Virus record (IMG/VR): IMGVR_UViG_3300029305_011880
DNA: 64,000 nucleotides
Source of the DNA: an uncultured virus (IMG/VR IMGVR_UViG_3300029305_011880)
Lineage: Duplodnaviria; Heunggongvirae; Uroviricota; Caudoviricetes
Direction: 5' to 3' (one strand)
Shown: piece by piece, positions 1 through 64,000 of the stretch
How the letters are laid out: each line of letters starts with the position of its first letter
Position numbering within the stretch: the stretch's first letter is position 1
Notes under the pieces: model-generated
Databases searched by the model: none
What the model was told of the DNA's origin: nothing
Seen by the model: only the letters and a program-made list of their open reading frames with translations
Position numbers and translations under genes: made by a program

Positions 1-1260
1 TTATTTCTTAATATTGTTCCAATAAGTTTCAAATGCTTTTTCATTTTTATTATCTTTTGGAACATAGTATTTTTTTCCAGATAATGCATCAGGAAGATAT
101 TGTTGTTTAACCCAATCATTTGGATAATTATGGGGATATTTGTATTCTACACCTCTGCCGAGAGAACTTGCTGCACTATAGTGAGCATCTCTTAAATGGT
201 CAGGAATATTCCCAATATCGACGCTTTTAATGTCTTCTAACGCAGAATCAATTGCTATGATAGCAGAATTAGATTTCGGACTATTTGCTAGATAAATAGT
301 GGCTTCGGCCAAAGGAATTCTTGCTTCTGGAAAGCCTAACTGTAATGCGCTATCAACACAAGCTTTTACAATTACAGCTGCTTGAGGATTAGCAAGCCCA
401 ATATCCTCGCTAGCAGAACACAATAAACGACGGCAAATTCCCTGCAAATCTCCTCCAGTGATAAGTCTAGCAAGATAATGAATGGCAGCATCCGCATCAG
501 AACCTCTCAAGCTTTTCATAAAAGCAGAAAGTGTGTCATAGTGTTCATCTCCATCACTATCATACTTAATGACTCTACGAACCGTTTCGTCACTGATGTT
601 TTCAATAGTGAAATTTACACTCATTGTGTCATAATCAATAGCAGTGTAAAAAATGAGCTCTAATTTATTAATTGCACATCTCATATCACCATTAGAAATA
701 TCCGCAATAGCATCAAAAACTTTCTCATCACAAATTGTTTTTAAAGACGCATTATTTGCCTCCAAAATTTTAAAGCCACGTTTAAGTCCAGATACAATAT
801 CATCTCTGGATAATGGCTTAAGCTCAAAAACGTTGGAACGACTTAGTATCGCCTTATGAATAGTGAAGTATGGATTTTCTGCAGTAGAACCAATCAGAAC
901 GATTTGACCATTTTCGATATAATCTAGCAAAAATTGTTGAATATTCTTTCTAAAAAGATGAAGCTCATCAACGAACAGAATGAAACGAACCTCACCCCGA
1001 GAATTAGATTCATCAATAATTCCTTTAAGGTCTGCAAGATTAGCAATAGATGCATTTACTTTATAGAATGGCAATTTAAATTCTTCCGCCAAAATTTCTG
1101 CAAGCGTAGTTTTGCCAGTACCAGGTGGACCATAAAGCACAAGATTAGTCAGACGATTATTCTTAATCATCTTTCTAATGGGCCCATTGTTACCAACAAT
1201 ATGTTTTTGCCCAAAAAAATCATCCAAATTTCTGGGACGAATATCATTTGCTAATGGCAT
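1..1260 (-). CDS. rarA: Replication-associated recombination protein A (MgsA/RarA AAA+ ATPase)
   Basis: PLAxxIRPxxLDDFFGQKH start, Walker A GPPGTGKTT, Walker B FVDELH, C-terminal SAFMKSLRGSD, SEDIGLA and YKYPHNY motifs; GGAGG RBS. Confidence 0.95.
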   Translation of the reverse strand: MPLANDIRPRNLDDFFGQKHIVGNNGPIRKMIKNNRLTNLVLYGPPGTGKTTLAEILAEEFKLPFYKVNASIANLADLKGIIDESNSRGEVRFILFVDELHLFRKNIQQFLLDYIENGQIVLIGSTAENPYFTIHKAILSRSNVFELKPLSRDDIVSGLKRGFKILEANNASLKTICDEKVFDAIADISNGDMRCAINKLELIFYTAIDYDTMSVNFTIENISDETVRRVIKYDSDGDEHYDTLSAFMKSLRGSDADAAIHYLARLITGGDLQGICRRLLCSASEDIGLANPQAAVIVKACVDSALQLGFPEARIPLAEATIYLANSPKSNSAIIAIDSALEDIKSVDIGNIPDHLRDAHYSAASSLGRGVEYKYPHNYPNDWVKQQYLPDALSGKKYYVPKDNKNEKAFETYWNNIKK

Positions 1261-1340
1261 ATCTTATACCTCCTATATATTCTTTCCATTGTTAATTATG
1301 GATACTAATATTATACAATCAAATCTTTTTCTATATTTTT

Positions 1341-1369
1341 ATTATAACACATTTTAGATAAAAAAGCAA
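1341..1369 (-). promoter_or_regulatory. sigmaA-like promoter for rarA
   Basis: TTGCTT-17 bp-TATAAT with extended -10 TG on the minus strand. Confidence 0.6.
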
Positions 1370-1454
1370 GAGCAAAGCTATTTTTTATAACTTATTATTT
1401 ATGAAAGCACATATAATACATATAAGAAAAGGTATCCTGAAAGGAGCTGTACGT

Positions 1455-2168
1455 ATGAATTTTAGCGAGATACAAACAATGGAAGACATGTTGCGACAAC
1501 TTCCACCAGAAATGTCTCAATTAATAAGAACAATTTTGATGGCATCAGACCAAACTGCTGCAGGAGTAACCCCAGGAGAAGTAGTCTCTAATGCAATAGC
1601 AAAACAACTAAATCTTTCAAATACATTGTTTTCACCATTTGCAATTATTTGTTATATCATATGTATATTGGTTTATATAGGAATCAGAATTTATGCAGAA
1701 TATAAAGTCTCTCAAAGACCAGAATTAACAAAAGATAATTATTCTCCACTTGGAACATATATTTTAAGATATTGCCATAATTATGAAAAAATAAGTGCAA
1801 TGAATATGCGAGATGAAATAGATGATATATACGCAAAATGTATGTTTAAATATGAGAAAAAGGAGCTATTAGAGCAACGTAAAGCAGAAATACTTTCTGA
1901 TAGGAAAAAAGAAAAAATAAAAAATTACTTATCAATTGTTATTTTTATGGTTTTCTTTTTATTCTTCTTTTTAATTGGAATTGGAGGAGTGTACATAGGA
2001 TATGAATTTAAAGGTTTGTTATTGATGTCTGTTGTAACTTTTATTGCATATCAAATTACACCATTTATATTCCCATACAGAACAGATAGCTACGAATGTT
2101 TGCAGGTAAAAGAATTTAGAAATATTATTGAGAATTACGAATTAGAAAAAATAAAAAGCTTACAATAA
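1455..2168 (+). CDS. Hypothetical membrane protein (about 3 TM segments)
   Basis: Long ORF with hydrophobic stretches; AAGGAG RBS favours ATG at 1455 over 1401. Confidence 0.7.
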   Translation: MNFSEIQTMEDMLRQLPPEMSQLIRTILMASDQTAAGVTPGEVVSNAIAKQLNLSNTLFSPFAIICYIICILVYIGIRIYAEYKVSQRPELTKDNYSPLGTYILRYCHNYEKISAMNMRDEIDDIYAKCMFKYEKKELLEQRKAEILSDRKKEKIKNYLSIVIFMVFFLFFFLIGIGGVYIGYEFKGLLLMSVVTFIAYQITPFIFPYRTDSYECLQVKEFRNIIENYELEKIKSLQ

Positions 2169-2177
2169 GGAAGTGTT

Positions 2178-3026
2178 ATGATGCCAAGAAATAATAAAAA
2201 TGTATTTGGGGTTGATGACAGAAATGAAATAGACTGGAAAAGCCAATCCTTAGACACCCCTCAAAAATCTAATAAATTTGCAATTATTATAATATCTTTT
2301 ATTTTACTTATAATGGTACTTATAATTGCGATTTTCTATATTTCATTAAACAAATTTTCAGATTTTACTACAGAAAAAATTCCAGAAATTATAACGTCTA
2401 TTGAAGAAGAAAGTGATTGGGAGTTAGATTACATCCCAATCCAAGATATAACAATTGAAGATAATAAAAAATCAGATGATATTATTACTAATAATGATAT
2501 ATTCACGGAACATCCCAACAATAAAACAACAGATAATATTTATGTAGAAAATATTCCCGAAGGATGTAACCCAGAGATAAACCTTTATTGTTTTTTTAAA
2601 GAAGATAAATTAGAAGTTTCAAACCCAACAAATGAGTTTTTAACTTCATGGATAGACAAGAATCCAGAATGGGGAAAGAACGAAGATTCTATATTCTCTT
2701 TTGGTTATATGGGATATACATTAGAAGAAATATCCAACTCTGATTCTTATGAATTGTATTCAAACTATACAAATAGAGAAATGAATGGGAATGGAATAGT
2801 AATAATAGATATAAACAACGAAAGTCATACAATAACCGCCATTTCAGATAAGGAATATGAAAAAAATAATTTTAATGCAAATAAAGCCATTTTACATGTT
2901 AGCCCAGCAACAACAGTTAAAAACGAAATAAATATTGGCGATAAAATAGACTTTAATGGGATGATACAACGCGCAACCAATTATGAAATACATATATATG
3001 TAACATATTTAGAATCGCAAAACTAA
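2178..3026 (+). CDS. Hypothetical single-pass membrane protein with extracytoplasmic domain
   Basis: 282-aa ORF, N-terminal TM helix, acidic linker, AAGGAAG RBS. Confidence 0.7.
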   Translation: MMPRNNKNVFGVDDRNEIDWKSQSLDTPQKSNKFAIIIISFILLIMVLIIAIFYISLNKFSDFTTEKIPEIITSIEEESDWELDYIPIQDITIEDNKKSDDIITNNDIFTEHPNNKTTDNIYVENIPEGCNPEINLYCFFKEDKLEVSNPTNEFLTSWIDKNPEWGKNEDSIFSFGYMGYTLEEISNSDSYELYSNYTNREMNGNGIVIIDINNESHTITAISDKEYEKNNFNANKAILHVSPATTVKNEINIGDKIDFNGMIQRATNYEIHIYVTYLESQN

Positions 3027-3029
3027 TAA

Positions 3030-3059
3030 AAAGGACTTTGAGGTATCTCAAAGTCCTTT
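3030..3059. terminator. Bidirectional intrinsic terminator
   Basis: 13-bp perfect inverted repeat aaaggactttgag/ctcaaagtccttt between convergent genes. Confidence 0.8.
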
Positions 3060-3061
3060 AA

Positions 3062-3931
3062 TTATTTCTCTGAATTTAAAAAATCGCTTAACTCTGCAGC
3101 AGATAAATCTCCTAAGTCTAAAGAATAATTAGAACTATTTAAATTTAAAATAACTCTATTTTCTTTAGTTGCTGGAGCCTCAATATCAACAAACATTGGA
3201 TAATTTTTTAGAAGGGACCACAAAAAAGATGAAACATTGTATTTTTTCAGTGCAATTTTTGATTCAACCAAATTATTAGAAGATAGATATCTAGTAGTTT
3301 CTACATTTTCTACAAACACTTCTACTTCATTATAAATACCATCGATAATTTTATCGGGTTGAGATATTTGCATCTTGAAATCATCCCATAATTCAGAAAA
3401 TCTTAACATTATTTCGGGACATTGTTTCCCACTTGCATCATAATGTCTCACAACATGGTCTGCATCAATATTTAATTCATTCATTAAATATTTGACGAGC
3501 CTTATAGCTCTTGCCCTAGATGCTATATAATTACCATCTGAATTAACACATATTTCAATTCCAATAGAGTTGCTATTGGTTATATCACTATACCCATTAT
3601 TATCCCCAACGTGCCAACCCTTCCAATTTAATTCTAGCATCTGAATTGCTTTTGTTTCGTCAACTATGAAATGAGCACTAGCTTTAGCTTCGGGGTCCCT
3701 ATTCCAATACGAATAAATTCTATCGGCATTTACTCCTTCACCATATCCACCTGTTTCATGTATCACAATATATTCAGGAGTAATTTCCTGCCCAACATCA
3801 TAATTAAATGATAGCAGTTTTTTCTCCATATTTAACGTTTGATTAATTAAATCATTATCTAATGCAGAAATTGAAACGCTTGAAGAAATAAAAATACAAA
3901 ATACCAATAGTAACGAAAATATTTTCTTCAA
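3062..3931 (-). CDS. Secreted N-acetylmuramoyl-L-alanine amidase (Amidase_2)
   Basis: Signal peptide; IVIHETG, ASAHFIVD, WHVG, NSIGIEIC and RHYDASGKQCP motifs. Confidence 0.9.
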   Translation of the reverse strand: MKKIFSLLLVFCIFISSSVSISALDNDLINQTLNMEKKLLSFNYDVGQEITPEYIVIHETGGYGEGVNADRIYSYWNRDPEAKASAHFIVDETKAIQMLELNWKGWHVGDNNGYSDITNSNSIGIEICVNSDGNYIASRARAIRLVKYLMNELNIDADHVVRHYDASGKQCPEIMLRFSELWDDFKMQISQPDKIIDGIYNEVEVFVENVETTRYLSSNNLVESKIALKKYNVSSFLWSLLKNYPMFVDIEAPATKENRVILNLNSSNYSLDLGDLSAAELSDFLNSEK

Positions 3932-3998
3932 ATTATCAATCCTTTCTTAGTTAGTTTCTTTATTATTCTATATATTTATTTTAAAATATATCGTTATT

Positions 3999-4769
3999 TT
4001 ATGGATTATCAAGATTAGGAGCGGGAGACTCCTCATTTAAATCTCCCACCCCATTAATTTCAGTTTTATTTTCGGTATTATTTACGATAGTATTATTATT
4101 TTCTGTGATATTGTCTTCTTCCGATAGATTTTTTTCGTATTCTTCAATCTTCTGAGAAACTTCTTCTCTCCATTCATCAAGAGGAATGACATCATGCTTA
4201 GAATGGGCATCTGTATTATGAATTTTATTGACAATTATTGGATTTTCCAAAATCATTGTGCCCATCATATTACAAAGTTCAATTCCCAAAATGTAAGTTT
4301 CTTCACTTGCAACCAATCCGTTTTGAATTTCTTCTGGAGTATATTCAGGCTTATAAGCGGAAACAAATTCTACTCTCATAATTTCACCCTGAATATAAAA
4401 CGCATAAAGCTTTAAATAATCCTTATAAATTTCCAAATAATCTCTATTATTAACGTTTGGCGGATTTTTCTGCAATTCAATCATTAAATTATTTTGTTTG
4501 TTTAAATTCTCAGATATGCTTGCCAGTTCTTCTTCTGAATATACTCTTTGAGGTTCTTTCAACATTTCCTCAAATTCAATCATATAGTCTACAAATTCAT
4601 CATTTATTTTCACCATATATTGAGGATAATCGTCTTGAATTTTGCCAACATTTGTTATTTTCATTCCCCTAAATTCTACATTGAAAAAATAGTAACCAGT
4701 CATTATTATCCCAAAGAATAAAATTGTCAAAAGAAAAAGACCAGCATAGTACTTTTTCTTTGTCATCAT
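3999..4769 (-). CDS. Hypothetical membrane-anchored protein
   Basis: N-terminal TM helix, AGGAGG RBS, overlaps the stop of the upstream gene. Confidence 0.7.
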   Translation of the reverse strand: MMTKKKYYAGLFLLTILFFGIIMTGYYFFNVEFRGMKITNVGKIQDDYPQYMVKINDEFVDYMIEFEEMLKEPQRVYSEEELASISENLNKQNNLMIELQKNPPNVNNRDYLEIYKDYLKLYAFYIQGEIMRVEFVSAYKPEYTPEEIQNGLVASEETYILGIELCNMMGTMILENPIIVNKIHNTDAHSKHDVIPLDEWREEVSQKIEEYEKNLSEEDNITENNNTIVNNTENKTEINGVGDLNEESPAPNLDNP

Positions 4770-5521
4770 TTTTTCTCCTCCTTAAGTGCGAGCTCTTTTT
4801 TCGCCAAAATAGCACATACTTTATTGGCTATTCTAGTAGCATTTTTTGTAAATACCCCAGAAGAAAATCTTTCCACAGCCTCAAATACATATGAACGAAC
4901 AGCCATCTCGTCATAGTAACAACCAGTCATAAAAACATCTTCGAGAGTTTGAATAAAAAACATTATTAATACATCGAACAACAAATCAAATTGATTTATA
5001 TATTCATTATCTATATAGTCCTTATTTATAGTGGAACTTAAAAACTCTGGAGAAACATTTTTAAATACAAAATATTTTTCACATTCCTCTTTAATTTCTT
5101 CTTTAGCAGAAACAATTGTGTTTAAAATAGGGTCCTCTCCCGATACTCCATCATAAAGAGAAATGAATAATCCTTCGTAAGGAACCACATGATTGATTTG
5201 ATTAATTATGTCGTCAACATTTTCTGGAACTTCGTTGTTATTATATTTGACTAACATATCGGATAATAATTTATTAGCATAGTAACTTTTTTGAATCTTT
5301 GTTCTTATCTTCAGATAAGAAATAACAGTTAAATACCAAATATCTGAATTGCTTCTGCCTGGATTTTCTTCTACAATTTTTTGAACAATATCGACATGAT
5401 TTTTAACTCCAGAAACAACGTCTAATGCACAAGATAAAGATAAGAACCCATAATAAGCTTTTGCCAAATCCTCTCTAGAAATAGAATCCCAAATATTTCT
5501 ATATTTCAAATTTAAAACCAT
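4766..5521 (-). CDS. Hypothetical protein
   Basis: 251-aa ORF in an operon-like run with GGGGG RBS. Confidence 0.65.
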   Translation of the reverse strand: MVLNLKYRNIWDSISREDLAKAYYGFLSLSCALDVVSGVKNHVDIVQKIVEENPGRSNSDIWYLTVISYLKIRTKIQKSYYANKLLSDMLVKYNNNEVPENVDDIINQINHVVPYEGLFISLYDGVSGEDPILNTIVSAKEEIKEECEKYFVFKNVSPEFLSSTINKDYIDNEYINQFDLLFDVLIMFFIQTLEDVFMTGCYYDEMAVRSYVFEAVERFSSGVFTKNATRIANKVCAILAKKELALKEEKK

Positions 5522-5533
5522 TATTATACCCCC

Positions 5534-6388
5534 TTATCGTGGAATCATTTCGTCTGCATTGAAAATTTTGATATCACCAGCTATTGGCGCAAATGCGGAA
5601 ATTAATTCTCTCATTTCCTCTACGTCTTCAGTCGGTAAAGATTTATATAAAATAACTCTTTCAGGAACCATTAATCCAATCAATATTACGAGAACTTCAA
5701 AATCATCAAAGTCTTCGTCTAGAAAAACGCCATATTTTTTATCAAAGAAATATCTGTTAATTTCAATCTTTTTATCGGTTATGCATTTTAATTCATTGTT
5801 CGCGCAATAAATTTTAAAATCTTTAACAGGCTCAATTTTTACTTCTTCTTGGTCTAGTATTTCCTGCGTTTCAGCAATTGTTTGTAATATAGTTATTTTG
5901 TCCAAAACAGAAGATTCCATTAAATTATAAATAGAATTAATTGTCTCGGGGTCTACAAGCTTGTCATCAAGTTCTTTTTTTAATGAATTCATATTAAACA
6001 ACAAGAATGATTCGATATTTAAGACCTGATTATCAGCCAAATAAAAGTCTAAATTTAAAGCTGTTATATTAATAGCGTATGATAAAAAATCACTGTGATA
6101 AAGAAAAAAAGATTCAATAAACCGTCTACTCATTTCATTATCCATTTTTTGTCCAATGCAAAATTCATACAGTATATCAGCAGTCTTAAATTCGGAAATT
6201 TTATTGGCAATTATAACTACAGCCTTAATAAAATCATCTCTTTTTTCAAAATTTAATACCCAAGCATCTTTTGTAGAAACTTTATTTTTCTTAGAAAAAG
6301 AACGCATCAAATTTGTCATTTCTTTCTTTTTTTCTGCGTCTTCAAATGCTTTTAATATCTTTATTTCAAACATATTATATACCTCCAA
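5534..6388 (-). CDS. YtxC-like putative sporulation protein (divergent)
   Basis: YLADNQVLNIESFLLF and LIGLMVPERVILY resemble YtxC conserved blocks; the true start is probably the ATG after GGAGG near 6373. Confidence 0.5.
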   Translation of the reverse strand: MEVYNMFEIKILKAFEDAEKKKEMTNLMRSFSKKNKVSTKDAWVLNFEKRDDFIKAVVIIANKISEFKTADILYEFCIGQKMDNEMSRRFIESFFLYHSDFLSYAINITALNLDFYLADNQVLNIESFLLFNMNSLKKELDDKLVDPETINSIYNLMESSVLDKITILQTIAETQEILDQEEVKIEPVKDFKIYCANNELKCITDKKIEINRYFFDKKYGVFLDEDFDDFEVLVILIGLMVPERVILYKSLPTEDVEEMRELISAFAPIAGDIKIFNADEMIPR

Positions 6389-6540
6389 TATCGCATTTTT
6401 AGGGGTTATTTTTATTGTATCTTTTTTAAAAAATTTTGCAACCCCTTATGTGTTTAATTCTAAAAAATATTATATATTTTGATTAGTTGTGTTATATAAT
6501 ATAATACGCAAAAAATTCGGAAAGTAATTAAAAATGCTCA

Positions 6541-6569
6541 TTTACTTTTTGCTGATTTTGTGGTATAAT
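6541..6569 (+). promoter_or_regulatory. sigmaA-like promoter for nrdD
   Basis: TTTACT-17 bp-TATAAT with extended -10 TGn. Confidence 0.55.
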
Positions 6570-6612
6570 ATATATACTTCAATTTTAAAAATTTAATGGA
6601 GGTGCTTTTCCA

Positions 6613-8952
6613 ATGAAAGAATTAAAAATTATTAAAAGAAACGGAAAAAAAGTACCCTTTAATCCTGAAAAGATAGCATTGGCTATCAAAAAAGCTTTTG
6701 ATAGTGTAGATAATGATAGCTATGGTTTTTCAGATATTAATAAGGTACACAACAAAGTTTTAGAGAGAGTTGATGCTCTTAAAGAAACAAGAACCAATAT
6801 TCGAATTCATGAAATTCAGAATATCACAATTGACGAATTAAACAAGAATGGCTATGGAGATGTAGCCGAAGCATTTTTAGATTATAGAAATAAGAGAGAC
6901 GCTGCGCGTGATTTTATGACTGCAAAGCAGGGCAAACTAATGAAGGCTCTTGAAGGTATTAGTCAGGATGCAGAAGAAGTAACCAGCAAAAAAGAAAATG
7001 CCAATGTTGATGGTAACTCTTCAATGGGCACCATGCTTCAATATGGTAGTGCCATTTCTAAGGAAGTCGCTAAGGCATATTTTATGGACAAACGTTTTGC
7101 TGATGCTCATGATGAAGGCAGAATTCATGCGCACGATATGGACTTTATCCCCATGGGAACACTAACTTGTTGCCAGATTCCTCTAGACAAACTTTTTGAA
7201 AAGGGTTTCTCTACTGGACACGGTTATTTAAGAACACCTAATGATATTATTTCTTATGGAGCTCTCGCAGCAATTGCTATCCAGTCCAACCAGAACGACC
7301 AGCATGGTGGCCAGAGTATTCCTGCTTTCGATTATTATATGGCTCCTGGCGTTCTAAAGACATTTAGAAAGCAGTTAAAGCAGACCGTATATGATGGCTT
7401 AGATATGCTTGGTATTATTGATTTTATTAATTTCAAAAATATTGAAAAAGATATCAACGCAATTACTACCTGTGATGTAACTGCTGATTATTTCGAAAAG
7501 CATTTTACTAATCAGATGATTAGAACGGTTTTTGAAAAGGCCATTCCTAAGGCTTTGGCCAAAACTGATAGAGCTACTTATCAGGCTATGGAAGCTTTTG
7601 TACATAACCTGAACTCCATGCATTCCCGTGCAGGTGCGCAAGTTCCATTTTCTTCTATCAACCTAGGCACAGACACTTCCACAGAAGGTCGTATGGTTAT
7701 TAAAAACCTACTACTTGCTACTGATAGTGGTCTCGGCAAAGGTGAAACTCCTATTTTCCCAATTAGCATCTTCAAGGTTAAAGAAGGAATTAACTATAAC
7801 CCTGGAGACCCCAACTATGACTTATTCAAGTTAGCTTGTAAGGTAAGCGCAAAGAGATTGTTCCCTAACTTCTCCTTTATTGATGCTCCTTTCAATCTAC
7901 AGTATTATAAAGAAGGTAATCCAGATACAGAAATCGCTTACATGGGATGCAGAACTCGTGTTATAGGTAACGTAAATGACCCAACTCGTGAAATAGTTAC
8001 TGGTCGTGGAAATCTTTCCTTCACTTCTATAAATCTTCCTCGTCTTGGTTTGAAATATGGTTGTGCTTTAAACAATAAAACTGATATGGAAGGTTTCTAT
8101 GCTGAACTAGATGAGCTATTAGAAATGGTTAAGGACCAACTACTCGAAAGATTTGTTGTCCAGGGCAATAAGAAAGTTAAGAACTTCCCATTCTTAATGG
8201 GTCAGGGTATTTGGCTCGATAGTAAGGGGTTAAAGCCTAATGACAAGTTAAAGAAGGTTATCAAGCATGGCACTCTTACCGTTGGCTTTATCGGCCTTGC
8301 CGAGTGTTTAAAGGCTCTTATTGGCAAACATCACGGTGAAAGCGAAGAAGCTCAGAAGCTTGGTCTTGAAATTGTAGGACACATGAGAAAAGTTATGGAT
8401 GATTATGCTGCTCAGTACAAACTAAACTTCAGCTTAATCGCTACTCCCGCTGAAGGTTTGAGTTATCGTTTCACCAGACTCGACAAAGCTATCTTCGGTG
8501 AAGTTCCTGGTGTTACCGACAGAGAGTATTATACAAACTCTTTCCATGTACCTGTTTATTACAACACAACAATCGAAAATAAGATTGCCTTAGAAGGTCC
8601 TTATCATGCTTTAACTAACGCTGGTCATATTACTTATATTGAACTTAATGGCGATATTAGCGATAACGTTGAAGCATTCGAAAAAGTTGTAAGATGTATG
8701 AAGGAAAATGGCATTGGATATGGTGCTATTAACCACCCCGTTGATAGAGACCCAGTTTGTGGTTTCGTAGGCGTTATTGGTGACGTTTGCCCTGGATGTG
8801 GTCGTGTTGAATATGACGACCCAATTAAGTTCGAAAGAATTAGACGTATCACTGGTTATCTCGTTGGTACTCTTGATAGATTCAACGATGGTAAGAAAGC
8901 CGAAGAAGCAGATAGAGTAAAACATACTTTTACAGATAAAGATAAAAAGTAA
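6613..8952 (+). CDS. nrdD: Anaerobic (class III) ribonucleoside-triphosphate reductase
   Basis: N-terminal ATP cone (IIKRNGKKVPFNPEKI), TCCQ, MGCRT, YYTNSFH, CPGC and glycyl-radical motif RIRRITGYL. Confidence 0.97.
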   Translation: MKELKIIKRNGKKVPFNPEKIALAIKKAFDSVDNDSYGFSDINKVHNKVLERVDALKETRTNIRIHEIQNITIDELNKNGYGDVAEAFLDYRNKRDAARDFMTAKQGKLMKALEGISQDAEEVTSKKENANVDGNSSMGTMLQYGSAISKEVAKAYFMDKRFADAHDEGRIHAHDMDFIPMGTLTCCQIPLDKLFEKGFSTGHGYLRTPNDIISYGALAAIAIQSNQNDQHGGQSIPAFDYYMAPGVLKTFRKQLKQTVYDGLDMLGIIDFINFKNIEKDINAITTCDVTADYFEKHFTNQMIRTVFEKAIPKALAKTDRATYQAMEAFVHNLNSMHSRAGAQVPFSSINLGTDTSTEGRMVIKNLLLATDSGLGKGETPIFPISIFKVKEGINYNPGDPNYDLFKLACKVSAKRLFPNFSFIDAPFNLQYYKEGNPDTEIAYMGCRTRVIGNVNDPTREIVTGRGNLSFTSINLPRLGLKYGCALNNKTDMEGFYAELDELLEMVKDQLLERFVVQGNKKVKNFPFLMGQGIWLDSKGLKPNDKLKKVIKHGTLTVGFIGLAECLKALIGKHHGESEEAQKLGLEIVGHMRKVMDDYAAQYKLNFSLIATPAEGLSYRFTRLDKAIFGEVPGVTDREYYTNSFHVPVYYNTTIENKIALEGPYHALTNAGHITYIELNGDISDNVEAFEKVVRCMKENGIGYGAINHPVDRDPVCGFVGVIGDVCPGCGRVEYDDPIKFERIRRITGYLVGTLDRFNDGKKAEEADRVKHTFTDKDKK

Positions 8953-8966
8953 TATTTGAATATAAC

Positions 8967-9002
8967 AAAGAGCCGAAATTTCGGTTTCGGCTCTTTTATT
9001 TT
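8967..9002 (+). terminator. Terminator-like hairpin between nrdD and nrdG
   Basis: 12-bp stem aaagagccgaaa/tttcggctcttt with TTCG-containing loop, followed by a T-rich tract. Confidence 0.7.
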
Positions 9003-9018
9003 CTAAAAAGGAGGATAT

Positions 9019-9570
9019 TTGTTTATGGATATTAGATTGGCACAAAAACATTTACAACAAGACAGCGTAGTTGACGGAACAGGTATCAGAGCCGTTCTAT
9101 GGACTCAGGGTTGCCCCCACAATTGTGAAGGTTGTCACAACCCCGAAACACACGACTTTAATGCTGGAATAGTTGTAGATATTGAAAATATTAAAAGAGA
9201 AATAGATGAATTAAAAACACACGATGGAATAACTTTTTCTGGCGGAGACCCAATGTGTCAACCAGAAGCATGCATGGAAATCGCAAAATATGCAAAAGAA
9301 AAAGGATATAATGTTTGGTGCTACACTGGATATCTATATGAACACTTAAACTCCAAGCAATTAGCGTTTATAGATTATATTGATGTATTGGTGGATGGCA
9401 AATTTGAACTAGCCCAGAGAAGCCTTAATTTGCGCTTTAAAGGCTCAAAAAACCAAAGAGTTATCGATATACCAAAGAGCAAATTAAATGGCTCTGTGAC
9501 CATTCTGGAGGGATTTGAGGGCATAAAAACGTATAATCCAATTTACAGCAAACCAGAAGGTATATTTTAA
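9019..9570 (+). CDS. nrdG: Anaerobic RNR activating protein (radical SAM)
   Basis: SVVDGTGIR, CPHNCEGCHN (CxxxCxxC), GITFSGGDP, DVLVDGKF, GSKNQRVID; the start may be ATG 9025. Confidence 0.96.
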   Translation: MFMDIRLAQKHLQQDSVVDGTGIRAVLWTQGCPHNCEGCHNPETHDFNAGIVVDIENIKREIDELKTHDGITFSGGDPMCQPEACMEIAKYAKEKGYNVWCYTGYLYEHLNSKQLAFIDYIDVLVDGKFELAQRSLNLRFKGSKNQRVIDIPKSKLNGSVTILEGFEGIKTYNPIYSKPEGIF

Positions 9571-9698
9571 TGAAATCTATTTTAAGCTATCTTAGAGCCG
9601 TTTTAAGCGGCTCTTTTTGTTTTGTGAGTTAGGATACCCCCAACGTCAAAAAATCGATTCTAGGGCCTCCTGAAGCTCTTAGAACCCATTATAAACAA

Positions 9699-9733
9699 AA
9701 AAGACTGTAACAATAATTTCGTTACAGTCTTTT
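9699..9733 (-). terminator. Intrinsic terminator
   Basis: 13-bp inverted repeat aaaagactgtaac/gttacagtctttt just past the lipoprotein stop. Confidence 0.75.
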
Positions 9734-9738
9734 ATATA

Positions 9739-11070
9739 TTAGTGTTGCTTAGCAACTAATTCAACGGTTACTAAACCACTGTTTTTAATTTCTAATTCGG
9801 ATACGGTCACGTAGAATTCCCAATCTTCCATAATGTTTTCATAATATCCAATACCATCTCCAATTTCAATCAAAAAATCGTCATCAATTAAATATTCCAT
9901 TTCTTCAATGTATGTATTAAGGACACCCATACCATACATATCAAAATCTTTTTCCGAGAAGCAACTAATCATAGTAACCTCAGATAACCAACCATCCATG
10001 AAGTCAACGACTATTTCATCTACCACACCATAATCAAATCCTAAACTCTTAGAAGCTCTAGTGCCATAAAGAGAAATACCATCTAAAGATGTAGTATATT
10101 TTGGATTTTCATAACCAATACCTGTTAAGTTTGCTTTCATCTGAGCGGCTTCAGGATATTTTATTGCATAAAATTCATCTAACTGCAAACGCTCTTCTTC
10201 TTCGCTGATAGGTTTTAAATCGATAATATCAATGTAGTTTTCAGGAACTGAAACAACCACTTCACCAGAAGGAGAAATTGTTGTGTTTAATACAATATTT
10301 TTTGAATTATCAGATATAGATAGCAACTCAGAATAAACACCATCAACGTATTTATTTTGATAAGTAATAGCCGCACCTTCACCAATGCTTAAATCTTCTT
10401 GTAATCCCAAGAAAAATTCATTTAATTTCTGGGTGTTTTTTTCTCTTGAAGATTTATATTTGTTTTGCATTTCTTCAGAAACAGAAGTTATTATTTCATC
10501 ATAAATAGTATCAACATTATTCTTTAACAAATTAACCATGTTGATAACAAAATTACTAGCACTTTCGCCCGATAAATTTACGGTTATAACATCTTTTTCA
10601 ATTGTCGCCAAATCTTCATTTTGAGAAACATAAGTAGATAATGTATTTTTCATAGCAATATTTAAATATTTATTAATTACATTAAAATTTAGATTACCAA
10701 GATTTATTTTTTCATGACCTCCAGAAATCAATATATAATCGACATCGGTTTCTTCCAATTCATCGAACTCTGCTTCTAGGTCAGCAACGATATTACCATT
10801 TTTAACATATATATTATTACTATCTATAATTACCTGAGAATAGTCAGTAATATCATTCTTGGATATAGCAACATCTGTTATATTATTAACATGAGCGCCA
10901 CTAAAAGTGTAGTTTGTGTCATTAACCTTTAAGCTACCAGATATATTATAATTTTGCGTTGCGATTTTAGCATCTAGATTTTCTGTAAGTGTTGGCAAAG
11001 CGGATTTACATCCAGTTAGACAAAAACACAGAACAGAAATCATCGCAATTAGTGTAATAGACTTTTTCAC
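9739..11070 (-). CDS. Hypothetical lipoprotein
   Basis: GTG start, signal peptide with lipobox LTGC, 443 aa. Confidence 0.75.
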   Translation of the reverse strand: MKKSITLIAMISVLCFCLTGCKSALPTLTENLDAKIATQNYNISGSLKVNDTNYTFSGAHVNNITDVAISKNDITDYSQVIIDSNNIYVKNGNIVADLEAEFDELEETDVDYILISGGHEKINLGNLNFNVINKYLNIAMKNTLSTYVSQNEDLATIEKDVITVNLSGESASNFVINMVNLLKNNVDTIYDEIITSVSEEMQNKYKSSREKNTQKLNEFFLGLQEDLSIGEGAAITYQNKYVDGVYSELLSISDNSKNIVLNTTISPSGEVVVSVPENYIDIIDLKPISEEEERLQLDEFYAIKYPEAAQMKANLTGIGYENPKYTTSLDGISLYGTRASKSLGFDYGVVDEIVVDFMDGWLSEVTMISCFSEKDFDMYGMGVLNTYIEEMEYLIDDDFLIEIGDGIGYYENIMEDWEFYVTVSELEIKNSGLVTVELVAKQH

Positions 11071-12500
11071 GAAACGTCCTCCTTAACTACAAATTTTATT
11101 TCCGAAACTTTGCCGATATGTTCAACTTGCTTTTTTAACTCTTTTCCTTCTGTTGAGTTATTTAACAATTGGTACATATCTTCCAAATTAATATATTCTT
11201 CTGATATTATATTAATTTCACCTGTCTCATATAAATTTTTAAAATCAAACGAAATCTTTTTGTATTGTTCTTTTGCAGCAAATTCAAATGCTTTTTCTCG
11301 TTTCTCTAATTTATAAAATTCGTTATCGTAATAGAACCAATCAATATCACCAATATTTTTAATAAAAACAAAATAAGAATTATTCTTTGACGAATAGTAT
11401 TCTTTACTTAAAATATTAATAACATATCGTTCTATATTTGACTCATCTTTTAATATAGATTGCAACTTATTATTTATTTCTTTATTTGTAATATCAGGTT
11501 CAAATTCTTTAAGAATGAACTCTGCCATGTCCCAACCAATTTCATCCCTTGATAAATTTGTCAAAATATTATAAACCAAAGCATTATCTCTTACATAAAT
11601 ATCTATGTCAAAAATATTATCAGAAATATTTTCAAGCATATAAACATTTTCAAGATTTTGGTCGTACATATATTTATCCCAAGTCTTAGTATATTCATTA
11701 TAAATAACTACATTAAAACCCGAAATTTCACTCATCCTCAATGCGTATTTGCTTTTTATAAATTGAGAGCTATCAGCTAATTTATTAGAGATTTCTTCTT
11801 TGGTAAAAGATAATTTATTGTAGTGTATATAACCATCCTCTAAATAAATAACCAAATTATATATTGTTTTGTTGTCTTTTTCATCAAGCAAAATACTTGG
11901 TTCTACTTTTTTTATAGTTTCTATCGATTCTAAATACTTATTCATTTGTATTTCTTTATCTATAAAATACATATATCCCGAGCCAAACAACTGAAATATG
12001 CTTATGATTACGATAATAAGTATATACTTTCTTAAAATTTTTTCCCCAAAGGTATTTTCATTTTCAAAATTGTAATCAATTTTGTACAATCTATGAAGCA
12101 AGGTTTTCCCCGTTAATAAATAGATAAATGCATTAAATAATGAAAATATAGGTATATGTTTTAAAATTTTTAATTTGAAAAACATATCTTTAGAAATAAT
12201 TTCGCCATTAACAATATATTTGTTTTTTTCATAATCATCATCCAACATCCAAATATCTATAAAACAATGTATTATTGAATATATACTGGATTGAATTAAA
12301 AAGACAATTATTGCTGATTCAAAAAATATAAACATTTCACTACTAACAAAATATATAGGATTTAAAGAGTTAGCAGGAATTAGTAAATATGGCATATAGA
12401 ATACATTACCTAAAATAAAATAACAAATTATGAAGGATAGCGTAAAAGAGAATATTATCTTGGGTAAATTGGATAATATTTCATATTTTCTATGATTCAT
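11067..12500 (-). CDS. Hypothetical polytopic membrane protein with large C-terminal soluble domain
   Basis: About 4 hydrophobic segments in the N-terminal 180 aa; GGAGG RBS; 4-bp overlap with the next gene. Confidence 0.7.
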   Translation of the reverse strand: MNHRKYEILSNLPKIIFSFTLSFIICYFILGNVFYMPYLLIPANSLNPIYFVSSEMFIFFESAIIVFLIQSSIYSIIHCFIDIWMLDDDYEKNKYIVNGEIISKDMFFKLKILKHIPIFSLFNAFIYLLTGKTLLHRLYKIDYNFENENTFGEKILRKYILIIVIISIFQLFGSGYMYFIDKEIQMNKYLESIETIKKVEPSILLDEKDNKTIYNLVIYLEDGYIHYNKLSFTKEEISNKLADSSQFIKSKYALRMSEISGFNVVIYNEYTKTWDKYMYDQNLENVYMLENISDNIFDIDIYVRDNALVYNILTNLSRDEIGWDMAEFILKEFEPDITNKEINNKLQSILKDESNIERYVINILSKEYYSSKNNSYFVFIKNIGDIDWFYYDNEFYKLEKREKAFEFAAKEQYKKISFDFKNLYETGEINIISEEYINLEDMYQLLNNSTEGKELKKQVEHIGKVSEIKFVVKEDVS

Positions 12501-12593
12501 TTGTAGCCTCCTTTCTTAATCGCATAATTCATTACTTTAATTATATCTCTTTTTTATTAAAAGTATATAGCAAAACATTTGAAGAAAACAATT

Positions 12594-12622
12594 AAAGCAG
12601 GACTAAACATTAGTCCTGCTTT
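12594..12622 (-). terminator. Intrinsic terminator overlapping the J-protein stop codon
   Basis: 13-bp inverted repeat aaagcaggactaa/ttagtcctgcttt. Confidence 0.7.
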
Positions 12623-13485
12623 ATAACTTCTATTACTTCATCATTTGCAAACTTAATGATTAAATTGTAATAAACGATTATGTCCGAAGAATAAGTATCA
12701 GGCAACCCCCATTCTTTAATGATATTTTGTTTTTTCATACCAATACTTATATCCTCTGCTTGTGGTAAGTCTTTATATCTTGTAAAAGATAGTTCTTGAT
12801 AAGTATCAATCCATCCGACAACTATTTCGTCTTCATTTATCAGAATTTTTGCGTGCCCATCATATGACAAATAAGTACTATTCTCATCATCAGGTTTCCC
12901 AAACATTCCTATAATTTCTTCTTTTGTAGTTTTATTTGGAGTTATAGTATTTATTTTTTCGACATTCCCACCAATATCATCAAACGCACCAGTAAAATAT
13001 CCAAAACATAAAAATATCTGAAGAAATGCTATCAGGAATAAAAATCCACAAATAAGAATTAACCCCTTATTTTCTTTAAAATTCCCAAATAAACCAAAAA
13101 AGCCAGAAAATGCCTTTTCGACAGTTTCTTGAGCAGAGTCTGGATTTTGATATGGAGTTTTCTTTTTATAGTTTCTTTTCGCTTCTTTTTGTTTATTTTC
13201 TCGATGTCTTTCAACTTTAGATTCAATTACTTGATTCTTTAATCGTTCCCTTTCCTGTCGTAACGCCATATCGTATTTTTCACGTTCTGCAGGATTTAGC
13301 AAAATTTCTTTAGCATTATTTATTTCCTTCATTTTGGCTTCTCTCATCGCTTTTTCGTTTGGTTTAGCCATGTCTGGATGATATTTTTTAGCCAAAATCT
13401 TGTATGCTGCTTGAATAACTTCTGGAGACGCTGTTTCATTGACTTCTAATAGCTTATAATAATCCTTCAATGAAATAACCCCCAT
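12610..13485 (-). CDS. J-domain (DnaJ-like) membrane protein with two C-terminal BamE/BLIP-like repeats
   Basis: KDYYKLLEV...AYKILAKKYHPD...EINNAKEILLNP J-domain; one TM helix; repeats TTKEEIIGMFGKPD and GMKKQNIIKEWGLPD. Confidence 0.85.
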   Translation of the reverse strand: MGVISLKDYYKLLEVNETASPEVIQAAYKILAKKYHPDMAKPNEKAMREAKMKEINNAKEILLNPAEREKYDMALRQERERLKNQVIESKVERHRENKQKEAKRNYKKKTPYQNPDSAQETVEKAFSGFFGLFGNFKENKGLILICGFLFLIAFLQIFLCFGYFTGAFDDIGGNVEKINTITPNKTTKEEIIGMFGKPDDENSTYLSYDGHAKILINEDEIVVGWIDTYQELSFTRYKDLPQAEDISIGMKKQNIIKEWGLPDTYSSDIIVYYNLIIKFANDEVIEVIKQD

Positions 13486-13540
13486 TCTTCAAAGTATTAT
13501 TAATATTATATTACAAGACCCCAATTAATAAAACAAAAAT

Positions 13541-13570
13541 ATGGGACATTCTTTGTAAAGAATGTCCCAT
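13541..13570 (-). terminator. Intrinsic terminator
   Basis: Inverted repeat atgggacattcttt/aaagaatgtcccat. Confidence 0.7.
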
Positions 13571-13574
13571 TTTA

Positions 13575-14333
13575 TTATTTTTCAGCAGCCAATGATACAA
13601 ATCCCAAAAAGTCATCTTTATAAACACTGGAAGTATATATTAGATTTAAGTTGCCAACGGATAGCATTTCTCTATCTAAAGCTAAAAAGTCAAAATAATT
13701 AATTCCAGAAGCAACAATAGTTAAGTATTCTTTTGTCTCTTCATTTTCAAAATTCGAATATAGCTCTAAATCATTATCAACTATTGCGGCATTCCACGTA
13801 TCTGCATCATAAATCAATTCAGTAGAGAACCAATCTTCCTTAGAGTCAATAAGTGTATATAGTTCTCCAATCTCTGCAGAAAACTTCTGATATTCAACTG
13901 CAAGATTATGCTTTTGCGAACCATCAAGCATTCTTTCATGAACAATGGCGACTAAAACATCATTATTAAAAATAAATGCAGATAAGAAATCGTATTTTCC
14001 AATTCTTGTATAATTGGGGTTAATAACATAGTTTTTACCGATGTATTCTTCAGTGGCCCCAACCCTCTGAATAACAACCTCTTTAGCCGTACCTATACTC
14101 AACCCCTGTGTAATAACATCTATTTTTTCTTTTTTAGCTATTTCTTCCTGACTTAGAGTAATTTCAGGAACGATAGTTTCAACCTCGTCATTTTTTGGTA
14201 ATAACATCATAGCACCAACAACTATTACAGCGGCAAGTATTACCCCACCAATAATAAAAAATATTTTATTGTTTTTTGGCTTTTTGCCTTGTAGCATACT
14301 GTTTATATCAAAATTCAAACCGAATACCTCCAT
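13575..14333 (-). CDS. Hypothetical membrane-anchored protein
   Basis: N-terminal TM helix, 252-aa ORF; upstream TTGATT-17-TATAAT at 14360-14388; start uncertain. Confidence 0.65.
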   Translation of the reverse strand: MEVFGLNFDINSMLQGKKPKNNKIFFIIGGVILAAVIVVGAMMLLPKNDEVETIVPEITLSQEEIAKKEKIDVITQGLSIGTAKEVVIQRVGATEEYIGKNYVINPNYTRIGKYDFLSAFIFNNDVLVAIVHERMLDGSQKHNLAVEYQKFSAEIGELYTLIDSKEDWFSTELIYDADTWNAAIVDNDLELYSNFENEETKEYLTIVASGINYFDFLALDREMLSVGNLNLIYTSSVYKDDFLGFVSLAAEK

Positions 14334-14448
14334 TCCGAATTTACAATTCTATTATTTATATTATATCATTTATAAAAAACAAAATCAACTCAAAAGTGCG
14401 TTATAAAATTATTTTAGAATTGCCAGCATCTATAAAACTTCTTGATAC

Positions 14449-14477
14449 TTGATTTTTTATACGAAATATTATATAAT
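14449..14477 (+). promoter_or_regulatory. sigmaA-like promoter for recG
   Basis: TTGATT-17 bp-TATAAT upstream of an AGGAGG RBS. Confidence 0.6.
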
Positions 14478-14512
14478 ATGTATATATAATTATATGCAAA
14501 AGGAGGAGTTTT

Positions 14513-16516
14513 ATGGAACTTTCTATAATAGGTGTAAATTCTCAAAAAGAAAAACAATTTAATAAGAAAGGTATTTACACCGTTGAAGATTTGTTAAAAT
14601 ATACTCCTAAAAAATATTTCGATTATAGAAATCCAAAGACAATATCAGAATTAATCGTTGGCGAAAATACTGCCGTAATAGGAAAAGTTCTAAACATAAA
14701 GGTAAATACAGAAAAAAAATATGTAATGATTAACATCGAAGACAAAAACAGTCATCGACTAGAAATAATATGGTTCCATGAAATGTATGTTGCGAAGATG
14801 TTAATTGTCGGTGAAGAATATATTTTCTGTGGTAAAATAAATGAAAATAAGTTAACCCACAAGCTACAAATGTCTAATCCTATTTTTTCTTATGACATTA
14901 ATAAATACGCTCGAATTTTTCCAGTCTATAAAAAGATAACAGGAATGTCAGATGATTATTTAAAATCAAAAATTAAAGAAGGACTAGATGCAGTATACAA
15001 TCAAGAATATTTATCTTTTAATATTTTGCAAAAATATAACCTTGTAAGAACGTTTGAAATGGCCAGAAGCATTCATCAGCCAAGAACAGAAGAAGATATT
15101 GCAAAGGCTGAACGAAGAATTATTTTCGATTCCTTGTTTAAAATGGCGTTTAATATTTGTTATACATCCAATGCTTCTAGCGCAGAAACTGACATCCACG
15201 TGCCAAACGCCAACACAGTTAAAGAATTTGAAGCAACCCTACCCTTTTCACTAACGGATGGAGAAGGTGGCCAACTTTATGTGACTCGAGAAATCTATAA
15301 AAAGATGAGAGCACACAAAAAAACAACATCTCTCGTACAAGGAGACGTTGGCTGTGGCAAAACAATGGTTGCAATGTTATTAATGCTTATAATGGCTGAA
15401 AACGGCTACCAAAGCGTTCTGATGGCTCCTACTAATGTCTTAGCAAGACAACATTTTGAAGAATTTACAAAAAGACTTGAAATATTCCCATTTGTTAAAA
15501 CTGCTTTTGTAAATGGTACAATGACGAAAAGAGAAAAAACAAAAACTCTAGAAGCTATTCGTACAGGAGAAGTAAATATAATAATTGGTACTCATGCTGT
15601 AATTTCAAAAGACGTTGAATTTAAAAATTTAGCACTAAGCATTGTAGATGAAGAACATAGATTTGGTGTTGCACAAAGACAATTATTAAAAGAAAAAACG
15701 AGTGACATACACCAAGTTACGATGTCTGCCACCCCAATCCCTCGTTCTCTAGGACTTGCAATTTACGGAGAAAATACGGATATTTATAGTATTACACAAA
15801 TGCCCGCAGGAAGAAAGAAAGTCGTAACAAAAATCGTTCCAGAAATAAACAAATGTTACGATTTTATTGAAAGAGAAATTTCCAGAGGAAGACAAGCATA
15901 TGTTATTTGCCCACTAATTGATGAATCTGATTCAGAAAGATTAGAAGGCGTTGAATCCGTAACAGAAACTTACAACGAAATTAAAAAATATTTTGCGGGA
16001 AAAAATATTAACATTGGCGTCATTAATGGAAAAATGAAAGCTAAAGAAGTAAATGAAGAAATAGATAAATTCAATAAAAAAGAATATGATATTATTGTAT
16101 CAACAACAATCGTTGAGGTTGGAGTTAATGTCCCAAATGCAACAGTAATATTAATTAAAAATGCCGAACGGTTTGGTCTCGCTCAATTACATCAGCTAAG
16201 AGGTCGTGTTGGTAGAGGTAATTATCAATCCTATTGTTTATTATGTACTCCCAAAGACCAAGTTGAAAGACTTGATATAATGGAAGAAACAAATGATGGA
16301 TTCGTAATTGCTGAAAAAGACTTAGAGCTTCGTGGAATGGGAGATTTTATCGGAACAAGCCAAACAGGTTCTTTTAAAGATGTAATGTTAATGCTTGCAA
16401 ACAAAAGTTTATATCAAGATATTAGATATACAGTTTATGAAATCCTAAAAGACCCAATTCAGACAAAAAAATATGAATTTTTATTAACTTCTTACGAAGA
16501 AGATGAAGATTATTAA
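14513..16516 (+). CDS. recG: ATP-dependent DNA helicase RecG
   Basis: Wedge/OB N-terminus, QGDVGCGKT, MAPT, DEEHRFG, MSATPIPRSL, HQLRGRVGRG and DLELRG motifs. Confidence 0.95.
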   Translation: MELSIIGVNSQKEKQFNKKGIYTVEDLLKYTPKKYFDYRNPKTISELIVGENTAVIGKVLNIKVNTEKKYVMINIEDKNSHRLEIIWFHEMYVAKMLIVGEEYIFCGKINENKLTHKLQMSNPIFSYDINKYARIFPVYKKITGMSDDYLKSKIKEGLDAVYNQEYLSFNILQKYNLVRTFEMARSIHQPRTEEDIAKAERRIIFDSLFKMAFNICYTSNASSAETDIHVPNANTVKEFEATLPFSLTDGEGGQLYVTREIYKKMRAHKKTTSLVQGDVGCGKTMVAMLLMLIMAENGYQSVLMAPTNVLARQHFEEFTKRLEIFPFVKTAFVNGTMTKREKTKTLEAIRTGEVNIIIGTHAVISKDVEFKNLALSIVDEEHRFGVAQRQLLKEKTSDIHQVTMSATPIPRSLGLAIYGENTDIYSITQMPAGRKKVVTKIVPEINKCYDFIEREISRGRQAYVICPLIDESDSERLEGVESVTETYNEIKKYFAGKNINIGVINGKMKAKEVNEEIDKFNKKEYDIIVSTTIVEVGVNVPNATVILIKNAERFGLAQLHQLRGRVGRGNYQSYCLLCTPKDQVERLDIMEETNDGFVIAEKDLELRGMGDFIGTSQTGSFKDVMLMLANKSLYQDIRYTVYEILKDPIQTKKYEFLLTSYEEDEDY

Positions 16517-16521
16517 AAAGA

Positions 16522-16552
16522 AAAACCGCTTGAATGATTTTCAAGCGGTTTT
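16522..16552. terminator. Bidirectional intrinsic terminator
   Basis: aaaaccgcttgaa/ttcaagcggtttt between convergent genes. Confidence 0.8.
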
Positions 16553-16567
16553 ATTATTTTTTATTTG

Positions 16568-17098
16568 TTAGGATGCAATCCATCCAACGAATGTCTGTAG
16601 AATGACGGGAGCGTATAATACTGCGGCATAAACTAGAACTGCAGTAATCATTCCCCATAAACCTTTACCAACCATATCTCCTCTACCGATACTACCGATA
16701 AGAGTGATGAATGCGGCAATGATGAAGATTATGATAGTGAAAGGCTGAACAATTATCTGTAAAAAGTAGATAATTTCGTTGCCCTTCGTGGTAGCCCACT
16801 TAAGAATGTCATTAGTAGAAACGACAGGCATTACGTCGATATATGCATCATGAACAGCTTCTGCATCGCTGATACCAGAATATAGAGCGTCCTTACCATC
16901 AACAGTAGGACCAACGTATTCCTCCCCAGCAGTAGCATCCATACTTCCAGTTGTTGATGTAACATTGGTAGTAGGACTTAGGCTTTCACTATACCAACTT
17001 TCTACATCACTTGCGAAAGCAGGCATTGCACATAGAGAAAATAATATAGTTAAAACGCCTAAGAAAGCGAACATTCTTTTATTTAATTTAGCTAGCAT
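16568..17098 (-). CDS. VirB2/TrbC-like pilin or T4SS channel subunit
   Basis: Signal peptide (PAFA), then two C-terminal hydrophobic helices separated by a short loop; GGAGG RBS before ATG 17098; at the end of the T4SS block. Confidence 0.55.
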   Translation of the reverse strand: MLAKLNKRMFAFLGVLTILFSLCAMPAFASDVESWYSESLSPTTNVTSTTGSMDATAGEEYVGPTVDGKDALYSGISDAEAVHDAYIDVMPVVSTNDILKWATTKGNEIIYFLQIIVQPFTIIIFIIAAFITLIGSIGRGDMVGKGLWGMITAVLVYAAVLYAPVILQTFVGWIAS

Positions 17099-17194
17099 AA
17101 TCAACACCTCCAAGTCTTATTTTTATATTTTACTATTCATCTCTGGAAAATATAATACATTTTTAGAATATTCTTTTCAAAAACATCACATTTC

Positions 17195-17845
17195 TCAATC
17201 TCGGTTATTAAATTTTTTCATAGACACCAAAAAGAATATACAGAACAAAATAACAACAGCAGTAAGAATCATAAAAATCCCAATTACTTTAATGAATTGA
17301 GAATAATCTTTTTCATTTTCTTGAGGAACCAAATCCTCAACATTAATGGTTTCTTGTTTTTCTCCAGTGGAACCATTTATCCCATGAAAACCAAAAGTAA
17401 TAGATGTCATTTCTTCAGAAATAGTAAATTCTTCTTTATCTAATGGCACAATTTGAAACTTGCCACGAGTATCCCCTTTTGCACCACTAGATGTTACAAT
17501 ATAATTACCATATGGTAATTCGTAAACTAGGTTATAATTATCAGAAGCTTCTACGGTTACATAATATTCTAAGTAATTATCCAAATCCATGAAAGAAATA
17601 ACAAAATCATAAGCCTGAAATTCAATTGGCCTATTTTCGAGCACATTTATATTTATTTCTATTAGCCCTTTTTTTTCAGATATGTTTAGTTCATCTCCGT
17701 ATCCTTCCCCCTGAAAATCATTGTAAATAATTTCTCCTTGCTCATACTCTTTATCTCTATCCACCAACATAGAATCCGCAAATACGGATGAACTACAAAA
17801 AACAAAAATCAAAAATGTTAAGAATGGAATAAGCATTTTTTTCAC
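17195..17845 (-). CDS. Hypothetical surface protein (signal peptide and C-terminal TM anchor)
   Basis: GTG start, SVFA cleavage motif, beta-rich middle, C-terminal hydrophobic helix with basic tail. Confidence 0.7.
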   Translation of the reverse strand: MKKMLIPFLTFLIFVFCSSSVFADSMLVDRDKEYEQGEIIYNDFQGEGYGDELNISEKKGLIEININVLENRPIEFQAYDFVISFMDLDNYLEYYVTVEASDNYNLVYELPYGNYIVTSSGAKGDTRGKFQIVPLDKEEFTISEEMTSITFGFHGINGSTGEKQETINVEDLVPQENEKDYSQFIKVIGIFMILTAVVILFCIFFLVSMKKFNNRD

Positions 17846-17924
17846 AAAATATCCCTCCTAATCATATATAATATTAATATTATATTATATACGTATAGCT
17901 TTCATAATAAAGAAAATAACAACA

Positions 17925-17962
17925 AAAATACAGCATGTCTCAAAAGAGACATGCTGTATTTT
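17925..17962 (-). terminator. Intrinsic terminator
   Basis: 17-bp perfect inverted repeat aaaatacagcatgtctc/gagacatgctgtatttt. Confidence 0.8.
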
Positions 17963-17963
17963 A

Positions 17964-20900
17964 TTAATTGACATAATCAGCTCTTAAATACTGGTCAAAA
18001 CCGTTATAGATTTCAAATACAACGCCTTCTTCATTACCTTTATCAGTTGAATGGACATACCACTCTTTACCATCGCTATCAGTATATACATAAATACCAA
18101 TATGTTTTTTCTCTTTGAATGCCCAATCACCAGGCAATATACTAGATTTAGAAATAATCTTTGTATTATCATCGTTTTTAATGTCAGTAACTGTATCCCC
18201 AGATGCGTAATAATGAGTACCAAACGTATTATAAGACACCCAACTTACAAACCCCGAGCAATCTAATCCGTCTTTTGCAACACGTCCAACCCACCAACCT
18301 CCTCCAGGAGAATTATGCCCACAAGTTCTATCATCTCTACCCCAAGATGGATTAACTCCTTTATACGGAGGATGTGAGTGTCCGCCGCCATAGAAATAAG
18401 GGACTCCTCCCACAAGCGACAAGGCATTTCTAAGAATATACTCTCTATCTTGAGATAATGTAGGATGATAAGATTTCACGGTAGCAATAATTGCATCAAT
18501 TTCTGCAGAACTCATTGCCCCTTCAACCAACCCAGCACCTCGAGTCCATTCAGTAGATAGCCAGTAATATGGGTCACATTTTGTATTTTCAGCAGTATTA
18601 TCTAATAATTGGCCAGTCTCCAAGTCTTTTGCTTTAACAAGCACTTCGAAGTGTAAGTGGTCGCCAGTACCAACACCACTATTACCCATAATACCAATTG
18701 GGTCATCAAGAGATAAGCATTTTCCGCTGCCTCCTGCGCTTGCACAGTTAGAAGATATGACATCACCCTTAACAACATTTGGGGTCATAAACATATGGGC
18801 ATATCTAGTAAATATGCCAACTATTTGATATCTCTTACCCGAAGTATCCGTGACAATAGTATTAGCAGGAACGGTATGTTCAATCTCAACCCAATGACCA
18901 TAACCACCATCATCGTATCCGACGTAACTTACTCTTCCTTCTGCAGCAGCAAGAATACCAGGTTTAGTAGTGTAAGCAATATCTACACCATTGTGCATTC
19001 TTATATCTCCATATACAGGATGTACTCTCTTTCCGAACTCAGAGGTTACGTTTAAATCTGTAACAGTTGGGACAGTTGATATTGGAGACTGTAAAGGAAT
19101 TAATGGCGTAATAAATGCAAACTTATAAGATGCATCAACGTCTTTAGAAGTTTTCTTACCTAATTTACTTATTTGAGGATTACCACCCAAGAAACTGTTG
19201 TTTGTTCCTGTTGAATCATCTAATCTTTCTGTAAAGAAGTCCAATAAACTATGTTCATTGGCATACATATAATAATCTTCCTTACCAAAATTAGAAACGT
19301 TTAGAATTAAGGTAGTTACATCATCTCTAGAAGTAGTCATTCTAGGAATATATAGTTCCATACCAGAATTTTGAACTTGGAACATATCTCTCTGGAACGC
19401 AATATTACCAGTTTGTAATCCAAATGAAGCTCCTCCAGTAGCACTTGCACCAGAATAAGACAAACCGAAATTAGTATTCAATTCTGCCGTTGCTAACGAG
19501 GTGTCATAATATCTTGCAATATGTTTAACATAGTCTGGAAACTCACTTGTTTCGTTTCTGTATTTACTATAACAAGAATACCAGTTAGGGTCAGATATCT
19601 TACACTCTGTTCCACTAACCCAACCGTTATATAGAACAGCGGCCAAGAACCCATCATTATTAGTTCTTATCAAATTGTTACTAATTTGAATTATACCGTA
19701 CTCAAAAGCCTTTTCAACATTTCCATATCTCTCATCGTTAGCAAGGAAAGCAGGTATATCCGCCAAAGAAGTAACTACGCTTTCTGGATTTTGCATATTA
19801 ACAACTACTTGCTTACCAGTTAAAGTAGATTCGATTGTCTTAGTACATTTTTCACCTGGTTTAGCATTGTGTCCATCTCCATCACAATGATGGTGTATCT
19901 GTCCTATACCGCCACCGCCGTTATAGCTATTATAAACATTACTATAAACTTCAGTACAAACAGCTGTAGCTCCAGTAGTCCAAGTAATTACACTATCATC
20001 CTTGCATAAACCAGCAAATGCATTACCACTTGATTCTTGTGTAAACATTGCAACCGCCAATGCGACATCAACCTGATATTCAGCACAGAAGGTATCAAAT
20101 AATGGTTTCCACTTAGAATAAACTCTTTGAGCTTCTTCCTTCTTAGTACCAAGAGGAACGCCACTAGCAGCCGCAGGAATTGTGGATGCGTTATTTAATA
20201 CCGTTTTACTACCAGAATCTTTAACATAAGCCAATGTTTCTGTTACGACATCATTTGTATACATAAACATATTAATTTTACTAGCATTCATTCTTACAGA
20301 ATCATCACCTGTTAATTCAGCTAAAATATCCGCAACCTTATTAGCATCATCACCGTTAAACCAGTCTGTATCTCCCTTAAGCTGAACTTTTGTGGCAAAC
20401 GCTTCACCATGGAAATAAGCTAATATAGCATATTTAACATCTCCATACTTTTGAACTAATTTACCAAATTTATTAGATACGTATTTCAGAGCTTTAACTT
20501 TGTCCAAACGTTCATCAGTGGTATCATTAACTGTCAGTGACACATCGTCAAAACAAACGGTATAGTCAGTACCTGGACCACAAGTGACAATTATATCTCC
20601 AGTTGAAATATTGTCAGAGGTTGGAAGATTCCCATCTTTATCAGGATTGTAATTATAGAAAATTACGCCAGGCCCAACATCGGTAAGTCTAAATGTCTTA
20701 GAACTACCATCTTCAAGGCTCAAAGTAACCTCTACCATGTTGGAACTGCTTCCGCCTCCAACCCCAACCGTATTGCAAATATAATTAAACCATTCTGTGT
20801 ATTTAGAATTCTTTAAATGTATACCATCGTTGGTATCACTAGTACTAATATTACCAAGATATGCATTTACATCCATGAAATTAACACCTAATTCACCAGC

Positions 20901-23900
20901 TAGCTTTTCAATTATTTGATTTTTCTTATTAATATCTGCGTTTCTAACCAAATATCCCTCGGATGCTGCTAAAGAATCATTTACCCCAGAAATACTACCA
21001 ATATAAATAGTTGCACCAGGATTTTTAGATTTAACAGTATTCACCAGGTCTTTATAATTACTTTCAAATACTGAATCAGTATTTGTTGCGTCATTCATAC
21101 CAATATTAATAAATACTGTTCCATAATTGGAATAAGATTTAGCTGCATTTTTAGTAGCTACGATACCACGTCCAACTACAGCATCTACTACTGCCCCAGT
21201 TCCATCAAGCAACCCAGTATTCTTTATCCCAACAGTGAGCGAGTCCCCAAGGAACAAAGTATTATAGAAACTGGCTGTTGTACTGGAACTATTTAAATTC
21301 GAGCTACCACCAGTAAGTGTCCCATTTACTGCGTTTTCAATAATTGAACGGTTAGCACTTGTGTCTGCCACTTTTTTATTGTCGTCCAAAATATTTTGAT
21401 TAAGTATGGAAATCATCTTTTGAGGAGCCCTATCAATACTTACCTCAAGCAAACCAGAAATCAACTGAGAAACAGCGGTTGCATTTAAATCGTTACCAAA
21501 CTTCTTAATGGTTTCTTCCCACGCAGGAGTGTTTGCAAGATTATAAATGTCATTACTTAAAACAGCTGTATTCTCAACATGGTTTGTTTTTGTATTAAGA
21601 GTAGAATGATATGCCTCACGTCCTCTAGACATTAAATCGTAGTCACTCTTTACGTCCATAGGAACATAAGTCTCAAAATTCATAATGTAATCATATAAAT
21701 AGCTTTGTGTTTTATTCTTTTCTTCAAAAATGGCATTTTTCTGAGCTTCAGTAGTATCATCAGTCAAAATCAATCTAGAATTCCAACTGTCAAATACCTC
21801 TCCATTAAAATAATAACCTCTTTGTCTAGGAAGAATTTCACGCATTACACCAGAGAAATGTCTGAAGAGAGGAATAGGATAACCATAACTTTCTCTATTA
21901 GCAATAAATAACCCTACGCCAATTTCATCATATTCTTCCTCGTGTATTATGCTAGTACCAGCTTCAAGAGTCAAGGAACTCCAACCATCACTACCACCAA
22001 CAGTAACAGGGTTAGAATTAAATCCAACAATTGCATCTGCGGCTCTCCAGATTTCATATAAGTCGTTTTTAGATTTATCGGAATCGTTTTTCAACGTCAC
22101 AGGATGTTGCAAGCCAGCATCTAAATCAACGCTCATATGTAAGTCGTCTGGTAACCCAACGGAAACATCTATTTTAGTAACTTCTGTTTCTGGCACAACA
22201 TATCCTTTTCTTGCAGTAATATTGGCATTGACGTCTTTAATATTCTGATAATGATTTTTGTTATCACCATCAAACAATCCCCCAGATTTACTTAATGTTA
22301 AATAATCTTCATTGTAATCGTGACTAAAGTCTTTATCAATATCCCCTTTATTTACCTGCCATCCCCAAGACCAATCACTTAAGGAATCATATATCTTCAT
22401 ACCAATATAAACTCTATCACTCAATGTACTAGTAGAATCTAAACTGGAAGCTTTCTCCAAAACCGCCTTTATTTCAGCAGGAGTATCAATGATGTATCCG
22501 TCTTTTGCTGGTAAAACATCTGATACGGTAGCGTAATAGTTATAGTGAGTTGTATAGTAGGGTTGATAACAACTATAATCTTCCCATCCGCAAACTCTAT
22601 CTTCTCCTTCCCCCGTACACTCCCAACTGGAACAACAGTTTGTACACCATTTACTTTCGGAGGTATATTTACAGCTTGTTCCTGCGTCTAAAACTTTAGG
22701 CTTAGCCTCTCCAGTAAACCAAGATACTATTGTCTTCCATACATCCCCATTCAATTTAGTTTGTGCAGTTTCTTCTGTATAGCTTGGACAAGCAGGATAA
22801 CCATTCCAACTACCTTTACTACCACTACCCATATCTTTCACTACGTATTCAACCATTGGAACGTTAAATATATAGTTACTCAAATAATAGTATCTATCTG
22901 CATAAGCTAAACCACTAACTTGTCGGTCACTACTACCGCCACCAATATTAACGATGTCATTTTTGTAAGTGTAATTAAATGTACCCAAGAAAGTAACGGC
23001 TTCATCAATCATGTAAATACGATAAGATTCATTTTCAAGAATCAAATTCATAGGTTGTAAATCTTGACCATATTGATTGTAAAAATCTTTCTTGAATTCC
23101 CCGACAATGTTTTCACCAGCTCCAGCAAAATCAGAACCAATATTTAAGAAGTGCTGGTCAACATTGACTTTGCTTAACCCATCATCTGTATTTTGAATTC
23201 CCAATAATGCAGCAGAACCAGCGACATGAATTTCGGTTACAAACTTACTACCGTCAACAAAGTGTAAAGCCTTAGAAATGATACTATCATCATCTTCAGC
23301 TTTCCAATCAAACCACTCAACATAATACTGAAGAGGGTCTAAAAATTGGACTTGAGTAAAAGTGTTAGCACTTGGGAACAATCCACCAAATATGGTGTCC
23401 CAAACACTTGCAATCCATGTAGGCTCTAAATAAGGAGAGTAAGCATATACCCCATTTAATTTGTCAGGGTCTATAGAATATGTACAAATTTGACTTAAAT
23501 CAGGCCAGTTTTCTTCGCAAACTTTCAAGCATCTGGTCTCTTTTTCTTTAATAACCGATTCTTCTTCAGCCTTTTCTTCTTCGTTTAAGTCTGGATGTAT
23601 TCCCTTTATTTCAGTTTCAGCTTCAGTTTTACATCTTCTTTCGCAATCAAAAAGACCTTCATTATAATATGCACCAGTTGCTTGTGCGTTAAGCAAGCAT
23701 TGCTTTAAACCCTCGATGTCATCTTCGTCTATATGGTCACATTTGTCATATGCGCTTTCACAAATATTAGTAGTTTTATTATTTTTTACAACGTCAGAGT
23801 TTTTAATTGCCGAGTCTAACTCATCTTTAGAAATTAATGGGAACCCATCAATCCCTTCATTTACAGGACCAACATATATACCCTCCATATTTCTGCCAGC

Positions 23901-26900
23901 AACAATTTTTACCAGCTCGGCTCTAATATCTTCATATTTTTTACTAGAAGCTTTTTCTTCTGCCAAATCCATCTCATAATCAGTAGCTGCATATTGTAGA
24001 GAAACAATGTTTTGCGCAAGTTCCATTAAATCTTCGACAGGAATTGGGGTGCTTCTTAGAGCCTCTGTTAAAGAAGGATATCTATCCAAAAGCTCTTTTG
24101 GATAATAACCATTACCAGCTTTACCAAAATTATCGGAAATGGTTTTATCCCCAATGATTGTCTCAAACGACTTTTCAAATGCACTCTTACCTACGTAAGT
24201 TTCATCCATAAATACGCCAGTTTGATAAACAACTCTCATGTCTTGGATATAAGACAGTACAGAACCAAGACCATAGTCCCTTACGGATTTAGTTTCATAT
24301 GGCAAATAATCGCCTCTATATGTTTTATATGTAACTCTTCCTTCAATGGAATAATCAATTCCGCTGGTTATATTTGTATGAATGCTACCAGAATTTGTAG
24401 GTCTATAAGTTTTGGCATAGCTATCCCAAGCTTCAGTAGTATTTCTCCAATCTCCGCCTTCATTATAAGCCTTCAAAGCATCAACTAAAGAAACGGTATT
24501 TCCATCATGCCCCTCAACAGCAGTACCTTTACTTGCAGCATGAGAATCTAAATCGTTAATATAAGCTTCCCAACTTACAGGTCCGCTATCGACTATATCT
24601 CCAGAAGCATCATAACTATATCTAAAATCATCTGGACCATAATGCACACCATTTGTCAAATAATCCGTAATCTTAGTAATTAAATTACCTGTAGAATATA
24701 CGGGCAACTCAAGAGAAGCTTCTCCTTTAACTCTTTCAAGAACTTGGCTACTATAATCGCTAGCTACGTTTGAAATTTTCCAACCATAACCAGAATTATT
24801 ATTGTTGTTGTTACATTTACCACTTTGGTCTTGACATAATGCGCTTTGACCAGAAATTATGGATGTAGGAACATAAGTAGTACTTACGGTCCTTTGACTA
24901 TCAAGAGCCTTAACTGTATCTAAAGTCTTTTTGTAAACCGTCGTGCTGTTCCATTTATCTACGACCACTTCTTTTAATCCAAAAATATCTCTATATTGAG
25001 CTTTCTTAAACGCTAAATCAAGTTCCGTTTCAGTGTAATATTTATAATCCCAAGCGACACCGTATTCGCCAGTTTCAATAATATAATCGTCATATGCTAA
25101 CAAAAGATGAAACATTGACTCAGAAGAAATATTAATTTCTGCTTCAGCATCTTCGCCAGTAACTAGATTTGTAATGCTTTGTCCAAATTCTTTCCATTTT
25201 GCCCATGTATAAGCATAGCCACTAGCGCCAGTATATCTTCGAATCACGGAACAATGTCTCTGATTAAAAGGCAATTTAGCATCATTTTCATAGTCTTCTG
25301 GCTCACATGTAGTAACAGTATTTCCTCTATGATTTACAAATTCACAAGAACCTCCAGATGCAGGAATCGCACTGTCAGTACTATAATCGAAATATAAATC
25401 TTCGTCTCTTGCAGGAGGACATCTGTTAAGGTCTACATTTGCAAAATCTTCAAAACCAGAGAAGTATTCTGGGAAGAATCTATAAGAATCTCTTACACTC
25501 TTCTTTTGCACAAACGTTTTATTGAAGAGAACCCTAGAATTTAACTGCATATCACCATATTCATCAAATACAGATACTAATTGCATATGTCTAATAGGAT
25601 ATTTATTATATTCACAACGAACTTTAACCCATCCATCAATGTATGAATCACTGGAGTTACCATTTTCAGGGTTAATATAAACAATTGATTTATCTCCGTC
25701 ACAAATCAAAGATGTTGTATCAACTTTAACTGAACCAGAACTAATATTTAATCTTGTATATGGTCCCTCGAAAAATGTTTTATAGTTTTGATTTGTAATG
25801 GTTGTACCCATATGTTCATTAAATGGATTGTTTCCATCATCTGTTTTTGATTTACCCGTATCAGGACTATATCTGGTATCAATAACCCTCCAATACAACT
25901 TGATAGCAGATTTTTTATCTACGGTGCTTCCGTCTTCATATTCGAATTCTTCCGTGACCGTAGCATATTTACCGATATTACCCCAAGACATTTGTTTAGC
26001 TAGCTCATTATTAGCCTCCGACCAATAATAATTATTCTTTTGTTCAACAACGTAATCATAAACAATATGACTTGGTTCAGACTTGATAATACCTTCCAAC
26101 CAATCTTTCTCATAATAAACACTAGATATATTGTTAATATCTCTTAATGTAACTCTTTGTGTTACATAGACATATGGAGAACCAATATTTTCTTTTTTAC
26201 CAGTCTCCTGAATACGATAGAAATCATTAACAAAAGCAACAGGCTTAACAAATGCTTCGGGATAAGTTATTGTCTCAAGATTACTAAATTCACCAAATAA
26301 AATACGATTCATTTCAGACAACAAAGTTTCAGAAATTTGGAAAGTAGTTTCTCTGTTATAATAATCTCTAAAAGTTTCATTAACAGTATTTAAACTAGTC
26401 TTCAAGTCTTTTTCGTCCACATTAATACCAATGATTTTTGGTAACTTCATATATTTTAATGCATTCTTATTAGCATCAGAATAGATATATCTTTCATCAA
26501 GAGAACCCAAGCCTATCCAATTTCGAGTCATATTGTAGTAGTTTAAATCCATTTGGTCTAGGTCATCTTGTACTAAACCCCAATCATATAGTTTATTTAC
26601 AATCTTTGCATATGTGTCGGTTACTATATTCATACTTTCAGGATTCAAATCCCTTAGATTAAACACTTGATAATAAGATGTTTCTGATACAAGTTGCATA
26701 TAAGCCTTTCTTAACTCGTTTGTGTTTTGAGCATCCATATAAATAGAAGTATCAGAATTCATTTCTTCGAATTTGTCGAAATCAATATTTATTTTCCCAC
26801 TAAAAGGTCCATTTAACGAACCAAATACCCCCATAACAGCGTTCAACATCGTTCCTATGCAAACAACACAAATAACTACTATCAAGAAATCAGAAGAAGC

Positions 26901-27152
26901 TTCCGCAGCATTCCCAATCTTAAGTAACACCGATTTGAACTTTTCTATTATTTTTTGAAGCGCCTCTTTTATCCATCCTTTAATTCCAAGTTCTTTTATC
27001 TTGGCTCGAGTATTCCCACCCAAAAAACTAAAGGGTCTTTTTAATTTAGCAAGGAACCCTGCAGGTGGCCTTACTTGCTCAGGCAATAAACCTAATAACA
27101 TATTAGCAAATGTTTTTAGTATCATTTTGACTATTACCCATATAGCACCCAT
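17964..27152 (-). CDS. Giant (3062 aa) conjugation-associated cell-wall hydrolase: SGNH esterase, lytic transglycosylase, M23 peptidase and NlpC/P60 domains
   Basis: N-terminal TM; FLGDSL...G.ND...DGIH (SGNH); AMFTQESSG...GIGQI...VLYNG (SLT); HNGVD...YAHM...HLHFEV (M23); PYFYGG...DCSGFV...HIGIY (NlpC/P60); directly downstream of the VirB6-like gene. Confidence 0.85.
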   Translation of the reverse strand: MGAIWVIVKMILKTFANMLLGLLPEQVRPPAGFLAKLKRPFSFLGGNTRAKIKELGIKGWIKEALQKIIEKFKSVLLKIGNAAEASSDFLIVVICVVCIGTMLNAVMGVFGSLNGPFSGKINIDFDKFEEMNSDTSIYMDAQNTNELRKAYMQLVSETSYYQVFNLRDLNPESMNIVTDTYAKIVNKLYDWGLVQDDLDQMDLNYYNMTRNWIGLGSLDERYIYSDANKNALKYMKLPKIIGINVDEKDLKTSLNTVNETFRDYYNRETTFQISETLLSEMNRILFGEFSNLETITYPEAFVKPVAFVNDFYRIQETGKKENIGSPYVYVTQRVTLRDINNISSVYYEKDWLEGIIKSEPSHIVYDYVVEQKNNYYWSEANNELAKQMSWGNIGKYATVTEEFEYEDGSTVDKKSAIKLYWRVIDTRYSPDTGKSKTDDGNNPFNEHMGTTITNQNYKTFFEGPYTRLNISSGSVKVDTTSLICDGDKSIVYINPENGNSSDSYIDGWVKVRCEYNKYPIRHMQLVSVFDEYGDMQLNSRVLFNKTFVQKKSVRDSYRFFPEYFSGFEDFANVDLNRCPPARDEDLYFDYSTDSAIPASGGSCEFVNHRGNTVTTCEPEDYENDAKLPFNQRHCSVIRRYTGASGYAYTWAKWKEFGQSITNLVTGEDAEAEINISSESMFHLLLAYDDYIIETGEYGVAWDYKYYTETELDLAFKKAQYRDIFGLKEVVVDKWNSTTVYKKTLDTVKALDSQRTVSTTYVPTSIISGQSALCQDQSGKCNNNNNNSGYGWKISNVASDYSSQVLERVKGEASLELPVYSTGNLITKITDYLTNGVHYGPDDFRYSYDASGDIVDSGPVSWEAYINDLDSHAASKGTAVEGHDGNTVSLVDALKAYNEGGDWRNTTEAWDSYAKTYRPTNSGSIHTNITSGIDYSIEGRVTYKTYRGDYLPYETKSVRDYGLGSVLSYIQDMRVVYQTGVFMDETYVGKSAFEKSFETIIGDKTISDNFGKAGNGYYPKELLDRYPSLTEALRSTPIPVEDLMELAQNIVSLQYAATDYEMDLAEEKASSKKYEDIRAELVKIVAGRNMEGIYVGPVNEGIDGFPLISKDELDSAIKNSDVVKNNKTTNICESAYDKCDHIDEDDIEGLKQCLLNAQATGAYYNEGLFDCERRCKTEAETEIKGIHPDLNEEEKAEEESVIKEKETRCLKVCEENWPDLSQICTYSIDPDKLNGVYAYSPYLEPTWIASVWDTIFGGLFPSANTFTQVQFLDPLQYYVEWFDWKAEDDDSIISKALHFVDGSKFVTEIHVAGSAALLGIQNTDDGLSKVNVDQHFLNIGSDFAGAGENIVGEFKKDFYNQYGQDLQPMNLILENESYRIYMIDEAVTFLGTFNYTYKNDIVNIGGGSSDRQVSGLAYADRYYYLSNYIFNVPMVEYVVKDMGSGSKGSWNGYPACPSYTEETAQTKLNGDVWKTIVSWFTGEAKPKVLDAGTSCKYTSESKWCTNCCSSWECTGEGEDRVCGWEDYSCYQPYYTTHYNYYATVSDVLPAKDGYIIDTPAEIKAVLEKASSLDSTSTLSDRVYIGMKIYDSLSDWSWGWQVNKGDIDKDFSHDYNEDYLTLSKSGGLFDGDNKNHYQNIKDVNANITARKGYVVPETEVTKIDVSVGLPDDLHMSVDLDAGLQHPVTLKNDSDKSKNDLYEIWRAADAIVGFNSNPVTVGGSDGWSSLTLEAGTSIIHEEEYDEIGVGLFIANRESYGYPIPLFRHFSGVMREILPRQRGYYFNGEVFDSWNSRLILTDDTTEAQKNAIFEEKNKTQSYLYDYIMNFETYVPMDVKSDYDLMSRGREAYHSTLNTKTNHVENTAVLSNDIYNLANTPAWEETIKKFGNDLNATAVSQLISGLLEVSIDRAPQKMISILNQNILDDNKKVADTSANRSIIENAVNGTLTGGSSNLNSSSTTASFYNTLFLGDSLTVGIKNTGLLDGTGAVVDAVVGRGIVATKNAAKSYSNYGTVFINIGMNDATNTDSVFESNYKDLVNTVKSKNPGATIYIGSISGVNDSLAASEGYLVRNADINKKNQIIEKLAGELGVNFMDVNAYLGNISTSDTNDGIHLKNSKYTEWFNYICNTVGVGGGSSSNMVEVTLSLEDGSSKTFRLTDVGPGVIFYNYNPDKDGNLPTSDNISTGDIIVTCGPGTDYTVCFDDVSLTVNDTTDERLDKVKALKYVSNKFGKLVQKYGDVKYAILAYFHGEAFATKVQLKGDTDWFNGDDANKVADILAELTGDDSVRMNASKINMFMYTNDVVTETLAYVKDSGSKTVLNNASTIPAAASGVPLGTKKEEAQRVYSKWKPLFDTFCAEYQVDVALAVAMFTQESSGNAFAGLCKDDSVITWTTGATAVCTEVYSNVYNSYNGGGGIGQIHHHCDGDGHNAKPGEKCTKTIESTLTGKQVVVNMQNPESVVTSLADIPAFLANDERYGNVEKAFEYGIIQISNNLIRTNNDGFLAAVLYNGWVSGTECKISDPNWYSCYSKYRNETSEFPDYVKHIARYYDTSLATAELNTNFGLSYSGASATGGASFGLQTGNIAFQRDMFQVQNSGMELYIPRMTTSRDDVTTLILNVSNFGKEDYYMYANEHSLLDFFTERLDDSTGTNNSFLGGNPQISKLGKKTSKDVDASYKFAFITPLIPLQSPISTVPTVTDLNVTSEFGKRVHPVYGDIRMHNGVDIAYTTKPGILAAAEGRVSYVGYDDGGYGHWVEIEHTVPANTIVTDTSGKRYQIVGIFTRYAHMFMTPNVVKGDVISSNCASAGGSGKCLSLDDPIGIMGNSGVGTGDHLHFEVLVKAKDLETGQLLDNTAENTKCDPYYWLSTEWTRGAGLVEGAMSSAEIDAIIATVKSYHPTLSQDREYILRNALSLVGGVPYFYGGGHSHPPYKGVNPSWGRDDRTCGHNSPGGGWWVGRVAKDGLDCSGFVSWVSYNTFGTHYYASGDTVTDIKNDDNTKIISKSSILPGDWAFKEKKHIGIYVYTDSDGKEWYVHSTDKGNEEGVVFEIYNGFDQYLRADYVN

Positions 27153-27256
27153 ATATCAACCCTCCTATATAAATTATTTGCAATTTGAACATAATTACAT
27201 ACTCTTATTATATTTGAATCTATCCAGTTTTAAAACGCATTCAACGCTTAGAATAA

Positions 27257-27286
27257 AACAAAACCCCAATAATTTGGGGTTTTGTT
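27257..27286 (-). terminator. Intrinsic terminator
   Basis: aacaaaaccccaa/ttggggttttgtt after the VirB6-like stop. Confidence 0.7.
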
Positions 27287-27299
27287 GTTTTAGTCTATA

Positions 27300-30200
27300 T
27301 TACCAAGAGTTATTATTTCCTCCTGATGGATTTTGGCCATTCATTCTACGAGCAATGGCATCCGCTTGATAATTCATCTTGTCTTCAGCTTCTCTTCTTT
27401 CGTTCGCCATCTTATTATCATAACTAGAAATAGCCGCCCGTGCTTCTGCGTTACGCATAGAGCTTAAACCACTTGCAACCGTTCCACCAGTTGCTCTTAT
27501 ATGTAGATTTTGCCCACTACTAGAGGCAGAAACAGCTTCAAATCCACTGTTTTTAATATAATTACGACCATAATTAATCGTTACTGGGTTATTATCTTGA
27601 CCACCAGAAACATGTACGTCCATTTCCTTCAATCTAGCAGCAGCACTAGCATTTCCACTGAGGCTTTGTTGTACTAAATAATGAAGTCCAGAATCGAGAC
27701 CTCCCTTATCACCATCTGCAGCAGCTCTATCTAATTGAGCTCGAGTTAGTACTTCATTAACTCCTCCTGCATTGTCATTGGTATAGGTACCGCCAACGGC
27801 AGATGCAAGTTTAGTAGTCGTGAATGCTCCGTTTTTAGCACGGTGAACATCTACTACGCTAGCCGCCCCAGCAGCCGTCTGTTCTTTATCAAGTCTTTGA
27901 CCAGTAGCAGTTCTAGCAACACTCCAAGCACTTTGTCTATTTGGGTCATTCGCGTTTTGAGGCCCAGAAGCCCCAGTTGCCATATTTTTTATACCACGGG
28001 CACCCGCACCAACCGCCTGTACCCCAAACTGAGCACCTTCAGCAGCTGCAGAGCCTATGTTTCCGATTGCCTTTCCACCTTCCATAGCTACTTGTGCGCC
28101 TCTTTCACCAACTCGACTGTACTGAGCAGTTTGCCCAGACATTTCAGCACCAGCCATATCAACAGCTAAATTCATAGCTCCTCTCATAACGTTACCCATT
28201 GCTAGCGCTCCCTTAGCGGCAGATAGCCCTGCTCTGGATAGATTATCCTTCATAGAGCGCCCGCCTGCGGTGTCGGAATTATGTTTGATACCAGCTTTTT
28301 TATCGCTTGCATCTTGACTTAACTTAGCAGATAATTGGTCGACTTTTGAAGATTTACCCATATTACCAGAACCACCTGCATTGCCCTGACCTTCGCCATT
28401 TATTTTCTCATCACCATCAGATAACTTATCCATAGCCTTTCCAGCGCCTGCACTTGACAATGCACCAACCATACTCTGTCCAGCATTAATAGCCTTAGAC
28501 GCGGCAGACATACCGAGATTAGAAGCATGACTACCAGCACCTTGGAAGACAAGAGTACGAACAAGTTCAGTCAAAGGAATAATCGAATAAGAAATGACTA
28601 AGCTTTCTAATCCACCACCAGTAGCAACTAGGTTGGTTAAAAACGCGAGTGAAAATGCGTGAATTGATTGCATAAATATATTGGCAGTAATTTCTCTTAA
28701 CCAAGAGTCAAACAACTGTTTGTTGCTCTGAGAAAATGCCATAGACGCAATAAAGAAAGGAGCAGTAACGGTTAGTATTCCTATTATTACGCTACGCATT
28801 ATATATGTAAAGTTTATATAAACACATATTCCAAAATAAGCAAATTGTAATACCAAACCTGCTAACGAAGCAATTACGGGAGCCTCACTAGCATTCGGGT
28901 CGACTTGCGACGCGAATATTTGGACGATACTGCTATTCATATTAAGCATAAATTGAATAATTGGAATAACAGTAACCAATAAAAATCCTACAACCACAAA
29001 TCGCTGAACGGTTTGTATTGCGGAGACTCTCTTACCAGGGTTAATTGTGCTCAAATTCAAATCAATCAAAATCTTAATAAATCCACAAATAATTAAGAAC
29101 CAAGCCAAACTCTGGAATATTAAATGATATCTTAGGACAACAGTCCACCATGTATCATTCATTGCACCATAGTTCCAAGAAGAACTAGACCTTGCACCTT
29201 TATTATAAACTAAAGTATGCATATCAGACAAACCAAGAACGCTTCGTAAACCCTGTAAAAGAGTTTGGAAAAATTCAACGATAATTGTCATTATCCAGCT
29301 ACCACTCTCAGTAGAACTCTGTTTGGTATCAATGGAAATATTATGATTCTTATATGCGTTATTAGCATACATACTAATGTGATGTATTGTTATCCAAGGA
29401 GAATCATTACCATCTGCAACGTAAGAATATTCTTTATGGTTACCATCTGTAAATTTCAGCGAAGAGTCAATCCCATCGATTTTAGCATAGCCCTTTGGCA
29501 TAGCCCAAACAAATGTAGATAATTCACTCCAGACTAAGTTGTCAGCATTAATGTTATATGTTGCATTAAAGCTCCCTCCAGCAGAGTCAATAATCGGAAT
29601 TACATAAGCCAATAAATTTCCGTTATTATCCGCATTAGGATACCCCTTATTTGCAAAAGCCTTAGCAAAGTTATTACTGCTTGTGATAGAGGTAGAAGTA
29701 TAATTTCCAGAAAGCTTACTACCAGAATTCTCAGACTCTGTAACAATCCCACCCCATATTTCAGGAGTCCCATAAATAATAACATAATTCTTTTCTTGCC
29801 CCGTATTAACTACGGTATAGCCAACATCAGTAGGTCTAATTAAAATAGATTTATTAACAAGTTCAGAAACGGAACCATATCTCTTGCCACCATTAATCAT
29901 TGAAAGCATAGAGTTAAGAGATTCGCTGAGAGTATTACCTATTTCTATCGCATATTCGGTTTCTGCTTGTGTTACGTCTTTAGCTCCTCCACCATGCATA
30001 GCAGGGAAAGTTAAAACTTTCATCCCTTCTCCACTACCCTCGGTAAAATCGTTTTTATTGCCACCAAAAGACTTTGTACTACTACTTGTAATAGTATTTA
30101 TTTCAGTGTCGTTGTTAATTAAATTACCAGAAGAATCTTCATATCCCTCTGCAATAATAAAGAAACTATATCCATCTCCACCATAGCTCTCTAGCTTTAC

Positions 30201-30512
30201 ATTATCGTCCATGGACATACAATATCCAGGATTTGTCCTTAGAGATTCGGTAACCTTCTTTGCATCTCCACCAGCTTCGGAACAAATACTATTATAATAG
30301 TTATAAAAACTTATATATTTTTGTTCATAGTGTTTAGAGAACCAACCAGGAGAATCGGAAACAACATCTACTTTATATGTTTTTGTATTTGGCTCAATGA
30401 GGGGCTCAAGCATTGTCGCATCATTAGCATATACAGTTACGGGCGCAATACAAGACATGACAATCTGAATAATCAAGAATATTACCAATATTCTTGAAGC
30501 CTTGCTTTTCAT
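27300..30512 (-). CDS. Extended VirB6/TrbL-like polytopic T4SS membrane protein
   Basis: Signal peptide, about 380-aa exported domain, several TM helices (YIMRSVIIGILTVTAPFFIA, FDSWLREITANIFMQSIHA), Gly/Ala-rich C-tail; follows virB4. Confidence 0.75.
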   Translation of the reverse strand: MKSKASRILVIFLIIQIVMSCIAPVTVYANDATMLEPLIEPNTKTYKVDVVSDSPGWFSKHYEQKYISFYNYYNSICSEAGGDAKKVTESLRTNPGYCMSMDDNVKLESYGGDGYSFFIIAEGYEDSSGNLINNDTEINTITSSSTKSFGGNKNDFTEGSGEGMKVLTFPAMHGGGAKDVTQAETEYAIEIGNTLSESLNSMLSMINGGKRYGSVSELVNKSILIRPTDVGYTVVNTGQEKNYVIIYGTPEIWGGIVTESENSGSKLSGNYTSTSITSSNNFAKAFANKGYPNADNNGNLLAYVIPIIDSAGGSFNATYNINADNLVWSELSTFVWAMPKGYAKIDGIDSSLKFTDGNHKEYSYVADGNDSPWITIHHISMYANNAYKNHNISIDTKQSSTESGSWIMTIIVEFFQTLLQGLRSVLGLSDMHTLVYNKGARSSSSWNYGAMNDTWWTVVLRYHLIFQSLAWFLIICGFIKILIDLNLSTINPGKRVSAIQTVQRFVVVGFLLVTVIPIIQFMLNMNSSIVQIFASQVDPNASEAPVIASLAGLVLQFAYFGICVYINFTYIMRSVIIGILTVTAPFFIASMAFSQSNKQLFDSWLREITANIFMQSIHAFSLAFLTNLVATGGGLESLVISYSIIPLTELVRTLVFQGAGSHASNLGMSAASKAINAGQSMVGALSSAGAGKAMDKLSDGDEKINGEGQGNAGGSGNMGKSSKVDQLSAKLSQDASDKKAGIKHNSDTAGGRSMKDNLSRAGLSAAKGALAMGNVMRGAMNLAVDMAGAEMSGQTAQYSRVGERGAQVAMEGGKAIGNIGSAAAEGAQFGVQAVGAGARGIKNMATGASGPQNANDPNRQSAWSVARTATGQRLDKEQTAAGAASVVDVHRAKNGAFTTTKLASAVGGTYTNDNAGGVNEVLTRAQLDRAAADGDKGGLDSGLHYLVQQSLSGNASAAARLKEMDVHVSGGQDNNPVTINYGRNYIKNSGFEAVSASSSGQNLHIRATGGTVASGLSSMRNAEARAAISSYDNKMANERREAEDKMNYQADAIARRMNGQNPSGGNNNSW

Positions 30513-30604
30513 TTCATATCTCCCTCCTTTTAGTTTTATATTATTATATTGTTATCAAATTTGTTTAATTAATAAGATAACAGATTTTTTCACATATATT
30601 TGGT

Positions 30605-30633
30605 ATTTCCCCGCCTAATTTAGGCGGGGAAAT
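30605..30633 (-). terminator. Intrinsic terminator
   Basis: atttccccgccta/taggcggggaaat after the virB4 stop. Confidence 0.7.
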
Positions 30634-30637
30634 TTTA

Positions 30638-32632
30638 TTATTTCCTCTCCGAAGAAGGTCTATTTGTAGAAATCAATCTTAATTCGTCAGGGAATGGATA
30701 TGCCAAAACAAGAGAACTTTCATCATTCATTCTAATAAGCATTTCACCACGCTTAGCCGTTAACAAGAACTGCTTCTCTCCACCAGAAAGTTTAAATACT
30801 TCCTGAACAGCATCAATATCGGTTGGGTTCTGCTTTAGAAGGATATTAACAACAGTATTTGTAAGAACAGCTTTGCCCTGAGGGTTGTCTGCAAATTCCA
30901 TAAAGTTCTGAGATGCAACTAATAAACCGCCGTTTCTCTTACGAATACGACGAGCACAGTTTTCAAGGAACTGAGCAGTAAATTCGTGACCAGCCATATT
31001 TCTATTAACAAGCATCCAAGCTTCGTCACAAATAATTCTCTTTTTAATCTTAGGATTTTTCTTGACGAACTTTTCCCAAGTCCAAGTCATAGCGATATAC
31101 ATACCAATAGGTCTCAATACGCTTTCTTCTAACTGTGAAATATCGAAGTTAACAACAGGAGCATCAAAAAATTCCTTCAAATTGTCAGAAGTTTGACGGT
31201 CAAACATATCATAAATGCCACCTTTACAGAACATACCAAGTGTATTTACAATAGGAGAAAGAATTTCAACGTTAGTTTCTGCACTTCTTCTATATTTCTC
31301 AAGATTATCTCTTAAGTTAGACAATGTAGGCATTGCTTTCTTTCTTCTCTGAATCAACTCACCAGTAGCTTCGTCAAAGAAAGAACCAATTTCATATAAA
31401 GAGTTAGGGTCTTCATTCATTCCAAATTCTTTATAGGTCTCACCGATAACGTGAGCAACGGTAGCTTTAGCTTCGTTTGTAAGACCGCCAACCATAACCG
31501 CAATCATGTTCAGAATGTCGGCCACCTTAGATTTAATATCCACATAAATAGTTCCTTCATCATCAATTTCTTCTTCGATATCAAAAGGATTAATACCACT
31601 TTTAGCATCAGGTGAAATCTTTAAGTTTGCACCACCAACAATGTCACAAATCTTCTTATATTCACCTTCAGGGTCAATAATAATACTTCTAATACCCTTA
31701 ATAGCACTTCTTAAAGTAAGAAGTGAAACGAAGAAGGTTTTACCAGAACCAGCTTGACCAAAAACAGAAGCATTGGAGTTATTTAAAATACTTCTATCAT
31801 AGAAGTCAACGAATACTGGAGTTGCAGTAGACATATTAATTCCCAAGAAAGTACCATTCTTGTGAGAAATCTCACTATTATAGAATGGGAAACAAGCACA
31901 AAGAGCACCAGAGTTAAAGTTTCTGAATTTATCTTTAACAAAAGACTGACCAATAGGAAGCCCGCTCTTATATGCATCTTCCTGTTTTAAATACATTTCA
32001 TCAACATTTATACGACGACCTTTTAACTTGTTAATAAGCTTTTCAGTTTGCTTTCTTAAAGCTTCAACATTCGAATCATAAACATTTGCACCAATCTGAA
32101 TGTAGTACAAGTTTTCATAGTTCTGTTCAAGAGCTCGTCTCTGAGCAACCAGAGAAGCAATCTTATCTTGCAAAGAAGTAATATTCCTGATATTACCTTT
32201 TTTGCTTTCCAAGTCTAACTGTGCCTCGAACTGAGTAATCTTTGCTGTCAATTGGTCAAGAGCTCCACGCTCATCGGAAGGAACAACGTGAATAACAGTA
32301 TCAACGTCTCCATCGAAATTATAAAGGTCATCCAACCAACCAACATTAACAACTGAAGGATATCCATTAATAATAAAACTTCTTACGTATTTACTACCAA
32401 CTCTTAAATATTCTTCACTTGTTCTGTCAACATCAACAGCGATAAAATCTTTGACGTTTCTATCTCCAAACCCAAGAACATTTTTATTTTTCTTGTTCAT
32501 AACCTTGGTTTTGGTATTAGTTTGTTTTATTTTTTTACCTTTTTTCTCGGTAATACTAACACTAACCTCTTCATCCGTAATCTGAGGAAGCGTATTTTGT
32601 TCTACTTGTAAATTCCCTTTTTTCTGAAACAT
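30638..32632 (-). CDS. virB4: VirB4-family (TrsE/TraE-like) conjugation ATPase
   Basis: NSNASVFGQAGSGKTF Walker A, IIDPEGEY, INPFD, ICDEAW Walker B, RRIRKRNGGLLVASQN. Confidence 0.92.
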   Translation of the reverse strand: MFQKKGNLQVEQNTLPQITDEEVSVSITEKKGKKIKQTNTKTKVMNKKNKNVLGFGDRNVKDFIAVDVDRTSEEYLRVGSKYVRSFIINGYPSVVNVGWLDDLYNFDGDVDTVIHVVPSDERGALDQLTAKITQFEAQLDLESKKGNIRNITSLQDKIASLVAQRRALEQNYENLYYIQIGANVYDSNVEALRKQTEKLINKLKGRRINVDEMYLKQEDAYKSGLPIGQSFVKDKFRNFNSGALCACFPFYNSEISHKNGTFLGINMSTATPVFVDFYDRSILNNSNASVFGQAGSGKTFFVSLLTLRSAIKGIRSIIIDPEGEYKKICDIVGGANLKISPDAKSGINPFDIEEEIDDEGTIYVDIKSKVADILNMIAVMVGGLTNEAKATVAHVIGETYKEFGMNEDPNSLYEIGSFFDEATGELIQRRKKAMPTLSNLRDNLEKYRRSAETNVEILSPIVNTLGMFCKGGIYDMFDRQTSDNLKEFFDAPVVNFDISQLEESVLRPIGMYIAMTWTWEKFVKKNPKIKKRIICDEAWMLVNRNMAGHEFTAQFLENCARRIRKRNGGLLVASQNFMEFADNPQGKAVLTNTVVNILLKQNPTDIDAVQEVFKLSGGEKQFLLTAKRGEMLIRMNDESSLVLAYPFPDELRLISTNRPSSERK

Positions 32633-32646
32633 TTATAAGTCCTCCT

Positions 32647-33744
32647 TTACATTGGAATATCAGAGTCAAAATTGTCATTATACAGATTAGGATTAAATAC
32701 AGAAATGTTGTCTCTATTTTGCCCTTTACTGTATTCAGCATCTTCAAACATGTCAGTATCATCATCTAAAATATCAAATAACTCTTCATCGGTTGCTAGA
32801 TTTTCCAAACCACCACGGTTTTGGATATCTGCTAAACCGCCCTTAAGCTCTTCGATATTCTTAGTAATTGCCATAAACAATTCATTAGCTCTTTCAGGGT
32901 TTCTGTCACTAACAACATTGAATCTCATACGGGATTCTGCTTCCTGAAGAATCATAATAGCCTTCTGCAAAGCGTCCTGTTTCTGAGCAGCATTTAAGCC
33001 AGAAACGATAGTTTCCATGTAGTCACCATCAACAATATTGTCGATAACAGCATCTTCATCTCTGTGATATACGGAATACATTAATTCAATTAAGTCTCCA
33101 GTATTAAGACGAGTCCCCTTAATACCGATAGAAGACAAGTTATCAATTAGCATATTAATTCTGCTTTCCAATTCTCTCTTCGAATACTCTTTCTTCTCAT
33201 CAACAGAAAGTTCATTCATATCAATAGTTTCCTCATAAGGAACTATTATATATTTCTTTTTTTGTTTAGAGTTATTAATAGTATTTTTCAAGTTGGCAAT
33301 TTCACGATAATATTGTTCGGCATAATTAACTAGACGAGGACAATCTTGTTTAGTGTTTTCGATGTCTTGCTCTAAAGTTTCCAAAATCTTACCATAGTTC
33401 AATTCTTTTGTTTGAATATAGAAAGTAATTGGATATTGAATAGAGTTCAAAAAGTTTCTAAAAGACTGTTCGATAATCTCTTTTTCTGCTTCTGTCTTTA
33501 AGTGATAATTAGTAGATGTACATTCAATAATACCACGATACTTAAAACCACCCAAGTCAATAACATCTTCATTTATATCAACAAATGGAAGGAATGCTTG
33601 CGCAGTTGTCATATCTTTGGTTGATGCTACCGCTCCGCCATCTGTTGCATTCATTTTCTTCATAGTTTTCGTAACCAAAACAACCGCCACGACAATCATG
33701 AACAAAAAAATCACAAGAATAATGATAGGTAGTAAATTTCCCAT
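32647..33744 (-). CDS. VirB4-associated T4SS membrane protein (TrsD/TraE-N-like)
   Basis: N-terminal TM; TAQAFLPF, NYHLKTEAEKE, FRNFLNSIQYPITFYIQT; lies between PrgI and VirB4. Confidence 0.6.
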   Translation of the reverse strand: MGNLLPIIILVIFLFMIVVAVVLVTKTMKKMNATDGGAVASTKDMTTAQAFLPFVDINEDVIDLGGFKYRGIIECTSTNYHLKTEAEKEIIEQSFRNFLNSIQYPITFYIQTKELNYGKILETLEQDIENTKQDCPRLVNYAEQYYREIANLKNTINNSKQKKKYIIVPYEETIDMNELSVDEKKEYSKRELESRINMLIDNLSSIGIKGTRLNTGDLIELMYSVYHRDEDAVIDNIVDGDYMETIVSGLNAAQKQDALQKAIMILQEAESRMRFNVVSDRNPERANELFMAITKNIEELKGGLADIQNRGGLENLATDEELFDILDDDTDMFEDAEYSKGQNRDNISVFNPNLYNDNFDSDIPM

Positions 33745-33763
33745 AAATTAAATTCCTCCTTAC

Positions 33764-34102
33764 TTATTTTTTCTTTTCTAAATAAGACAACTCAAATTCT
33801 TCCGCTTCTACACGATAATTTGGTAGCTTTTTAATTACTGTTTTGTGATATTTTTTCAATCGCAAATATGTATATAATGGTAACCCCTTTATTTTTACTA
33901 AAGCGAATACTCCGCCAATTGGAACAAAAATTACTACTCCAGCAATGATAGATGCTGTTCCTAAAAATGCGAATGTTGCAAATGAAAATATTGCAGCGGC
34001 ACCCACACCAGCAAGAATGCAAATTAATTGCGCACCTGTCAATATACCACCAACGATTTTTTCTTTTTCGGAAATATCAGGTGGAACACTATATACAGCC
34101 AT
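33764..34102 (-). CDS. PrgI-family (VirB3-like) protein
   Basis: YSVPPDISEKEKIVGGILTGAQL start, two TM helices, GLPLYTYL; upstream of virB4. Confidence 0.8.
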   Translation of the reverse strand: MAVYSVPPDISEKEKIVGGILTGAQLICILAGVGAAAIFSFATFAFLGTASIIAGVVIFVPIGGVFALVKIKGLPLYTYLRLKKYHKTVIKKLPNYRVEAEEFELSYLEKKK

Positions 34103-34253
34103 AAATATAGCCCTCCTTCACTATATAATTTTCTTCTTATATTCTATACAAAACTTTTTCAATATAATATTTTACATTGATTTAGAACTTAATAATTAAC
34201 AAAACCTGTTTAAATAAAAGAATTGGGAGCAGTATGCAACCACCCCCAAATAA

Positions 34254-34847
34254 TTACTTGTTTCTATTCAAATTTTTAAATTTTATTTCATTTATATCAA
34301 CCAATTTGCCTTTATATGTCTCAATATAGTCTAGCATTTCACCAATATCAGTGAATACAGAAAACAAATTGATTGTTTCCTTAGACAAAAATCCTTCTTC
34401 AGACATATCATCTAATAAAGAAATGATTTTGTCATAAAATCCATTTATGTTAAACACGACAATCGCTTTTGAGTGTCTCGCTAATTGTTTCAGTGTTAGT
34501 ATCTCAAAAAACTCATCAAAAGTTCCAATCCCACCAGGAGTAATTATAAAAGCATCCGACATATCTTCTAAAATTTGTTTTCTTTGTCTCATGGTTTTAG
34601 GTTGAATTAATTCATCACAATTGTCAAATAACACACCATCAACATTAAAGAACGAAGGAGCAATACCAACTATTTCGCCGTTATATTTATCTACCCCTCT
34701 TGCAGCAGCACCCATCATCCCTCCAGCTCCTGCTCCAAAAATTAATGAATGTCCTCTTTTGGCAATTTCTTCACCAAGCTTTTCTACTTGCGTTATATAA
34801 GTATCATTTATCTTATTACTAGAAGCTCCATATACACAGATTTTCAT
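34254..34847 (-). CDS. LOG-family nucleotide 5'-monophosphate nucleosidase (TIGR00730 type)
   Basis: KICVYGASS, GMMGAAARG, MRQRKQ, PGGIGTFDEFFE motifs. Confidence 0.92.
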   Translation of the reverse strand: MKICVYGASSNKINDTYITQVEKLGEEIAKRGHSLIFGAGAGGMMGAAARGVDKYNGEIVGIAPSFFNVDGVLFDNCDELIQPKTMRQRKQILEDMSDAFIITPGGIGTFDEFFEILTLKQLARHSKAIVVFNINGFYDKIISLLDDMSEEGFLSKETINLFSVFTDIGEMLDYIETYKGKLVDINEIKFKNLNRNK

Positions 34848-34899
34848 AGTTTAAATCGCCACCTTTCTATTTATATAAAATATGTTCTATAAAAGGATT

Positions 34900-35160
34900 T
34901 TATAGAAAAAATAAGACGAAGACCAGTAAAAGGTCTTCGTCTTTAGTTATGAGCTTTTCAATCTCGTTATATTTTTCCAGCTTATCTAGAGAAAGTTTCC
35001 CATCTTTCTTCATACATCGAGTGTAATACTCCCAATTAGCAACTTTTGCAACTTCACCACCAGCATGTTTATTAAGGATTAGCTTGCCATCTCTTTCGTA
35101 AAGTTTTTTAGCAATCTAATAGTTTTCATTGAACCGAAAAACAACGACTTCAACGGATGA
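34900..35160 (-). pseudogene. Possible gene remnant
   Basis: Protein-like frame (SVEVVVFRFNENY*IAKKLYERDGKLILNKHAGGEVAKVANWEYYTRC...) with in-frame TAG at 35116-35118 and no start or RBS. Confidence 0.3.
34913..34943 (-). terminator. Intrinsic terminator-like hairpin
   Basis: aagacgaagacc/ggtcttcgtctt followed by a T-tract on the minus strand. Confidence 0.6.
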
Positions 35161-35182
35161 AGAGTGAAAGAAAAAAATAAAA

Positions 35183-35212
35183 AAGAGATTCGAAATCTCT
35201 TTCGAATCTCTT
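35183..35212 (-). terminator. Intrinsic terminator of the pilin-like gene
   Basis: aagagattcgaaa/tttcgaatctctt plus a long T-tract on the minus strand. Confidence 0.8.
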
Positions 35213-35233
35213 GAAACCTTTGAAAATAAAGGA

Positions 35234-35797
35234 TTATAGTGCATTGTAGAAGAATCCAGCAATGATGGAAACAGCACCTAAACCAGCAGCTGCAAGACCA
35301 GTCCAAAGAACACCAGTGAGGGCCTGAGAACGAGCCTGAGGGTTACCAGCACTAGAACCGAGCTTCATGAAGTTGATGATGAAGAATACAATCATAGTGA
35401 TTGCGCCAACACCAGAAACACCAACTACAACAGTTCTGTACTTACCGAAAAGGTTGTTCCACTGGTTGCTATCACCAGTACCAATACCCATAACATTTAA
35501 TCCACCTTCATCGGTCATATTAACATTAAAGTTATCAACTTCAGGACGTTCCTTTAACCAAATCTGCTTAGAAACACCATTAATAGAAACCATAACATCG
35601 TAAGAATAACCAGCAGCGGTATCTTTAGCTAAACTGTAATCAATATTAGCACCAATAGCCTGAGCTACCTGGCACTCTTCCGCAGTAGATGCAACTCCAT
35701 CACAAGTGGATTTAGCAGCGAAAGCAGGAGTAACCATAGTTACAGCGAGAATCATAACGACTGCCATTAAAGCAGCAAATCTTTTAAACATAGTCAT
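35234..35797 (-). CDS. VirB2/TrbC-like pilin, probably the major subunit
   Basis: Signal peptide (PAFA), Cys pair, two hydrophobic helices flanking KLGSSAGNPQARSQA; strong AAGGAGG RBS and own terminator; upstream of prgI/virB4. Confidence 0.65.
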   Translation of the reverse strand: MTMFKRFAALMAVVMILAVTMVTPAFAAKSTCDGVASTAEECQVAQAIGANIDYSLAKDTAAGYSYDVMVSINGVSKQIWLKERPEVDNFNVNMTDEGGLNVMGIGTGDSNQWNNLFGKYRTVVVGVSGVGAITMIVFFIINFMKLGSSAGNPQARSQALTGVLWTGLAAAGLGAVSIIAGFFYNAL

Positions 35798-36006
35798 AAA
35801 AAAGACCTCCTTTTAAATTTAATTTTTTGTTTGTTTTTTGGAATTTTGAATTTTTCATGTCTGTCAATAGCGTCCGTATACTATTTATAATACTATATGA
35901 TTTCATTTTCAGAAATATAACTGTTTTTTGCAAAAAATTTGAAAAAAAATCACAAAAACATCACAAAACTGCACGAGCATTTTTGAAACATAGATAGCAA
36001 AAGAAA

Positions 36007-36026
36007 AAGACGGGTTTCCCCGTCTT
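36007..36026 (-). terminator. Intrinsic terminator after clpX
   Basis: aagacggg/cccgtctt with a T-tract on the minus strand. Confidence 0.65.
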
Positions 36027-36030
36027 AAAA

Positions 36031-37215
36031 TTATTTTTGATTTTCTTTAATAATTTTTTCAAGCTCTTTATTAGGATTGTCAAGAAGCTCCTTGGTAATA
36101 ACCATTTTTTTAATATTATCATATTTAGGAAGTTCAAACATCAAAATGTTCATAGGCTTATCGACAATACCTCTCAAACCACGAGCGCCAAGCTTCTTTT
36201 TGCTTGCCTCTGCAACAATGTATTCAATTGCAGACTTATCAAACTTAAGAGAAACGCCATCAGCTTTGAGAAGCGACTTATATTGTTTAACAATCGAATT
36301 CTTAGGTTTAGTAAGAATATCCTGCAACTCCTTATTAGAAAGTTGATGAATTTGAGTAATAACAGGAATACGACCAACAAACTCAGGAATAAACCCATAA
36401 GAAATAATATCTCCCTGTGTTAATTCATCCATATTTACATATGTATTAGTATCCTTATTAATTTCAGCCCTGTCAAATCCAATATGAGATTTATTCTTAT
36501 TCAATCTACTTTCTACGATTTTATTTAGCCCAACAAAAGCACCGCCAAGAACAAATAGTATATTGTCAGTCTTCATAGTAATTTCAATTTTGCCCATACC
36601 AGATTCAATAGTAAATGCTTGCTCTCCATTCTCCATCATCTTTAAAAGCGCTTGCTGAACACCAGTACCATTAACGTCTCTAGAGTTGTGACCCTCTTCT
36701 TTAGAAACAATCTTATCTACTTCATCAACATAAACGATACCCTTTTCTGCAAGCTCAATATCTCCATTAGCCTGAGTATAAAGCTTCTTTAAAATGCTAG
36801 AAACATCTTCGCCAACATAACCAGCTTCTGTAAATGAAGTAGCATCTACAATAACAAAAGGCAACTTCAAAATGTCTGCAAGTGTTTGCATAATATAAGT
36901 TTTACCAGACCCAGTAGGACCAATCATTAAAATATTAGTCTTATTGATTTTTGTAGAACCCCTCATATTAATACGTTTATAATGATTATAAACAGAAACC
37001 GCCAAAATCTTCTTAGCTTCTTCTTGACCAATAATATATTCATCCATTAAAGCTTTTAATTCATGAGGCTTTAAATTAATATTAGACTCTCCCAGGTTTT
37101 CTGGAACATAATCAAACTCATCAATAACTGCATTACAGCAATCAAAGCAGATATTCCCGTGAGCACCTACAATAATATCTTTTTCAAGCCCGCAAAATGA
37201 ACATTTTCCAATCAT
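36031..37215 (-). CDS. clpX: ATP-dependent Clp protease ATP-binding subunit ClpX
   Basis: Zn finger CSFCG...ICFDC, VSVYNHYKR, GPTGSGKT, TEAGYVGEDV, DEVDK, IGF loop, IPEFVGR, LGARGLR. Confidence 0.95.
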   Translation of the reverse strand: MIGKCSFCGLEKDIIVGAHGNICFDCCNAVIDEFDYVPENLGESNINLKPHELKALMDEYIIGQEEAKKILAVSVYNHYKRINMRGSTKINKTNILMIGPTGSGKTYIMQTLADILKLPFVIVDATSFTEAGYVGEDVSSILKKLYTQANGDIELAEKGIVYVDEVDKIVSKEEGHNSRDVNGTGVQQALLKMMENGEQAFTIESGMGKIEITMKTDNILFVLGGAFVGLNKIVESRLNKNKSHIGFDRAEINKDTNTYVNMDELTQGDIISYGFIPEFVGRIPVITQIHQLSNKELQDILTKPKNSIVKQYKSLLKADGVSLKFDKSAIEYIVAEASKKKLGARGLRGIVDKPMNILMFELPKYDNIKKMVITKELLDNPNKELEKIIKENQK

Positions 37216-37229
37216 AACGGCACCTCCGT

Positions 37230-38060
37230 TTAAAAATCTATATTTTTTATTTTATATTTGGATATCATTATTTTCTTTATTTTATCCATTATATTCTTTT
37301 CCAACTTCGAAATGTTTGCCTGTGACATATTAACCATCTGTGCCAATTCGTTTTGTGTTTTATTGTCTGCACCAATCCCAAACCTGTGTTTAATAATGAG
37401 TCTCTCTTTCTCATTTAAATCTTCATTAATAACTTTAACTAAAATTTCAAGAACCTCTTTTTTTGCAATTTCTTCTTCAAGAGATAGTTGCCCTTGGCTT
37501 TCTGTACTTAAGGTAGAATCTAACTCTAATGTGTTACCATTTTTATCAGTAGATAAAGTAGTTTGCAAAGATACTGTTTTTTCTTTAATTTTCTTATCAT
37601 TTCTAATAAAATAAAAAATTTCATTTTCTATACAGCGATAAGCAAATGTAGAAAATTTAATTGGCTTTCCCTGTTTCGTTAATCTAGTCGGATTATAGCT
37701 ATTAATTGCTTTTACATAACCCATCAATGCAACACTAAATAACTCTTCGTAATCAATACCAGTATTAGTAAATCTCTTTACAACGTATTGAACGAGTGAC
37801 ATATTTTCTTCTGCCAATCGATTTTTGTCTTCCATTGTTAATACTTCATTTTTTGGAATAAAGTATTCTTTTTCGTGGAAAATTTCTTCATCTTCGATAT
37901 CATCACAATCTTCAAACAATTCATCCTCTTCTGAAAATAAAACATCATATATCTCGTCAGAATCGACCTCTGTATTTTCTGAACCTAGACTTAAAAAGTC
38001 AGAGATTGAGGTATTATTAACCTCTGAAACGTTTGCCGTTTCATTCTTTTCTTTTTTCAA
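37230..38060 (-). CDS. Sporulation-type (SigE/SigK-like) sigma-70 factor with acidic N-terminal extension
   Basis: ENMSLVQYVVKRF, KFSTFAYRCIENEI, DKNGNTLEL, TQNELAQMVNMSQANISKLEK match regions 2 and 4 of the SigE/SigK clade; TTG start. Confidence 0.85.
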   Translation of the reverse strand: MKKEKNETANVSEVNNTSISDFLSLGSENTEVDSDEIYDVLFSEEDELFEDCDDIEDEEIFHEKEYFIPKNEVLTMEDKNRLAEENMSLVQYVVKRFTNTGIDYEELFSVALMGYVKAINSYNPTRLTKQGKPIKFSTFAYRCIENEIFYFIRNDKKIKEKTVSLQTTLSTDKNGNTLELDSTLSTESQGQLSLEEEIAKKEVLEILVKVINEDLNEKERLIIKHRFGIGADNKTQNELAQMVNMSQANISKLEKNIMDKIKKIMISKYKIKNIDF

Positions 38061-38190
38061 GACATATCACCATCCTTTGAATATAGAATACCGCTTTTTA
38101 AAAGTAGCTTCAACCATAAATGTGCTTTATATGGTGTCTTAGAACACAATATATATTATATTATATATATTACATATAAAAACACATAAA

Positions 38191-38224
38191 AGAAATAATG
38201 GCGTCTATAGACGCCATTATTTCT
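38191..38224 (-). terminator. Terminator, perfect 34-bp palindrome
   Basis: agaaataatggcgtcta|tagacgccattatttct downstream of the thioredoxin-like gene. Confidence 0.7.
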
Positions 38225-38240
38225 ATAAAAAATTAAATTT

Positions 38241-38987
38241 TTACTTGTTAAAAGCAATATCAATATAATTTTCGAGGTCGCCTTCATTTACCCCGCCATA
38301 AGTAACGAGCTGAACTTCACCGTTTTCAATGTAGAGGAATGTAGGAATCCAAGGAATATAGTTCATAATAGTGCTATTTTCCTGATTAATATCTTTCCAA
38401 ACGAATGCATTTTCTCCAGAAGCATTAAATGCACTAATATCACCAGTTGTATCAGTAGTCAAGGAAATCACAGGAATTTCAGAATGAGACTCACGGAACT
38501 TATCAACTACAGGAATACTTGCATTACAATATCCACAAGTAGGACTGAAAATCTCTAAGATATACTTTTCAGCTCCGAAATCAGCATTAGAATGCTTTAC
38601 ACCTAGAGAGTCTTCCCAAGGAATGTTAGGCATTGCGCTTCCAATTAGCTGAGATGCATACATCTTAGATTCTGCATCACCATAGAAGTTTTCAACTGTA
38701 ACATTCTTTTTCTGGTTAATAACATACTTGCTGTAATCCACAGATTGTTGAATGTTAGTGTCATCCCCACTAGACTGATTGCCAGAATTGTTTGGCTGAG
38801 TAATAGTAATTGCAGATTCGCTAATCCGATTTTCAGTTCTAGCTTCACCAATCAAATAACCACCGATAATACCCAAAGTAAAAGACAAAATAACGGAAAG
38901 AATTAATATAGATGCGGTAATTTGACTTCCAGTATTTTGTGTCTGAAAATTCTTTGGGTTATTTTTATAATTGCTATTGTTTCCCAT
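38241..38987 (-). CDS. Membrane-anchored thioredoxin-like (TlpA/ResA-type) thiol-disulfide oxidoreductase
   Basis: N-terminal TM, IGSAMPNIPWEDSLG lead-in, FSPTCGYC active site, WIPTFLYIENG cis-Pro loop; upstream TTGAAA-17-TATACT. Confidence 0.85.
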   Translation of the reverse strand: MGNNSNYKNNPKNFQTQNTGSQITASILILSVILSFTLGIIGGYLIGEARTENRISESAITITQPNNSGNQSSGDDTNIQQSVDYSKYVINQKKNVTVENFYGDAESKMYASQLIGSAMPNIPWEDSLGVKHSNADFGAEKYILEIFSPTCGYCNASIPVVDKFRESHSEIPVISLTTDTTGDISAFNASGENAFVWKDINQENSTIMNYIPWIPTFLYIENGEVQLVTYGGVNEGDLENYIDIAFNK

Positions 38988-39082
38988 ATAAAAGAATCCT
39001 CCTTATTTTTCTATAACCAAAGTATATGATTATTTATTTTATTTTTCAATATTTTTATTGTTCGACAAAGATTAAACAAGTA

Positions 39083-40273
39083 TTAGAAATTATCAACAAT
39101 CAATTTAATTTCTTCTTTTGTCCAACCTTGGTCACTGCAAATATGAACTTTAATGTTGTTTTTTGCAAACAAGAAGTTTGTTATCTCATCTTGATTTCTA
39201 CCATATAAATAAACAGTTGTTAAATCATCCATAGTAATAGTGGAATAATAAGGAAAATCTTCAGACCCAATCGTTAAGCTATTGAACCCAATACCCTGTT
39301 GAATGCTAAACAATCTACCTTTATCATTCTTAAAGTCGGTAGTAACATATTTCCCGTCTACTACAATGGCTTTACTTTCATTGAGAATCATATTTTCATT
39401 TAAAACCTCACCATTCATCACATCATAGAAATTAGTATTGTAAACTCCATTCACTTCTACGATGCCATTATATTCGATAGGCTTAATCTCTTCATACATG
39501 GTATTATCGTAATATGTCTGTGTCGCAGCTGCTGGGTCTTTCTCATACTCTTCAAATAATCTAATGTATTCTTGACTTTTATAATATGTAGAAAATACAT
39601 ATCCACCGCCCCGAGAAACTACATTAACATCAATTAAACTAGAAATACATTCAATAATATTATCTTCGCTAATAAACAATATAAAGTCAGAAGGATAAGA
39701 TTCGAAAAATTCAATCACTTCAGGAGTGGGCTTATTAAGCAAATGACCATTGAATTTATCACTAAAATCACCCATAGTGTTAGTATTAGTGTTAATTACA
39801 TAAAGGTCATAAGCTTCTACATCTTTCGCTAAAGCTCCAAGATATAGATACCCTTCATAATCATCATAATACTCTTTGTCGCCTTCAGTAAAAATTAAAA
39901 TCTTTTTATTTCCAGCATTGATTTTGACTTCTTTTCCATTAATATCAGAAACAGAAAGAGAATTCAAAAATTCACGACCGATATAACTACTATAAGTTTT
40001 AGTTACTTGGTCTCTGGAATAGAGGTCATATAAATAAGCAGATTTTTCAACAATACCATCCCCACCTTCTAAAATAGAAGCAGCATAAAGATGAGGAGAT
40101 ACCATGTGAGGCTCGTATACTTCCTCATATGAATCAATAACAGGTTCTTCGTTTTTGCCGACAAAAATTGCAATAAGAACAACTGCAACAATTAATACTG
40201 CGGCAATAACTCCACCAATTATATATTTCTTTTTATTATTTACAGCATTTGTGTTGTTTTCCATTATTTTCAC
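39083..40273 (-). CDS. Membrane-anchored protein with a probable thioredoxin-like fold lacking CxxC
   Basis: N-terminal TM; IGREFLNSLSVSDINGKEVKINAGNKKILIF and PSDFILFISEDNII resemble TlpA scaffold segments, with no CxxC. Confidence 0.5.
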   Translation of the reverse strand: MKIMENNTNAVNNKKKYIIGGVIAAVLIVAVVLIAIFVGKNEEPVIDSYEEVYEPHMVSPHLYAASILEGGDGIVEKSAYLYDLYSRDQVTKTYSSYIGREFLNSLSVSDINGKEVKINAGNKKILIFTEGDKEYYDDYEGYLYLGALAKDVEAYDLYVINTNTNTMGDFSDKFNGHLLNKPTPEVIEFFESYPSDFILFISEDNIIECISSLIDVNVVSRGGGYVFSTYYKSQEYIRLFEEYEKDPAAATQTYYDNTMYEEIKPIEYNGIVEVNGVYNTNFYDVMNGEVLNENMILNESKAIVVDGKYVTTDFKNDKGRLFSIQQGIGFNSLTIGSEDFPYYSTITMDDLTTVYLYGRNQDEITNFLFAKNNIKVHICSDQGWTKEEIKLIVDNF

Positions 40274-40424
40274 CTCTTGAATTTAAATTAAATATAATTT
40301 ACGAGTTTTTATATTATAATATTATGTTACATCTTTTTGTTTGAGAAATCAATACAAAAAGATGTTTATACTTATTATATTTTATTATGCTATAAAATAC
40401 AAAAAAAGGAGGCGTGATATAGAA

Positions 40425-41207
40425 ATGCTATATTATGAGAAAATAAAAAATGGCAAAGATTTAGATTGGGTTGTTTTTGTTCACGGTATTGGAGGAAGCA
40501 CAAAAACGTGGAAGAAACAAATTGAAGATTTTTCTCAGAATCACAACATATTGCTTCTTGATTTAGCAGGCCATGGTAATTCAAAAGATGAAAAATCAGA
40601 CCATAACTTATTGAATATTCCTCAAGAAATAAAAAATGTTCTTGATGTTTTAGATATTAGCAAAGCTCATTTTGTTGGAATGTCTCTTGGAACACTTATT
40701 TTAATTTTTTATGCAATGATTTTCCCAGATACAGTATTGTCTTTGACTCTGGGAGGAGCCGTTACAAAATTAACAGTAAGCGGAAAATTTACTATGTGGT
40801 TAGCTCAAAAAACAAAAAACATATTACCACACAAAGCAGTATCGAAAATATTTGCCACCGTATTAATGCCAAAGAAGAATCACGAAAAGTCAAGAAAGAT
40901 TTTTATAAGAGAATCTTTAAAAATGAAAAAAGAAGAATTGTCATTATGGATAAATACTCTTGACGTTGTTAAATACGCAGAAATGTATATAGATATTTTG
41001 AAGAATATTAAAAATATCCCCATTTTATACGTAATGGGCAGCGAAGACCATATATTCCTCAAGGGAACAGAAGAGGTTGCAAAGCAAATAGATGCAAAAA
41101 TACAAATAATTAAAAATTGCGGACACGTTTGCACAATAGAAAAATATAAAGAATTTAATAGAATAGCATTAGATTTTATTGAAAATAGAGTCCCAATAGC
41201 TGCATAA
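40425..41207 (+). CDS. Alpha/beta fold hydrolase
   Basis: VFVHGIGG, DLAGHG, GMSLG nucleophile elbow, GSED, GHVC; AGGAGG RBS supports ATG 40425. Confidence 0.9.
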   Translation: MLYYEKIKNGKDLDWVVFVHGIGGSTKTWKKQIEDFSQNHNILLLDLAGHGNSKDEKSDHNLLNIPQEIKNVLDVLDISKAHFVGMSLGTLILIFYAMIFPDTVLSLTLGGAVTKLTVSGKFTMWLAQKTKNILPHKAVSKIFATVLMPKKNHEKSRKIFIRESLKMKKEELSLWINTLDVVKYAEMYIDILKNIKNIPILYVMGSEDHIFLKGTEEVAKQIDAKIQIIKNCGHVCTIEKYKEFNRIALDFIENRVPIAA

Positions 41208-41239
41208 AAACTTCTGCGACTCATAGATTATAGAATAAA

Positions 41240-41279
41240 AATAAAAGAAGAGATTCCCTAGGGAATCTCTTCTTTTATT
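41240..41279. terminator. Bidirectional terminator, perfect 40-bp palindrome
   Basis: aataaaagaagagattccct|agggaatctcttcttttatt between convergent genes. Confidence 0.8.
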
Positions 41280-41281
41280 GC

Positions 41282-42985
41282 TTAGAACTGGATGTTCTCA
41301 GGTTCAACCATCAGCTTAACACCGAAGTTATCCTTTTCGAGACGACCACAAACGGTAAAGCTGGTAGGAATACCATTTTCGACAACCTTAGCACCGTACC
41401 AAGAAACAACGTCGAAGTTGTCCCCCTTAAGCACAAGATGCTGGCCTTCACTTCCGATGAACTTAACCTCCTTAGGAACAAAATCAAGAACCCCAATCAT
41501 GGGCTCCTCAAAACCGTTACCAAAAGGCTCCAGATTCTTAATTTTGTCGAAGAAATGAGCATCGATTTCTTCAGGCTCTGCCTGATAATCAATAACAACA
41601 TTCTTCACAAAAGCATCTGCAGGAATCTGGTCAGCATGTTCCATCATAGCCATTCTGAAGTCAATCATGTTTTCGTCAGTAACACTAACACCACATGCCT
41701 GACTATGACCACCGTAGGTAACCATAAGACCAGTAGCAGCCTGAATTTCATCGAGGGCATCCTTAATATGATAACCAGGAATGGAACGACCAGAACCCTT
41801 CCAAATCTCGCCTTCCTTAGTAAAAACAAGAGTAGGCTTATTAATTGCCTCCCTAACTCGACCAGCTACCAAGCCCACAACACCATCAAAAAACTCTTCG
41901 TTGTTGATAATGCAGATAGGCATGTCGGCCTGAAGTTCGGCCTCCATCATCGCAGCATTAGTGAAATCCTCAGTAAGAACCTTGCGCTCCTTATTGACGT
42001 TCTTCAAACGATTAACAATATCACGAATGACATCTTCATTGTCGGTCATGAACGCATCGATAGCAGGAGTAATGTCACCAGTCATTCGGCTGATAGCATT
42101 AATAGCAGGACCAAAGGAAAAACCAATGGTACGAGTATCAACGGATTCAATTTTGTTGTAATCAGAAAAGACATCCTTGAAAATCTTCCACTGAGGACGA
42201 CAATTATTGGAAACCATCTTGAGACCGTGGCGAACAATAATGCGGTTTTCTCCTCGAAGCTCCACCACGTCAGCGACAGTGGAAACAGCAATGATATCGA
42301 GATACGTATTTGCTCGCTTAAAGGGAATTCCTCTCTTGTAGTAACAAATGGAAAGCACCTTCCAAAGCACTGCAGCGCCACACAGATTTTCATAAGGATA
42401 GGAATCATCTGCTCGATGAGGATTAACAACAGCAAAGGCATTTGGTACACGACCACTTGCATCGGGCTGATGATGGTCAGTAACGATGGTTACTAAGCCC
42501 AGACTATTGGCATAATCGATGGCGTCAAAGGCAACGATACCATTATCAGCGGTCAAGATAACTTTTGTATCGGGCCACTTAGCCATAATCATATCAACTC
42601 CCTCTTTACAGATGCCATACCCCATGGAACGATGGTTGGTAAAAATTTCTACATCTCCACCCATATCCTTAATCATCTTGTAACCGATGATAGCCGCACC
42701 CCAACCATCACAGTCATAGTCGGAATACACAACGATTTTCTTGCGATTAACAATAGCATCATCGATTCCGTCAGCCGCTTTTGTACCATCCTTCATCAAA
42801 CGAGGGTCAATTAAATCGTCGATTGAACAGTTCATCACTTCCTCGACTTCCTCAATAGTAATCCCACGATTAACAAAGTAGGAACATTCCATACGAGACA
42901 GCCCAGTTTTGTTCTGAAACTCCTCAACCTTTTTAGCTACCGCCTCCTCACTCAGAGGATAGACAAAACGTTTCATAATTTCCAT
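41282..42985 (-). CDS. recJ: Single-stranded-DNA-specific exonuclease RecJ
   Basis: YSDYDCDG, TADNG, TDHH, STVADVV, GPAINA, KGSGRS, GGH, LEPFGNG; AAGGAG RBS supports ATG 42985. Confidence 0.95.
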   Translation of the reverse strand: MEIMKRFVYPLSEEAVAKKVEEFQNKTGLSRMECSYFVNRGITIEEVEEVMNCSIDDLIDPRLMKDGTKAADGIDDAIVNRKKIVVYSDYDCDGWGAAIIGYKMIKDMGGDVEIFTNHRSMGYGICKEGVDMIMAKWPDTKVILTADNGIVAFDAIDYANSLGLVTIVTDHHQPDASGRVPNAFAVVNPHRADDSYPYENLCGAAVLWKVLSICYYKRGIPFKRANTYLDIIAVSTVADVVELRGENRIIVRHGLKMVSNNCRPQWKIFKDVFSDYNKIESVDTRTIGFSFGPAINAISRMTGDITPAIDAFMTDNEDVIRDIVNRLKNVNKERKVLTEDFTNAAMMEAELQADMPICIINNEEFFDGVVGLVAGRVREAINKPTLVFTKEGEIWKGSGRSIPGYHIKDALDEIQAATGLMVTYGGHSQACGVSVTDENMIDFRMAMMEHADQIPADAFVKNVVIDYQAEPEEIDAHFFDKIKNLEPFGNGFEEPMIGVLDFVPKEVKFIGSEGQHLVLKGDNFDVVSWYGAKVVENGIPTSFTVCGRLEKDNFGVKLMVEPENIQF

Positions 42986-43121
42986 GTTTATTCTTGCTCC
43001 TTTCAATTTCTATGAACCTATATTTCATTATATTATTTAAATGGTTATCTTATATCACAAAACTAAAAACTTAATCACATAAACATCCCCCATCTATTTA
43101 TTTAGATGAGGGATGAAATAA

Positions 43122-43694
43122 TTAGCCCATAACAGATTGAAAAATATCCATTACATTAATAATTGCGATTGAGGAGAAAAACAACAAGTAAATCTCAAGC
43201 AATACCAAAAATATTGCAATAATATTTTCACCCCAACTGTTGGTTTTAATAGGTAAGATATTAACTTTATTTTTCTTAATAGGCCCAAACAATGGAATAC
43301 CAGCAGGATTCAACATATCGAGAAAGAGATGACTAAATACTCCAATCATCATCCCCCAAATAAAAGTCTCTGCAAAAGGATTAGAAAAGATAAATAAACA
43401 AAGAGCAAAAATAATGGCCCAAATTAATGGCATGTGAGGTTCTCTTCTGTGATTTATTACTCTCTTTTCTGTACTTGGGTCGCCAGTAAAAACCTTTCTA
43501 ATTCCTCTCCTAATTTTAGATGTAGGACTATCAATATCAGGAAACATAGCCCCCATTGCTCCTCCAGCAAAGAATAAACCATATACAAATACATCAGGTT
43601 CAGGAACTATACCTACCTTTATTAAAAGAGGCATAGCTGCGGTACAAGCAACTATCCCACCAATTTCATGAGTTCGAAACATCATAATAAACAT
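43122..43694 (-). CDS. YdjM-family membrane-bound metal-dependent hydrolase
   Basis: RTH, GAMFPDIDSPTS, HRxxxH, SHLFLDML, GIPLFGP motifs. Confidence 0.85.
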   Translation of the reverse strand: MFIMMFRTHEIGGIVACTAAMPLLIKVGIVPEPDVFVYGLFFAGGAMGAMFPDIDSPTSKIRRGIRKVFTGDPSTEKRVINHRREPHMPLIWAIIFALCLFIFSNPFAETFIWGMMIGVFSHLFLDMLNPAGIPLFGPIKKNKVNILPIKTNSWGENIIAIFLVLLEIYLLFFSSIAIINVMDIFQSVMG

Positions 43695-43725
43695 TCTCCT
43701 TTTACCTAAAAGTTTCTCTAATGCT

Positions 43726-43754
43726 ATTATAACATATATTTTTCAGTTTTTCAA
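43726..43754 (-). promoter_or_regulatory. sigmaA-like promoter for the YdjM-like gene
   Basis: TTGAAA-17 bp-TATAAT with extended -10 TG. Confidence 0.65.
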
Positions 43755-43799
43755 GAGTTTAAATAAAATATTTTTTAAAATATTTTAACCCCTAAACAT

Positions 43800-44020
43800 T
43801 AATAACTATTACTAATAATATAACGTTTTCTATTATTATTCTTATATATTTCAATTAAATTTTCTAAATAGTAGTTATCTAGTTGAATAAAATTAGATTA
43901 ATTTTATTCAACGTTATAATTATTATCTGTAGTAGTAAATATCTATTACGTAACTATTACAATAAAAGAATTAAATAGAATAAATAAGATATGTTTTATA
44001 TTTATTATCTATTACTAAAT
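43800..44020. repeat. AT-rich region with a perfect 14-bp inverted repeat and four CTATTAC direct repeats
   Basis: gttgaataaaatta-gat-taattttattcaac at 43882-43912; CTATTAC starting at 43806, 43943, 43954 and 44009. Confidence 0.7.
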
Positions 44021-44095
44021 ATAATTTGTTTTTATTATTTACACATCTATGAAATATAATTATATAGGCAAATTTATAAGAAAGTAGGTGACAAA

Positions 44096-44983
44096 TTGTT
44101 TATTTCAAGTAATACTATAATAACCACAGAAAACGGAAATGTGTTAGCTGATAGCAACTATGAAAAAACTTTTACTGTAAACGGCTTTATTTCGCCAGAA
44201 AAAATAGTTGAAAACAAAAAGACATCTTTTATAAAAACAGAATTGTTCCCTACACTTTCTATAGGTGACAATACGGAAATATTATCTGGAAGATTAGAAT
44301 CAGCAAATAACAAATTATTCATAAAGAATAATTTTTATACAAGACAATCATTAAAAGAAGGAGATTTTTTATTTGTTCCAAAAATAACTTATAACGTAGA
44401 ATCTTTATTCAACAGAACTACATTGTGGTTATACGCAAAATATATTACTAGCGGATATTATTGTCTAGAAAAACAAACTAACAAACCTACAATAATAATA
44501 AAATTAAATCGTTTTTCTAAAAAAGAAGCGGTAAAACTTAAAAAATATGAAAATATCACGTATGATTTAAATAATAAAATGATTGTCATCCAAAATGAAG
44601 AAATCATAAAAGAATTCACAATTAATAAACAGTCTTTAAATTTAAAAGTTTATGGTTGCGATGAAAACCTTGCAAAATTCTTTTTGCACGCAATGCTTAT
44701 AGAGAACAATAACAAGATTATTTGCAAATATAAAACTTTAGCGTATGATATATTTATGTACGCCTATTCTAAATGCAATGTTATATATAAAATAACAGAA
44801 TATAAAAATGACAATAAAAAGGAATTTTGTATTTCCGAGGCAAATAATGATGAATTTCTTATAGTTCAAAAACAATTATATGTCAAAATAACTAAAATTT
44901 TAGAAGGCAAAGAATTAAGAGGAATAAGTATCAAAAACCCCGAAAATAACCTATTTTGTATAGGTTTTTTAATAATAAAATGA
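44096..44983 (+). CDS. Free-standing degenerate intein (Hint + LAGLIDADG-like) protein
   Basis: Intein-like blocks in the correct order (NTIITTENG; SLKEGDFLFVPK; LWLYAKYITSG; AKFFLHAMLIEN; KTLAYDI; YVKITKI...NLFCIGFLII) without catalytic residues or exteins; TTG start, AGGTGA RBS. Confidence 0.65.
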   Translation: MFISSNTIITTENGNVLADSNYEKTFTVNGFISPEKIVENKKTSFIKTELFPTLSIGDNTEILSGRLESANNKLFIKNNFYTRQSLKEGDFLFVPKITYNVESLFNRTTLWLYAKYITSGYYCLEKQTNKPTIIIKLNRFSKKEAVKLKKYENITYDLNNKMIVIQNEEIIKEFTINKQSLNLKVYGCDENLAKFFLHAMLIENNNKIICKYKTLAYDIFMYAYSKCNVIYKITEYKNDNKKEFCISEANNDEFLIVQKQLYVKITKILEGKELRGISIKNPENNLFCIGFLIIK

Positions 44984-44985
44984 GT

Positions 44986-45017
44986 AAAATGCACACGCTT
45001 TTTGGTGTGCATTTTTT
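44986..45017 (+). terminator. Intrinsic terminator
   Basis: aaaatgcacac/gtgtgcatttt plus T-tract immediately after the TGA. Confidence 0.75.
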
Positions 45018-45031
45018 GTTTATTATGCTAC

Positions 45032-45060
45032 TTGACAAATGAAAAATTATATGTTATCAT
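45032..45060 (+). promoter_or_regulatory. sigmaA promoter
   Basis: TTGACA-17 bp-TATCAT with extended -10 TGn. Confidence 0.75.
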
Positions 45061-45146
45061 CTATATAGTGGCACAGCAAAGCATATAATATATTACATTA
45101 TTAGAAAAAAGCATGTAAAAGGACATGACTTATGGAGGGAAAAAAA

Positions 45147-45539
45147 ATGGCAAAAACAACTAATACCAAGAAAAACTATACCAAGGGATTTTACACCGTT
45201 ATTGGCTATCTCGGAATCATTGGTATCCCCGCACTTATCGGCTTCGGATTTTTGCTGGACGACTTCGTTGAAGGGCTTAAGTACAGCCTGCCCGAAATCT
45301 TTTCTAGCATCATGATGTGGGTCTCCATTATCACGTGTGCTTACTGCCTGCTTCGGACTTATTTGGGCGTGGTTCACAACGTGTTCCTGCCTAAGATTCC
45401 TACCCCGAAGAATCTGGTGTTGAAGCTTTTAGTTCTGGCAACTCTGGGCACCCTCATCGGTATTTTCAGCCCTGTCTGGATGTTGATTCTGTGGGTTGTG
45501 ACCTGTCTGATTGGCATGGCCACTTATAGCTTTGTATAA
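45147..45539 (+). CDS. Hypothetical small membrane protein (about 4 TM)
   Basis: Hydrophobic ORF, GGAGG RBS before ATG 45147, own promoter and terminator (45547-45574); GC higher than flanks. Confidence 0.7.
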   Translation: MAKTTNTKKNYTKGFYTVIGYLGIIGIPALIGFGFLLDDFVEGLKYSLPEIFSSIMMWVSIITCAYCLLRTYLGVVHNVFLPKIPTPKNLVLKLLVLATLGTLIGIFSPVWMLILWVVTCLIGMATYSFV

Positions 45540-45674
45540 GCAAAAGAAAGTGTGAGGAGAAATCTTCGCACTTTTTTATTTTATTTTTAAAAATTTCTTT
45601 AAAACTCTTGATTTTTATAAAAAAATATGATATTATATATTTAGTTTAAAATTCTTTTTAAAGGAGATTCAAAT

Positions 45675-45854
45675 ATGTTTAAGAAAAATGATTATGTTTT
45701 ATTTAATTACGATGGCGAAGAACTAATGTCCCGCATATTAGAAATCAAAAATGATAAGGCCATTATAGAAGTCTGTTTATCTGTTCGTAGAGGAGAAGAA
45801 ACACTAACAGATACTATGGAAGTTAACATTTCTGAATTAAAGAAGCTTGTATAA
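45675..45854 (+). CDS. 59-aa KOW/SH3-like small protein (not in ORF track)
   Basis: AAGGAG RBS; MFKKNDYVLFNYDGEELMSRILEIKNDKAIIEVCLSVRRGEETLTDTMEVNISELKKLV; upstream TTGATT-17-TATTAT at 45608-45636. Confidence 0.7.
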   Translation: MFKKNDYVLFNYDGEELMSRILEIKNDKAIIEVCLSVRRGEETLTDTMEVNISELKKLV

Positions 45855-45903
45855 TTATAAGAGATTTGTATAAAATACATATTAGTCGTTACCAAAAAGG
45901 AGC

Positions 45904-47532
45904 GTGAATTTAATGGCTAGAGCATTTTACAGAACTCGATGGATAGAGGAATTAAATAGCAAGTATAAGAGTGGTATCGCAAATGCTTTCATTATCGCTG
46001 GTAATATTGGTGACTATGCAATTACTGATACAAAAGTAGAAACTTATATTGGTAAGTTTCTAGACACTAGACTAGACTTTGAAGAAATTGCATTTTTTGA
46101 TATCGTTAATGGTGCAAAATACATGAAGTCGAAACAGAATGAAGATGGTGAAAATATTTCTCACGACGGAGATAACCTTTTAACTATCTGCACTAAGCTC
46201 AAAGACAATTCTATTAAAAGAGCATATATTGTATCCTACACTTCTTTAATGATTCCTGCTGATGATAGAATGTTACAGGATAATGATAAGAGAAATATGA
46301 TTAATCTTCACAAGACTTTAAATTCTAATGAGTTTATTGGCTCTGATAATATGATTATTTTCTTGTGTGAGAGCGTAAAAGACATGAATGGAATGTTCAT
46401 TTCTTCTAATTCTCGAACATATCTTATCAATCTTACTCTCCCTGATGAAAAGGAAAGAGAAAGATATATTAACGATATTCTTAATGATAAGAATAGAGGT
46501 TATACCTATGAAAGCGATATTACCAATAACCTTTTTGCAAAGTTAACGGCTGGTCTTTCCCTAATCAATATTGAAGATATTATTCTTCAGGCAAATGACG
46601 AGGGAAAGCTAACCAAAAAGATGATTCTTGATAGAAAGAAGGAACTTATTCGTAAAGAGTATAGTGAAATTATTGAGCTATACGACACAGATGGATACGG
46701 ATTAAAAGACTTCGCTGGTCAGGACCATATTAAGGGATACTTCCAAGATGTTGTAATTGATGCAATCAAAGAAGACAATTTGGAAATCGTTCCCAAGGGT
46801 GTTCTTTTAATGGGGCCTCCTGGTACTGGTAAGACATATTTTTCTCGTTGTCTAGCAGGAGATGCTGGTATCAATTTTGTAGAATTCAAGATGTCTAAGA
46901 TTCTTGATAAGTGGGTTGGTGAAGCAGAAAAGAATCTAGAAAAGGCGTTTTCTGTTTTCCGTGCGCTTGCGCCCGTTGGCGTATTCATCGATGAGGTTGA
47001 CCAGGCTTTAAGCAGAGGTGACAACGATAGCAACTCCGTAAGCAAAAACCTATTTGGTATGTTTTTGTCCGAACTTTCTAAGGCAGAAAATCGTGGTAGA
47101 ATCGTTTGGTTAGGAGCAACCAACTATCCTAATAGACTTGACGACGCATTTAAGCGTTCTGGTCGTTTCGATAAGAAGATTCCTTTCTTCGCACCTGAAG
47201 AAGCTGAACGCGCAGAAGTTTTTAAGATTCACCTAAACAAGACCAAAACTAAAGTTGCCGATGATGTAGACGCCACCGTTCTCGCAAAAAGAACTGATGG
47301 TTATACTCAGGCAGAAATTGAGAACATCGTAGTTAAGGCTCTAGAATTAACTCAGCGTCGCAAATTAGAATCTATTAACCAAGAAACTCTTATGCAGGCT
47401 CTAGACTATATGCTTACTGCACAAAGCAAGAACATTAAGGAAATGGAAGACATTGCATTGAGAGAATGTAATGACCTTGAGTTGCTTCCTGACAAATATA
47501 TTGCTCGTCTAAAGACACTAAGAGATATTTAA
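45904..47532 (+). CDS. AAA+ ATPase (Ycf46/SpoVK-like, degenerate N-terminal module and active C-terminal AAA)
   Basis: PKGVLLMGPPGTGKT, VFIDEVD, ATNYP, RSGRFD; the start may be ATG 45913. Confidence 0.88.
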   Translation: MNLMARAFYRTRWIEELNSKYKSGIANAFIIAGNIGDYAITDTKVETYIGKFLDTRLDFEEIAFFDIVNGAKYMKSKQNEDGENISHDGDNLLTICTKLKDNSIKRAYIVSYTSLMIPADDRMLQDNDKRNMINLHKTLNSNEFIGSDNMIIFLCESVKDMNGMFISSNSRTYLINLTLPDEKERERYINDILNDKNRGYTYESDITNNLFAKLTAGLSLINIEDIILQANDEGKLTKKMILDRKKELIRKEYSEIIELYDTDGYGLKDFAGQDHIKGYFQDVVIDAIKEDNLEIVPKGVLLMGPPGTGKTYFSRCLAGDAGINFVEFKMSKILDKWVGEAEKNLEKAFSVFRALAPVGVFIDEVDQALSRGDNDSNSVSKNLFGMFLSELSKAENRGRIVWLGATNYPNRLDDAFKRSGRFDKKIPFFAPEEAERAEVFKIHLNKTKTKVADDVDATVLAKRTDGYTQAEIENIVVKALELTQRRKLESINQETLMQALDYMLTAQSKNIKEMEDIALRECNDLELLPDKYIARLKTLRDI

Positions 47533-47541
47533 TAAGAATAC

Positions 47542-47575
47542 AAAAATACCGACTGGTTTTCCAGTCGGTATTTTT
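47542..47575. terminator. Bidirectional intrinsic terminator
   Basis: aaaaataccgactgg/ccagtcggtattttt between convergent genes. Confidence 0.8.
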
Positions 47576-47584
47576 ATTGTTTAT

Positions 47585-50383
47585 TTAATTTTGAGTGTTT
47601 GTATCTTGAGTAGTATCAGTAGTATCCTGAGTAACATCTTGCTGAGGAGCAGGATTTACGACAAAGGATACATTAGTCTCGCACAACACAGAGCCATCAA
47701 CGGCAGACTTCATATTGGCAGTGAAAGAATAAGTGCCAGCGGTCTTGAATGTTACACGGAATTTACTTGAAGCATTAGTCATGGGGAATCCATTAGCTCC
47801 ACCAAATTCTCCAGTTAATTCATACCAAGTATTATTTGAAATTTCAAAATATTCTAGTTTTTCAATAGCACTAGCATCGCTGAAATTAGAAGTTCCAACT
47901 ACCATCTTGCCAAAATCATCGTTTGCAATAGTTACAAAAGTGAATTCGGTAGGGACACCCACTGTGAAAGTTTTTGTACCGATATCTGTAACTAGAACAC
48001 TTGGAACCAACTCTTCAACAACGGCAATATAAATGATTTCATTCTCATGATTTACAACATATTCAATGGCATCGCCAATTTCTAAATCCCAAACATATAT
48101 AATTTGGTCTTCGAGATAGTCTTCTTCAAGAGTGTTAAAAATCATAGCATCAGGATGTAATTCAAAATAATTATTAGATTTTTCAAATTCAATATATTCC
48201 TCATCGATAATATAAGAAATCACATCATAAGCTCTGTCCATTTCTTTTACATCAACAGCCAAATCATCAATATTCATTCTGTAAGAAATAACGTCACCAA
48301 TCTTAATAGTATTAGAAGCGTCATTCTTCAGAGTAATAGATTTATCGCCATCAAGAGTGTATAATTCGTAGAAGTCACCATAAATACTTCTACCTATGGA
48401 ATTTACTACGCCATACTCAATATCGTCTCCAATGTATTCATAACCGTCAGTAACGATAATGTAGTCTGCTTCAATAGAATCATCGCTAGTTACAACAACA
48501 ATCTTAACATTGTTATTTACAGAAGCATTCTTCATGGTTTCCCAATCAACGATAGAAAGTTCATCTGTGCCTTCGTCAGCTCTTATAACCGTAGTATCCT
48601 TAGATACATAGTAAATGCCATTAGCAGTCTTAATAGAAGAATTATAAATCTTCTGAATAGTAGTTTCCTCTGTCATGTCGAGTTCGGAAATAGTAGTAAT
48701 TTCCTCATCGCTATAAGTAATTTCTACAAAAGAGAATGTAGAATTTTCGCCAAAGACCTTTAAATCAACATAATCAACAGGATTGTCATTGTATCTGTTA
48801 GTCTTGGAAGTGTAGTAATAAGTTTCAAAATCTCCATCTTCAACGTCGAAAATTTCAATATACTTATTACCGAAAGAAACCTTATCAACTACGATACCAA
48901 CAGACATATTTTCGTCTGCCTGCTTAGCGTAGATATGGATGATTTCATCATTATGATTCAGTACAGCAGTAACTTTTAAACCAATTAGAGCAGATAAGTC
49001 AGAAATTTTATTAACTCTCTTAATAGTTTCATTGTCGTTTATAGAATAAGTTACACTATCTGCAAATTCAATGTTTTTACCAGCAATGTTAGCACCCTTA
49101 GAGGAAGAAATACTAGTTAGCTTACCTTCTACAGAAGTGTTATTGGAAGCATAGAAGAATATAGAATCAGAAGTGCTCAAAGCAGCAACAATATCTTCAT
49201 CATTTAAAGCTTCAATACCACCAAATTTACCATCCTTATAAACGATAACCTGCTTATTTCTTATGGAATACTGACTATCGCTAGCAGTAGAATAATCGAA
49301 AACCTTAACATATTTTTCAGTAATGTCGGAAATCATTAAACTATTCTTATTAAATTCATAAGCATATACAGCAGAAACTTTGCCGTCCTCGTCAAATACT
49401 AGCTTAGTGAATGCACCAAGGTCAAGATATCCAATATTAGAACTCTTATTGTTAATATAAACATCGTATTCCTTAGCGAAGGTATAATACTCATCATCTA
49501 GTTCGATTTTCTTACTTGTTAAAGAATCAACAAACCCCATAACCAAGTCAGAATCGACAGCTTTGAGATATAGAACTTCACCTTCATCATTCATATAACC
49601 CTCAACTTTTTCACCAATATAAGCAGGAGTAAGGTCGGATTCAAATGTATAATTTTTATCGTTAATTCTTACTTCGTTTAATTCTAAATCAGAATCAGTA
49701 AGTACGGTATCAGTAATTGTGCCTTCAATTACTTCATAATCTAGATAAGTAGTAAGAATGTTCCCCTTATTTTGGTTAAAATAGCTATAGAAAGGAATAT
49801 CTAAAGTATTAGCAATTAACTGAGCTAAATGGCCCCTGGTAGCAGGAGTATTATTCCAAATATCAATGTTTTCAGTCATACCAACCTGGCTAGCATAGAT
49901 AGTGTAGCCGTTAGGCCAACCAATCTTAGCTGCTAATTCACCATAACCAAGAACGCGAAGAAGAACAGTTTCAGCCTCTACTATAGTAACATTGGCGTCA
50001 GGATTAAATTTGTTATTACCAACACCATCTACCAAACCTAAAGCATGTGCAATAGCAATATAATCTTTAGCCCAATGAGTTTCAGGAACGTCAGTAAATT
50101 TGTTCTGTGTAGAACCGATTAGATAATCATAACCCAAAGTACGAACTATCATAGTTACAAATTCTGCACGAGTAATATTATTTTCAAGATGTAATTTACC
50201 ATCAGTGTAACCAACCATGATACCAAGAGATTTCATTAATTCTCCAGCTTCGGAGTATTTTTTCTCGATAGAAGTACTAGTGGATGTGATTGTGAGAGTA
50301 TCTGTATCTGCAGCAAAGCATGGAACGCTTAGTGAGAATAACATACTCAAAACCAAAACAATAGAAAATATACTCTTTTTCAT
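47585..50383 (-). CDS. SLH-domain S-layer-like surface protein
   Basis: Signal peptide; SLH motifs LGIMVGYTDG..ITRAEF, FTDVPETHWA..GLVDG..FNPDANVT, ATRGHLA; beta-rich repeats; C-terminal Ig-like module and T/D/Q tail. Confidence 0.88.
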   Translation of the reverse strand: MKKSIFSIVLVLSMLFSLSVPCFAADTDTLTITSTSTSIEKKYSEAGELMKSLGIMVGYTDGKLHLENNITRAEFVTMIVRTLGYDYLIGSTQNKFTDVPETHWAKDYIAIAHALGLVDGVGNNKFNPDANVTIVEAETVLLRVLGYGELAAKIGWPNGYTIYASQVGMTENIDIWNNTPATRGHLAQLIANTLDIPFYSYFNQNKGNILTTYLDYEVIEGTITDTVLTDSDLELNEVRINDKNYTFESDLTPAYIGEKVEGYMNDEGEVLYLKAVDSDLVMGFVDSLTSKKIELDDEYYTFAKEYDVYINNKSSNIGYLDLGAFTKLVFDEDGKVSAVYAYEFNKNSLMISDITEKYVKVFDYSTASDSQYSIRNKQVIVYKDGKFGGIEALNDEDIVAALSTSDSIFFYASNNTSVEGKLTSISSSKGANIAGKNIEFADSVTYSINDNETIKRVNKISDLSALIGLKVTAVLNHNDEIIHIYAKQADENMSVGIVVDKVSFGNKYIEIFDVEDGDFETYYYTSKTNRYNDNPVDYVDLKVFGENSTFSFVEITYSDEEITTISELDMTEETTIQKIYNSSIKTANGIYYVSKDTTVIRADEGTDELSIVDWETMKNASVNNNVKIVVVTSDDSIEADYIIVTDGYEYIGDDIEYGVVNSIGRSIYGDFYELYTLDGDKSITLKNDASNTIKIGDVISYRMNIDDLAVDVKEMDRAYDVISYIIDEEYIEFEKSNNYFELHPDAMIFNTLEEDYLEDQIIYVWDLEIGDAIEYVVNHENEIIYIAVVEELVPSVLVTDIGTKTFTVGVPTEFTFVTIANDDFGKMVVGTSNFSDASAIEKLEYFEISNNTWYELTGEFGGANGFPMTNASSKFRVTFKTAGTYSFTANMKSAVDGSVLCETNVSFVVNPAPQQDVTQDTTDTTQDTNTQN

Positions 50384-50423
50384 AAAATATAGACGATATT
50401 ATGTATTATATCGCCATCCTCCT
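50384..50423 (-). promoter_or_regulatory. Distant Shine-Dalgarno brought near the start codon by an intervening hairpin
   Basis: mRNA AAGGAGG-AU-GGCGAUAU-AAUACAUA-AUAUCGUC-UAUAUUUU-AUG; SD is 34 nt from the AUG and there is no closer SD. Confidence 0.55.
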
Positions 50424-50564
50424 TTTTTAGAGTTTTTAGATTTTTTATTTAATCTGCTAGATATATATTCATTGTACATCCTTTTTCTACATTTATCTGT
50501 TTATTTTGTCTTGTAATGAAAATGTAATATTGCTGTAACATTAATACAGTTATGTAACAAACAA

Positions 50565-50603
50565 AACAAAAAACCATGTGCAATTTGCACATGGTTTTTT
50601 GTT
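50565..50603 (-). terminator. Intrinsic terminator after the giant gene
   Basis: 19-bp inverted repeat aacaaaaaaccatgtgcaa/ttgcacatggttttttgtt. Confidence 0.8.
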
Positions 50604-50636
50604 GTTTTAAATTATCACGACTATCAATGATTGATA

Positions 50637-53600
50637 TTACTCAACTTCCCATTCAGTACTACCCCACTTATAGTCGTTAGGGTCACCCATTGTCTTTGTT
50701 GTTTGACATACACAAAGAGGTATGACAGGCTTTCCAACTTCTTCAAAGAACGAGTCATTATTTCTACTAGCAAGGAGGTTTTCTCCAAGAAGTTCTTTTT
50801 CATATTGCCCGACAGCATTGAATTTAGAACCTCTTAGGTCAAATACCAAGTTCTTAGTAGTATCCCAACCCTTCTCAAGATAGAAGCCATTACGCTGATT
50901 ACCAGTAGCATCTTTTCTTACAGGAGTTACCCATTCAATTTGCCACTGTACGCATAAGCCGTCAATAACATTCATGCACTTACTAGATGACTCTACCAAC
51001 CAAGCGGTTGCTAAAGCATTTTCAATCTCACAACGTTTAGTGTCTTTATCACCAGTACAAATAATCAATCCAGTATAGTAATCATTACCGAACTCAAATT
51101 TCTGCCATACAGTCTTGTTATCTGGTCCGTAATAACATACTCCATTACCCTCTTGGTTAGTAGTCCATTCAGCACCTACGTGACCCTGAGTGGTTGTAGA
51201 ATTGTTTTCATTAGGATACATGAATTGATTTGTGCCCGCCTGATAACTACAACCATAAGGTTCAGCAGGTCTTACATCGCAATAACCATAGTCTTCATTA
51301 TTAATAACGTCAGAGAAACTATTTGGAGTCATAGTTTTACCATCTCCGATAGCAGTCTTGCCAGTATCATTAACACCAAAATGGTTATAACCTGTAGGAG
51401 GATAAGTTGTAGCATTATCTTCTCCTAGACCACCAAGAATATTGTGATAGTTATTGTAGAAATCCAACAAGAAAGGTCTATCAGTTCTAGGAGCAGCACC
51501 AGGTCTAGTAGCTCTATCAGTAGTATAAGTAGTTACGAATTTGAGGTCGAACCATTCACCACTACGAGGACGAGCTTCAGGAGGTGTATCTCCTTCGAAA
51601 TTCAACTGAATCCACTTGTCTCCGCTAGATACGGTTTTAATCCAAGAGGTTGCAACAATTTCTTCGCTATAAGATTTCATAATAACCTTGTCATTAGGAT
51701 ATGCAACTTTAGGCTCCGTTGTGTCGCAAGTATATTGCCAGATTTCAGTAGGATTAGAATGAGTTCTGGATACCCAAGAGTTTCCAGAGTCACCACTGTT
51801 AGTTGTGTAATACTTGATTTCCTGATATTCTTCAGTTCTCCATCTTACACAACGTGGGGTACCAAGTTCAAGGCTTACGCTGTCATTGTAATATTCGTAA
51901 CAATAAACATCGTCGTTAGCGATTTCACCACTGCCACATCTCTTAGTCATATGTTCTGCAACATTGTAAGGAGTGCTGCTTTCATTATGATAACGAGTAT
52001 ATGTAGAAGTAGAAGCACCACCACAGTCTTTGCTATCACTATGACTTTCGGAATGCCCGTCAGTCCAAGTTAAAGTCCAATCGACATAATCGCCGTCAGT
52101 CCACCAGTGATATTCGCAACTGCCAGTGTGGCTATGGCACTTAGGACTTTCTGCGATACAAGAACCATTATAGTACTCATCACAACTTACGCAGGAGTTT
52201 ATTTCCCCAGTACAGTTAGAATAGTTCATATGGTGACAAGTATCATCAGTGATACCAGAATCGGTTACGGTAATCGTACCAGTTTGCCACCACTGACAAG
52301 AACCAGAGGTTTCATTTCCTGAATTCTGTACCCAACCGCTATCAGCCCAGCCGAAGTAGTCTAAGCAATCCCAGTCAGCATGTTTTCTGTAGCAGGTAGC
52401 ACCGCTATCATTCCACCAAACTTCTTCAGGAGGAGACATTGTTTCATTCTCCCAGACACAAGTTCTTGTATTGTCAGAGCTATCAGCAGCATAGCAAACA
52501 CCCGAACCATTCTTTGTCGTCTGAGCAAAACTTCTTCCGTTAGCATCAGTACCATACACAAAGTAGGTTTCACAGCTATAACTTACATCTCTGTGAGACA
52601 TTACATCACAAACGTCCATAGTTTTAGTCTGCGCCCAACCATTATGTGCGGCACCTTGGTTTAGGTTAGTTTGGGTCTGGTTCTTCATAACAATGTGGTC
52701 AGTTTTGGTAGTAGGACTCATTCCAGCACCATCTTCCAATGTGTAATCCTGGAAGTAAGCATAAGGAATATAGTCATTAGGTTTTAAACCGCTGTCAGCA
52801 TCAGGAGAGAATGTCTCTACCCAAGTCTCACAGATTTCGTTACCCCACCAGTCAGTAACAACATCACACTTTGTTGTATTAGGAGCTTCGGTGTATCCGT
52901 GACATACATTTACACTTCTATCAGTTTCAGTACTATCAGCAAAATTGTGATTTTCGCCAGATGCACCATGGTTATTATCGCCATAGGTTTCTGAACCATT
53001 GACGAATGTGGAGTTTTGAGGAGTACATTTGCCAGCAACACCCTGAGAAGTTAATACTTCATGAGTGGTATAAACACTGGTCTTAGCCTCACTCCAGAGA
53101 TAGTAAGTAACGTTATGACTTACGTTCATTTCATATCTCCAACATGCCTTACTATTACTCTTATAGTCAGTACATAATTCAGTATAATCCAACTTATCAC
53201 TCTTGAATGCCATATAGTCATCAGGAGCACGATTTACATTTCCTGTTCCGATTGTAGTATGGTATTCTCTATCCTGGGTACTGCCAGAAACAGTACCTAC
53301 ATCATAATCAATCCAGCTCAAGTTAGCTTGTTGACTTGTTTGATAAGGAATAATATTTCTGTCGAAAGTATAGAGGAAGTCGAAGTTTACACCCCATGTA
53401 TTACGTCTTGTACATATCAGGTCATCACATACAGGCATACAATCTTCGCCAACACACTTGTCATCAACAGGAACACTGACCATATCTTCATTATCGTCAT
53501 AAACTGCTTCTGTAAATTTATGCGCTCCTGTTTTACCACCATTAATCATGACAGTAAAACTCATCATATTTTCTATGTCACTCTTCTTAAATTGTAGATT

Positions 53601-56600
53601 ACATGTACCATTAAATGTAATTAATACTTTTCCACCAGTACCCACGTTCATAACATGAGCAATAGGTGTAAAGGTGCACTTATCACTACCAGTAACAGGA
53701 TTTCCATTAGCATCTTTTAATACATATTTGATATCCAAGTTCTTATTTGGATTAACTTTATCTGTATCTCTTTCTTTTACTAGCTCATATGTTCCTGTGA
53801 AATTAACGGTAACATTGCCGCTATTTGCAAGAACTCCATTAGAATCAGTATCCACCCAAATCTTGAATGGGTCAACATTGAGATTTCTGATTGAATAGTT
53901 AGTGTAATTACCAACTACCCAGCAGTTTGCATCAGTGTTGTTTGTCCAGTCAACATCAGCGTAACCATCATTATCTGCGGAATTATGAGTAGCAATAGCC
54001 TGGATACTGCCTTCAACATTAGCTTTGATTAAAACTTCAGCTTCAGGCTGGTCTGCAGTTAATTTATTCTGGGTAGTAGAAATACGTACATAACCAGAAC
54101 CACCAGAACCAGAATATACACGGTTAGCACAACTGTAATAACCACCACCGTAGTAACCGCCACCACAGCCTCCCGCACCTTGCCCTAGGCTACCAGCACT
54201 ACAAGTTACGGTATAACCATAACTATCGACAGATGCACGACAAGATTCGGTTTGAGAAGCGCCATAGTTTTGGCTTTGGAACTCCTGCTTATTGCCCCAA
54301 GTGGAGTAATAGTTAAAGTGAGCAGTAGAACCACCACCAGGACCACCACGTTGGTCGACAGCGTACTTAGCACCACCACCGCCACCACCAGCAACGATAA
54401 TACGGTCAGTCCAAGCTGTACCATTGATACGAATATCAGTAGCACCGCCACCAGGGCTACGGTAAACCTGTACGCTAGGAGCTTCTCCACCATTACCGCC
54501 ACCATTCCAACCACCTGTTAAGGAGTTGTCAGCAGGATGCCCACCAACATATACAGCTATATCAACAGTTCTGTTTATAGTTAAGTTACCAACAGAATAA
54601 CCGCCCTTGCCACCAGTTCCCCACTTGCTACCACCTTGAGCGCCCCAAACTTCGAGCTTGTAGTTACCAGCAGTTAGTTTCATATTCTGAACATCCCCAG
54701 TGTAGGAGAAGCTCTTTACAACAGAACCAGTGTCGATATTTGTGATTCTAGCATAACCATGACCAGCATGACCAGTTTCATTGGCACCGCCAGTGCCCTT
54801 AAATGTTTCATGTCCACCATAAGTAGCAGCATTGGTTAAGAAGAATCTATTAGAACCATCAGCATTGTACAAGTCACCTTGATTTACATCAAGAACTTTA
54901 TTTACATCCGTGTCAGTAACAACTCTAATATTTGTAGAAATAGGAACGTCTTTATTCTCAATATTCTCAATCTTTGCAAATAGAGAACATCTGTCATATT
55001 TATCGGTATCAATTATTACACAAGCTCCATCACGTGTTATAAAGTCGACGGTAGTTGTGTTACTACCAATTTCATAACATCTCATAATTAAAGTTGTTTC
55101 GACATTAGGCCCAGGCCCTAAAGAATAATTAAATGTAAAATTATCCCATGTAGCGTAAGCATTAATAGTAGCAGCTTCTCCGCTTATTGTTGCGTTATAA
55201 GAACCATTTCTAACGCTCTTATTCTTCAGACCGTTTGCAGGAATGATAGCTGCAGCATTGGGCTCAGAAACAGTCAACATGTAGTTATTAGTAGAGAAAT
55301 AGAATCTCTGAATTGCATCAGTAGCAGCAGTAGAAACAACGCACTTATTCTCCTCAGGCTTGCCTTGGAGCATGCTCATAGCAGATACATTGACTACGCT
55401 CTTATGTCTAATAGCAGCACATGTGCCATCAGGACTCTTTACGCCGCCTCTAATTGTCATTTTTTCGCTTACAGAAGCGTTTTCCATAGAAGGAATGATT
55501 CTGTTAAATACGCTATCACTAGCAGAGTTTTCTAGGTGCTGAATATCAACACTAATATAGCTCATACTAGCAGGAGTATTACCAGCAATATTAGACTCTT
55601 TAATATGTTCATATTTAGTATAAATCTTAACGATATAGTTGACGTTAGTATCCAAATTATGAGTCTGACTTACTGGGTCGTAAGTATTACAATATACCTT
55701 ATCTTTTTCTGCTCTTGCGACACCGTTGTCATAAGGTAACTGATAGCCACCATGTACAGGGTCCAAAGTAGTAGAAGTAGTATATTTAGCTGTAGAACCT
55801 TTTCTTAGTTCATCACCATTAATACATCTATCAAGAGTTCTAGCTTCAGCGGCAAATACAACTTCAAGAGTTGTCGCATTCAAAACTTCAAATCTATCAA
55901 TATAAACGTCTCCATCAGGAGCAAGCTTAAATCCAGAAATAAAGTCAGAACGGTCATCAGTGAATTTTGTATTGTCCATATATGCATCAGCCAAAGAAAC
56001 TTTGTTTTTAGATATCTCACTGAATTCAGGGTCAACGAAACTGTTAGGAGCGCCAATTACAGACGAGATAAAGATGTTTTTAACGTATGTTTCACCGTTT
56101 TCATCTTCCTCCATATTTAGCTTATTAACACCATCTTCAACAGTGATAAACTTTTCTTGTCCAGCTGTAAAGGAGTAAGGAACACAAGTCTTCTTAGTGC
56201 CAAATGCGACCTCTTCGTTGCTAGGAGCATTATAGTAGCAGAAAGAATCTTCGTTAAACTGGAAGTAAAAATCAATCTCAGACCACATAGTCGAGAAGTC
56301 ACTATCCAGAATGAATCCCTTATCCATACCTTGCCACATAGACCAGAGGAACTCGGAAGCATTTACTTGGTCACCATCACTAGTGTTCAAGAACATTGAT
56401 GTATCAGGAGTCGTAGAAGTCATGTAGCTTCTGCTGTTATAGTACTGCCTATTACCAGCAAAGACTGATTCTAAACCACCATTGATAACATTTCCACCGA
56501 TATCTGTAGCAGGAATAACTATCTTATAAGTTTGATAAGTATCACCATTCAATACACCGCAATCTCTCTCGTAATTTACATTTGCACAAGTATCAACATC

Positions 56601-59600
56601 GCCTACACTGCCAGGCTTGCAGATTCTGCATTGCTCAGTAGATGCAAACTTGGAAGGAGATGCTGCTTTTGCAGTTCCCGTAGGAGCAACAAGAGTGAAT
56701 TCAATATTGACTGTTGGGAAGAGAGCAGTGTTTGCAAACTTCAAACCAGCATCAACATATTTTGCACCTCTACTAGATGTTGTCTTGAATCCAACATAGT
56801 TAGTGTATTTATAAATCTTACCAACTTCAACATTATTCATTTCGCCCTCAAGGGAAATTTCATTAAAATCGGTAATATCTCTAACTTCAATATATTCGCA
56901 TCTAGGATTACCGCCATCAGTAACGAAGTTATAAGGAGGAGCGCAAAGGTCGTTTTGATAACTATCAAGTTCTTCCTTCACACAAACGCCATTTACCAAA
57001 TGATACCCCATGTCGCACCAAGAAGCAGCCTCTCTCTTACAGAAATACTCATTGCCAATCTTATAAACGATACCATCGTTTGTACAACTTACAGGAGCAA
57101 CTTGAGCTTCACACTTGGCCATATCTTCGTTATAAACAGTACCTACAGCACACATTATGTTTTCCTGCAATGTGCACTTATTAGTATTAACATCAAATGC
57201 AATGCCATTTGTACATGTAGGAATAATCTTAAGTCTAGCTTCCATAGAGCAAACGCCACTATTAGCAGTTACAGACTTAATCTTAGTAATCTTAATTGCG
57301 CCATTACCAGAATGTCCATTTTCATATGTACCATCTACACCAGTGAAGGAAACGCTACCATCAAACATGTATCCATTAATAACGCCACCGACATAACCAG
57401 AACCACCAGCACCACCAGTTCCGTGATATCCACCAGCGGCACCACCGTAGTAGCCGCCACCACCGCCACCAGTGTAAGAACTGTAGTAGCTTCCGCCTTG
57501 TCCCCAAGACCCACCTACGGCCCAACCACTGTTAGTAGTACCTCCACCAACTTGTGTACCACCAGTAGAATAGTAGCTAGTAGACCAGTTTGCATGAGCA
57601 TTTGATTGGCCACCTTGATAACCGCCACCATATCCACCATGCGAAATATAAGAGTTAACCGCATGACCACCACCGCCACCACCAGCAACGATAATACGGT
57701 TACCTAAACCAGTACCACCCATTCTAATATCAGTAGCACCACCGCCACCACCAGAATAGCAGTAAGCGTTGCCGCCACCGTTCCAACCACCAGCAGGATA
57801 ATTACAACTTCCATTGTCACTTGCACCCATACCACCAACATATAAATACAAAGTAGTTCTTTCTGTGAGCGTCAAGAAACCAGCAGCATAACCGCCTTTA
57901 CCACCAATACCAACATAAGAAGAATTACTATAACCTTGACCACCCTGAGCACCCCAAACCTCTAGTTTGTAACTACCAGGGTCAAGAGTTACTTCTTCAT
58001 ATTTACCTTTATAAGAATAAGAAGTAGAACTTTCTTCAATATATGTAGGAGTAATAGTTGCAACATTATTGTTTCTTATATACAACTCTGTAACACCAGC
58101 ATAGTTGCTAGACATTGCCCAACCGACAGTTGGATGTGTTGGGTCAATCATTATTGCTATATTACTATAAGCTCCTCCATTAACGCGGAGACCTGCATTG
58201 TGCATTTCAGACATTGTTATAGTCTTAACCCATTTCCCATTAGCAAGGTCATAAACAACCAAGGAGTGCCCACAACCACAATCAGTAGCTTCGCTGAGAT
58301 AGATGTGATTATTTACTTTATCTATGTATGCAGCGCCACCAGTATAAGACGAGTAAGAATAATTTGCTCCACTCAAAGTTCCGATATATGTAATAGCTTT
58401 AGTAGAAACATTGAATTTATACAAATATTCACTACTGCCATTACCTCTGCCATCTACGAAGTAAACTGTATTTTCTCCATCCCATGCAGCACGTCCGTAA
58501 TTACCAAACGCTCTGTCTGTATTGTATTGAGTTCTGCCAGAAATGGTATGATTGGATTCATTAATAGTCCATTCAAAAATTGCAGAATGGCTACGAGACC
58601 AACCAACTAACTTTGTTACACCATCTTTGTAATAGGTTGTATAAGCAGTAGGTGTGGAACTGGTAGAAATATATTGAATGTAACTATCATTGTTATACCA
58701 GTTAGTAGTACCAACATAGGAACCAATTGTGCCATCAGGATTTCTAGTATAAACCATAATGTACTGCATATTACTATGCATTAAATATAGATAGTTTTGA
58801 CCGATTAACACGTCACCAGCCCACCAACCAGTATTTGTAGTTATATTTCTAGAAACACTGAAGTCAGTAGCATTTAAAGGACCATTAGTTGTTTGATATG
58901 TAATATTATCGCTCAATCCTCCAAGCAATACATCGTTATAACCCAAATTGGTAATTCTAGCAAAACCATGGTCAGAGTGACCAGTTTCGTAACCACCATA
59001 AGGAGCAACGAAAGATGTATCACCTGCAAGAGAAACTTTATTTGTTAATTGATTACCGACATAACCAGACCCGCCACCAGAGCCGCCACCTTCACCGCCA
59101 CCACCACCGTAGTAGCCGCCGCCACCACCACCACCAGATTCACCAGTGCTGTTATAGTGAGCACCTTGGCCGAAGGAGCCACGAGTTCCTGCAGCGCTCT
59201 GACTAGCGTTATAGTTTGTATTATATCCACCAACGCTGGTGTAACCACCACCATGTCCAGCAGCTTCATTATCTTCACCAGAACCACCGCCACCACCAGC
59301 GACAACAAGAATGGAGTCTCTACTATTACCTAAACTACTTAATAATCCATCCTTTGTAGCAATATGAGTAGCGCCACCACCAGAACCGCCAAATTCGCCA
59401 CCGTCATGATAAGCATTACCACCACCGTTAAATCCGCCAGATACCAATCCAGAAGAATGATAACTTCCGTTATTACCCTGACCCATACCACCAACATAAA
59501 CGTATAATGTGGTTTCAGTATCAAAGGTAATTACGCCAGAAGAATAACCACCTTTACCAAAGTTCCAAGAGGTATAAGAAGTTGTACCGTCAGCACCCTG

Positions 59601-62600
59601 ACCACCTCTAGCACCCCAAGTTTCTAACTGATAAGTACCAGGCTTGAGAGTTATTGATTGACCATATCCAGTGTAATAGAAATCATTGACTTGCTGATTG
59701 TTAATGCCTCCACCAATATTACTACCTCCAGAGATAGTAGTAATTCTAGCATAACCATTACCAGCATGACCAGTTTCGTTTCCTCCAGTAGGAGAAACAA
59801 AAGAAGTATTACCAGCATATGTTTGAGCACTACTCAAATAGTAAGAACTATTCAATGTGCATCCAGAAGGATAACTACCAGCAGTAGAAGCAGTATACAC
59901 ATAACCAGAGCCACCACCATTACCAGAATAGGAAGATGCTCCGTTAGTTAATCCTCCACCACCGTACCAACCACCACCAGCTCCGCCTGTTGGATATGGA
60001 CTTGCAGCTAATATATTAGCACCCTGTCCAAACGAGCCACCTGAACCAGCAGACGTTTGACCGCCAGGATAACTACCACCAGCGGTTGCACCGCCACCAT
60101 ATCCTGTACTACCAGCATGACAACCGCCACCGCCACCACCAGCAACGATTACACGAGAATAGAGACTAGTGCTACCAATACGAATATCAGTACCACCACC
60201 GCCACCACCATTATCACTTCTGTTTTGGTTACCGCTACCACCACCGTTCCAACCACCAGTAACAGCGCTGCCAGGATTTCCGCCTACATACACAAAAACA
60301 TCAGTATTTTCAGTAAGAGTAATAGTTCCAACAGAATAACCACCCTTACCACCAGCGGAATTAGAGTATCCAGTACCACCCTGAGCTCCCCAGGTTTCTA
60401 GTTTATAAGTGCCAGGAGCTAAAGTCACTTTTTGTGCAGCACCAGTATACGAGAAGTCCATAACAGGTGGGTTAATAATTGTTGGGGCATTATTCCCCCC
60501 ATCATCAATTTCACCCTTATCCGTAATTGTTCCATCGGAACAAACTTCATAAACAACATTCTTTGTGTGATAACCAGTAATTCTAGCATAACCATTACCA
60601 GCATGACCAGTTTCGTTTCCTCCACCAGGAGCGACGAAAGAAGTATTACCAGCATATGTGGAACCTACCGCATAAGCAGTATTTACCCAACCAGAACCAC
60701 CAGAACCACCCTGACAGTCATTTTCAGAAGCGCTATATGCATTGTAAGGAGTATTACCACCATAGTAGCCACCACCAGCGGCGCCACCATTATGGCAAGA
60801 ACCACCAACACCAAGCATATAACCAGAACTCTGAGTACCAGCAGAACTACCAGCACTACCACCAGAAGTACCACCACCGTAACCACCAGCTTCATCGTCT
60901 TCGCCCATACCACCGCCACCACCAGCAACGACGATACGATTACTTAGATTTACGAAATCAACACTATCGATTACAGCAGTACCAGAACCACCATTAGTAA
61001 TTGTAAATCCAATTTTATCCCAATTTTCAAGAGAACGATAGAACATTTGCACGCTAGTATCGCTTCTTACAATCTTAATAAATGAACCATTTCCGCTAAC
61101 CCAGCTACTGCCATTATAGAAAGATACGCCAGAAGTCATACCGCTTAAACCAGTACCTGTAATATCAATTCTCCATATATTCCCATATGCACTACCAGGC
61201 AAACCGTTATAACCAGTATGTAGATGTACTCTACCACTTGCAGGAAGTGTCCATTTTGTACCGCTAGCGGTTGCTCCATTGTACAGACCAGGAGCACCTA
61301 AGTTTTTGCCAGCCTGAGCTGTGTGACCAATAGCTATATCAGTAGCACCGCCACCACCATTACCAGGCTCACCAGTCTGGCTACCGTAAGCGTCGCCACC
61401 ACCGTTCCAACCACCAGCAGCTAATCCGCCACCGTTACCCTTACCTTGGCCACCAACGCCAACGTAAAGAACAGTGTCTTGTGTTATTGTCATAGTGGCA
61501 GTAGTATAACCACCCTTACCACTACTTGTAGTTTGAGAACCACTCTGATTTAAAGTACCACCCTGAGCACCCCAAACTTCGAGTGTATATGTGCCAGGCT
61601 CAAGAGTTATTTTTTGCATCTTACCAGTATAACTGAAAGTCTTATTTATATTAACTCTTTCAGTTCTAGTAATTTCTTCACAAGTAGCCTCTGCACCACA
61701 TTTATTTATATATCCGCTATTTACATATAGCTCTAATCCACTCTTGTTGCCAAGAGAAACATCTTTGGCATGAACTAAACATACACCAAGTTCCTTACTT
61801 CCTTCATTCTGAAGAATGTAGTAACCAAGAGTAGCAGTTGCAGTTCCAGTAATTTTAATTTGACCATTACCAGATTTCTTGGCAGTTTGTACACTTCCTC
61901 CAGTTATGTAAGAAGTGTTATACCAACCAGTAGCTGCATTAGTAGTTGAACTCTGAGCTTCAACGCCACCAATTGCAGTTCCACCAGAATCAGCCAATGT
62001 TCCCGCAGCACCAGTACTGTAATAGCTACCGCCACCAGCACCACCAGTACCACGACCACCAGGATTATATGTATAAGTTTTACCACCACCGCCACCGCCA
62101 GTAATTACAGCAGTACCATTTACACGAATAGTGGAATAACCACCACCACCGCCACCAAGTTCGTTATTGCCATTGTCATTACCGTCAGTATCATTACCAC
62201 CCTTACCACCACCTGGCCAACCACCAGCGTTTCCAGTAGATGAATAGAAAGAGGTCTGCTGTTTACCAGCGCCCATACCACCAACCAATATTTCTAAATT
62301 AGAATTAGAGGTTAGTTTTAATGTACCTGTAGCATATCCTCCCAAACCACCAGCAGCACTTCTAGAAGGACCACCCTGAGCACCCCAAACCTCAACTGTA
62401 TATGTACCAGCCAATAAACTCTTTGTTACGGATGCACCAGTGTAGTTGTATGTTTCAGTAGTTGTTACACTTCCAGTCTTAGAACCACTTTGTGCAGTTA
62501 AACCACCAGCACTATAAAGGGTGATTCTAGCATAGCCATTACCAGTATGACCTTGTTCACCTGCCCAAGAAGTGTTACCAATATTATTAGTAGCCTTAAA

Positions 62601-64000
62601 CCAATCATTGCCACTAAGCGTTATCTTGTTAATTCCAGTTACGGAACTTAAATTGTTTGTACCAGCAGCAGAAGAAACGGCAGTAGCAAGAATGTTGTCG
62701 TAACCGAAGCCATTCTTATATGCAGTAGTTCCTCTAGCACTGTTTTGAGTAGCAGTATGGATATAAACTGTATCGCCTTCCTTTAAGTCAGCCATACCAG
62801 CAGTATAACCACCCTTGCCAGTACCATTAGAAGCACCCCACAATTCAATATAATACTTACCATCAACAGGAACGGTAAATACAGAAGTAGATGTGCCATG
62901 TTCAAAGTTAACATAATCACCAACTCTGAAAGAAGCAAGAGTTACAGTTTCATTATCCTTGGGAACAATATGAGAACAGTCTAACTCATAACTATCAGGT
63001 AAGGAAGTAAGGTCACTAGCATATCCATAGCATCTACCTTTATAAAGAGTAAATCCAGTAGGACATACAGGGTCTAAATCCTTAACACATTTATAAGTTG
63101 GTTTATAATCAGCAGCCTCATTACCAATAGCAATATTATCAATAGTAATAGTACCCTTATTAACGTCAGCAAGATAGAATCTTAAAGACTTAATGTTGCT
63201 GTTCCACATACCACCACTCATATCAACGGTATAGATATAATAAGTAACATCGCTATTAGGCTCAATTTCAAAGGATACAGACTTAGCTTCATTGTACCCA
63301 GTAGAATTAGCTGTTGTGTAATAAATCTTAGCAGTATCACTAATACTTGCATTCTTCATCTTGATTTGAATTAGATTATTCTTTAATGGGTCTAAATTCA
63401 AACCAGTGAGTTCAATATATCCATCACCGCTATTTAAATCGTAAGCAATTGTAGAATCGCTATCTTGTCTAAAGTTGCTAACACCACTAGCAGTGAATTT
63501 ACCGAAGTCGCCATTGCCACGAGCAAAACTATAAGTTAAGTTAGCAGCAAGCTTATTAGCTTCGGTAACATCAGTTAGAGTATAACCGCCACCACAGAAT
63601 GCGTCGCTGTACTCTAAGCAAACTTTCTTTTCAGCATCCCAATAACCATCTTCGCAGATAGCATTAGAACCATCATAGGATACGCAGACATTACCTTCAA
63701 GTTCAAAACCATCAGGACAGTGAGTGACACCAGAACCAGTTTCTACACACTTAAATTCATTAAAGTCAAATACGTAACCAGAATTACAGCTTCTATTATA
63801 AGAAACGACGTGGATTGCTTTGCATTTATTATCTTCACGAATATAACCAGTAGGACAAGTCATAGACTCCAAATCCATTTCAGGAATATAGACCTCACCA
63901 GTTGTTTCATTAATTAAATATAGCTCAGGACCAAACTTTTCTCCCAATGTCATAAACCCACCAGTTTCACTTCCAAGGGAAGAAAGGTTTGTACCAACAG
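50637..64000 (-). CDS. Giant (>4450 aa, 5'-truncated by window) Cys-rich adhesin-like protein with seven glycine-rich domains, TraN-like CPxGY repeats, CBM-like and propeller-like modules
   Basis: Frame open to base 64000; seven LEVWGAQGG...GKGGY-type units, most with IVAGGGGG and GHxGNGYARIT; CPTGYIREDNKC-type repeats; Trp/Cys-rich C-terminal third. Confidence 0.85.
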   Translation of the reverse strand, partial: VGTNLSSLGSETGGFMTLGEKFGPELYLINETTGEVYIPEMDLESMTCPTGYIREDNKCKAIHVVSYNRSCNSGYVFDFNEFKCVETGSGVTHCPDGFELEGNVCVSYDGSNAICEDGYWDAEKKVCLEYSDAFCGGGYTLTDVTEANKLAANLTYSFARGNGDFGKFTASGVSNFRQDSDSTIAYDLNSGDGYIELTGLNLDPLKNNLIQIKMKNASISDTAKIYYTTANSTGYNEAKSVSFEIEPNSDVTYYIYTVDMSGGMWNSNIKSLRFYLADVNKGTITIDNIAIGNEAADYKPTYKCVKDLDPVCPTGFTLYKGRCYGYASDLTSLPDSYELDCSHIVPKDNETVTLASFRVGDYVNFEHGTSTSVFTVPVDGKYYIELWGASNGTGKGGYTAGMADLKEGDTVYIHTATQNSARGTTAYKNGFGYDNILATAVSSAAGTNNLSSVTGINKITLSGNDWFKATNNIGNTSWAGEQGHTGNGYARITLYSAGGLTAQSGSKTGSVTTTETYNYTGASVTKSLLAGTYTVEVWGAQGGPSRSAAGGLGGYATGTLKLTSNSNLEILVGGMGAGKQQTSFYSSTGNAGGWPGGGKGGNDTDGNDNGNNELGGGGGGYSTIRVNGTAVITGGGGGGKTYTYNPGGRGTGGAGGGSYYSTGAAGTLADSGGTAIGGVEAQSSTTNAATGWYNTSYITGGSVQTAKKSGNGQIKITGTATATLGYYILQNEGSKELGVCLVHAKDVSLGNKSGLELYVNSGYINKCGAEATCEEITRTERVNINKTFSYTGKMQKITLEPGTYTLEVWGAQGGTLNQSGSQTTSSGKGGYTTATMTITQDTVLYVGVGGQGKGNGGGLAAGGWNGGGDAYGSQTGEPGNGGGGATDIAIGHTAQAGKNLGAPGLYNGATASGTKWTLPASGRVHLHTGYNGLPGSAYGNIWRIDITGTGLSGMTSGVSFYNGSSWVSGNGSFIKIVRSDTSVQMFYRSLENWDKIGFTITNGGSGTAVIDSVDFVNLSNRIVVAGGGGGMGEDDEAGGYGGGTSGGSAGSSAGTQSSGYMLGVGGSCHNGGAAGGGYYGGNTPYNAYSASENDCQGGSGGSGWVNTAYAVGSTYAGNTSFVAPGGGNETGHAGNGYARITGYHTKNVVYEVCSDGTITDKGEIDDGGNNAPTIINPPVMDFSYTGAAQKVTLAPGTYKLETWGAQGGTGYSNSAGGKGGYSVGTITLTENTDVFVYVGGNPGSAVTGGWNGGGSGNQNRSDNGGGGGGTDIRIGSTSLYSRVIVAGGGGGGCHAGSTGYGGGATAGGSYPGGQTSAGSGGSFGQGANILAASPYPTGGAGGGWYGGGGLTNGASSYSGNGGGSGYVYTASTAGSYPSGCTLNSSYYLSSAQTYAGNTSFVSPTGGNETGHAGNGYARITTISGGSNIGGGINNQQVNDFYYTGYGQSITLKPGTYQLETWGARGGQGADGTTSYTSWNFGKGGYSSGVITFDTETTLYVYVGGMGQGNNGSYHSSGLVSGGFNGGGNAYHDGGEFGGSGGGATHIATKDGLLSSLGNSRDSILVVAGGGGGSGEDNEAAGHGGGYTSVGGYNTNYNASQSAAGTRGSFGQGAHYNSTGESGGGGGGGYYGGGGGEGGGSGGGSGYVGNQLTNKVSLAGDTSFVAPYGGYETGHSDHGFARITNLGYNDVLLGGLSDNITYQTTNGPLNATDFSVSRNITTNTGWWAGDVLIGQNYLYLMHSNMQYIMVYTRNPDGTIGSYVGTTNWYNNDSYIQYISTSSTPTAYTTYYKDGVTKLVGWSRSHSAIFEWTINESNHTISGRTQYNTDRAFGNYGRAAWDGENTVYFVDGRGNGSSEYLYKFNVSTKAITYIGTLSGANYSYSSYTGGAAYIDKVNNHIYLSEATDCGCGHSLVVYDLANGKWVKTITMSEMHNAGLRVNGGAYSNIAIMIDPTHPTVGWAMSSNYAGVTELYIRNNNVATITPTYIEESSTSYSYKGKYEEVTLDPGSYKLEVWGAQGGQGYSNSSYVGIGGKGGYAAGFLTLTERTTLYLYVGGMGASDNGSCNYPAGGWNGGGNAYCYSGGGGGATDIRMGGTGLGNRIIVAGGGGGGHAVNSYISHGGYGGGYQGGQSNAHANWSTSYYSTGGTQVGGGTTNSGWAVGGSWGQGGSYYSSYTGGGGGGYYGGAAGGYHGTGGAGGSGYVGGVINGYMFDGSVSFTGVDGTYENGHSGNGAIKITKIKSVTANSGVCSMEARLKIIPTCTNGIAFDVNTNKCTLQENIMCAVGTVYNEDMAKCEAQVAPVSCTNDGIVYKIGNEYFCKREAASWCDMGYHLVNGVCVKEELDSYQNDLCAPPYNFVTDGGNPRCEYIEVRDITDFNEISLEGEMNNVEVGKIYKYTNYVGFKTTSSRGAKYVDAGLKFANTALFPTVNIEFTLVAPTGTAKAASPSKFASTEQCRICKPGSVGDVDTCANVNYERDCGVLNGDTYQTYKIVIPATDIGGNVINGGLESVFAGNRQYYNSRSYMTSTTPDTSMFLNTSDGDQVNASEFLWSMWQGMDKGFILDSDFSTMWSEIDFYFQFNEDSFCYYNAPSNEEVAFGTKKTCVPYSFTAGQEKFITVEDGVNKLNMEEDENGETYVKNIFISSVIGAPNSFVDPEFSEISKNKVSLADAYMDNTKFTDDRSDFISGFKLAPDGDVYIDRFEVLNATTLEVVFAAEARTLDRCINGDELRKGSTAKYTTSTTLDPVHGGYQLPYDNGVARAEKDKVYCNTYDPVSQTHNLDTNVNYIVKIYTKYEHIKESNIAGNTPASMSYISVDIQHLENSASDSVFNRIIPSMENASVSEKMTIRGGVKSPDGTCAAIRHKSVVNVSAMSMLQGKPEENKCVVSTAATDAIQRFYFSTNNYMLTVSEPNAAAIIPANGLKNKSVRNGSYNATISGEAATINAYATWDNFTFNYSLGPGPNVETTLIMRCYEIGSNTTTVDFITRDGACVIIDTDKYDRCSLFAKIENIENKDVPISTNIRVVTDTDVNKVLDVNQGDLYNADGSNRFFLTNAATYGGHETFKGTGGANETGHAGHGYARITNIDTGSVVKSFSYTGDVQNMKLTAGNYKLEVWGAQGGSKWGTGGKGGYSVGNLTINRTVDIAVYVGGHPADNSLTGGWNGGGNGGEAPSVQVYRSPGGGATDIRINGTAWTDRIIVAGGGGGGAKYAVDQRGGPGGGSTAHFNYYSTWGNKQEFQSQNYGASQTESCRASVDSYGYTVTCSAGSLGQGAGGCGGGYYGGGYYSCANRVYSGSGGSGYVRISTTQNKLTADQPEAEVLIKANVEGSIQAIATHNSADNDGYADVDWTNNTDANCWVVGNYTNYSIRNLNVDPFKIWVDTDSNGVLANSGNVTVNFTGTYELVKERDTDKVNPNKNLDIKYVLKDANGNPVTGSDKCTFTPIAHVMNVGTGGKVLITFNGTCNLQFKKSDIENMMSFTVMINGGKTGAHKFTEAVYDDNEDMVSVPVDDKCVGEDCMPVCDDLICTRRNTWGVNFDFLYTFDRNIIPYQTSQQANLSWIDYDVGTVSGSTQDREYHTTIGTGNVNRAPDDYMAFKSDKLDYTELCTDYKSNSKACWRYEMNVSHNVTYYLWSEAKTSVYTTHEVLTSQGVAGKCTPQNSTFVNGSETYGDNNHGASGENHNFADSTETDRSVNVCHGYTEAPNTTKCDVVTDWWGNEICETWVETFSPDADSGLKPNDYIPYAYFQDYTLEDGAGMSPTTKTDHIVMKNQTQTNLNQGAAHNGWAQTKTMDVCDVMSHRDVSYSCETYFVYGTDANGRSFAQTTKNGSGVCYAADSSDNTRTCVWENETMSPPEEVWWNDSGATCYRKHADWDCLDYFGWADSGWVQNSGNETSGSCQWWQTGTITVTDSGITDDTCHHMNYSNCTGEINSCVSCDEYYNGSCIAESPKCHSHTGSCEYHWWTDGDYVDWTLTWTDGHSESHSDSKDCGGASTSTYTRYHNESSTPYNVAEHMTKRCGSGEIANDDVYCYEYYNDSVSLELGTPRCVRWRTEEYQEIKYYTTNSGDSGNSWVSRTHSNPTEIWQYTCDTTEPKVAYPNDKVIMKSYSEEIVATSWIKTVSSGDKWIQLNFEGDTPPEARPRSGEWFDLKFVTTYTTDRATRPGAAPRTDRPFLLDFYNNYHNILGGLGEDNATTYPPTGYNHFGVNDTGKTAIGDGKTMTPNSFSDVINNEDYGYCDVRPAEPYGCSYQAGTNQFMYPNENNSTTTQGHVGAEWTTNQEGNGVCYYGPDNKTVWQKFEFGNDYYTGLIICTGDKDTKRCEIENALATAWLVESSSKCMNVIDGLCVQWQIEWVTPVRKDATGNQRNGFYLEKGWDTTKNLVFDLRGSKFNAVGQYEKELLGENLLASRNNDSFFEEVGKPVIPLCVCQTTKTMGDPNDYKWGSTEWEVE
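59739..60659 (-). repeat. Near-identical intragenic direct repeat at the ends of glycine-rich domains 3 and 4
   Basis: 49-bp identical block at 59739-59787 and 60576-60624, each followed by an identical aaagaagtattaccagcatatgt. Confidence 0.85.

Follow-up and report, generated by a model that had tools for sequence, protein, structure and literature searches.

A monoderm type IV secretion locus with a neighbouring extracytoplasmic thioredoxin and large cysteine-rich exported proteins on an element from animal faecal metagenomes

The 64,000-nt stretch of DNA analysed here (the window) encodes a type IV secretion system (T4SS), a thioredoxin-family protein (Trx) with a neighbour lacking CxxC (p396), and a giant cysteine-rich secreted protein, which raises the question of whether these form one transfer machinery. 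The initial annotation had proposed a giant-protein conjugation system that brings its own oxidative folding machinery, modelled on TraN, TrbB and TraF of F-type systems. The window appears to be a piece of a large extrachromosomal-type element encoding a monoderm T4SS; the element is found in animal faecal metagenomes, and the longest recorded contig with the giant gene is 297 kb. Exact matching of 42-base stretches against viral and metagenome collections to locate the source contig gave 0 matches. On the minus strand, p396, Trx, a sigma factor, ClpX, a pilin-like gene, LOG and PrgI follow each other, and the series continues with a split VirB4, a VirB6-like gene, a 3,062-aa hydrolase and a second pilin-like gene (Table 1). 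The gene for the giant protein does not adjoin the T4SS genes; it lies ~10 kb past p396, beyond an interval of seven ORFs, three of which are on the opposite strand.

Table 1. Positions of the features discussed, and the basis of each assignment.
Feature	Position	Strand	Basis
Second pilin-like small membrane protein, 181 aa	16568..17113	-	Signal peptide and C-terminal hydrophobic hairpin
216-aa protein with signal peptide and C-terminal membrane anchor	17195..17845	-	Sequence features
Giant T4SS cell-wall hydrolase, 3,062-aa ORF, exported	17964..27152	-	Pfam domains
VirB6-like polytopic membrane protein, 1,070 aa	27300..30512	-	Hydropathy and synteny
VirB4 ATPase, C-terminal P-loop part, 664 aa	30638..32632	-	P-loop_TraG, PF19044, 78.9 bits
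VirB4 N-terminal part, separate membrane-anchored ORF, 365 aa	32647..33744	-	NCBIfam Mbov_0397 VirB4
PrgI (VirB3-like)	33764..34102	-	PF12666, 43.5 bits (cut-off 27)
LOG/SLOG-family protein, between the pilin-like gene and PrgI	34254..34847	-	PF03641, E 2.7e-35; TIGR00730, 161 bits
Pilin-like protein, 187 aa	35234..35797	-	PF18895 and Mbov_0395, both below cut-off
Element-encoded ClpX	36031..37215	-	NF003745, 438.8 bits (cut-off 359)
Sigma-70 family factor, SigE/SigK-like, below equivalog cut-offs	37230..38060	-	Pfam/NCBIfam
Trx, membrane-anchored extracytoplasmic thioredoxin-family protein, CGYC active site	38241..38987	-	Pfam Thioredoxin
p396, 396-aa membrane-anchored protein	39083..40273	-	Profile-profile comparison with thioredoxins (hhalign)
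RecJ-like exonuclease and YdjM-family membrane protein	41282..43694	-	Family matches
AAA+ ATPase (CDC48/FtsH-like), syntenic neighbour of the giant gene	45904..47532	+	Family matches
932-aa secreted protein with S-layer-homology (SLH) domains	47585..50383	-	PF00395, 60.8 bits
Giant secreted protein of 5,381 aa, of which the window encodes the last 4,453	50637..64000	-	

The T4SS core read from the sequence was borne out for PrgI, VirB4 and the hydrolase, whose families scored over cut-off, but the VirB6-like protein and the second pilin-like protein had no family match in Pfam or NCBIfam and the first pilin-like protein scored below cut-off. A single VirB4 had been assumed; the ATPase P-loop was confirmed, but the gene is split into two ORFs, and this split is kept in all relatives examined. 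VirB4 was also over the cut-off for PF12846 (40.7 bits). Its best NCBIfam match was the CD1110-family VirB4 (E 8.7e-75, 252.4 bits, under the equivalog cut-off of 325), and it reached 241.6 bits against the Mbov_0397 equivalog, under the cut-off of 590. The N-terminal ORF covers positions 100-281 of the Mbov_0397 VirB4 model (E 1.3e-9).

In the VirB6-like protein, a signal or anchor segment and an extracellular domain of ~430 aa were recognised along with 5-6 hydrophobic segments and a low-complexity tail; it is 25-37% identical to the product of the gene following VirB4 in 18 of the 23 relatives' loci. The 187-aa pilin-like protein scored 22.7 bits against PF18895 (cut-off 26.6) and 31.1 bits against Mbov_0395 (cut-off 40); despite these scores its architecture fits a T4SS pilin, and it carries a lineage-specific insert of ~55 aa with two cysteines (alignment A1). 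The 181-aa protein is conserved in 9 of the 23 loci; homologues with 27-38% identity follow the hydrolase gene in L001-L006, L009 and L015 and lie close to the T4SS in L017 and L020. No homologue of the 216-aa protein was found in the relatives' loci, and the LOG gene is absent from the corresponding site in relatives.

The hydrolase (3,019 aa in the database gene call) begins with a membrane anchor and contains Cys-rich regions, a GDSL esterase, an SLT-like domain, M23 and NlpC/P60. GDSL, M23 and NlpC/P60 scored over cut-off (46.1, 43.8 and 27.7 bits, respectively), and the SLT match was weak. Its position corresponds to that of the M23/SLT hydrolases in the relatives; those of the related megaplasmids have 860-1,150 aa and 1-9 cysteines, in contrast to 3,062 aa and 41 cysteines in the window. 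Within its own family (P0056-P0063; 43-63% identity, 27-41 cysteines), cysteine tops residue conservation at 75%, with 20 of 37 Cys columns invariant.

This gene content resembles the kit of monoderm conjugative T4SSs, which comprises a PrgI/VirB3-like protein, a VirB4 of the CD1110 or Mycoplasma-ICE (Mbov_0397) type, a VirB6-like protein and a hydrolase of the PrgK/TcpG/TipB kind: PrgI is over cut-off, the best VirB4 models are CD1110 and Mbov_0397, the hydrolase combines M23, NlpC/P60 and SLT-like domains, and small pilin-like proteins are present. Unlike that kit, the window has a VirB4 that is split and below equivalog level, a far larger, cysteine-rich hydrolase with an added GDSL domain, and a cluster that includes a sigma factor, ClpX, a LOG protein and a thioredoxin. 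We infer that it encodes a variant of the monoderm T4SS with a conjugative function.

The closest VirB4 relatives were found on 11 uncharacterised Firmicutes megaplasmids of 127-722 kb, at 51-65% identity; the next-best plasmid match was 32.6%. They include P. polymyxa pSC2, Bt407 BTB_502p, C. perfringens pJFP838A, the C. difficile BI1 plasmid and Geobacillus pGspE55-1, together with plasmids of Aneurinibacillus, Brevibacillus and Jeotgalibacillus. The available parts of the published notes name these megaplasmids novel and leave the cluster undescribed (PMC4747519, PMC3569317). In genome contigs, a scan with the single VirB4 protein returned no relatives and an alignment-based scan recovered them, whereas the alignment search of a viral contig collection gave only one relative (30%). 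The order pilin-like protein, PrgI, VirB4 N-terminal part, VirB4 C-terminal part, VirB6-like protein and second pilin-like protein holds in L001-L006 and L009, and a ClpX gene lies within the same cluster in 5 of the 12 relatives with flanks. Genes for replication-relaxation (Replic_Relax) proteins, TraX, Tad-type pili and single-strand DNA enzymes surround the relatives' clusters, and a T4CP annotation is present in pGspE55-1. RecJ or YdjM also adjoins the T4SS in L017, L018 and L020. Other types of adhesin stand beside the T4SS in L017 (an SLH protein and a SpaA protein of 15 domains) and L011 (SLH, sortase and SpaA).

The CxxC thioredoxin claimed by the initial annotation was confirmed as a membrane-anchored protein with an N-terminal hydrophobic segment, although its Pfam Thioredoxin score (23.8 bits) is barely above the cut-off of 23.5. 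The CGYC motif (residues 151-154) and the cis-proline (Pro215) are invariant in alignment A3. Six of the 12 flanked relatives (L001, L002, L004, L005, L006 and L009), which span Bacilli and Clostridia, carry a TlpA/ResA-like Trx no more than 10-20 kb from VirB4, and the sigma factor was found in the same six. None was found near VirB4 in L003, L011, L016, L017, L018 and L020, a set made up of all five gut MAG relatives, searched to 10 kb, and Bt407, searched to 20 kb. All six of the relatives' thioredoxins have a lipobox and a single CxxC, and their position is fixed between the Tad-pilus genes and the sigma/T4SS genes. They are lipoproteins, encoded on the opposite strand beside Tad-pilus genes, unlike the window, which shows no Tad-pilus genes. 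When the window Trx was searched by tblastn against 72,556 plasmids, matches were obtained only in five of the related megaplasmids. An extracytoplasmic thioredoxin with CxxC recurs in the neighbourhood of the VirB4 genes of this clade, and no description of such a recurrence was found in the literature. Co-occurrence of both Trx and giant with the clade had been put forward; it held for Trx in these six relatives, but no Cys-rich giant was present in any relative inspected. Since Trx is kept in relatives without a Cys-rich giant, it appears to be part of the T4SS neighbourhood and not to have been acquired for the giant.

The Trx family profile matched Etrx (4hqz, 2yp6; E 1e-19), ResA (E 7.5e-17), StoA, TlpA and CcmG in the PDB, all of which belong to the reductive branch. 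Because these are its solved relatives and no DsbB/VKOR-like partner is encoded in the window, the proposed oxidative folding machinery found no support; a CcdA-like redox partner was likewise not seen in the window. The idea that the host is an anaerobic Clostridium found no support either. Isomerisation or reduction by Trx would be as likely as oxidation. In this lineage no residue is better conserved than cysteine in either the hydrolase (41 Cys) or the giant (107 Cys), which makes these two exported proteins plausible Trx clients. A search of the exported T4SS proteins (pilin-like, Tad and hydrolases) for a Cys pair conserved across the clade found none. In the hydrolases of L002, L005, L006, L009 and L011, two cysteines spaced 16-18 residues apart come after the SLT region; L011 has this pair, yet no Trx nearby.

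The second member of the supposed thioredoxin pair, p396, indeed lacks CxxC, but its likeness to thioredoxin was seen only by profile-profile comparison, in which hhalign gave probabilities of 68.6% (E 4.6e-5, 54 columns) and 53.3% (E 1.3e-4, 128 columns). Residues ~79-211 possibly adopt a thioredoxin-like fold, without CxxC or cis-Pro. The p396 profile had no PDB match at E<=10, the AlphaFold (AF2) model, at pLDDT 48, was too poor for a fold search, and only nine relatives were found among 1.84 billion representatives. No p396-like neighbour was found in the related megaplasmids. Four ORFs upstream of Trx in the relatives (A6) were considered as counterparts and rejected, as they have no signal peptide and no likeness to p396 by eye.

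The ORF of more than 4450 aa was confirmed and is open at the window end. The full-length protein has a signal peptide, no LPXTG and 107 cysteines. What had been called adhesin-like domains are seven stretches of PF12810 (ALK_LTK_GRD; E 2.8e-183, 607.5 bits against a cut-off of 24.5), its sole family match at E<=0.01, and a CBM-like jelly-roll; Cys-hairpin spacers and a Cys-rich C-terminal region complete the protein. The reported CPxGY/F-x4-6-C repeats proved to be partly right: Cys hairpins cluster around the domain block, but the strict motif, even as CPxGY/F-x(3-8)-C, occurs only three times in the window part. In the full protein a looser hairpin occurs 11 times, with nine copies on the flanks of the glycine-rich domain block. 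Conservation of cysteine in the giant's family is 92%, compared with 23-68% for other residues, and 78 of 89 aligned Cys columns are invariant; the cysteines are very probably structural, judging from this pattern. The jelly-roll between the hairpins (pLDDT ~85) has CBM11/28/29 and Eph ligand-binding domains as its best listed fold matches, and the hairpins were modelled at a pLDDT of only 50-70.

In L030, a giant homologue of 40% identity adjoins an AAA ATPase 69% identical to that of the window, which indicates that the giant is a stable part of the element lineage. The SLH protein, a possible wall anchor, has no counterpart in L030. PF12810 was absent from all five related genomes and all five megaplasmids searched, and two others have Cys-poor PF12810 proteins 100-390 kb from the T4SS. 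No match was obtained by tblastn of the giant's C-terminal third against plasmids, by an alignment search of the viral contig collection or by phmmer against the PDB; the ESM Atlas gave no usable match for two parts of the giant, and nothing relevant was found in the literature on PF12810 in bacteria. The domain is also present in phage proteins encoded next to tail-fibre genes, known as 'glycine rich protein' in the tail regions of C. difficile phages. Unlike in other PF12810 proteins, the glycine-rich domains here are set in a secreted protein of 5,381 aa with disulfide hairpins and a CBM-like module. Most likely, the giant is an element-borne protein specific to this lineage that acts as a surface adhesin or binds glycans, and not a core T4SS component.

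Could the giant nevertheless be a mating-pair stabiliser, a functional analogue of TraN folded by Trx and p396, a set-up resembling that of TraN with its companions TrbB and TraF in F? It is encoded on the same element and strand as the T4SS, its family shows extreme Cys conservation, it is retained in the related element L030, and a CxxC protein adjoins the CxxC-less, possibly thioredoxin-like p396. The giant is about nine times as long as TraN, and its domain make-up differs. The available part of one published account describes TrbB with CXXC, TraF without it and TraN with 22 cysteines (PMC11315126), and the excerpt at hand of a pXO16 review reports that large surface proteins of a separate agr region aid transfer and are not required for it (PMC9673590). 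However, RecJ and YdjM together with an opposite-strand alpha/beta hydrolase, 295-aa ORF and AAA+ ATPase intervene between the Trx pair and the giant, Trx is conserved where no Cys-rich giant exists, and the PF12810 proteins of a related megaplasmid have only 0-2 cysteines. PF12810 giants are moreover widespread in unrelated gut taxa, bearing other anchors, for example T9SS tails, cadherin-like or dockerin domains. The TraN likeness itself found no support, as pieces of the giant gave no TraN family match at E<=1 and TraN was not among the listed best fold matches; the same applies to TrbB and TraF, whose families matched neither Trx nor p396 at E<=0.01 in Pfam or NCBIfam, nor p396 at E<=1. 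We regard this explanation as unlikely, and the F-type analogy as functional at best: a CxxC protein, a possible CxxC-less thioredoxin-like protein and Cys-rich exported proteins are encoded together, but in a system without an outer membrane or periplasm and with a Trx that groups with TlpA, ResA and Etrx.

Two other explanations concern Trx and the cluster as a whole. Trx may be a housekeeping-type passenger without a role in secretion, supporting methionine-sulfoxide repair like Etrx, cytochrome c maturation like ResA or sporulation like StoA; these are its best solved relatives, and the megaplasmids are rich in housekeeping-like genes (ClpX, SecA, NrdD, RecG and RecJ). Its fixed place in six relatives of two classes, and the lack of any Msr, CcdA or cytochrome-maturation gene annotated beside it in the relatives' tables or the window, make this quite unlikely. 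It seems very doubtful that the VirB4 cluster serves protein export, DNA uptake or release, or another role in a phage-plasmid-like giant element instead of conjugation. The related plasmids are non-mobilizable according to MOB-suite, neither a relaxase nor a coupling protein was found in the 64,000-nt window, and a C. difficile survey, in its available part, groups pCDBI1 with 'probable phages and megaplasmids' (PMC6807378). Against this, Replic_Relax, a T4CP annotation, TraX and single-strand DNA enzymes stand next to the cluster in relatives, and a PHROG scan of 18 window proteins gave no structural match, only AAA-ATPase families and an SLH-type match to an endolysin family.

The explanation that we favour, with moderate confidence, is a monoderm T4SS of the megaplasmid clade with Trx as part of its neighbourhood and the giant as a lineage-specific adhesin outside the core T4SS. 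In half of the flanked relatives, the T4SS genes travel with a dedicated sigma factor and an anchored TlpA/ResA-type CxxC thioredoxin, often also with ClpX. The sigma factor would switch the transfer genes on, and Trx would handle the thiol/disulfide state of exported parts outside the membrane. In the lineage of the window, exported proteins have become very large and cysteine-rich, and a possible CxxC-less thioredoxin-like paralogue, p396, stands beside Trx. The neighbouring SLH protein may anchor the giant to the wall, and the giant may aid cell-cell contact. A further reading, which we put forward only tentatively, is that the clade independently recruited a surface thiol-disulfide oxidoreductase as a lasting component of its transfer apparatus, in parallel to TrbB of F-type systems; to this the gut lineage would have added a Trx pair (one with and one without CxxC), a multi-disulfide 3,062-aa wall-breaching hydrolase and a disulfide-stapled 5,381-aa glycine-rich mating adhesin.

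The nearest described parallel to a very large plasmid with large surface proteins promoting mating aggregates is pXO16 of B. thuringiensis sv. israelensis, which, according to the available part of its review, has a tip transfer locus and a separate agr aggregation locus, an atypical T4SS with two ATPases and the hydrolase TipB, and no recognised relaxase; that part of the review contains no mention of thioredoxin (PMC9673590). The plasmid is not among the 11 with >50% VirB4 identity, in a searched collection that may not include it.

Conjugation in Gram-positive bacteria is far less understood than in Gram-negative bacteria, and the Bacillus, Paenibacillus, Clostridioides and C. perfringens megaplasmids with this cluster are listed as non-mobilizable and are unstudied. 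The conserved grouping of a sigma factor and a thioredoxin with the T4SS, often joined by ClpX, provides a concrete hypothesis for how such elements move and how they are switched on, and cultivable relatives offer a way to test it. Firmicutes tend to keep cysteine out of their exported proteins, and the window encodes two families of exported proteins, each >3,000 aa long, that conserve cysteine above all other residues. If this avoidance holds, the element would be a natural case for the making or editing of disulfides outside a gut monoderm cell. Should the oxidoreductase indeed have been recruited to the transfer apparatus, it would make this the first conjugation system of a monoderm to carry disulfide-handling machinery of its own, and one that works in an anaerobic habitat.

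The genes of the window were taken from an ORF listing combined with Pfam and NCBIfam scans. The T4SS genes form a co-directional run on the minus strand, from 40273 down to 16568, and the initial annotation was right that a monoderm T4SS (PrgI, VirB4 and hydrolase) is encoded on the same strand as a CxxC thioredoxin, here a CGYC protein.

Features of the T4SS run in the window
Feature	Coordinates	Strand	Remark
396-aa protein (p396), membrane-anchored	39083-40273	-	first in the T4SS run
Thioredoxin-family protein, 248 aa, membrane-anchored, CGYC	38241-38987	-	
Sigma-70 family factor	37230-38060	-	
ClpX	36031-37215	-	438.8 bits against a cut-off of 359
Pilin-like protein (first)	35234-35797	-	
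LOG-family protein	34254-34847	-	
PrgI	33764-34102	-	
VirB4 N-terminal part, own ORF	32647-33744	-	
VirB4 ATPase	30638-32632	-	
1,070-aa protein, 5-6 hydrophobic segments	27300-30512	-	
3,062-aa hydrolase (GDSL, SLT-like, M23, NlpC/P60 domains)	17964-27152	-	
216-aa anchored protein	between hydrolase and second pilin-like gene	-	
Second pilin-like protein	16568-17113	-	end of the T4SS run

For the hydrolase, the database gene call (P0056, 3,019 aa) begins 43 codons downstream of the longest-ORF start. Past p396 lie an alpha/beta hydrolase gene (plus strand), RecJ, YdjM and two plus-strand ORFs, including an AAA+ ATPase, followed by a 932-aa SLH-domain protein and the ORF of the giant protein (50637 to the window end). 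The left flank carries MgsA, an amidase, NrdD/NrdG, a DnaJ-domain protein and RecG; housekeeping-type genes are interspersed there (1-16516) with ORFs lacking a family match. At 28-37%, the G+C content here is slightly lower than in the T4SS region (31-39%) and markedly lower than in the giant gene, whose glycine codons push it up to 36-44%. The anaerobic ribonucleotide reductase genes would be compatible with an anaerobic host, and the T4SS stretch was found complete in six animal faecal metagenome runs, any of which may be its origin, and partial in others.

A tblastn search of 72,556 plasmids returned 11 records with 51-65% VirB4 identity, all of 127-722 kb, and the next best match fell to 32.6%. 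These records belong to Aneurinibacillus, Brevibacillus, Paenibacillus (two species, three records), Geobacillus, B. thuringiensis Bt407, Jeotgalibacillus, Clostridioides (two) and C. perfringens; scanning species-representative genomes with an alignment yielded 19 more loci. The C. difficile plasmid pCDBI1 has been placed among "phages and megaplasmids" in the available text of a survey (PMC6807378), and two plasmids have been named novel or unique in reports whose accessible parts leave the T4SS cluster undescribed (PMC4747519, PMC3569317). Gene order was compared using the annotation tables of five megaplasmids and tblastn with the window proteins. Common to the window and all five is the order small pilin-like gene, PrgI, VirB4 N-terminal part, VirB4 ATPase part, a protein of ~900-1,100 aa, an M23/NlpC hydrolase and a second small membrane protein; pGspE55-1 has an annotated coupling protein in addition. 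VirB4 consists of two adjacent ORFs (window 30638-33744; relatives' loci L001-L020), one for the membrane-anchored N-terminal part (~300-365 aa) and one for the ATPase part (~640-670 aa). Since the split is shared by the window and all examined relatives, it is ancestral and not a frameshift.

Several loci show local variations. The LOG/SLOG-family (TIGR00730) gene of the window is interposed between the pilin-like gene and PrgI, a position at which the relatives have no LOG gene; the C. perfringens plasmid pJFP838A carries a gene annotated as SLOG family ~18 kb downstream of VirB4, and its VirB6-like gene (L004 21847-26008) appears as two ORFs with an HNH endonuclease gene between them. In the C. 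difficile BI1 plasmid (L001 28794-31286), the T4SS cluster is followed directly downstream by what the annotation shows as a CBASS-type pair: a SAVED-domain gene with a DncV-like cyclase. The stretch running from the sigma factor to the VirB4 N-terminal part appears to occur twice on the Aneurinibacillus plasmid NZ_CP116888.1 (L013, L009), the second time incompletely and with VirB4 truncated to residues 30-321.

Upstream of the T4SS genes, four of the five annotated megaplasmids carry an opposite-strand TlpA-family thioredoxin, a sigma-70 factor and often ClpX; the region farther upstream contains a Tad-type pilus operon together with genes for an HTH regulator and a replication-relaxation family protein. 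Of the added loci that have 10-kb flanks, those of Bacillus sp. M6-12 and of the Aneurinibacillus plasmid likewise carry thioredoxin, sigma factor and ClpX, a set not present in five gut MAG relatives (three Oscillospiraceae, one Peptoniphilus and one Clostridia bacterium). Overall, thioredoxin and sigma factor occur in 6 of 12 relatives with flanks, never one alone, and ClpX in 5 of 12. The T4SS cluster itself includes a dedicated sigma-70 factor and a full-length ClpX in the window (36031-38060) and, conserved, in L002, L004, L006 and L009, from Bacilli and Clostridia megaplasmids. Near the T4SS of the gut MAG relatives we found UvrD-, RecD2- and RecJ-like genes, YdjM, TraX, Replic_Relax, and SLH and SpaA-type surface proteins. 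Such DNA-processing genes adjoin the T4SS at 41282-43694 in the window (RecJ, YdjM), L017 18108-19787, L018 18466-20193 and L020 15643-21707. The recurrence of RecJ, YdjM, UvrD-like/RecD2-like helicases and TraX suggests a conserved DNA-processing gene set of the clade.

Across the whole plasmid collection, the window thioredoxin matches only five of the related megaplasmids. The active-site Cys pair and the cis-proline are invariant between it and four plasmid homologues, and the thioredoxins of all six relatives contain a lipobox and a single CxxC each (CSFC, CGAC, CENC, CPTC and, twice, CPAC). Against solved structures, the family profile matched Etrx lipoproteins (E 1e-19), ResA, StoA, TlpA and CcmG/DsbE. 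These belong to reducing or isomerising pathways, unlike the DsbA/BdbD oxidase type. The Pfam/NCBIfam matches of the window thioredoxin included no TrbB- or TraF-named family, and no DsbB-, VKOR- or CcdA-like gene was found within the window. The protein is thus an extracytoplasmic thiol-disulfide oxidoreductase of this T4SS neighbourhood, for which oxidation, reduction or isomerisation are all possible.

The initial annotation paired this protein with a thioredoxin-like neighbour. That neighbour, p396, does lack CxxC, although its likeness to thioredoxin reached only intermediate values in profile-profile comparison: 68.6% probability (E 4.6e-5, 54 columns) with a shallow alignment, and 53.3% (E 1.3e-4) with a deeper one whose 128 columns span the whole fold and in which FTEGDKE replaces the CxxC stretch. 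Only 4 close homologues were found in a collection of 5.8 billion proteins and 9 relatives among 1.84 billion representatives, none with Cys where the active site aligns; tblastn of the relatives' loci found p396 missing from the megaplasmids. The AlphaFold model was too poor for use, and we consider a thioredoxin-like nature somewhat favoured.

Candidate clients were sought among exported proteins by their cysteines. The window hydrolase family (2,760-3,100 aa, 43-63% identity) has 27-41 Cys, which is its most conserved residue (75%; 20 of 37 Cys columns invariant); more distant members have up to 88, and the hydrolases of the megaplasmid relatives only 1-9. The window pilin-like protein has 2 Cys within a lineage-specific insert. 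No clade-wide conserved Cys pair was found in the pilin-like proteins, Tad proteins or hydrolases. Judged from sequence, the exported T4SS parts are Cys-rich in the window lineage. This would connect them with the thioredoxin more closely than the giant, which lies farther off, a prediction that does not extend to the Cys-poor relatives.

The giant itself, recovered in full from the protein collection (5,381 aa; 5 contigs of up to 297,466 bp), has a signal peptide, 107 Cys and neither LPXTG nor a C-terminal anchor; its only Pfam family is PF12810, in 7 stretches. Eleven Cys hairpins, C-x(1-3)-G-[YFWIT]-x(4-9)-C, are present, nine of them clustering either side of the main glycine-rich block; only 3 of the hairpins fit the stricter CPxGY/F repeat ascribed to the protein. 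Among five homologues with 42-50% identity, 78 of the 89 Cys columns do not vary, and conservation reaches 92% for Cys as against 23-68% for any other residue; this conservation is strong, indirect evidence for disulfides. A hairpin/jelly-roll/hairpin model (mean pLDDT 72; sandwich ~85, hairpins 50-70) matched carbohydrate-binding modules (CBM11, 28, 29, 4, 6) and Eph receptor ligand-binding domains, with no TraN chain among the matches listed for this region.

PF12810 was absent from all five genomes behind the gut MAG relatives and from five of five megaplasmid records (phage positive control, E 4.3e-47). It was present in two further genomes: once in Bacillus M6-12, ~390 kb from the T4SS on the contig taken as bearing it, and three times in Aneurinibacillus, 100-130 kb from the T4SS on the sequence taken as the plasmid. 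The latter matches fall in an array (L029, NZ_CP116888.1 236000-276000) that comprises 13 secreted proteins, each 540-1,200 aa long, with 0-2 Cys in the three PF12810 proteins and 0-6 in the rest; next to it are an AAA ATPase and a second A24 prepilin peptidase. MAGs of Bacilli, Erysipelothrix and Bacteroidales encode PF12810 giants whose anchors are of markedly different kinds. On the metagenome contig L030, a 40%-identity giant homologue directly adjoins a 69%-identity homologue of the window AAA ATPase, with no SLH gene on the contig; the giant is thus a stable resident of this element lineage. It is no companion of the VirB4 clade overall, and an F-like kit centred on a giant adhesin is unsupported as stated.

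The underlying description of the F system was accurate: the available text of PMC11315126 gives TrbB with CXXC, TraF without it, and 22, 11 and 6 Cys in TraN, TraU and TraH. The likeness of TrbB/TraF/TraN to the window is one of logic, not descent. A monoderm precedent is pXO16. According to the accessible part of PMC9673590, this very large plasmid combines an atypical T4SS with surface proteins, encoded at a separate locus, that aid mating and are dispensable for it. Nothing relevant on a thioredoxin in Gram-positive conjugation was found in the openly accessible article texts searched. The window system is a real, partly new variant of the monoderm T4SS, noteworthy for its conserved thioredoxin-sigma(-ClpX) companions and, in the window lineage, for two very large, putatively disulfide-rich exported proteins.

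Follow-up and report, generated by a model that had tools for sequence, protein, structure and literature searches.

CwlT (ICEBs1), TcpG (pCW3) and TraG (pIP501) are two-domain conjugative hydrolases of about 300-370 aa. TraG of pIP501 is cited as such in PMC12102498 and PMC11323569. The characterised large hydrolase of a Gram-positive T4SS is PrgK of pCF10, described as an 871-aa protein with LytM, SLT/MUR and CHAP domains, of which the "SLT" domain is the sole active one and acts as a muramidase, LytM and CHAP being inactive (PMC11323569). MurNAc 6-O-acetylation is described as blocking lytic transglycosylases, and Ape1 as removing the group (PMC6174289; bioRxiv 10.1101/2021.09.23.461501); the latter source presents Ape1 as a free enzyme of the periplasm that contains a CBM35 insertion. 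Here we analysed a 64,000-nt stretch of DNA (the window) that encodes a 3062-aa protein, called the giant below. We propose, with about even confidence, that the giant is the wall-breaching enzyme of a Gram-positive-type T4SS on a megaplasmid-like element of uncultured gut Bacillota, in which an SGNH domain de-esterifies wall glycan and the N-terminal region forms an arm.

The reading frame is stop-free, its ATG start has AGGAGG 7 nt ahead, and 14 contigs on record carry the identical full-length protein. Terminator-like hairpins lie on both sides of the gene (27286-27257 and 17962-17925), so that it may be transcribed separately. Since the N-terminal 80 aa are Lys/Arg-rich and precede the transmembrane (TM) helix, an N-in, C-out topology is predicted by the positive-inside rule; this one helix tethers ~2950 extracytoplasmic residues. 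The ~1840-aa region that matches no Pfam family contains two Cys-rich stretches (aa 1131-1223 and 1455-1528) and short motifs that run in the same order as in the N-terminal region of ~1100-aa megaplasmid hydrolases. The enzyme domains (SGNH/GDSL, SLT-like, M23 and NlpC/P60) are packed into the last 1100 aa, and all have catalytic residues. The preliminary description had announced four wall chemistries with catalytic motifs in one 3062-aa protein; Pfam, motifs and fold bear this out, and its domain coordinates agree with those in Table 1 to a few tens of bases. In a domain HMM scan SGNH, M23 and NlpC/P60 scored above their Pfam cut-offs and SLT below.

Table 1. Features of the giant and its T4SS cluster in the window, followed by the hydrolases that occupy the same slot on syntenic plasmids.
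Feature	Coordinates	Strand	Basis
Whole gene: giant T4SS-associated cell-wall hydrolase, 3062-aa bitopic membrane protein	17964..27152	-	ORF, RBS, identical records
Single TM helix, aa ~85-110	26823..26900	-	hydropathy scan
Extracellular region, ~1840 aa, without Pfam family	21303..26822	-	hydropathy, Pfam scan, BLAST
SGNH/GDSL esterase-type domain, aa 1967-2113	20814..21254	-	Pfam, motifs, AlphaFold model
Conserved beta-plus-helical module, aa 2130-2330	20163..20765	-	alignments, model
SLT-like domain, family 1 lytic transglycosylase/goose-lysozyme fold, large insertions, aa 2333-2565	19458..20156	-	motifs, relatives, fold
M23 (LytM-type) metallopeptidase domain, aa 2718-2842	18627..19001	-	Pfam, motifs
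NlpC/P60 cysteine peptidase domain, aa 2956-3038	18039..18287	-	Pfam, motifs
216-aa secreted protein with C-terminal TM helix, between giant and pilin-like gene	17195..17845	-	scan, topology
Second pilin-like small membrane protein	16568..17113	-	topology, locus comparison
1070-aa polytopic membrane protein, VirB6/PrgH-like by position and topology	27300..30512	-	scan, topology
VirB4 ATPase, two ORFs (365 aa + 664 aa)	30638..33744	-	profile scan
PrgI/VirB3-like protein	33764..34102	-	profile scan
VirB2-like pilin candidate: signal peptide and two C-terminal TM helices	35234..35797	-	matches below curated cut-offs
Slot hydrolase of pESW1602, UDN64076.1, 1066 aa			
Slot hydrolase of pJFP838A, WP_061429576.1, 1148 aa			
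Slot hydrolase of BTB_502p, WP_001001494.1, 1125 aa			
Slot hydrolase of Aneurinibacillus plasmid, WP_272443404.1, 886 aa			

The M23 domain scored 43.8 bits in the whole protein and 54.0 bits as an excised piece (cut-off 28.7), and its HxxxD (H2720, D2724) and HxH (H2832, H2834) motifs are invariant in 7/7 aligned giants. NlpC/P60 reached 27.7 and 33.0 bits, respectively (cut-off 23), with the motifs DCSGF (C2965) and HIGIY (H3017). The Pfam SLT model stayed at 12-14 bits, below its cut-off of 21.3, and thus gave no confirmation here, and Foldseek by itself returned no match for the SLT region at E <= 0.001. The probable SLT assignment is carried by relatives of the giant, 8 of 11 of which pass the Pfam cut-off, by the key residues E2373-S2374, the GGxGQ motif (within GGGGIGQ 2412-2418) and Y2508-N2509, all invariant in alignments, and by the match of model residues 204-436 (aa 2333-2565) to eight lytic transglycosylases (VIA Z 8.8-10.8). 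The module preceding it matches the C-terminal half of the SLT profile at a sub-threshold level. By analogy with PrgK, whose "SLT" is a muramidase, the candidate activity is that of a lytic transglycosylase or a muramidase; the inactive domains of PrgK likewise suggest that intact motifs are no guarantee of enzyme activity.

The SGNH domain matches Lipase_GDSL_2 at 46.1 bits in the whole protein and 54.0 bits when excised (cut-off 32.9). It carries the motifs GDS (S1971), GMND (N2020) and DGIH (D2109, H2112), as well as G1994, and its AlphaFold model (pLDDT 90.7) has an SGNH fold. Among solved structures, sialate O-acetylesterases of Bacteroides match it best (phmmer E 3e-9; Foldseek E 4.6e-9, TM 0.74); the OatA C-terminal domain, PatB and C. 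jejuni CJ0610C (8gr2; E 2.4e-7, TM 0.61), which we take to be Ape1, are also among the Foldseek matches, and PAF acetylhydrolases, which act on lipid esters, score nearly equal to the sialate esterase. The solved structures closest to the SGNH domain act on carbohydrates, as O-acetyl esterases or transferases. Neither sequence nor fold defines the substrate, the nearest structure being a sialate esterase and not Ape1.

The giant family has 12 members, the 3062-aa protein and 11 relatives, all metagenomic. SGNH is found in six (the 3062-aa protein and 5/11 relatives), where it takes three positions (middle, C-terminus or N-terminal region) and retains its catalytic residues. Because it is missing from the other six and from all three megaplasmid hydrolases scanned, the domain is, on this distribution, dispensable for the core function. 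In an SGNH tree of 148 rows, built by quick search and with several key rows on long branches, all six giant domains fall in one 18-row clade (SH-aLRT 97) together with three wall-hydrolase fusions (partners SleB-type, C39+M23 and M23+CHAP+NlpC/P60) and nine small proteins whose N-termini are hydrophobic and resemble signal peptides. The clade shared with wall-hydrolase fusions supports a wall-linked esterase. Of 22 other SGNH relatives of at least 380 aa, three have wall hydrolase domains, five have wall-binding repeats or SLH, and three have the O-acylation modules DHHW/AlgX/DUF4358. Comparative evidence, namely the three positions, the shared clade and the O-acetyl esterase/transferase structures, lends support to the earlier idea of an esterase that readies the wall for the glycosidase, but half of the family does without SGNH.

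The giant gene directly follows those for PrgI, the split VirB4 and the polytopic VirB6-like protein, with pilin-like genes at the cluster flanks; its earlier placement at the VirB1 position is thus true in the Gram-positive sense. The split VirB4 matches the NCBIfam CD1110-family model at 252 bits, and the VirB6-like protein shares 54% identity with the gene upstream of the L001 giant and 29% with that upstream of the pESW1602 hydrolase. A counterpart of the second pilin-like gene stands directly after the hydrolase in L003, L004 and L007, and in L001 one small ORF intervenes. The window also encodes an SLH protein.

Plasmids of 300-720 kb from cultured Bacillota show synteny with the cluster. 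Gene order in 4/4 megaplasmid loci inspected is thioredoxin, sigma-70, ClpX, pilin, PrgI, VirB4N, VirB4, VirB6-like, hydrolase and small membrane protein; for BTB_502p the thioredoxin and sigma-70 genes were not seen in the stretch listed. VirB4 identity to these plasmids is 51-65%, and they provide the top five matches of an AAA ATPase encoded at 45904-47532. Conjugation by the T4SS of the giant is putative, as no coupling protein (T4CP) or relaxase was found among the window genes scanned and the related syntenic plasmids are typed non-mobilizable.

In the proposed mechanism the SGNH domain would remove ester groups, most likely O-acetyl, from wall glycan. The most plausible substrate would be 6-O-acetyl-MurNAc in peptidoglycan; since this modification blocks lytic transglycosylases and hinders muramidases, its removal would free the glycan for cutting by the neighbouring SLT-like glycosidase. 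M23 and NlpC/P60 would cleave peptide cross-links and stems, and the long N-terminal region would serve as an arm placing the enzymes across the thick wall of either the donor or the contacted (recipient) cell. A wider host range through de-O-acetylation, as suggested in the preliminary description, is speculative.

The wall-breaching role would be the same if SGNH de-esterified a non-peptidoglycan polymer (an O-acetylated secondary cell-wall polysaccharide, teichoic acid or capsule) and so opened access to peptidoglycan. Distant plasmid-borne SGNH relatives (27-29% identity) lie in MBOAT-DHHW-DUF4358 O-acylation clusters adjoined by polysaccharide deacetylases in 2/2 loci inspected, fusions of relatives with DHHW/AlgX, GDPD, choline-binding or SLH modules occur, an SLH gene is present within the window, and the substrate of the best solved relative is a non-peptidoglycan sugar. 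We nevertheless regard this as unlikely: within the 18-row clade, fusion is to peptidoglycan hydrolases and not to modules for polymer binding or O-acylation. It is more doubtful still that the giant serves as a weapon against bacteria or a host, or as a general autolysin, merely located in a T4SS cluster and lysing neighbours via glycan, peptide and ester bonds. Its N-terminal TM anchor fits a built-in T4SS component, position and homology are kept with the hydrolase of all syntenic clusters inspected (4/4 plasmids and L001), and no immunity-like gene was recognised beside it. Such a role would, however, suit the very large protein, an enzyme load well above the need of channel assembly, the possible terminators on either side of the gene and the related T4SSs that have no recognisable conjugation-specific parts; the epibiotic life of Saccharibacteria is described as requiring T4SS-linked wall hydrolases (PMC12102498).

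Two further readings concern the SGNH domain itself. A lipase or phospholipase attacking the membrane of the contacted cell and aiding mating-pore opening would agree with the source label of the close relative P0013 ("lysophospholipase L1-like esterase") and with PAF acetylhydrolases among the top fold matches, but we find it very improbable, as both its fusion partners and its neighbours in the clade have to do with the wall (enzymes or binding modules) and none with lipids, and in the solved examples listed the small PAF-AH-like SGNH fold is specific for acetyl groups. Least probable of all is an O-acetyltransferase or brake in the manner of OatA/PatB, by which local wall acetylation would limit damage by the giant's own hydrolase domains. 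Foldseek E-values of 9e-8 to 5e-7 link the domain to PatB and the C-terminal domain of OatA, with weak sequence matches too, and the muramidase of PrgK is described as down-regulated by accessory domains (PMC11323569). Known transferases, however, act together with a membrane acyl donor partner, as in the MBOAT-SGNH pairs described in PMC12148441; no MBOAT/OatA-type gene occurs among the window ORFs scanned, and TM-scores are higher for the esterases (0.72-0.75 versus 0.61-0.63).

Under the preferred reading, a T4SS hydrolase with a wall esterase, the giant shares with Ape1 of Neisseria and Campylobacter the SGNH catalytic core and the proposed logic that de-O-acetylation precedes lytic transglycosylase action; the CBM35 insertion of Ape1 is absent, and sialate O-acetylesterases are nearer in sequence and fold. 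In CwlT, TcpG and TraG, as proposed for the giant, a glycosidase combined with a peptidase (NlpC/P60 or CHAP) opens the wall for a Gram-positive T4SS, but these proteins have no M23, SGNH or long extracellular arm. Like the giant, PrgK as described in PMC11323569 spans the membrane once, combines M23-type, SLT-type and Cys-peptidase domains, and is encoded beside VirB4 in a monoderm T4SS. It differs in domain order, has no SGNH, is 3.5 times smaller, and its LytM is missing the HxxxD and HxH motifs that are intact in the M23 domain of the giant. The slot hydrolases of the syntenic megaplasmids (886-1148 aa), on which no studies were found in the literature searched, occupy the same place after PrgI, split VirB4 and the VirB6-like gene and have the same SLT-linker-M23-NlpC/P60 block. 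The C-terminal 700 aa of the giant align with them at an hhalign probability of 99.9 (E 9.6e-32, 526 columns), and the N-terminal region gives weak collinear BLAST matches (E 6e-6 to 1e-2). They are a third of its size, and the three scanned carry SLT+M23+NlpC/P60 and are SGNH-free, so three chemistries at this slot are, by this comparison, ordinary. The size contrast drawn in the preliminary description therefore holds for the SGNH domain and the ~2000 residues added between the conserved motifs of the N-terminal region and ahead of the SLT domain, but not for the three-enzyme set, already present in megaplasmid proteins of 1066-1148 aa; novelty is limited to these two additions. Judged by sequence homology, the giant is an enlarged version of the three-enzyme hydrolase of related plasmids.

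The giant hydrolase gene (P0001, 3062 codons) reads without interruption, and an AGGAGG box lies 7 nt 5' of its ATG. The identical protein is on record at full length for 14 contigs, which come from three source collections and measure up to 297 kb; with this recurrence the giant is not an assembly accident. The datasets listing its DNA are animal faecal or gut metagenomes; RNA datasets are absent from those listed for the gene, and a promoter scan of the window performed no better than on shuffled sequences (89 vs 80.2 +/- 8.2). The protein has a single TM helix preceded by a Lys/Arg-rich N-terminus, and the positive-inside rule predicts that some 2950 residues, all four enzyme domains among them, lie outside the membrane. 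A membrane anchor followed by predicted extracytoplasmic glycosidase and peptidase domains is the arrangement of monoderm T4SS hydrolases of the PrgK/CwlT class. Residues 110-1950 gave no usable match in the ESM Atlas. The predicted extracellular arm contains two Cys-rich stretches with 15 of the 41 Cys of the protein, and a membrane-anchored thioredoxin/TlpA-like gene of the window has a counterpart in three of the four plasmid stretches listed; the two features hint at disulfide handling for the giant. Coordinates are collected in the following table.

Coordinates of the features discussed in the window, the giant protein and related loci
Feature	Coordinates	Strand	Remarks
Giant hydrolase gene	window 17964..27152	-
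TM helix	giant aa 85-110
Cys-rich stretches	giant aa 1131-1223 and 1455-1528; window 22569-23762	-
SGNH domain, Lipase_GDSL_2 (PF13472)	giant aa 1967-2113		46.1 bits whole protein, 54.0 excised piece; cut-off 32.9
SGNH-SLT interdomain module	giant aa 2130-2330; window 20163-20765	-	beta strands, then helices
Peptidase_M23	giant aa 2718-2842		43.8 bits whole, 54.0 excised; cut-off 28.7
NlpC/P60 (C40)	giant aa 2956-3038		27.7 bits whole, 33.0 excised; cut-off 23
T4SS segment	window 16568-38987
LOG-family gene	window 34254-34847	-	lysine decarboxylase-like
Thioredoxin/TlpA-like gene	window 38241-38987	-
AAA ATPase	window 45904-47532		outside the T4SS cluster
Amidase_2	window 3062-3931	-	N-acetylmuramoyl-L-alanine amidase
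NrdD/NrdG genes	window 6613-9570	+	anaerobic ribonucleotide reductase
Protein compared with plasmids	window 11067-12500		no plasmid match
SLH-domain protein	window 47585-50383		932 aa
ORF with PF12810 stretches	window 50637-63998	-	> 4438 aa, runs off window end
Distant giant relative	L002 921-13826		4301 aa, 32% identity
VirB6-like region of pJFP838A	L004 17847-22008
GDSL esterase cluster	L006 11761-15660
GDSL esterase cluster	L008 5885-11931

The preliminary description had claimed SGNH, SLT, M23 and NlpC/P60 domains in one protein at the VirB1 position. The catalytic motifs of all four were found where it had placed them, and when the whole giant and eleven overlapping pieces were scanned against Pfam, SGNH, M23 and NlpC/P60 scored above their cut-offs; the SLT domain (PF01464, GH23) stayed below its own, at 12.3-14.0 bits vs 21.3. 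In the M23 domain the motifs HNGVD and HLHFE contain the zinc-binding HxxxD and HxH residues H2720, D2724, H2832 and H2834, which are invariant in seven of seven aligned giants. The NlpC/P60 residues C2965 (DCSGF) and H3017 (HIGIY) align with FDCSGY and HVVMY of the hydrolases that occupy the same gene slot on Bacillota megaplasmids.

The SLT call was accepted despite the sub-threshold Pfam score because relatives pass the cut-off (8 of 11, with 25-52 bits), the motifs are invariant and the fold matches. The giant has TQESSG (E2373-S2374), GIGQI and YNGW, and E2373-S2374, GGxGQ (G2415/G2417/Q2418) and Y2508-N2509 do not vary in alignments of 7 and 12 rows. An AlphaFold model of aa 2130-2580 built from the 12-row alignment had a mean pLDDT of 71.6, with about 85-95 over most of residues 210-380, and helix 234-245 of the model has E244 at its end. 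VIA-align of this model against 48,161 PDB representatives placed lytic transglycosylases in all of the top eight positions (a 5o2n lytic transglycosylase, MltE, MltC, MltF, Slt70, P. aeruginosa Slt, Cj0843c and MltD; Z 8.8-10.8, 143-159 residues, rmsd 2.9-4.2). Foldseek with the same model returned no match at E <= 0.001 (best E 0.14), its top rows being the same lytic transglycosylases, and a PDB sequence search with aa 2130-2570 found no relative, the best E of 0.15 belonging to an unrelated enzyme. We accept the domain as a predicted glycosidase of the SLT/goose-lysozyme fold with large beta-hairpin insertions, either a lytic transglycosylase or a muramidase; the PrgK 'SLT' domain is reported to have proved a muramidase (PMC11323569). 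The conserved module between SGNH and SLT has invariant D2213, R2215, K2228, Y2246 and E2250, and its aa 2205-2255 match the SLT profile over the C-terminal half alone, below threshold (Pfam 13-19.5 bits in P0001, P0003 and P0005). This module may be a degenerate second lysozyme-like remnant; the fold search of the model was dominated by residues 204-436.

The genes upstream of the giant on the same strand are, in order, a VirB2-like pilin candidate (below curated cut-offs), the LOG-family gene, which is inserted between the pilin gene and PrgI, then PrgI/VirB3, a split VirB4 (ORFs of 365 and 664 aa; 252 bits to an NCBIfam CD1110-family model) and a VirB6-like protein of 1070 aa, assigned by position and topology from its signal peptide and TM-helix cluster. 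Downstream follow a 216-aa secreted protein and a 181-aa pilin-like protein. Among the scanned window ORFs of at least 80 aa there was no coupling protein or relaxase. In tblastn against PLSDB the VirB4 matched, at 51-65% identity, 'DUF87' genes that cultured Bacillota carry on large plasmids; among these are plasmids of Aneurinibacillus, Brevibacillus, Paenibacillus, Geobacillus, B. thuringiensis Bt407 (BTB_502p), Clostridioides (pESW1602) and C. perfringens (pJFP838A). The gene order of the window recurs in all four megaplasmid loci inspected: TlpA/thioredoxin, sigma-70, ClpX, a small pilin-like gene, PrgI, VirB4 N-part, VirB4, a large polytopic protein, a multi-domain hydrolase and a small two-TM protein, the BTB_502p stretch running from ClpX onward with neither a thioredoxin nor a sigma-70 gene. 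The five best matches of the AAA ATPase lie on five of these plasmids (50-54% identity). From the VirB4 identity, the gene order and the ATPase matches, the window is assigned to a relative of this megaplasmid family or to a chromosome bearing such a segment. An origin in the Candidate phyla radiation, suggested by the PF18895-type pilin and the missing relaxase, was dropped in view of the VirB4 identity together with the full synteny with Bacillota megaplasmids.

The T4SS type itself is common to plasmids of 300-720 kb from Clostridium, Clostridioides, Bacillus and Paenibacillaceae (loci L003, L004, L005 and L007), and comprises the TlpA-like thioredoxin, sigma-70, ClpX, VirB2-like pilin, PrgI, split VirB4, VirB6-like protein, three-enzyme hydrolase and a second pilin-like protein. 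The syntenic plasmids are typed as non-mobilizable by PLSDB. In pJFP838A an HNH endonuclease gene apparently divides the VirB6-like gene into two ORFs, and could be a mobile intron or an insertion of the intein type. The publication on this plasmid calls it a 'unique mega-plasmid', 70% of whose genes are hypothetical (PMC4747519). Elsewhere in the window the SLH-domain protein adjoins an ORF with at least eight ALK/LTK glycine-rich domain (PF12810) stretches over its three pieces, and neither tRNAs nor Rfam families were detected in the window.

Three of the four hydrolases at the same slot on the plasmids (1066, 1148 and 1125 aa) have SLT, M23 and NlpC/P60 and no SGNH; that of the Aneurinibacillus plasmid has 886 aa and is annotated as M23. 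Profile-profile comparison of the giants with the four plasmid hydrolases gave a probability of 99.9 and E of 9.6e-32 over 526 columns, spanning the SLT to the end of NlpC/P60 (P0001 aa 2351-3055 vs pESW1602 aa 482-1043). By BLASTP, short collinear N-terminal matches were also detected between the giant and a plasmid hydrolase (aa 261-316 vs 164-214, 953-981 vs 242-270 and 1817-1843 vs 400-426; E 6e-6 to 1e-2). These faintly suggest that an N-terminal scaffold is conserved and has been interrupted by inserts of roughly 640, 830 and 500 residues, the third of which holds the SGNH domain. Three wall chemistries in one T4SS hydrolase of about 1100 aa are thus the usual state in these plasmids, and the preliminary description, though right to set the giant against CwlT, TcpG and PrgK, overstated the difference. 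The giant is a real protein with plausible catalysis, an enlarged ortholog of these hydrolases in a conserved megaplasmid T4SS family.

Relatives were sought in 5.8 and 1.84 billion proteins and in metagenome contigs, and 11 were found, of 2764-4301 aa and all metagenomic, two of them by a metagenome pattern scan. A pattern scan of GTDB species genomes and IMG/VR with two to six peptide patterns, a weak negative, gave no giant relative. On the metagenomic locus L001 the giant again comes after a VirB6-like gene (54% identity), and the hydrolase stands beside VirB4 and VirB6-like genes in the window, in L001 and in four of four megaplasmid loci. The distant relative on L002 has a sub-threshold M23 only, with no recognisable SLT, NlpC/P60 or SGNH. 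Half of the 12 family members carry SGNH, in three positions: between the N-terminal region and SLT (P0001, P0003, P0004), at the extreme C-terminus beyond NlpC/P60 (P0010) and at aa ~430-630 (P0008, P0019); it is absent from P0005, P0006, P0007, P0014, L001 and L002. Ser, the block III Asn and His are kept in all six copies, and P0008 has Glu for Asp. A quick maximum-likelihood tree of 148 SGNH domains from HMM-matching proteins of both protein searches, which has no outgroup and several key rows on long branches, put all six copies in one 18-row clade (SH-aLRT 97). The other rows of the clade are three SGNH domains in fusion with different wall hydrolases (SleB-type; C39+M23; M23+CHAP+NlpC/P60) and nine small proteins whose N-termini are hydrophobic and resemble signal peptides. 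Outside it there are 19 multi-domain SGNH relatives of at least 380 aa: five have wall-binding repeats or SLH, three DHHW/AlgX/DUF4358, one each GDPD, beta-lactamase-like and radical-SAM pieces, and eight SGNH only. The three positions within the giants may reflect a single SGNH origin with later shuffling inside the protein instead of several recruitments.

The SGNH domain of the giant has the motifs GDS (S1971), GMND (N2020) and DGIH (D2109, H2112), and S1971, G1994, N2020 and D2109/H2112 are invariant or nearly so in a 49-row alignment. A model from this alignment (pLDDT 90.7) has a three-layer alpha/beta/alpha flavodoxin-like fold, and Foldseek returned 170 PDB matches at E <= 0.001, those listed being nearly all SGNH-type esterases or acyltransferases. 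A sequence search gave Bacteroides/Phocaeicola sialate O-acetylesterases (E 3e-9) as the sole significant relatives of solved structure, and these again come first by fold (E 4.6e-9, TM 0.74). Next in the fold ranking are putative Bacteroides acylhydrolases, PAF acetylhydrolases, the OatA C-terminal domain, an acetyl-xylan esterase, C. jejuni CJ0610C and PatB. Sequence and model thus indicate a compact domain of the acetyl-ester type, and neither names its substrate. The model shows a compact SGNH core of 180 residues without an inserted domain, and the absence of the CBM35-like insertion of Ape1 speaks against filing the domain as a member of the Ape1 family. The fusions to wall hydrolases, the clade membership and the acetyl-esterase-type neighbours make a peptidoglycan O-acetyl esterase possible, at rather less than an even chance. 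Three rival readings are considered less likely than the main one: the domain could be a lipase, it could be an acetyltransferase or a brake (acyltransferases and the OatA domain are among the matches, with sialate O-acetylesterases ahead of them), or it could act on another esterified wall polymer. Distant SGNH relatives (27-29% identity) on Clostridium and Bacillus megaplasmids lie in MBOAT-DHHW-DUF4358 clusters in two of two loci inspected (L006 and L008); there GDSL esterase, DUF4358, MBOAT and DHHW genes adjoin polysaccharide deacetylases and look like operons for wall-polymer O-acylation and de-acylation.

Alignments and models together place the giant as a membrane-anchored protein at a monoderm-type T4SS hydrolase slot, with four intact-looking catalytic domains and an SGNH domain from an acetyl-esterase-type clade associated with wall hydrolases. 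In the mechanism we propose, the SGNH domain would remove O-acetyl groups from MurNAc and the de-O-acetylated glycan would then be cut by the glycosidase of the giant; such cutting could follow SGNH action because O-acetylation is known to block lytic transglycosylases and to inhibit muramidases (PMC11323569; PMC6174289). M23 and NlpC/P60 would cut cross-bridges and stems, and the long arm would extend the reach of the enzymes; fully extended PrgK is described as reaching only the middle of the enterococcal wall (PMC11323569). We regard this scheme of wall de-esterification, cutting and extended reach as evenly balanced between right and wrong. A further rival, which we consider unlikely, is that the giant is an antibacterial or lytic weapon and not a helper of the channel.

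How Gram-positive T4SSs cross two thick walls is, to our knowledge, poorly understood. The characterised Gram-positive T4SS hydrolases are small. O-acetylation of the wall is widespread as a protection against lysozymes and also controls lytic transglycosylases. The giant is of a known kind, a T4SS-associated peptidoglycan hydrolase, and is new in composition and size. A literature search found no T4SS hydrolase described with an SGNH or esterase module; the words 'SGNH', 'GDSL' and 'esterase' do not occur in the main text of PMC12102498, and the supplements of PMC12102498 and PMC10633639 may list such domains. An esterase built into a T4SS hydrolase is a good hypothesis for a link to wall O-acetylation, and if true it would be the first direct link of this modification to T4SS function.

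A wider reading, which we consider doubtful, is that a dedicated clade of secreted SGNH esterases entered, in at least three separate events, the giant wall-spanning arm (2800-3100 aa) of a T4SS that bears a pilus and has no coupling protein, a system common to Bacillota megaplasmids and similar to the Patescibacterial one; wall de-esterification, probably of peptidoglycan O-acetyl groups, would then be an integral and selectable part of how the T4SS penetrates the wall, and might act on the contacted cell and not on the producer. A further outcome of the comparison is the T4SS type of the 300-720 kb plasmids, with its pilin-like genes, split VirB4 and three-enzyme hydrolase, of which our literature search found no description. 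According to PMC12102498, the monoderm MPF-FATA class lacks VirB2-like pilins. Like the Patescibacterial T4SS described there, the megaplasmid T4SS has no coupling protein or relaxase nearby and possesses pilin-like genes.
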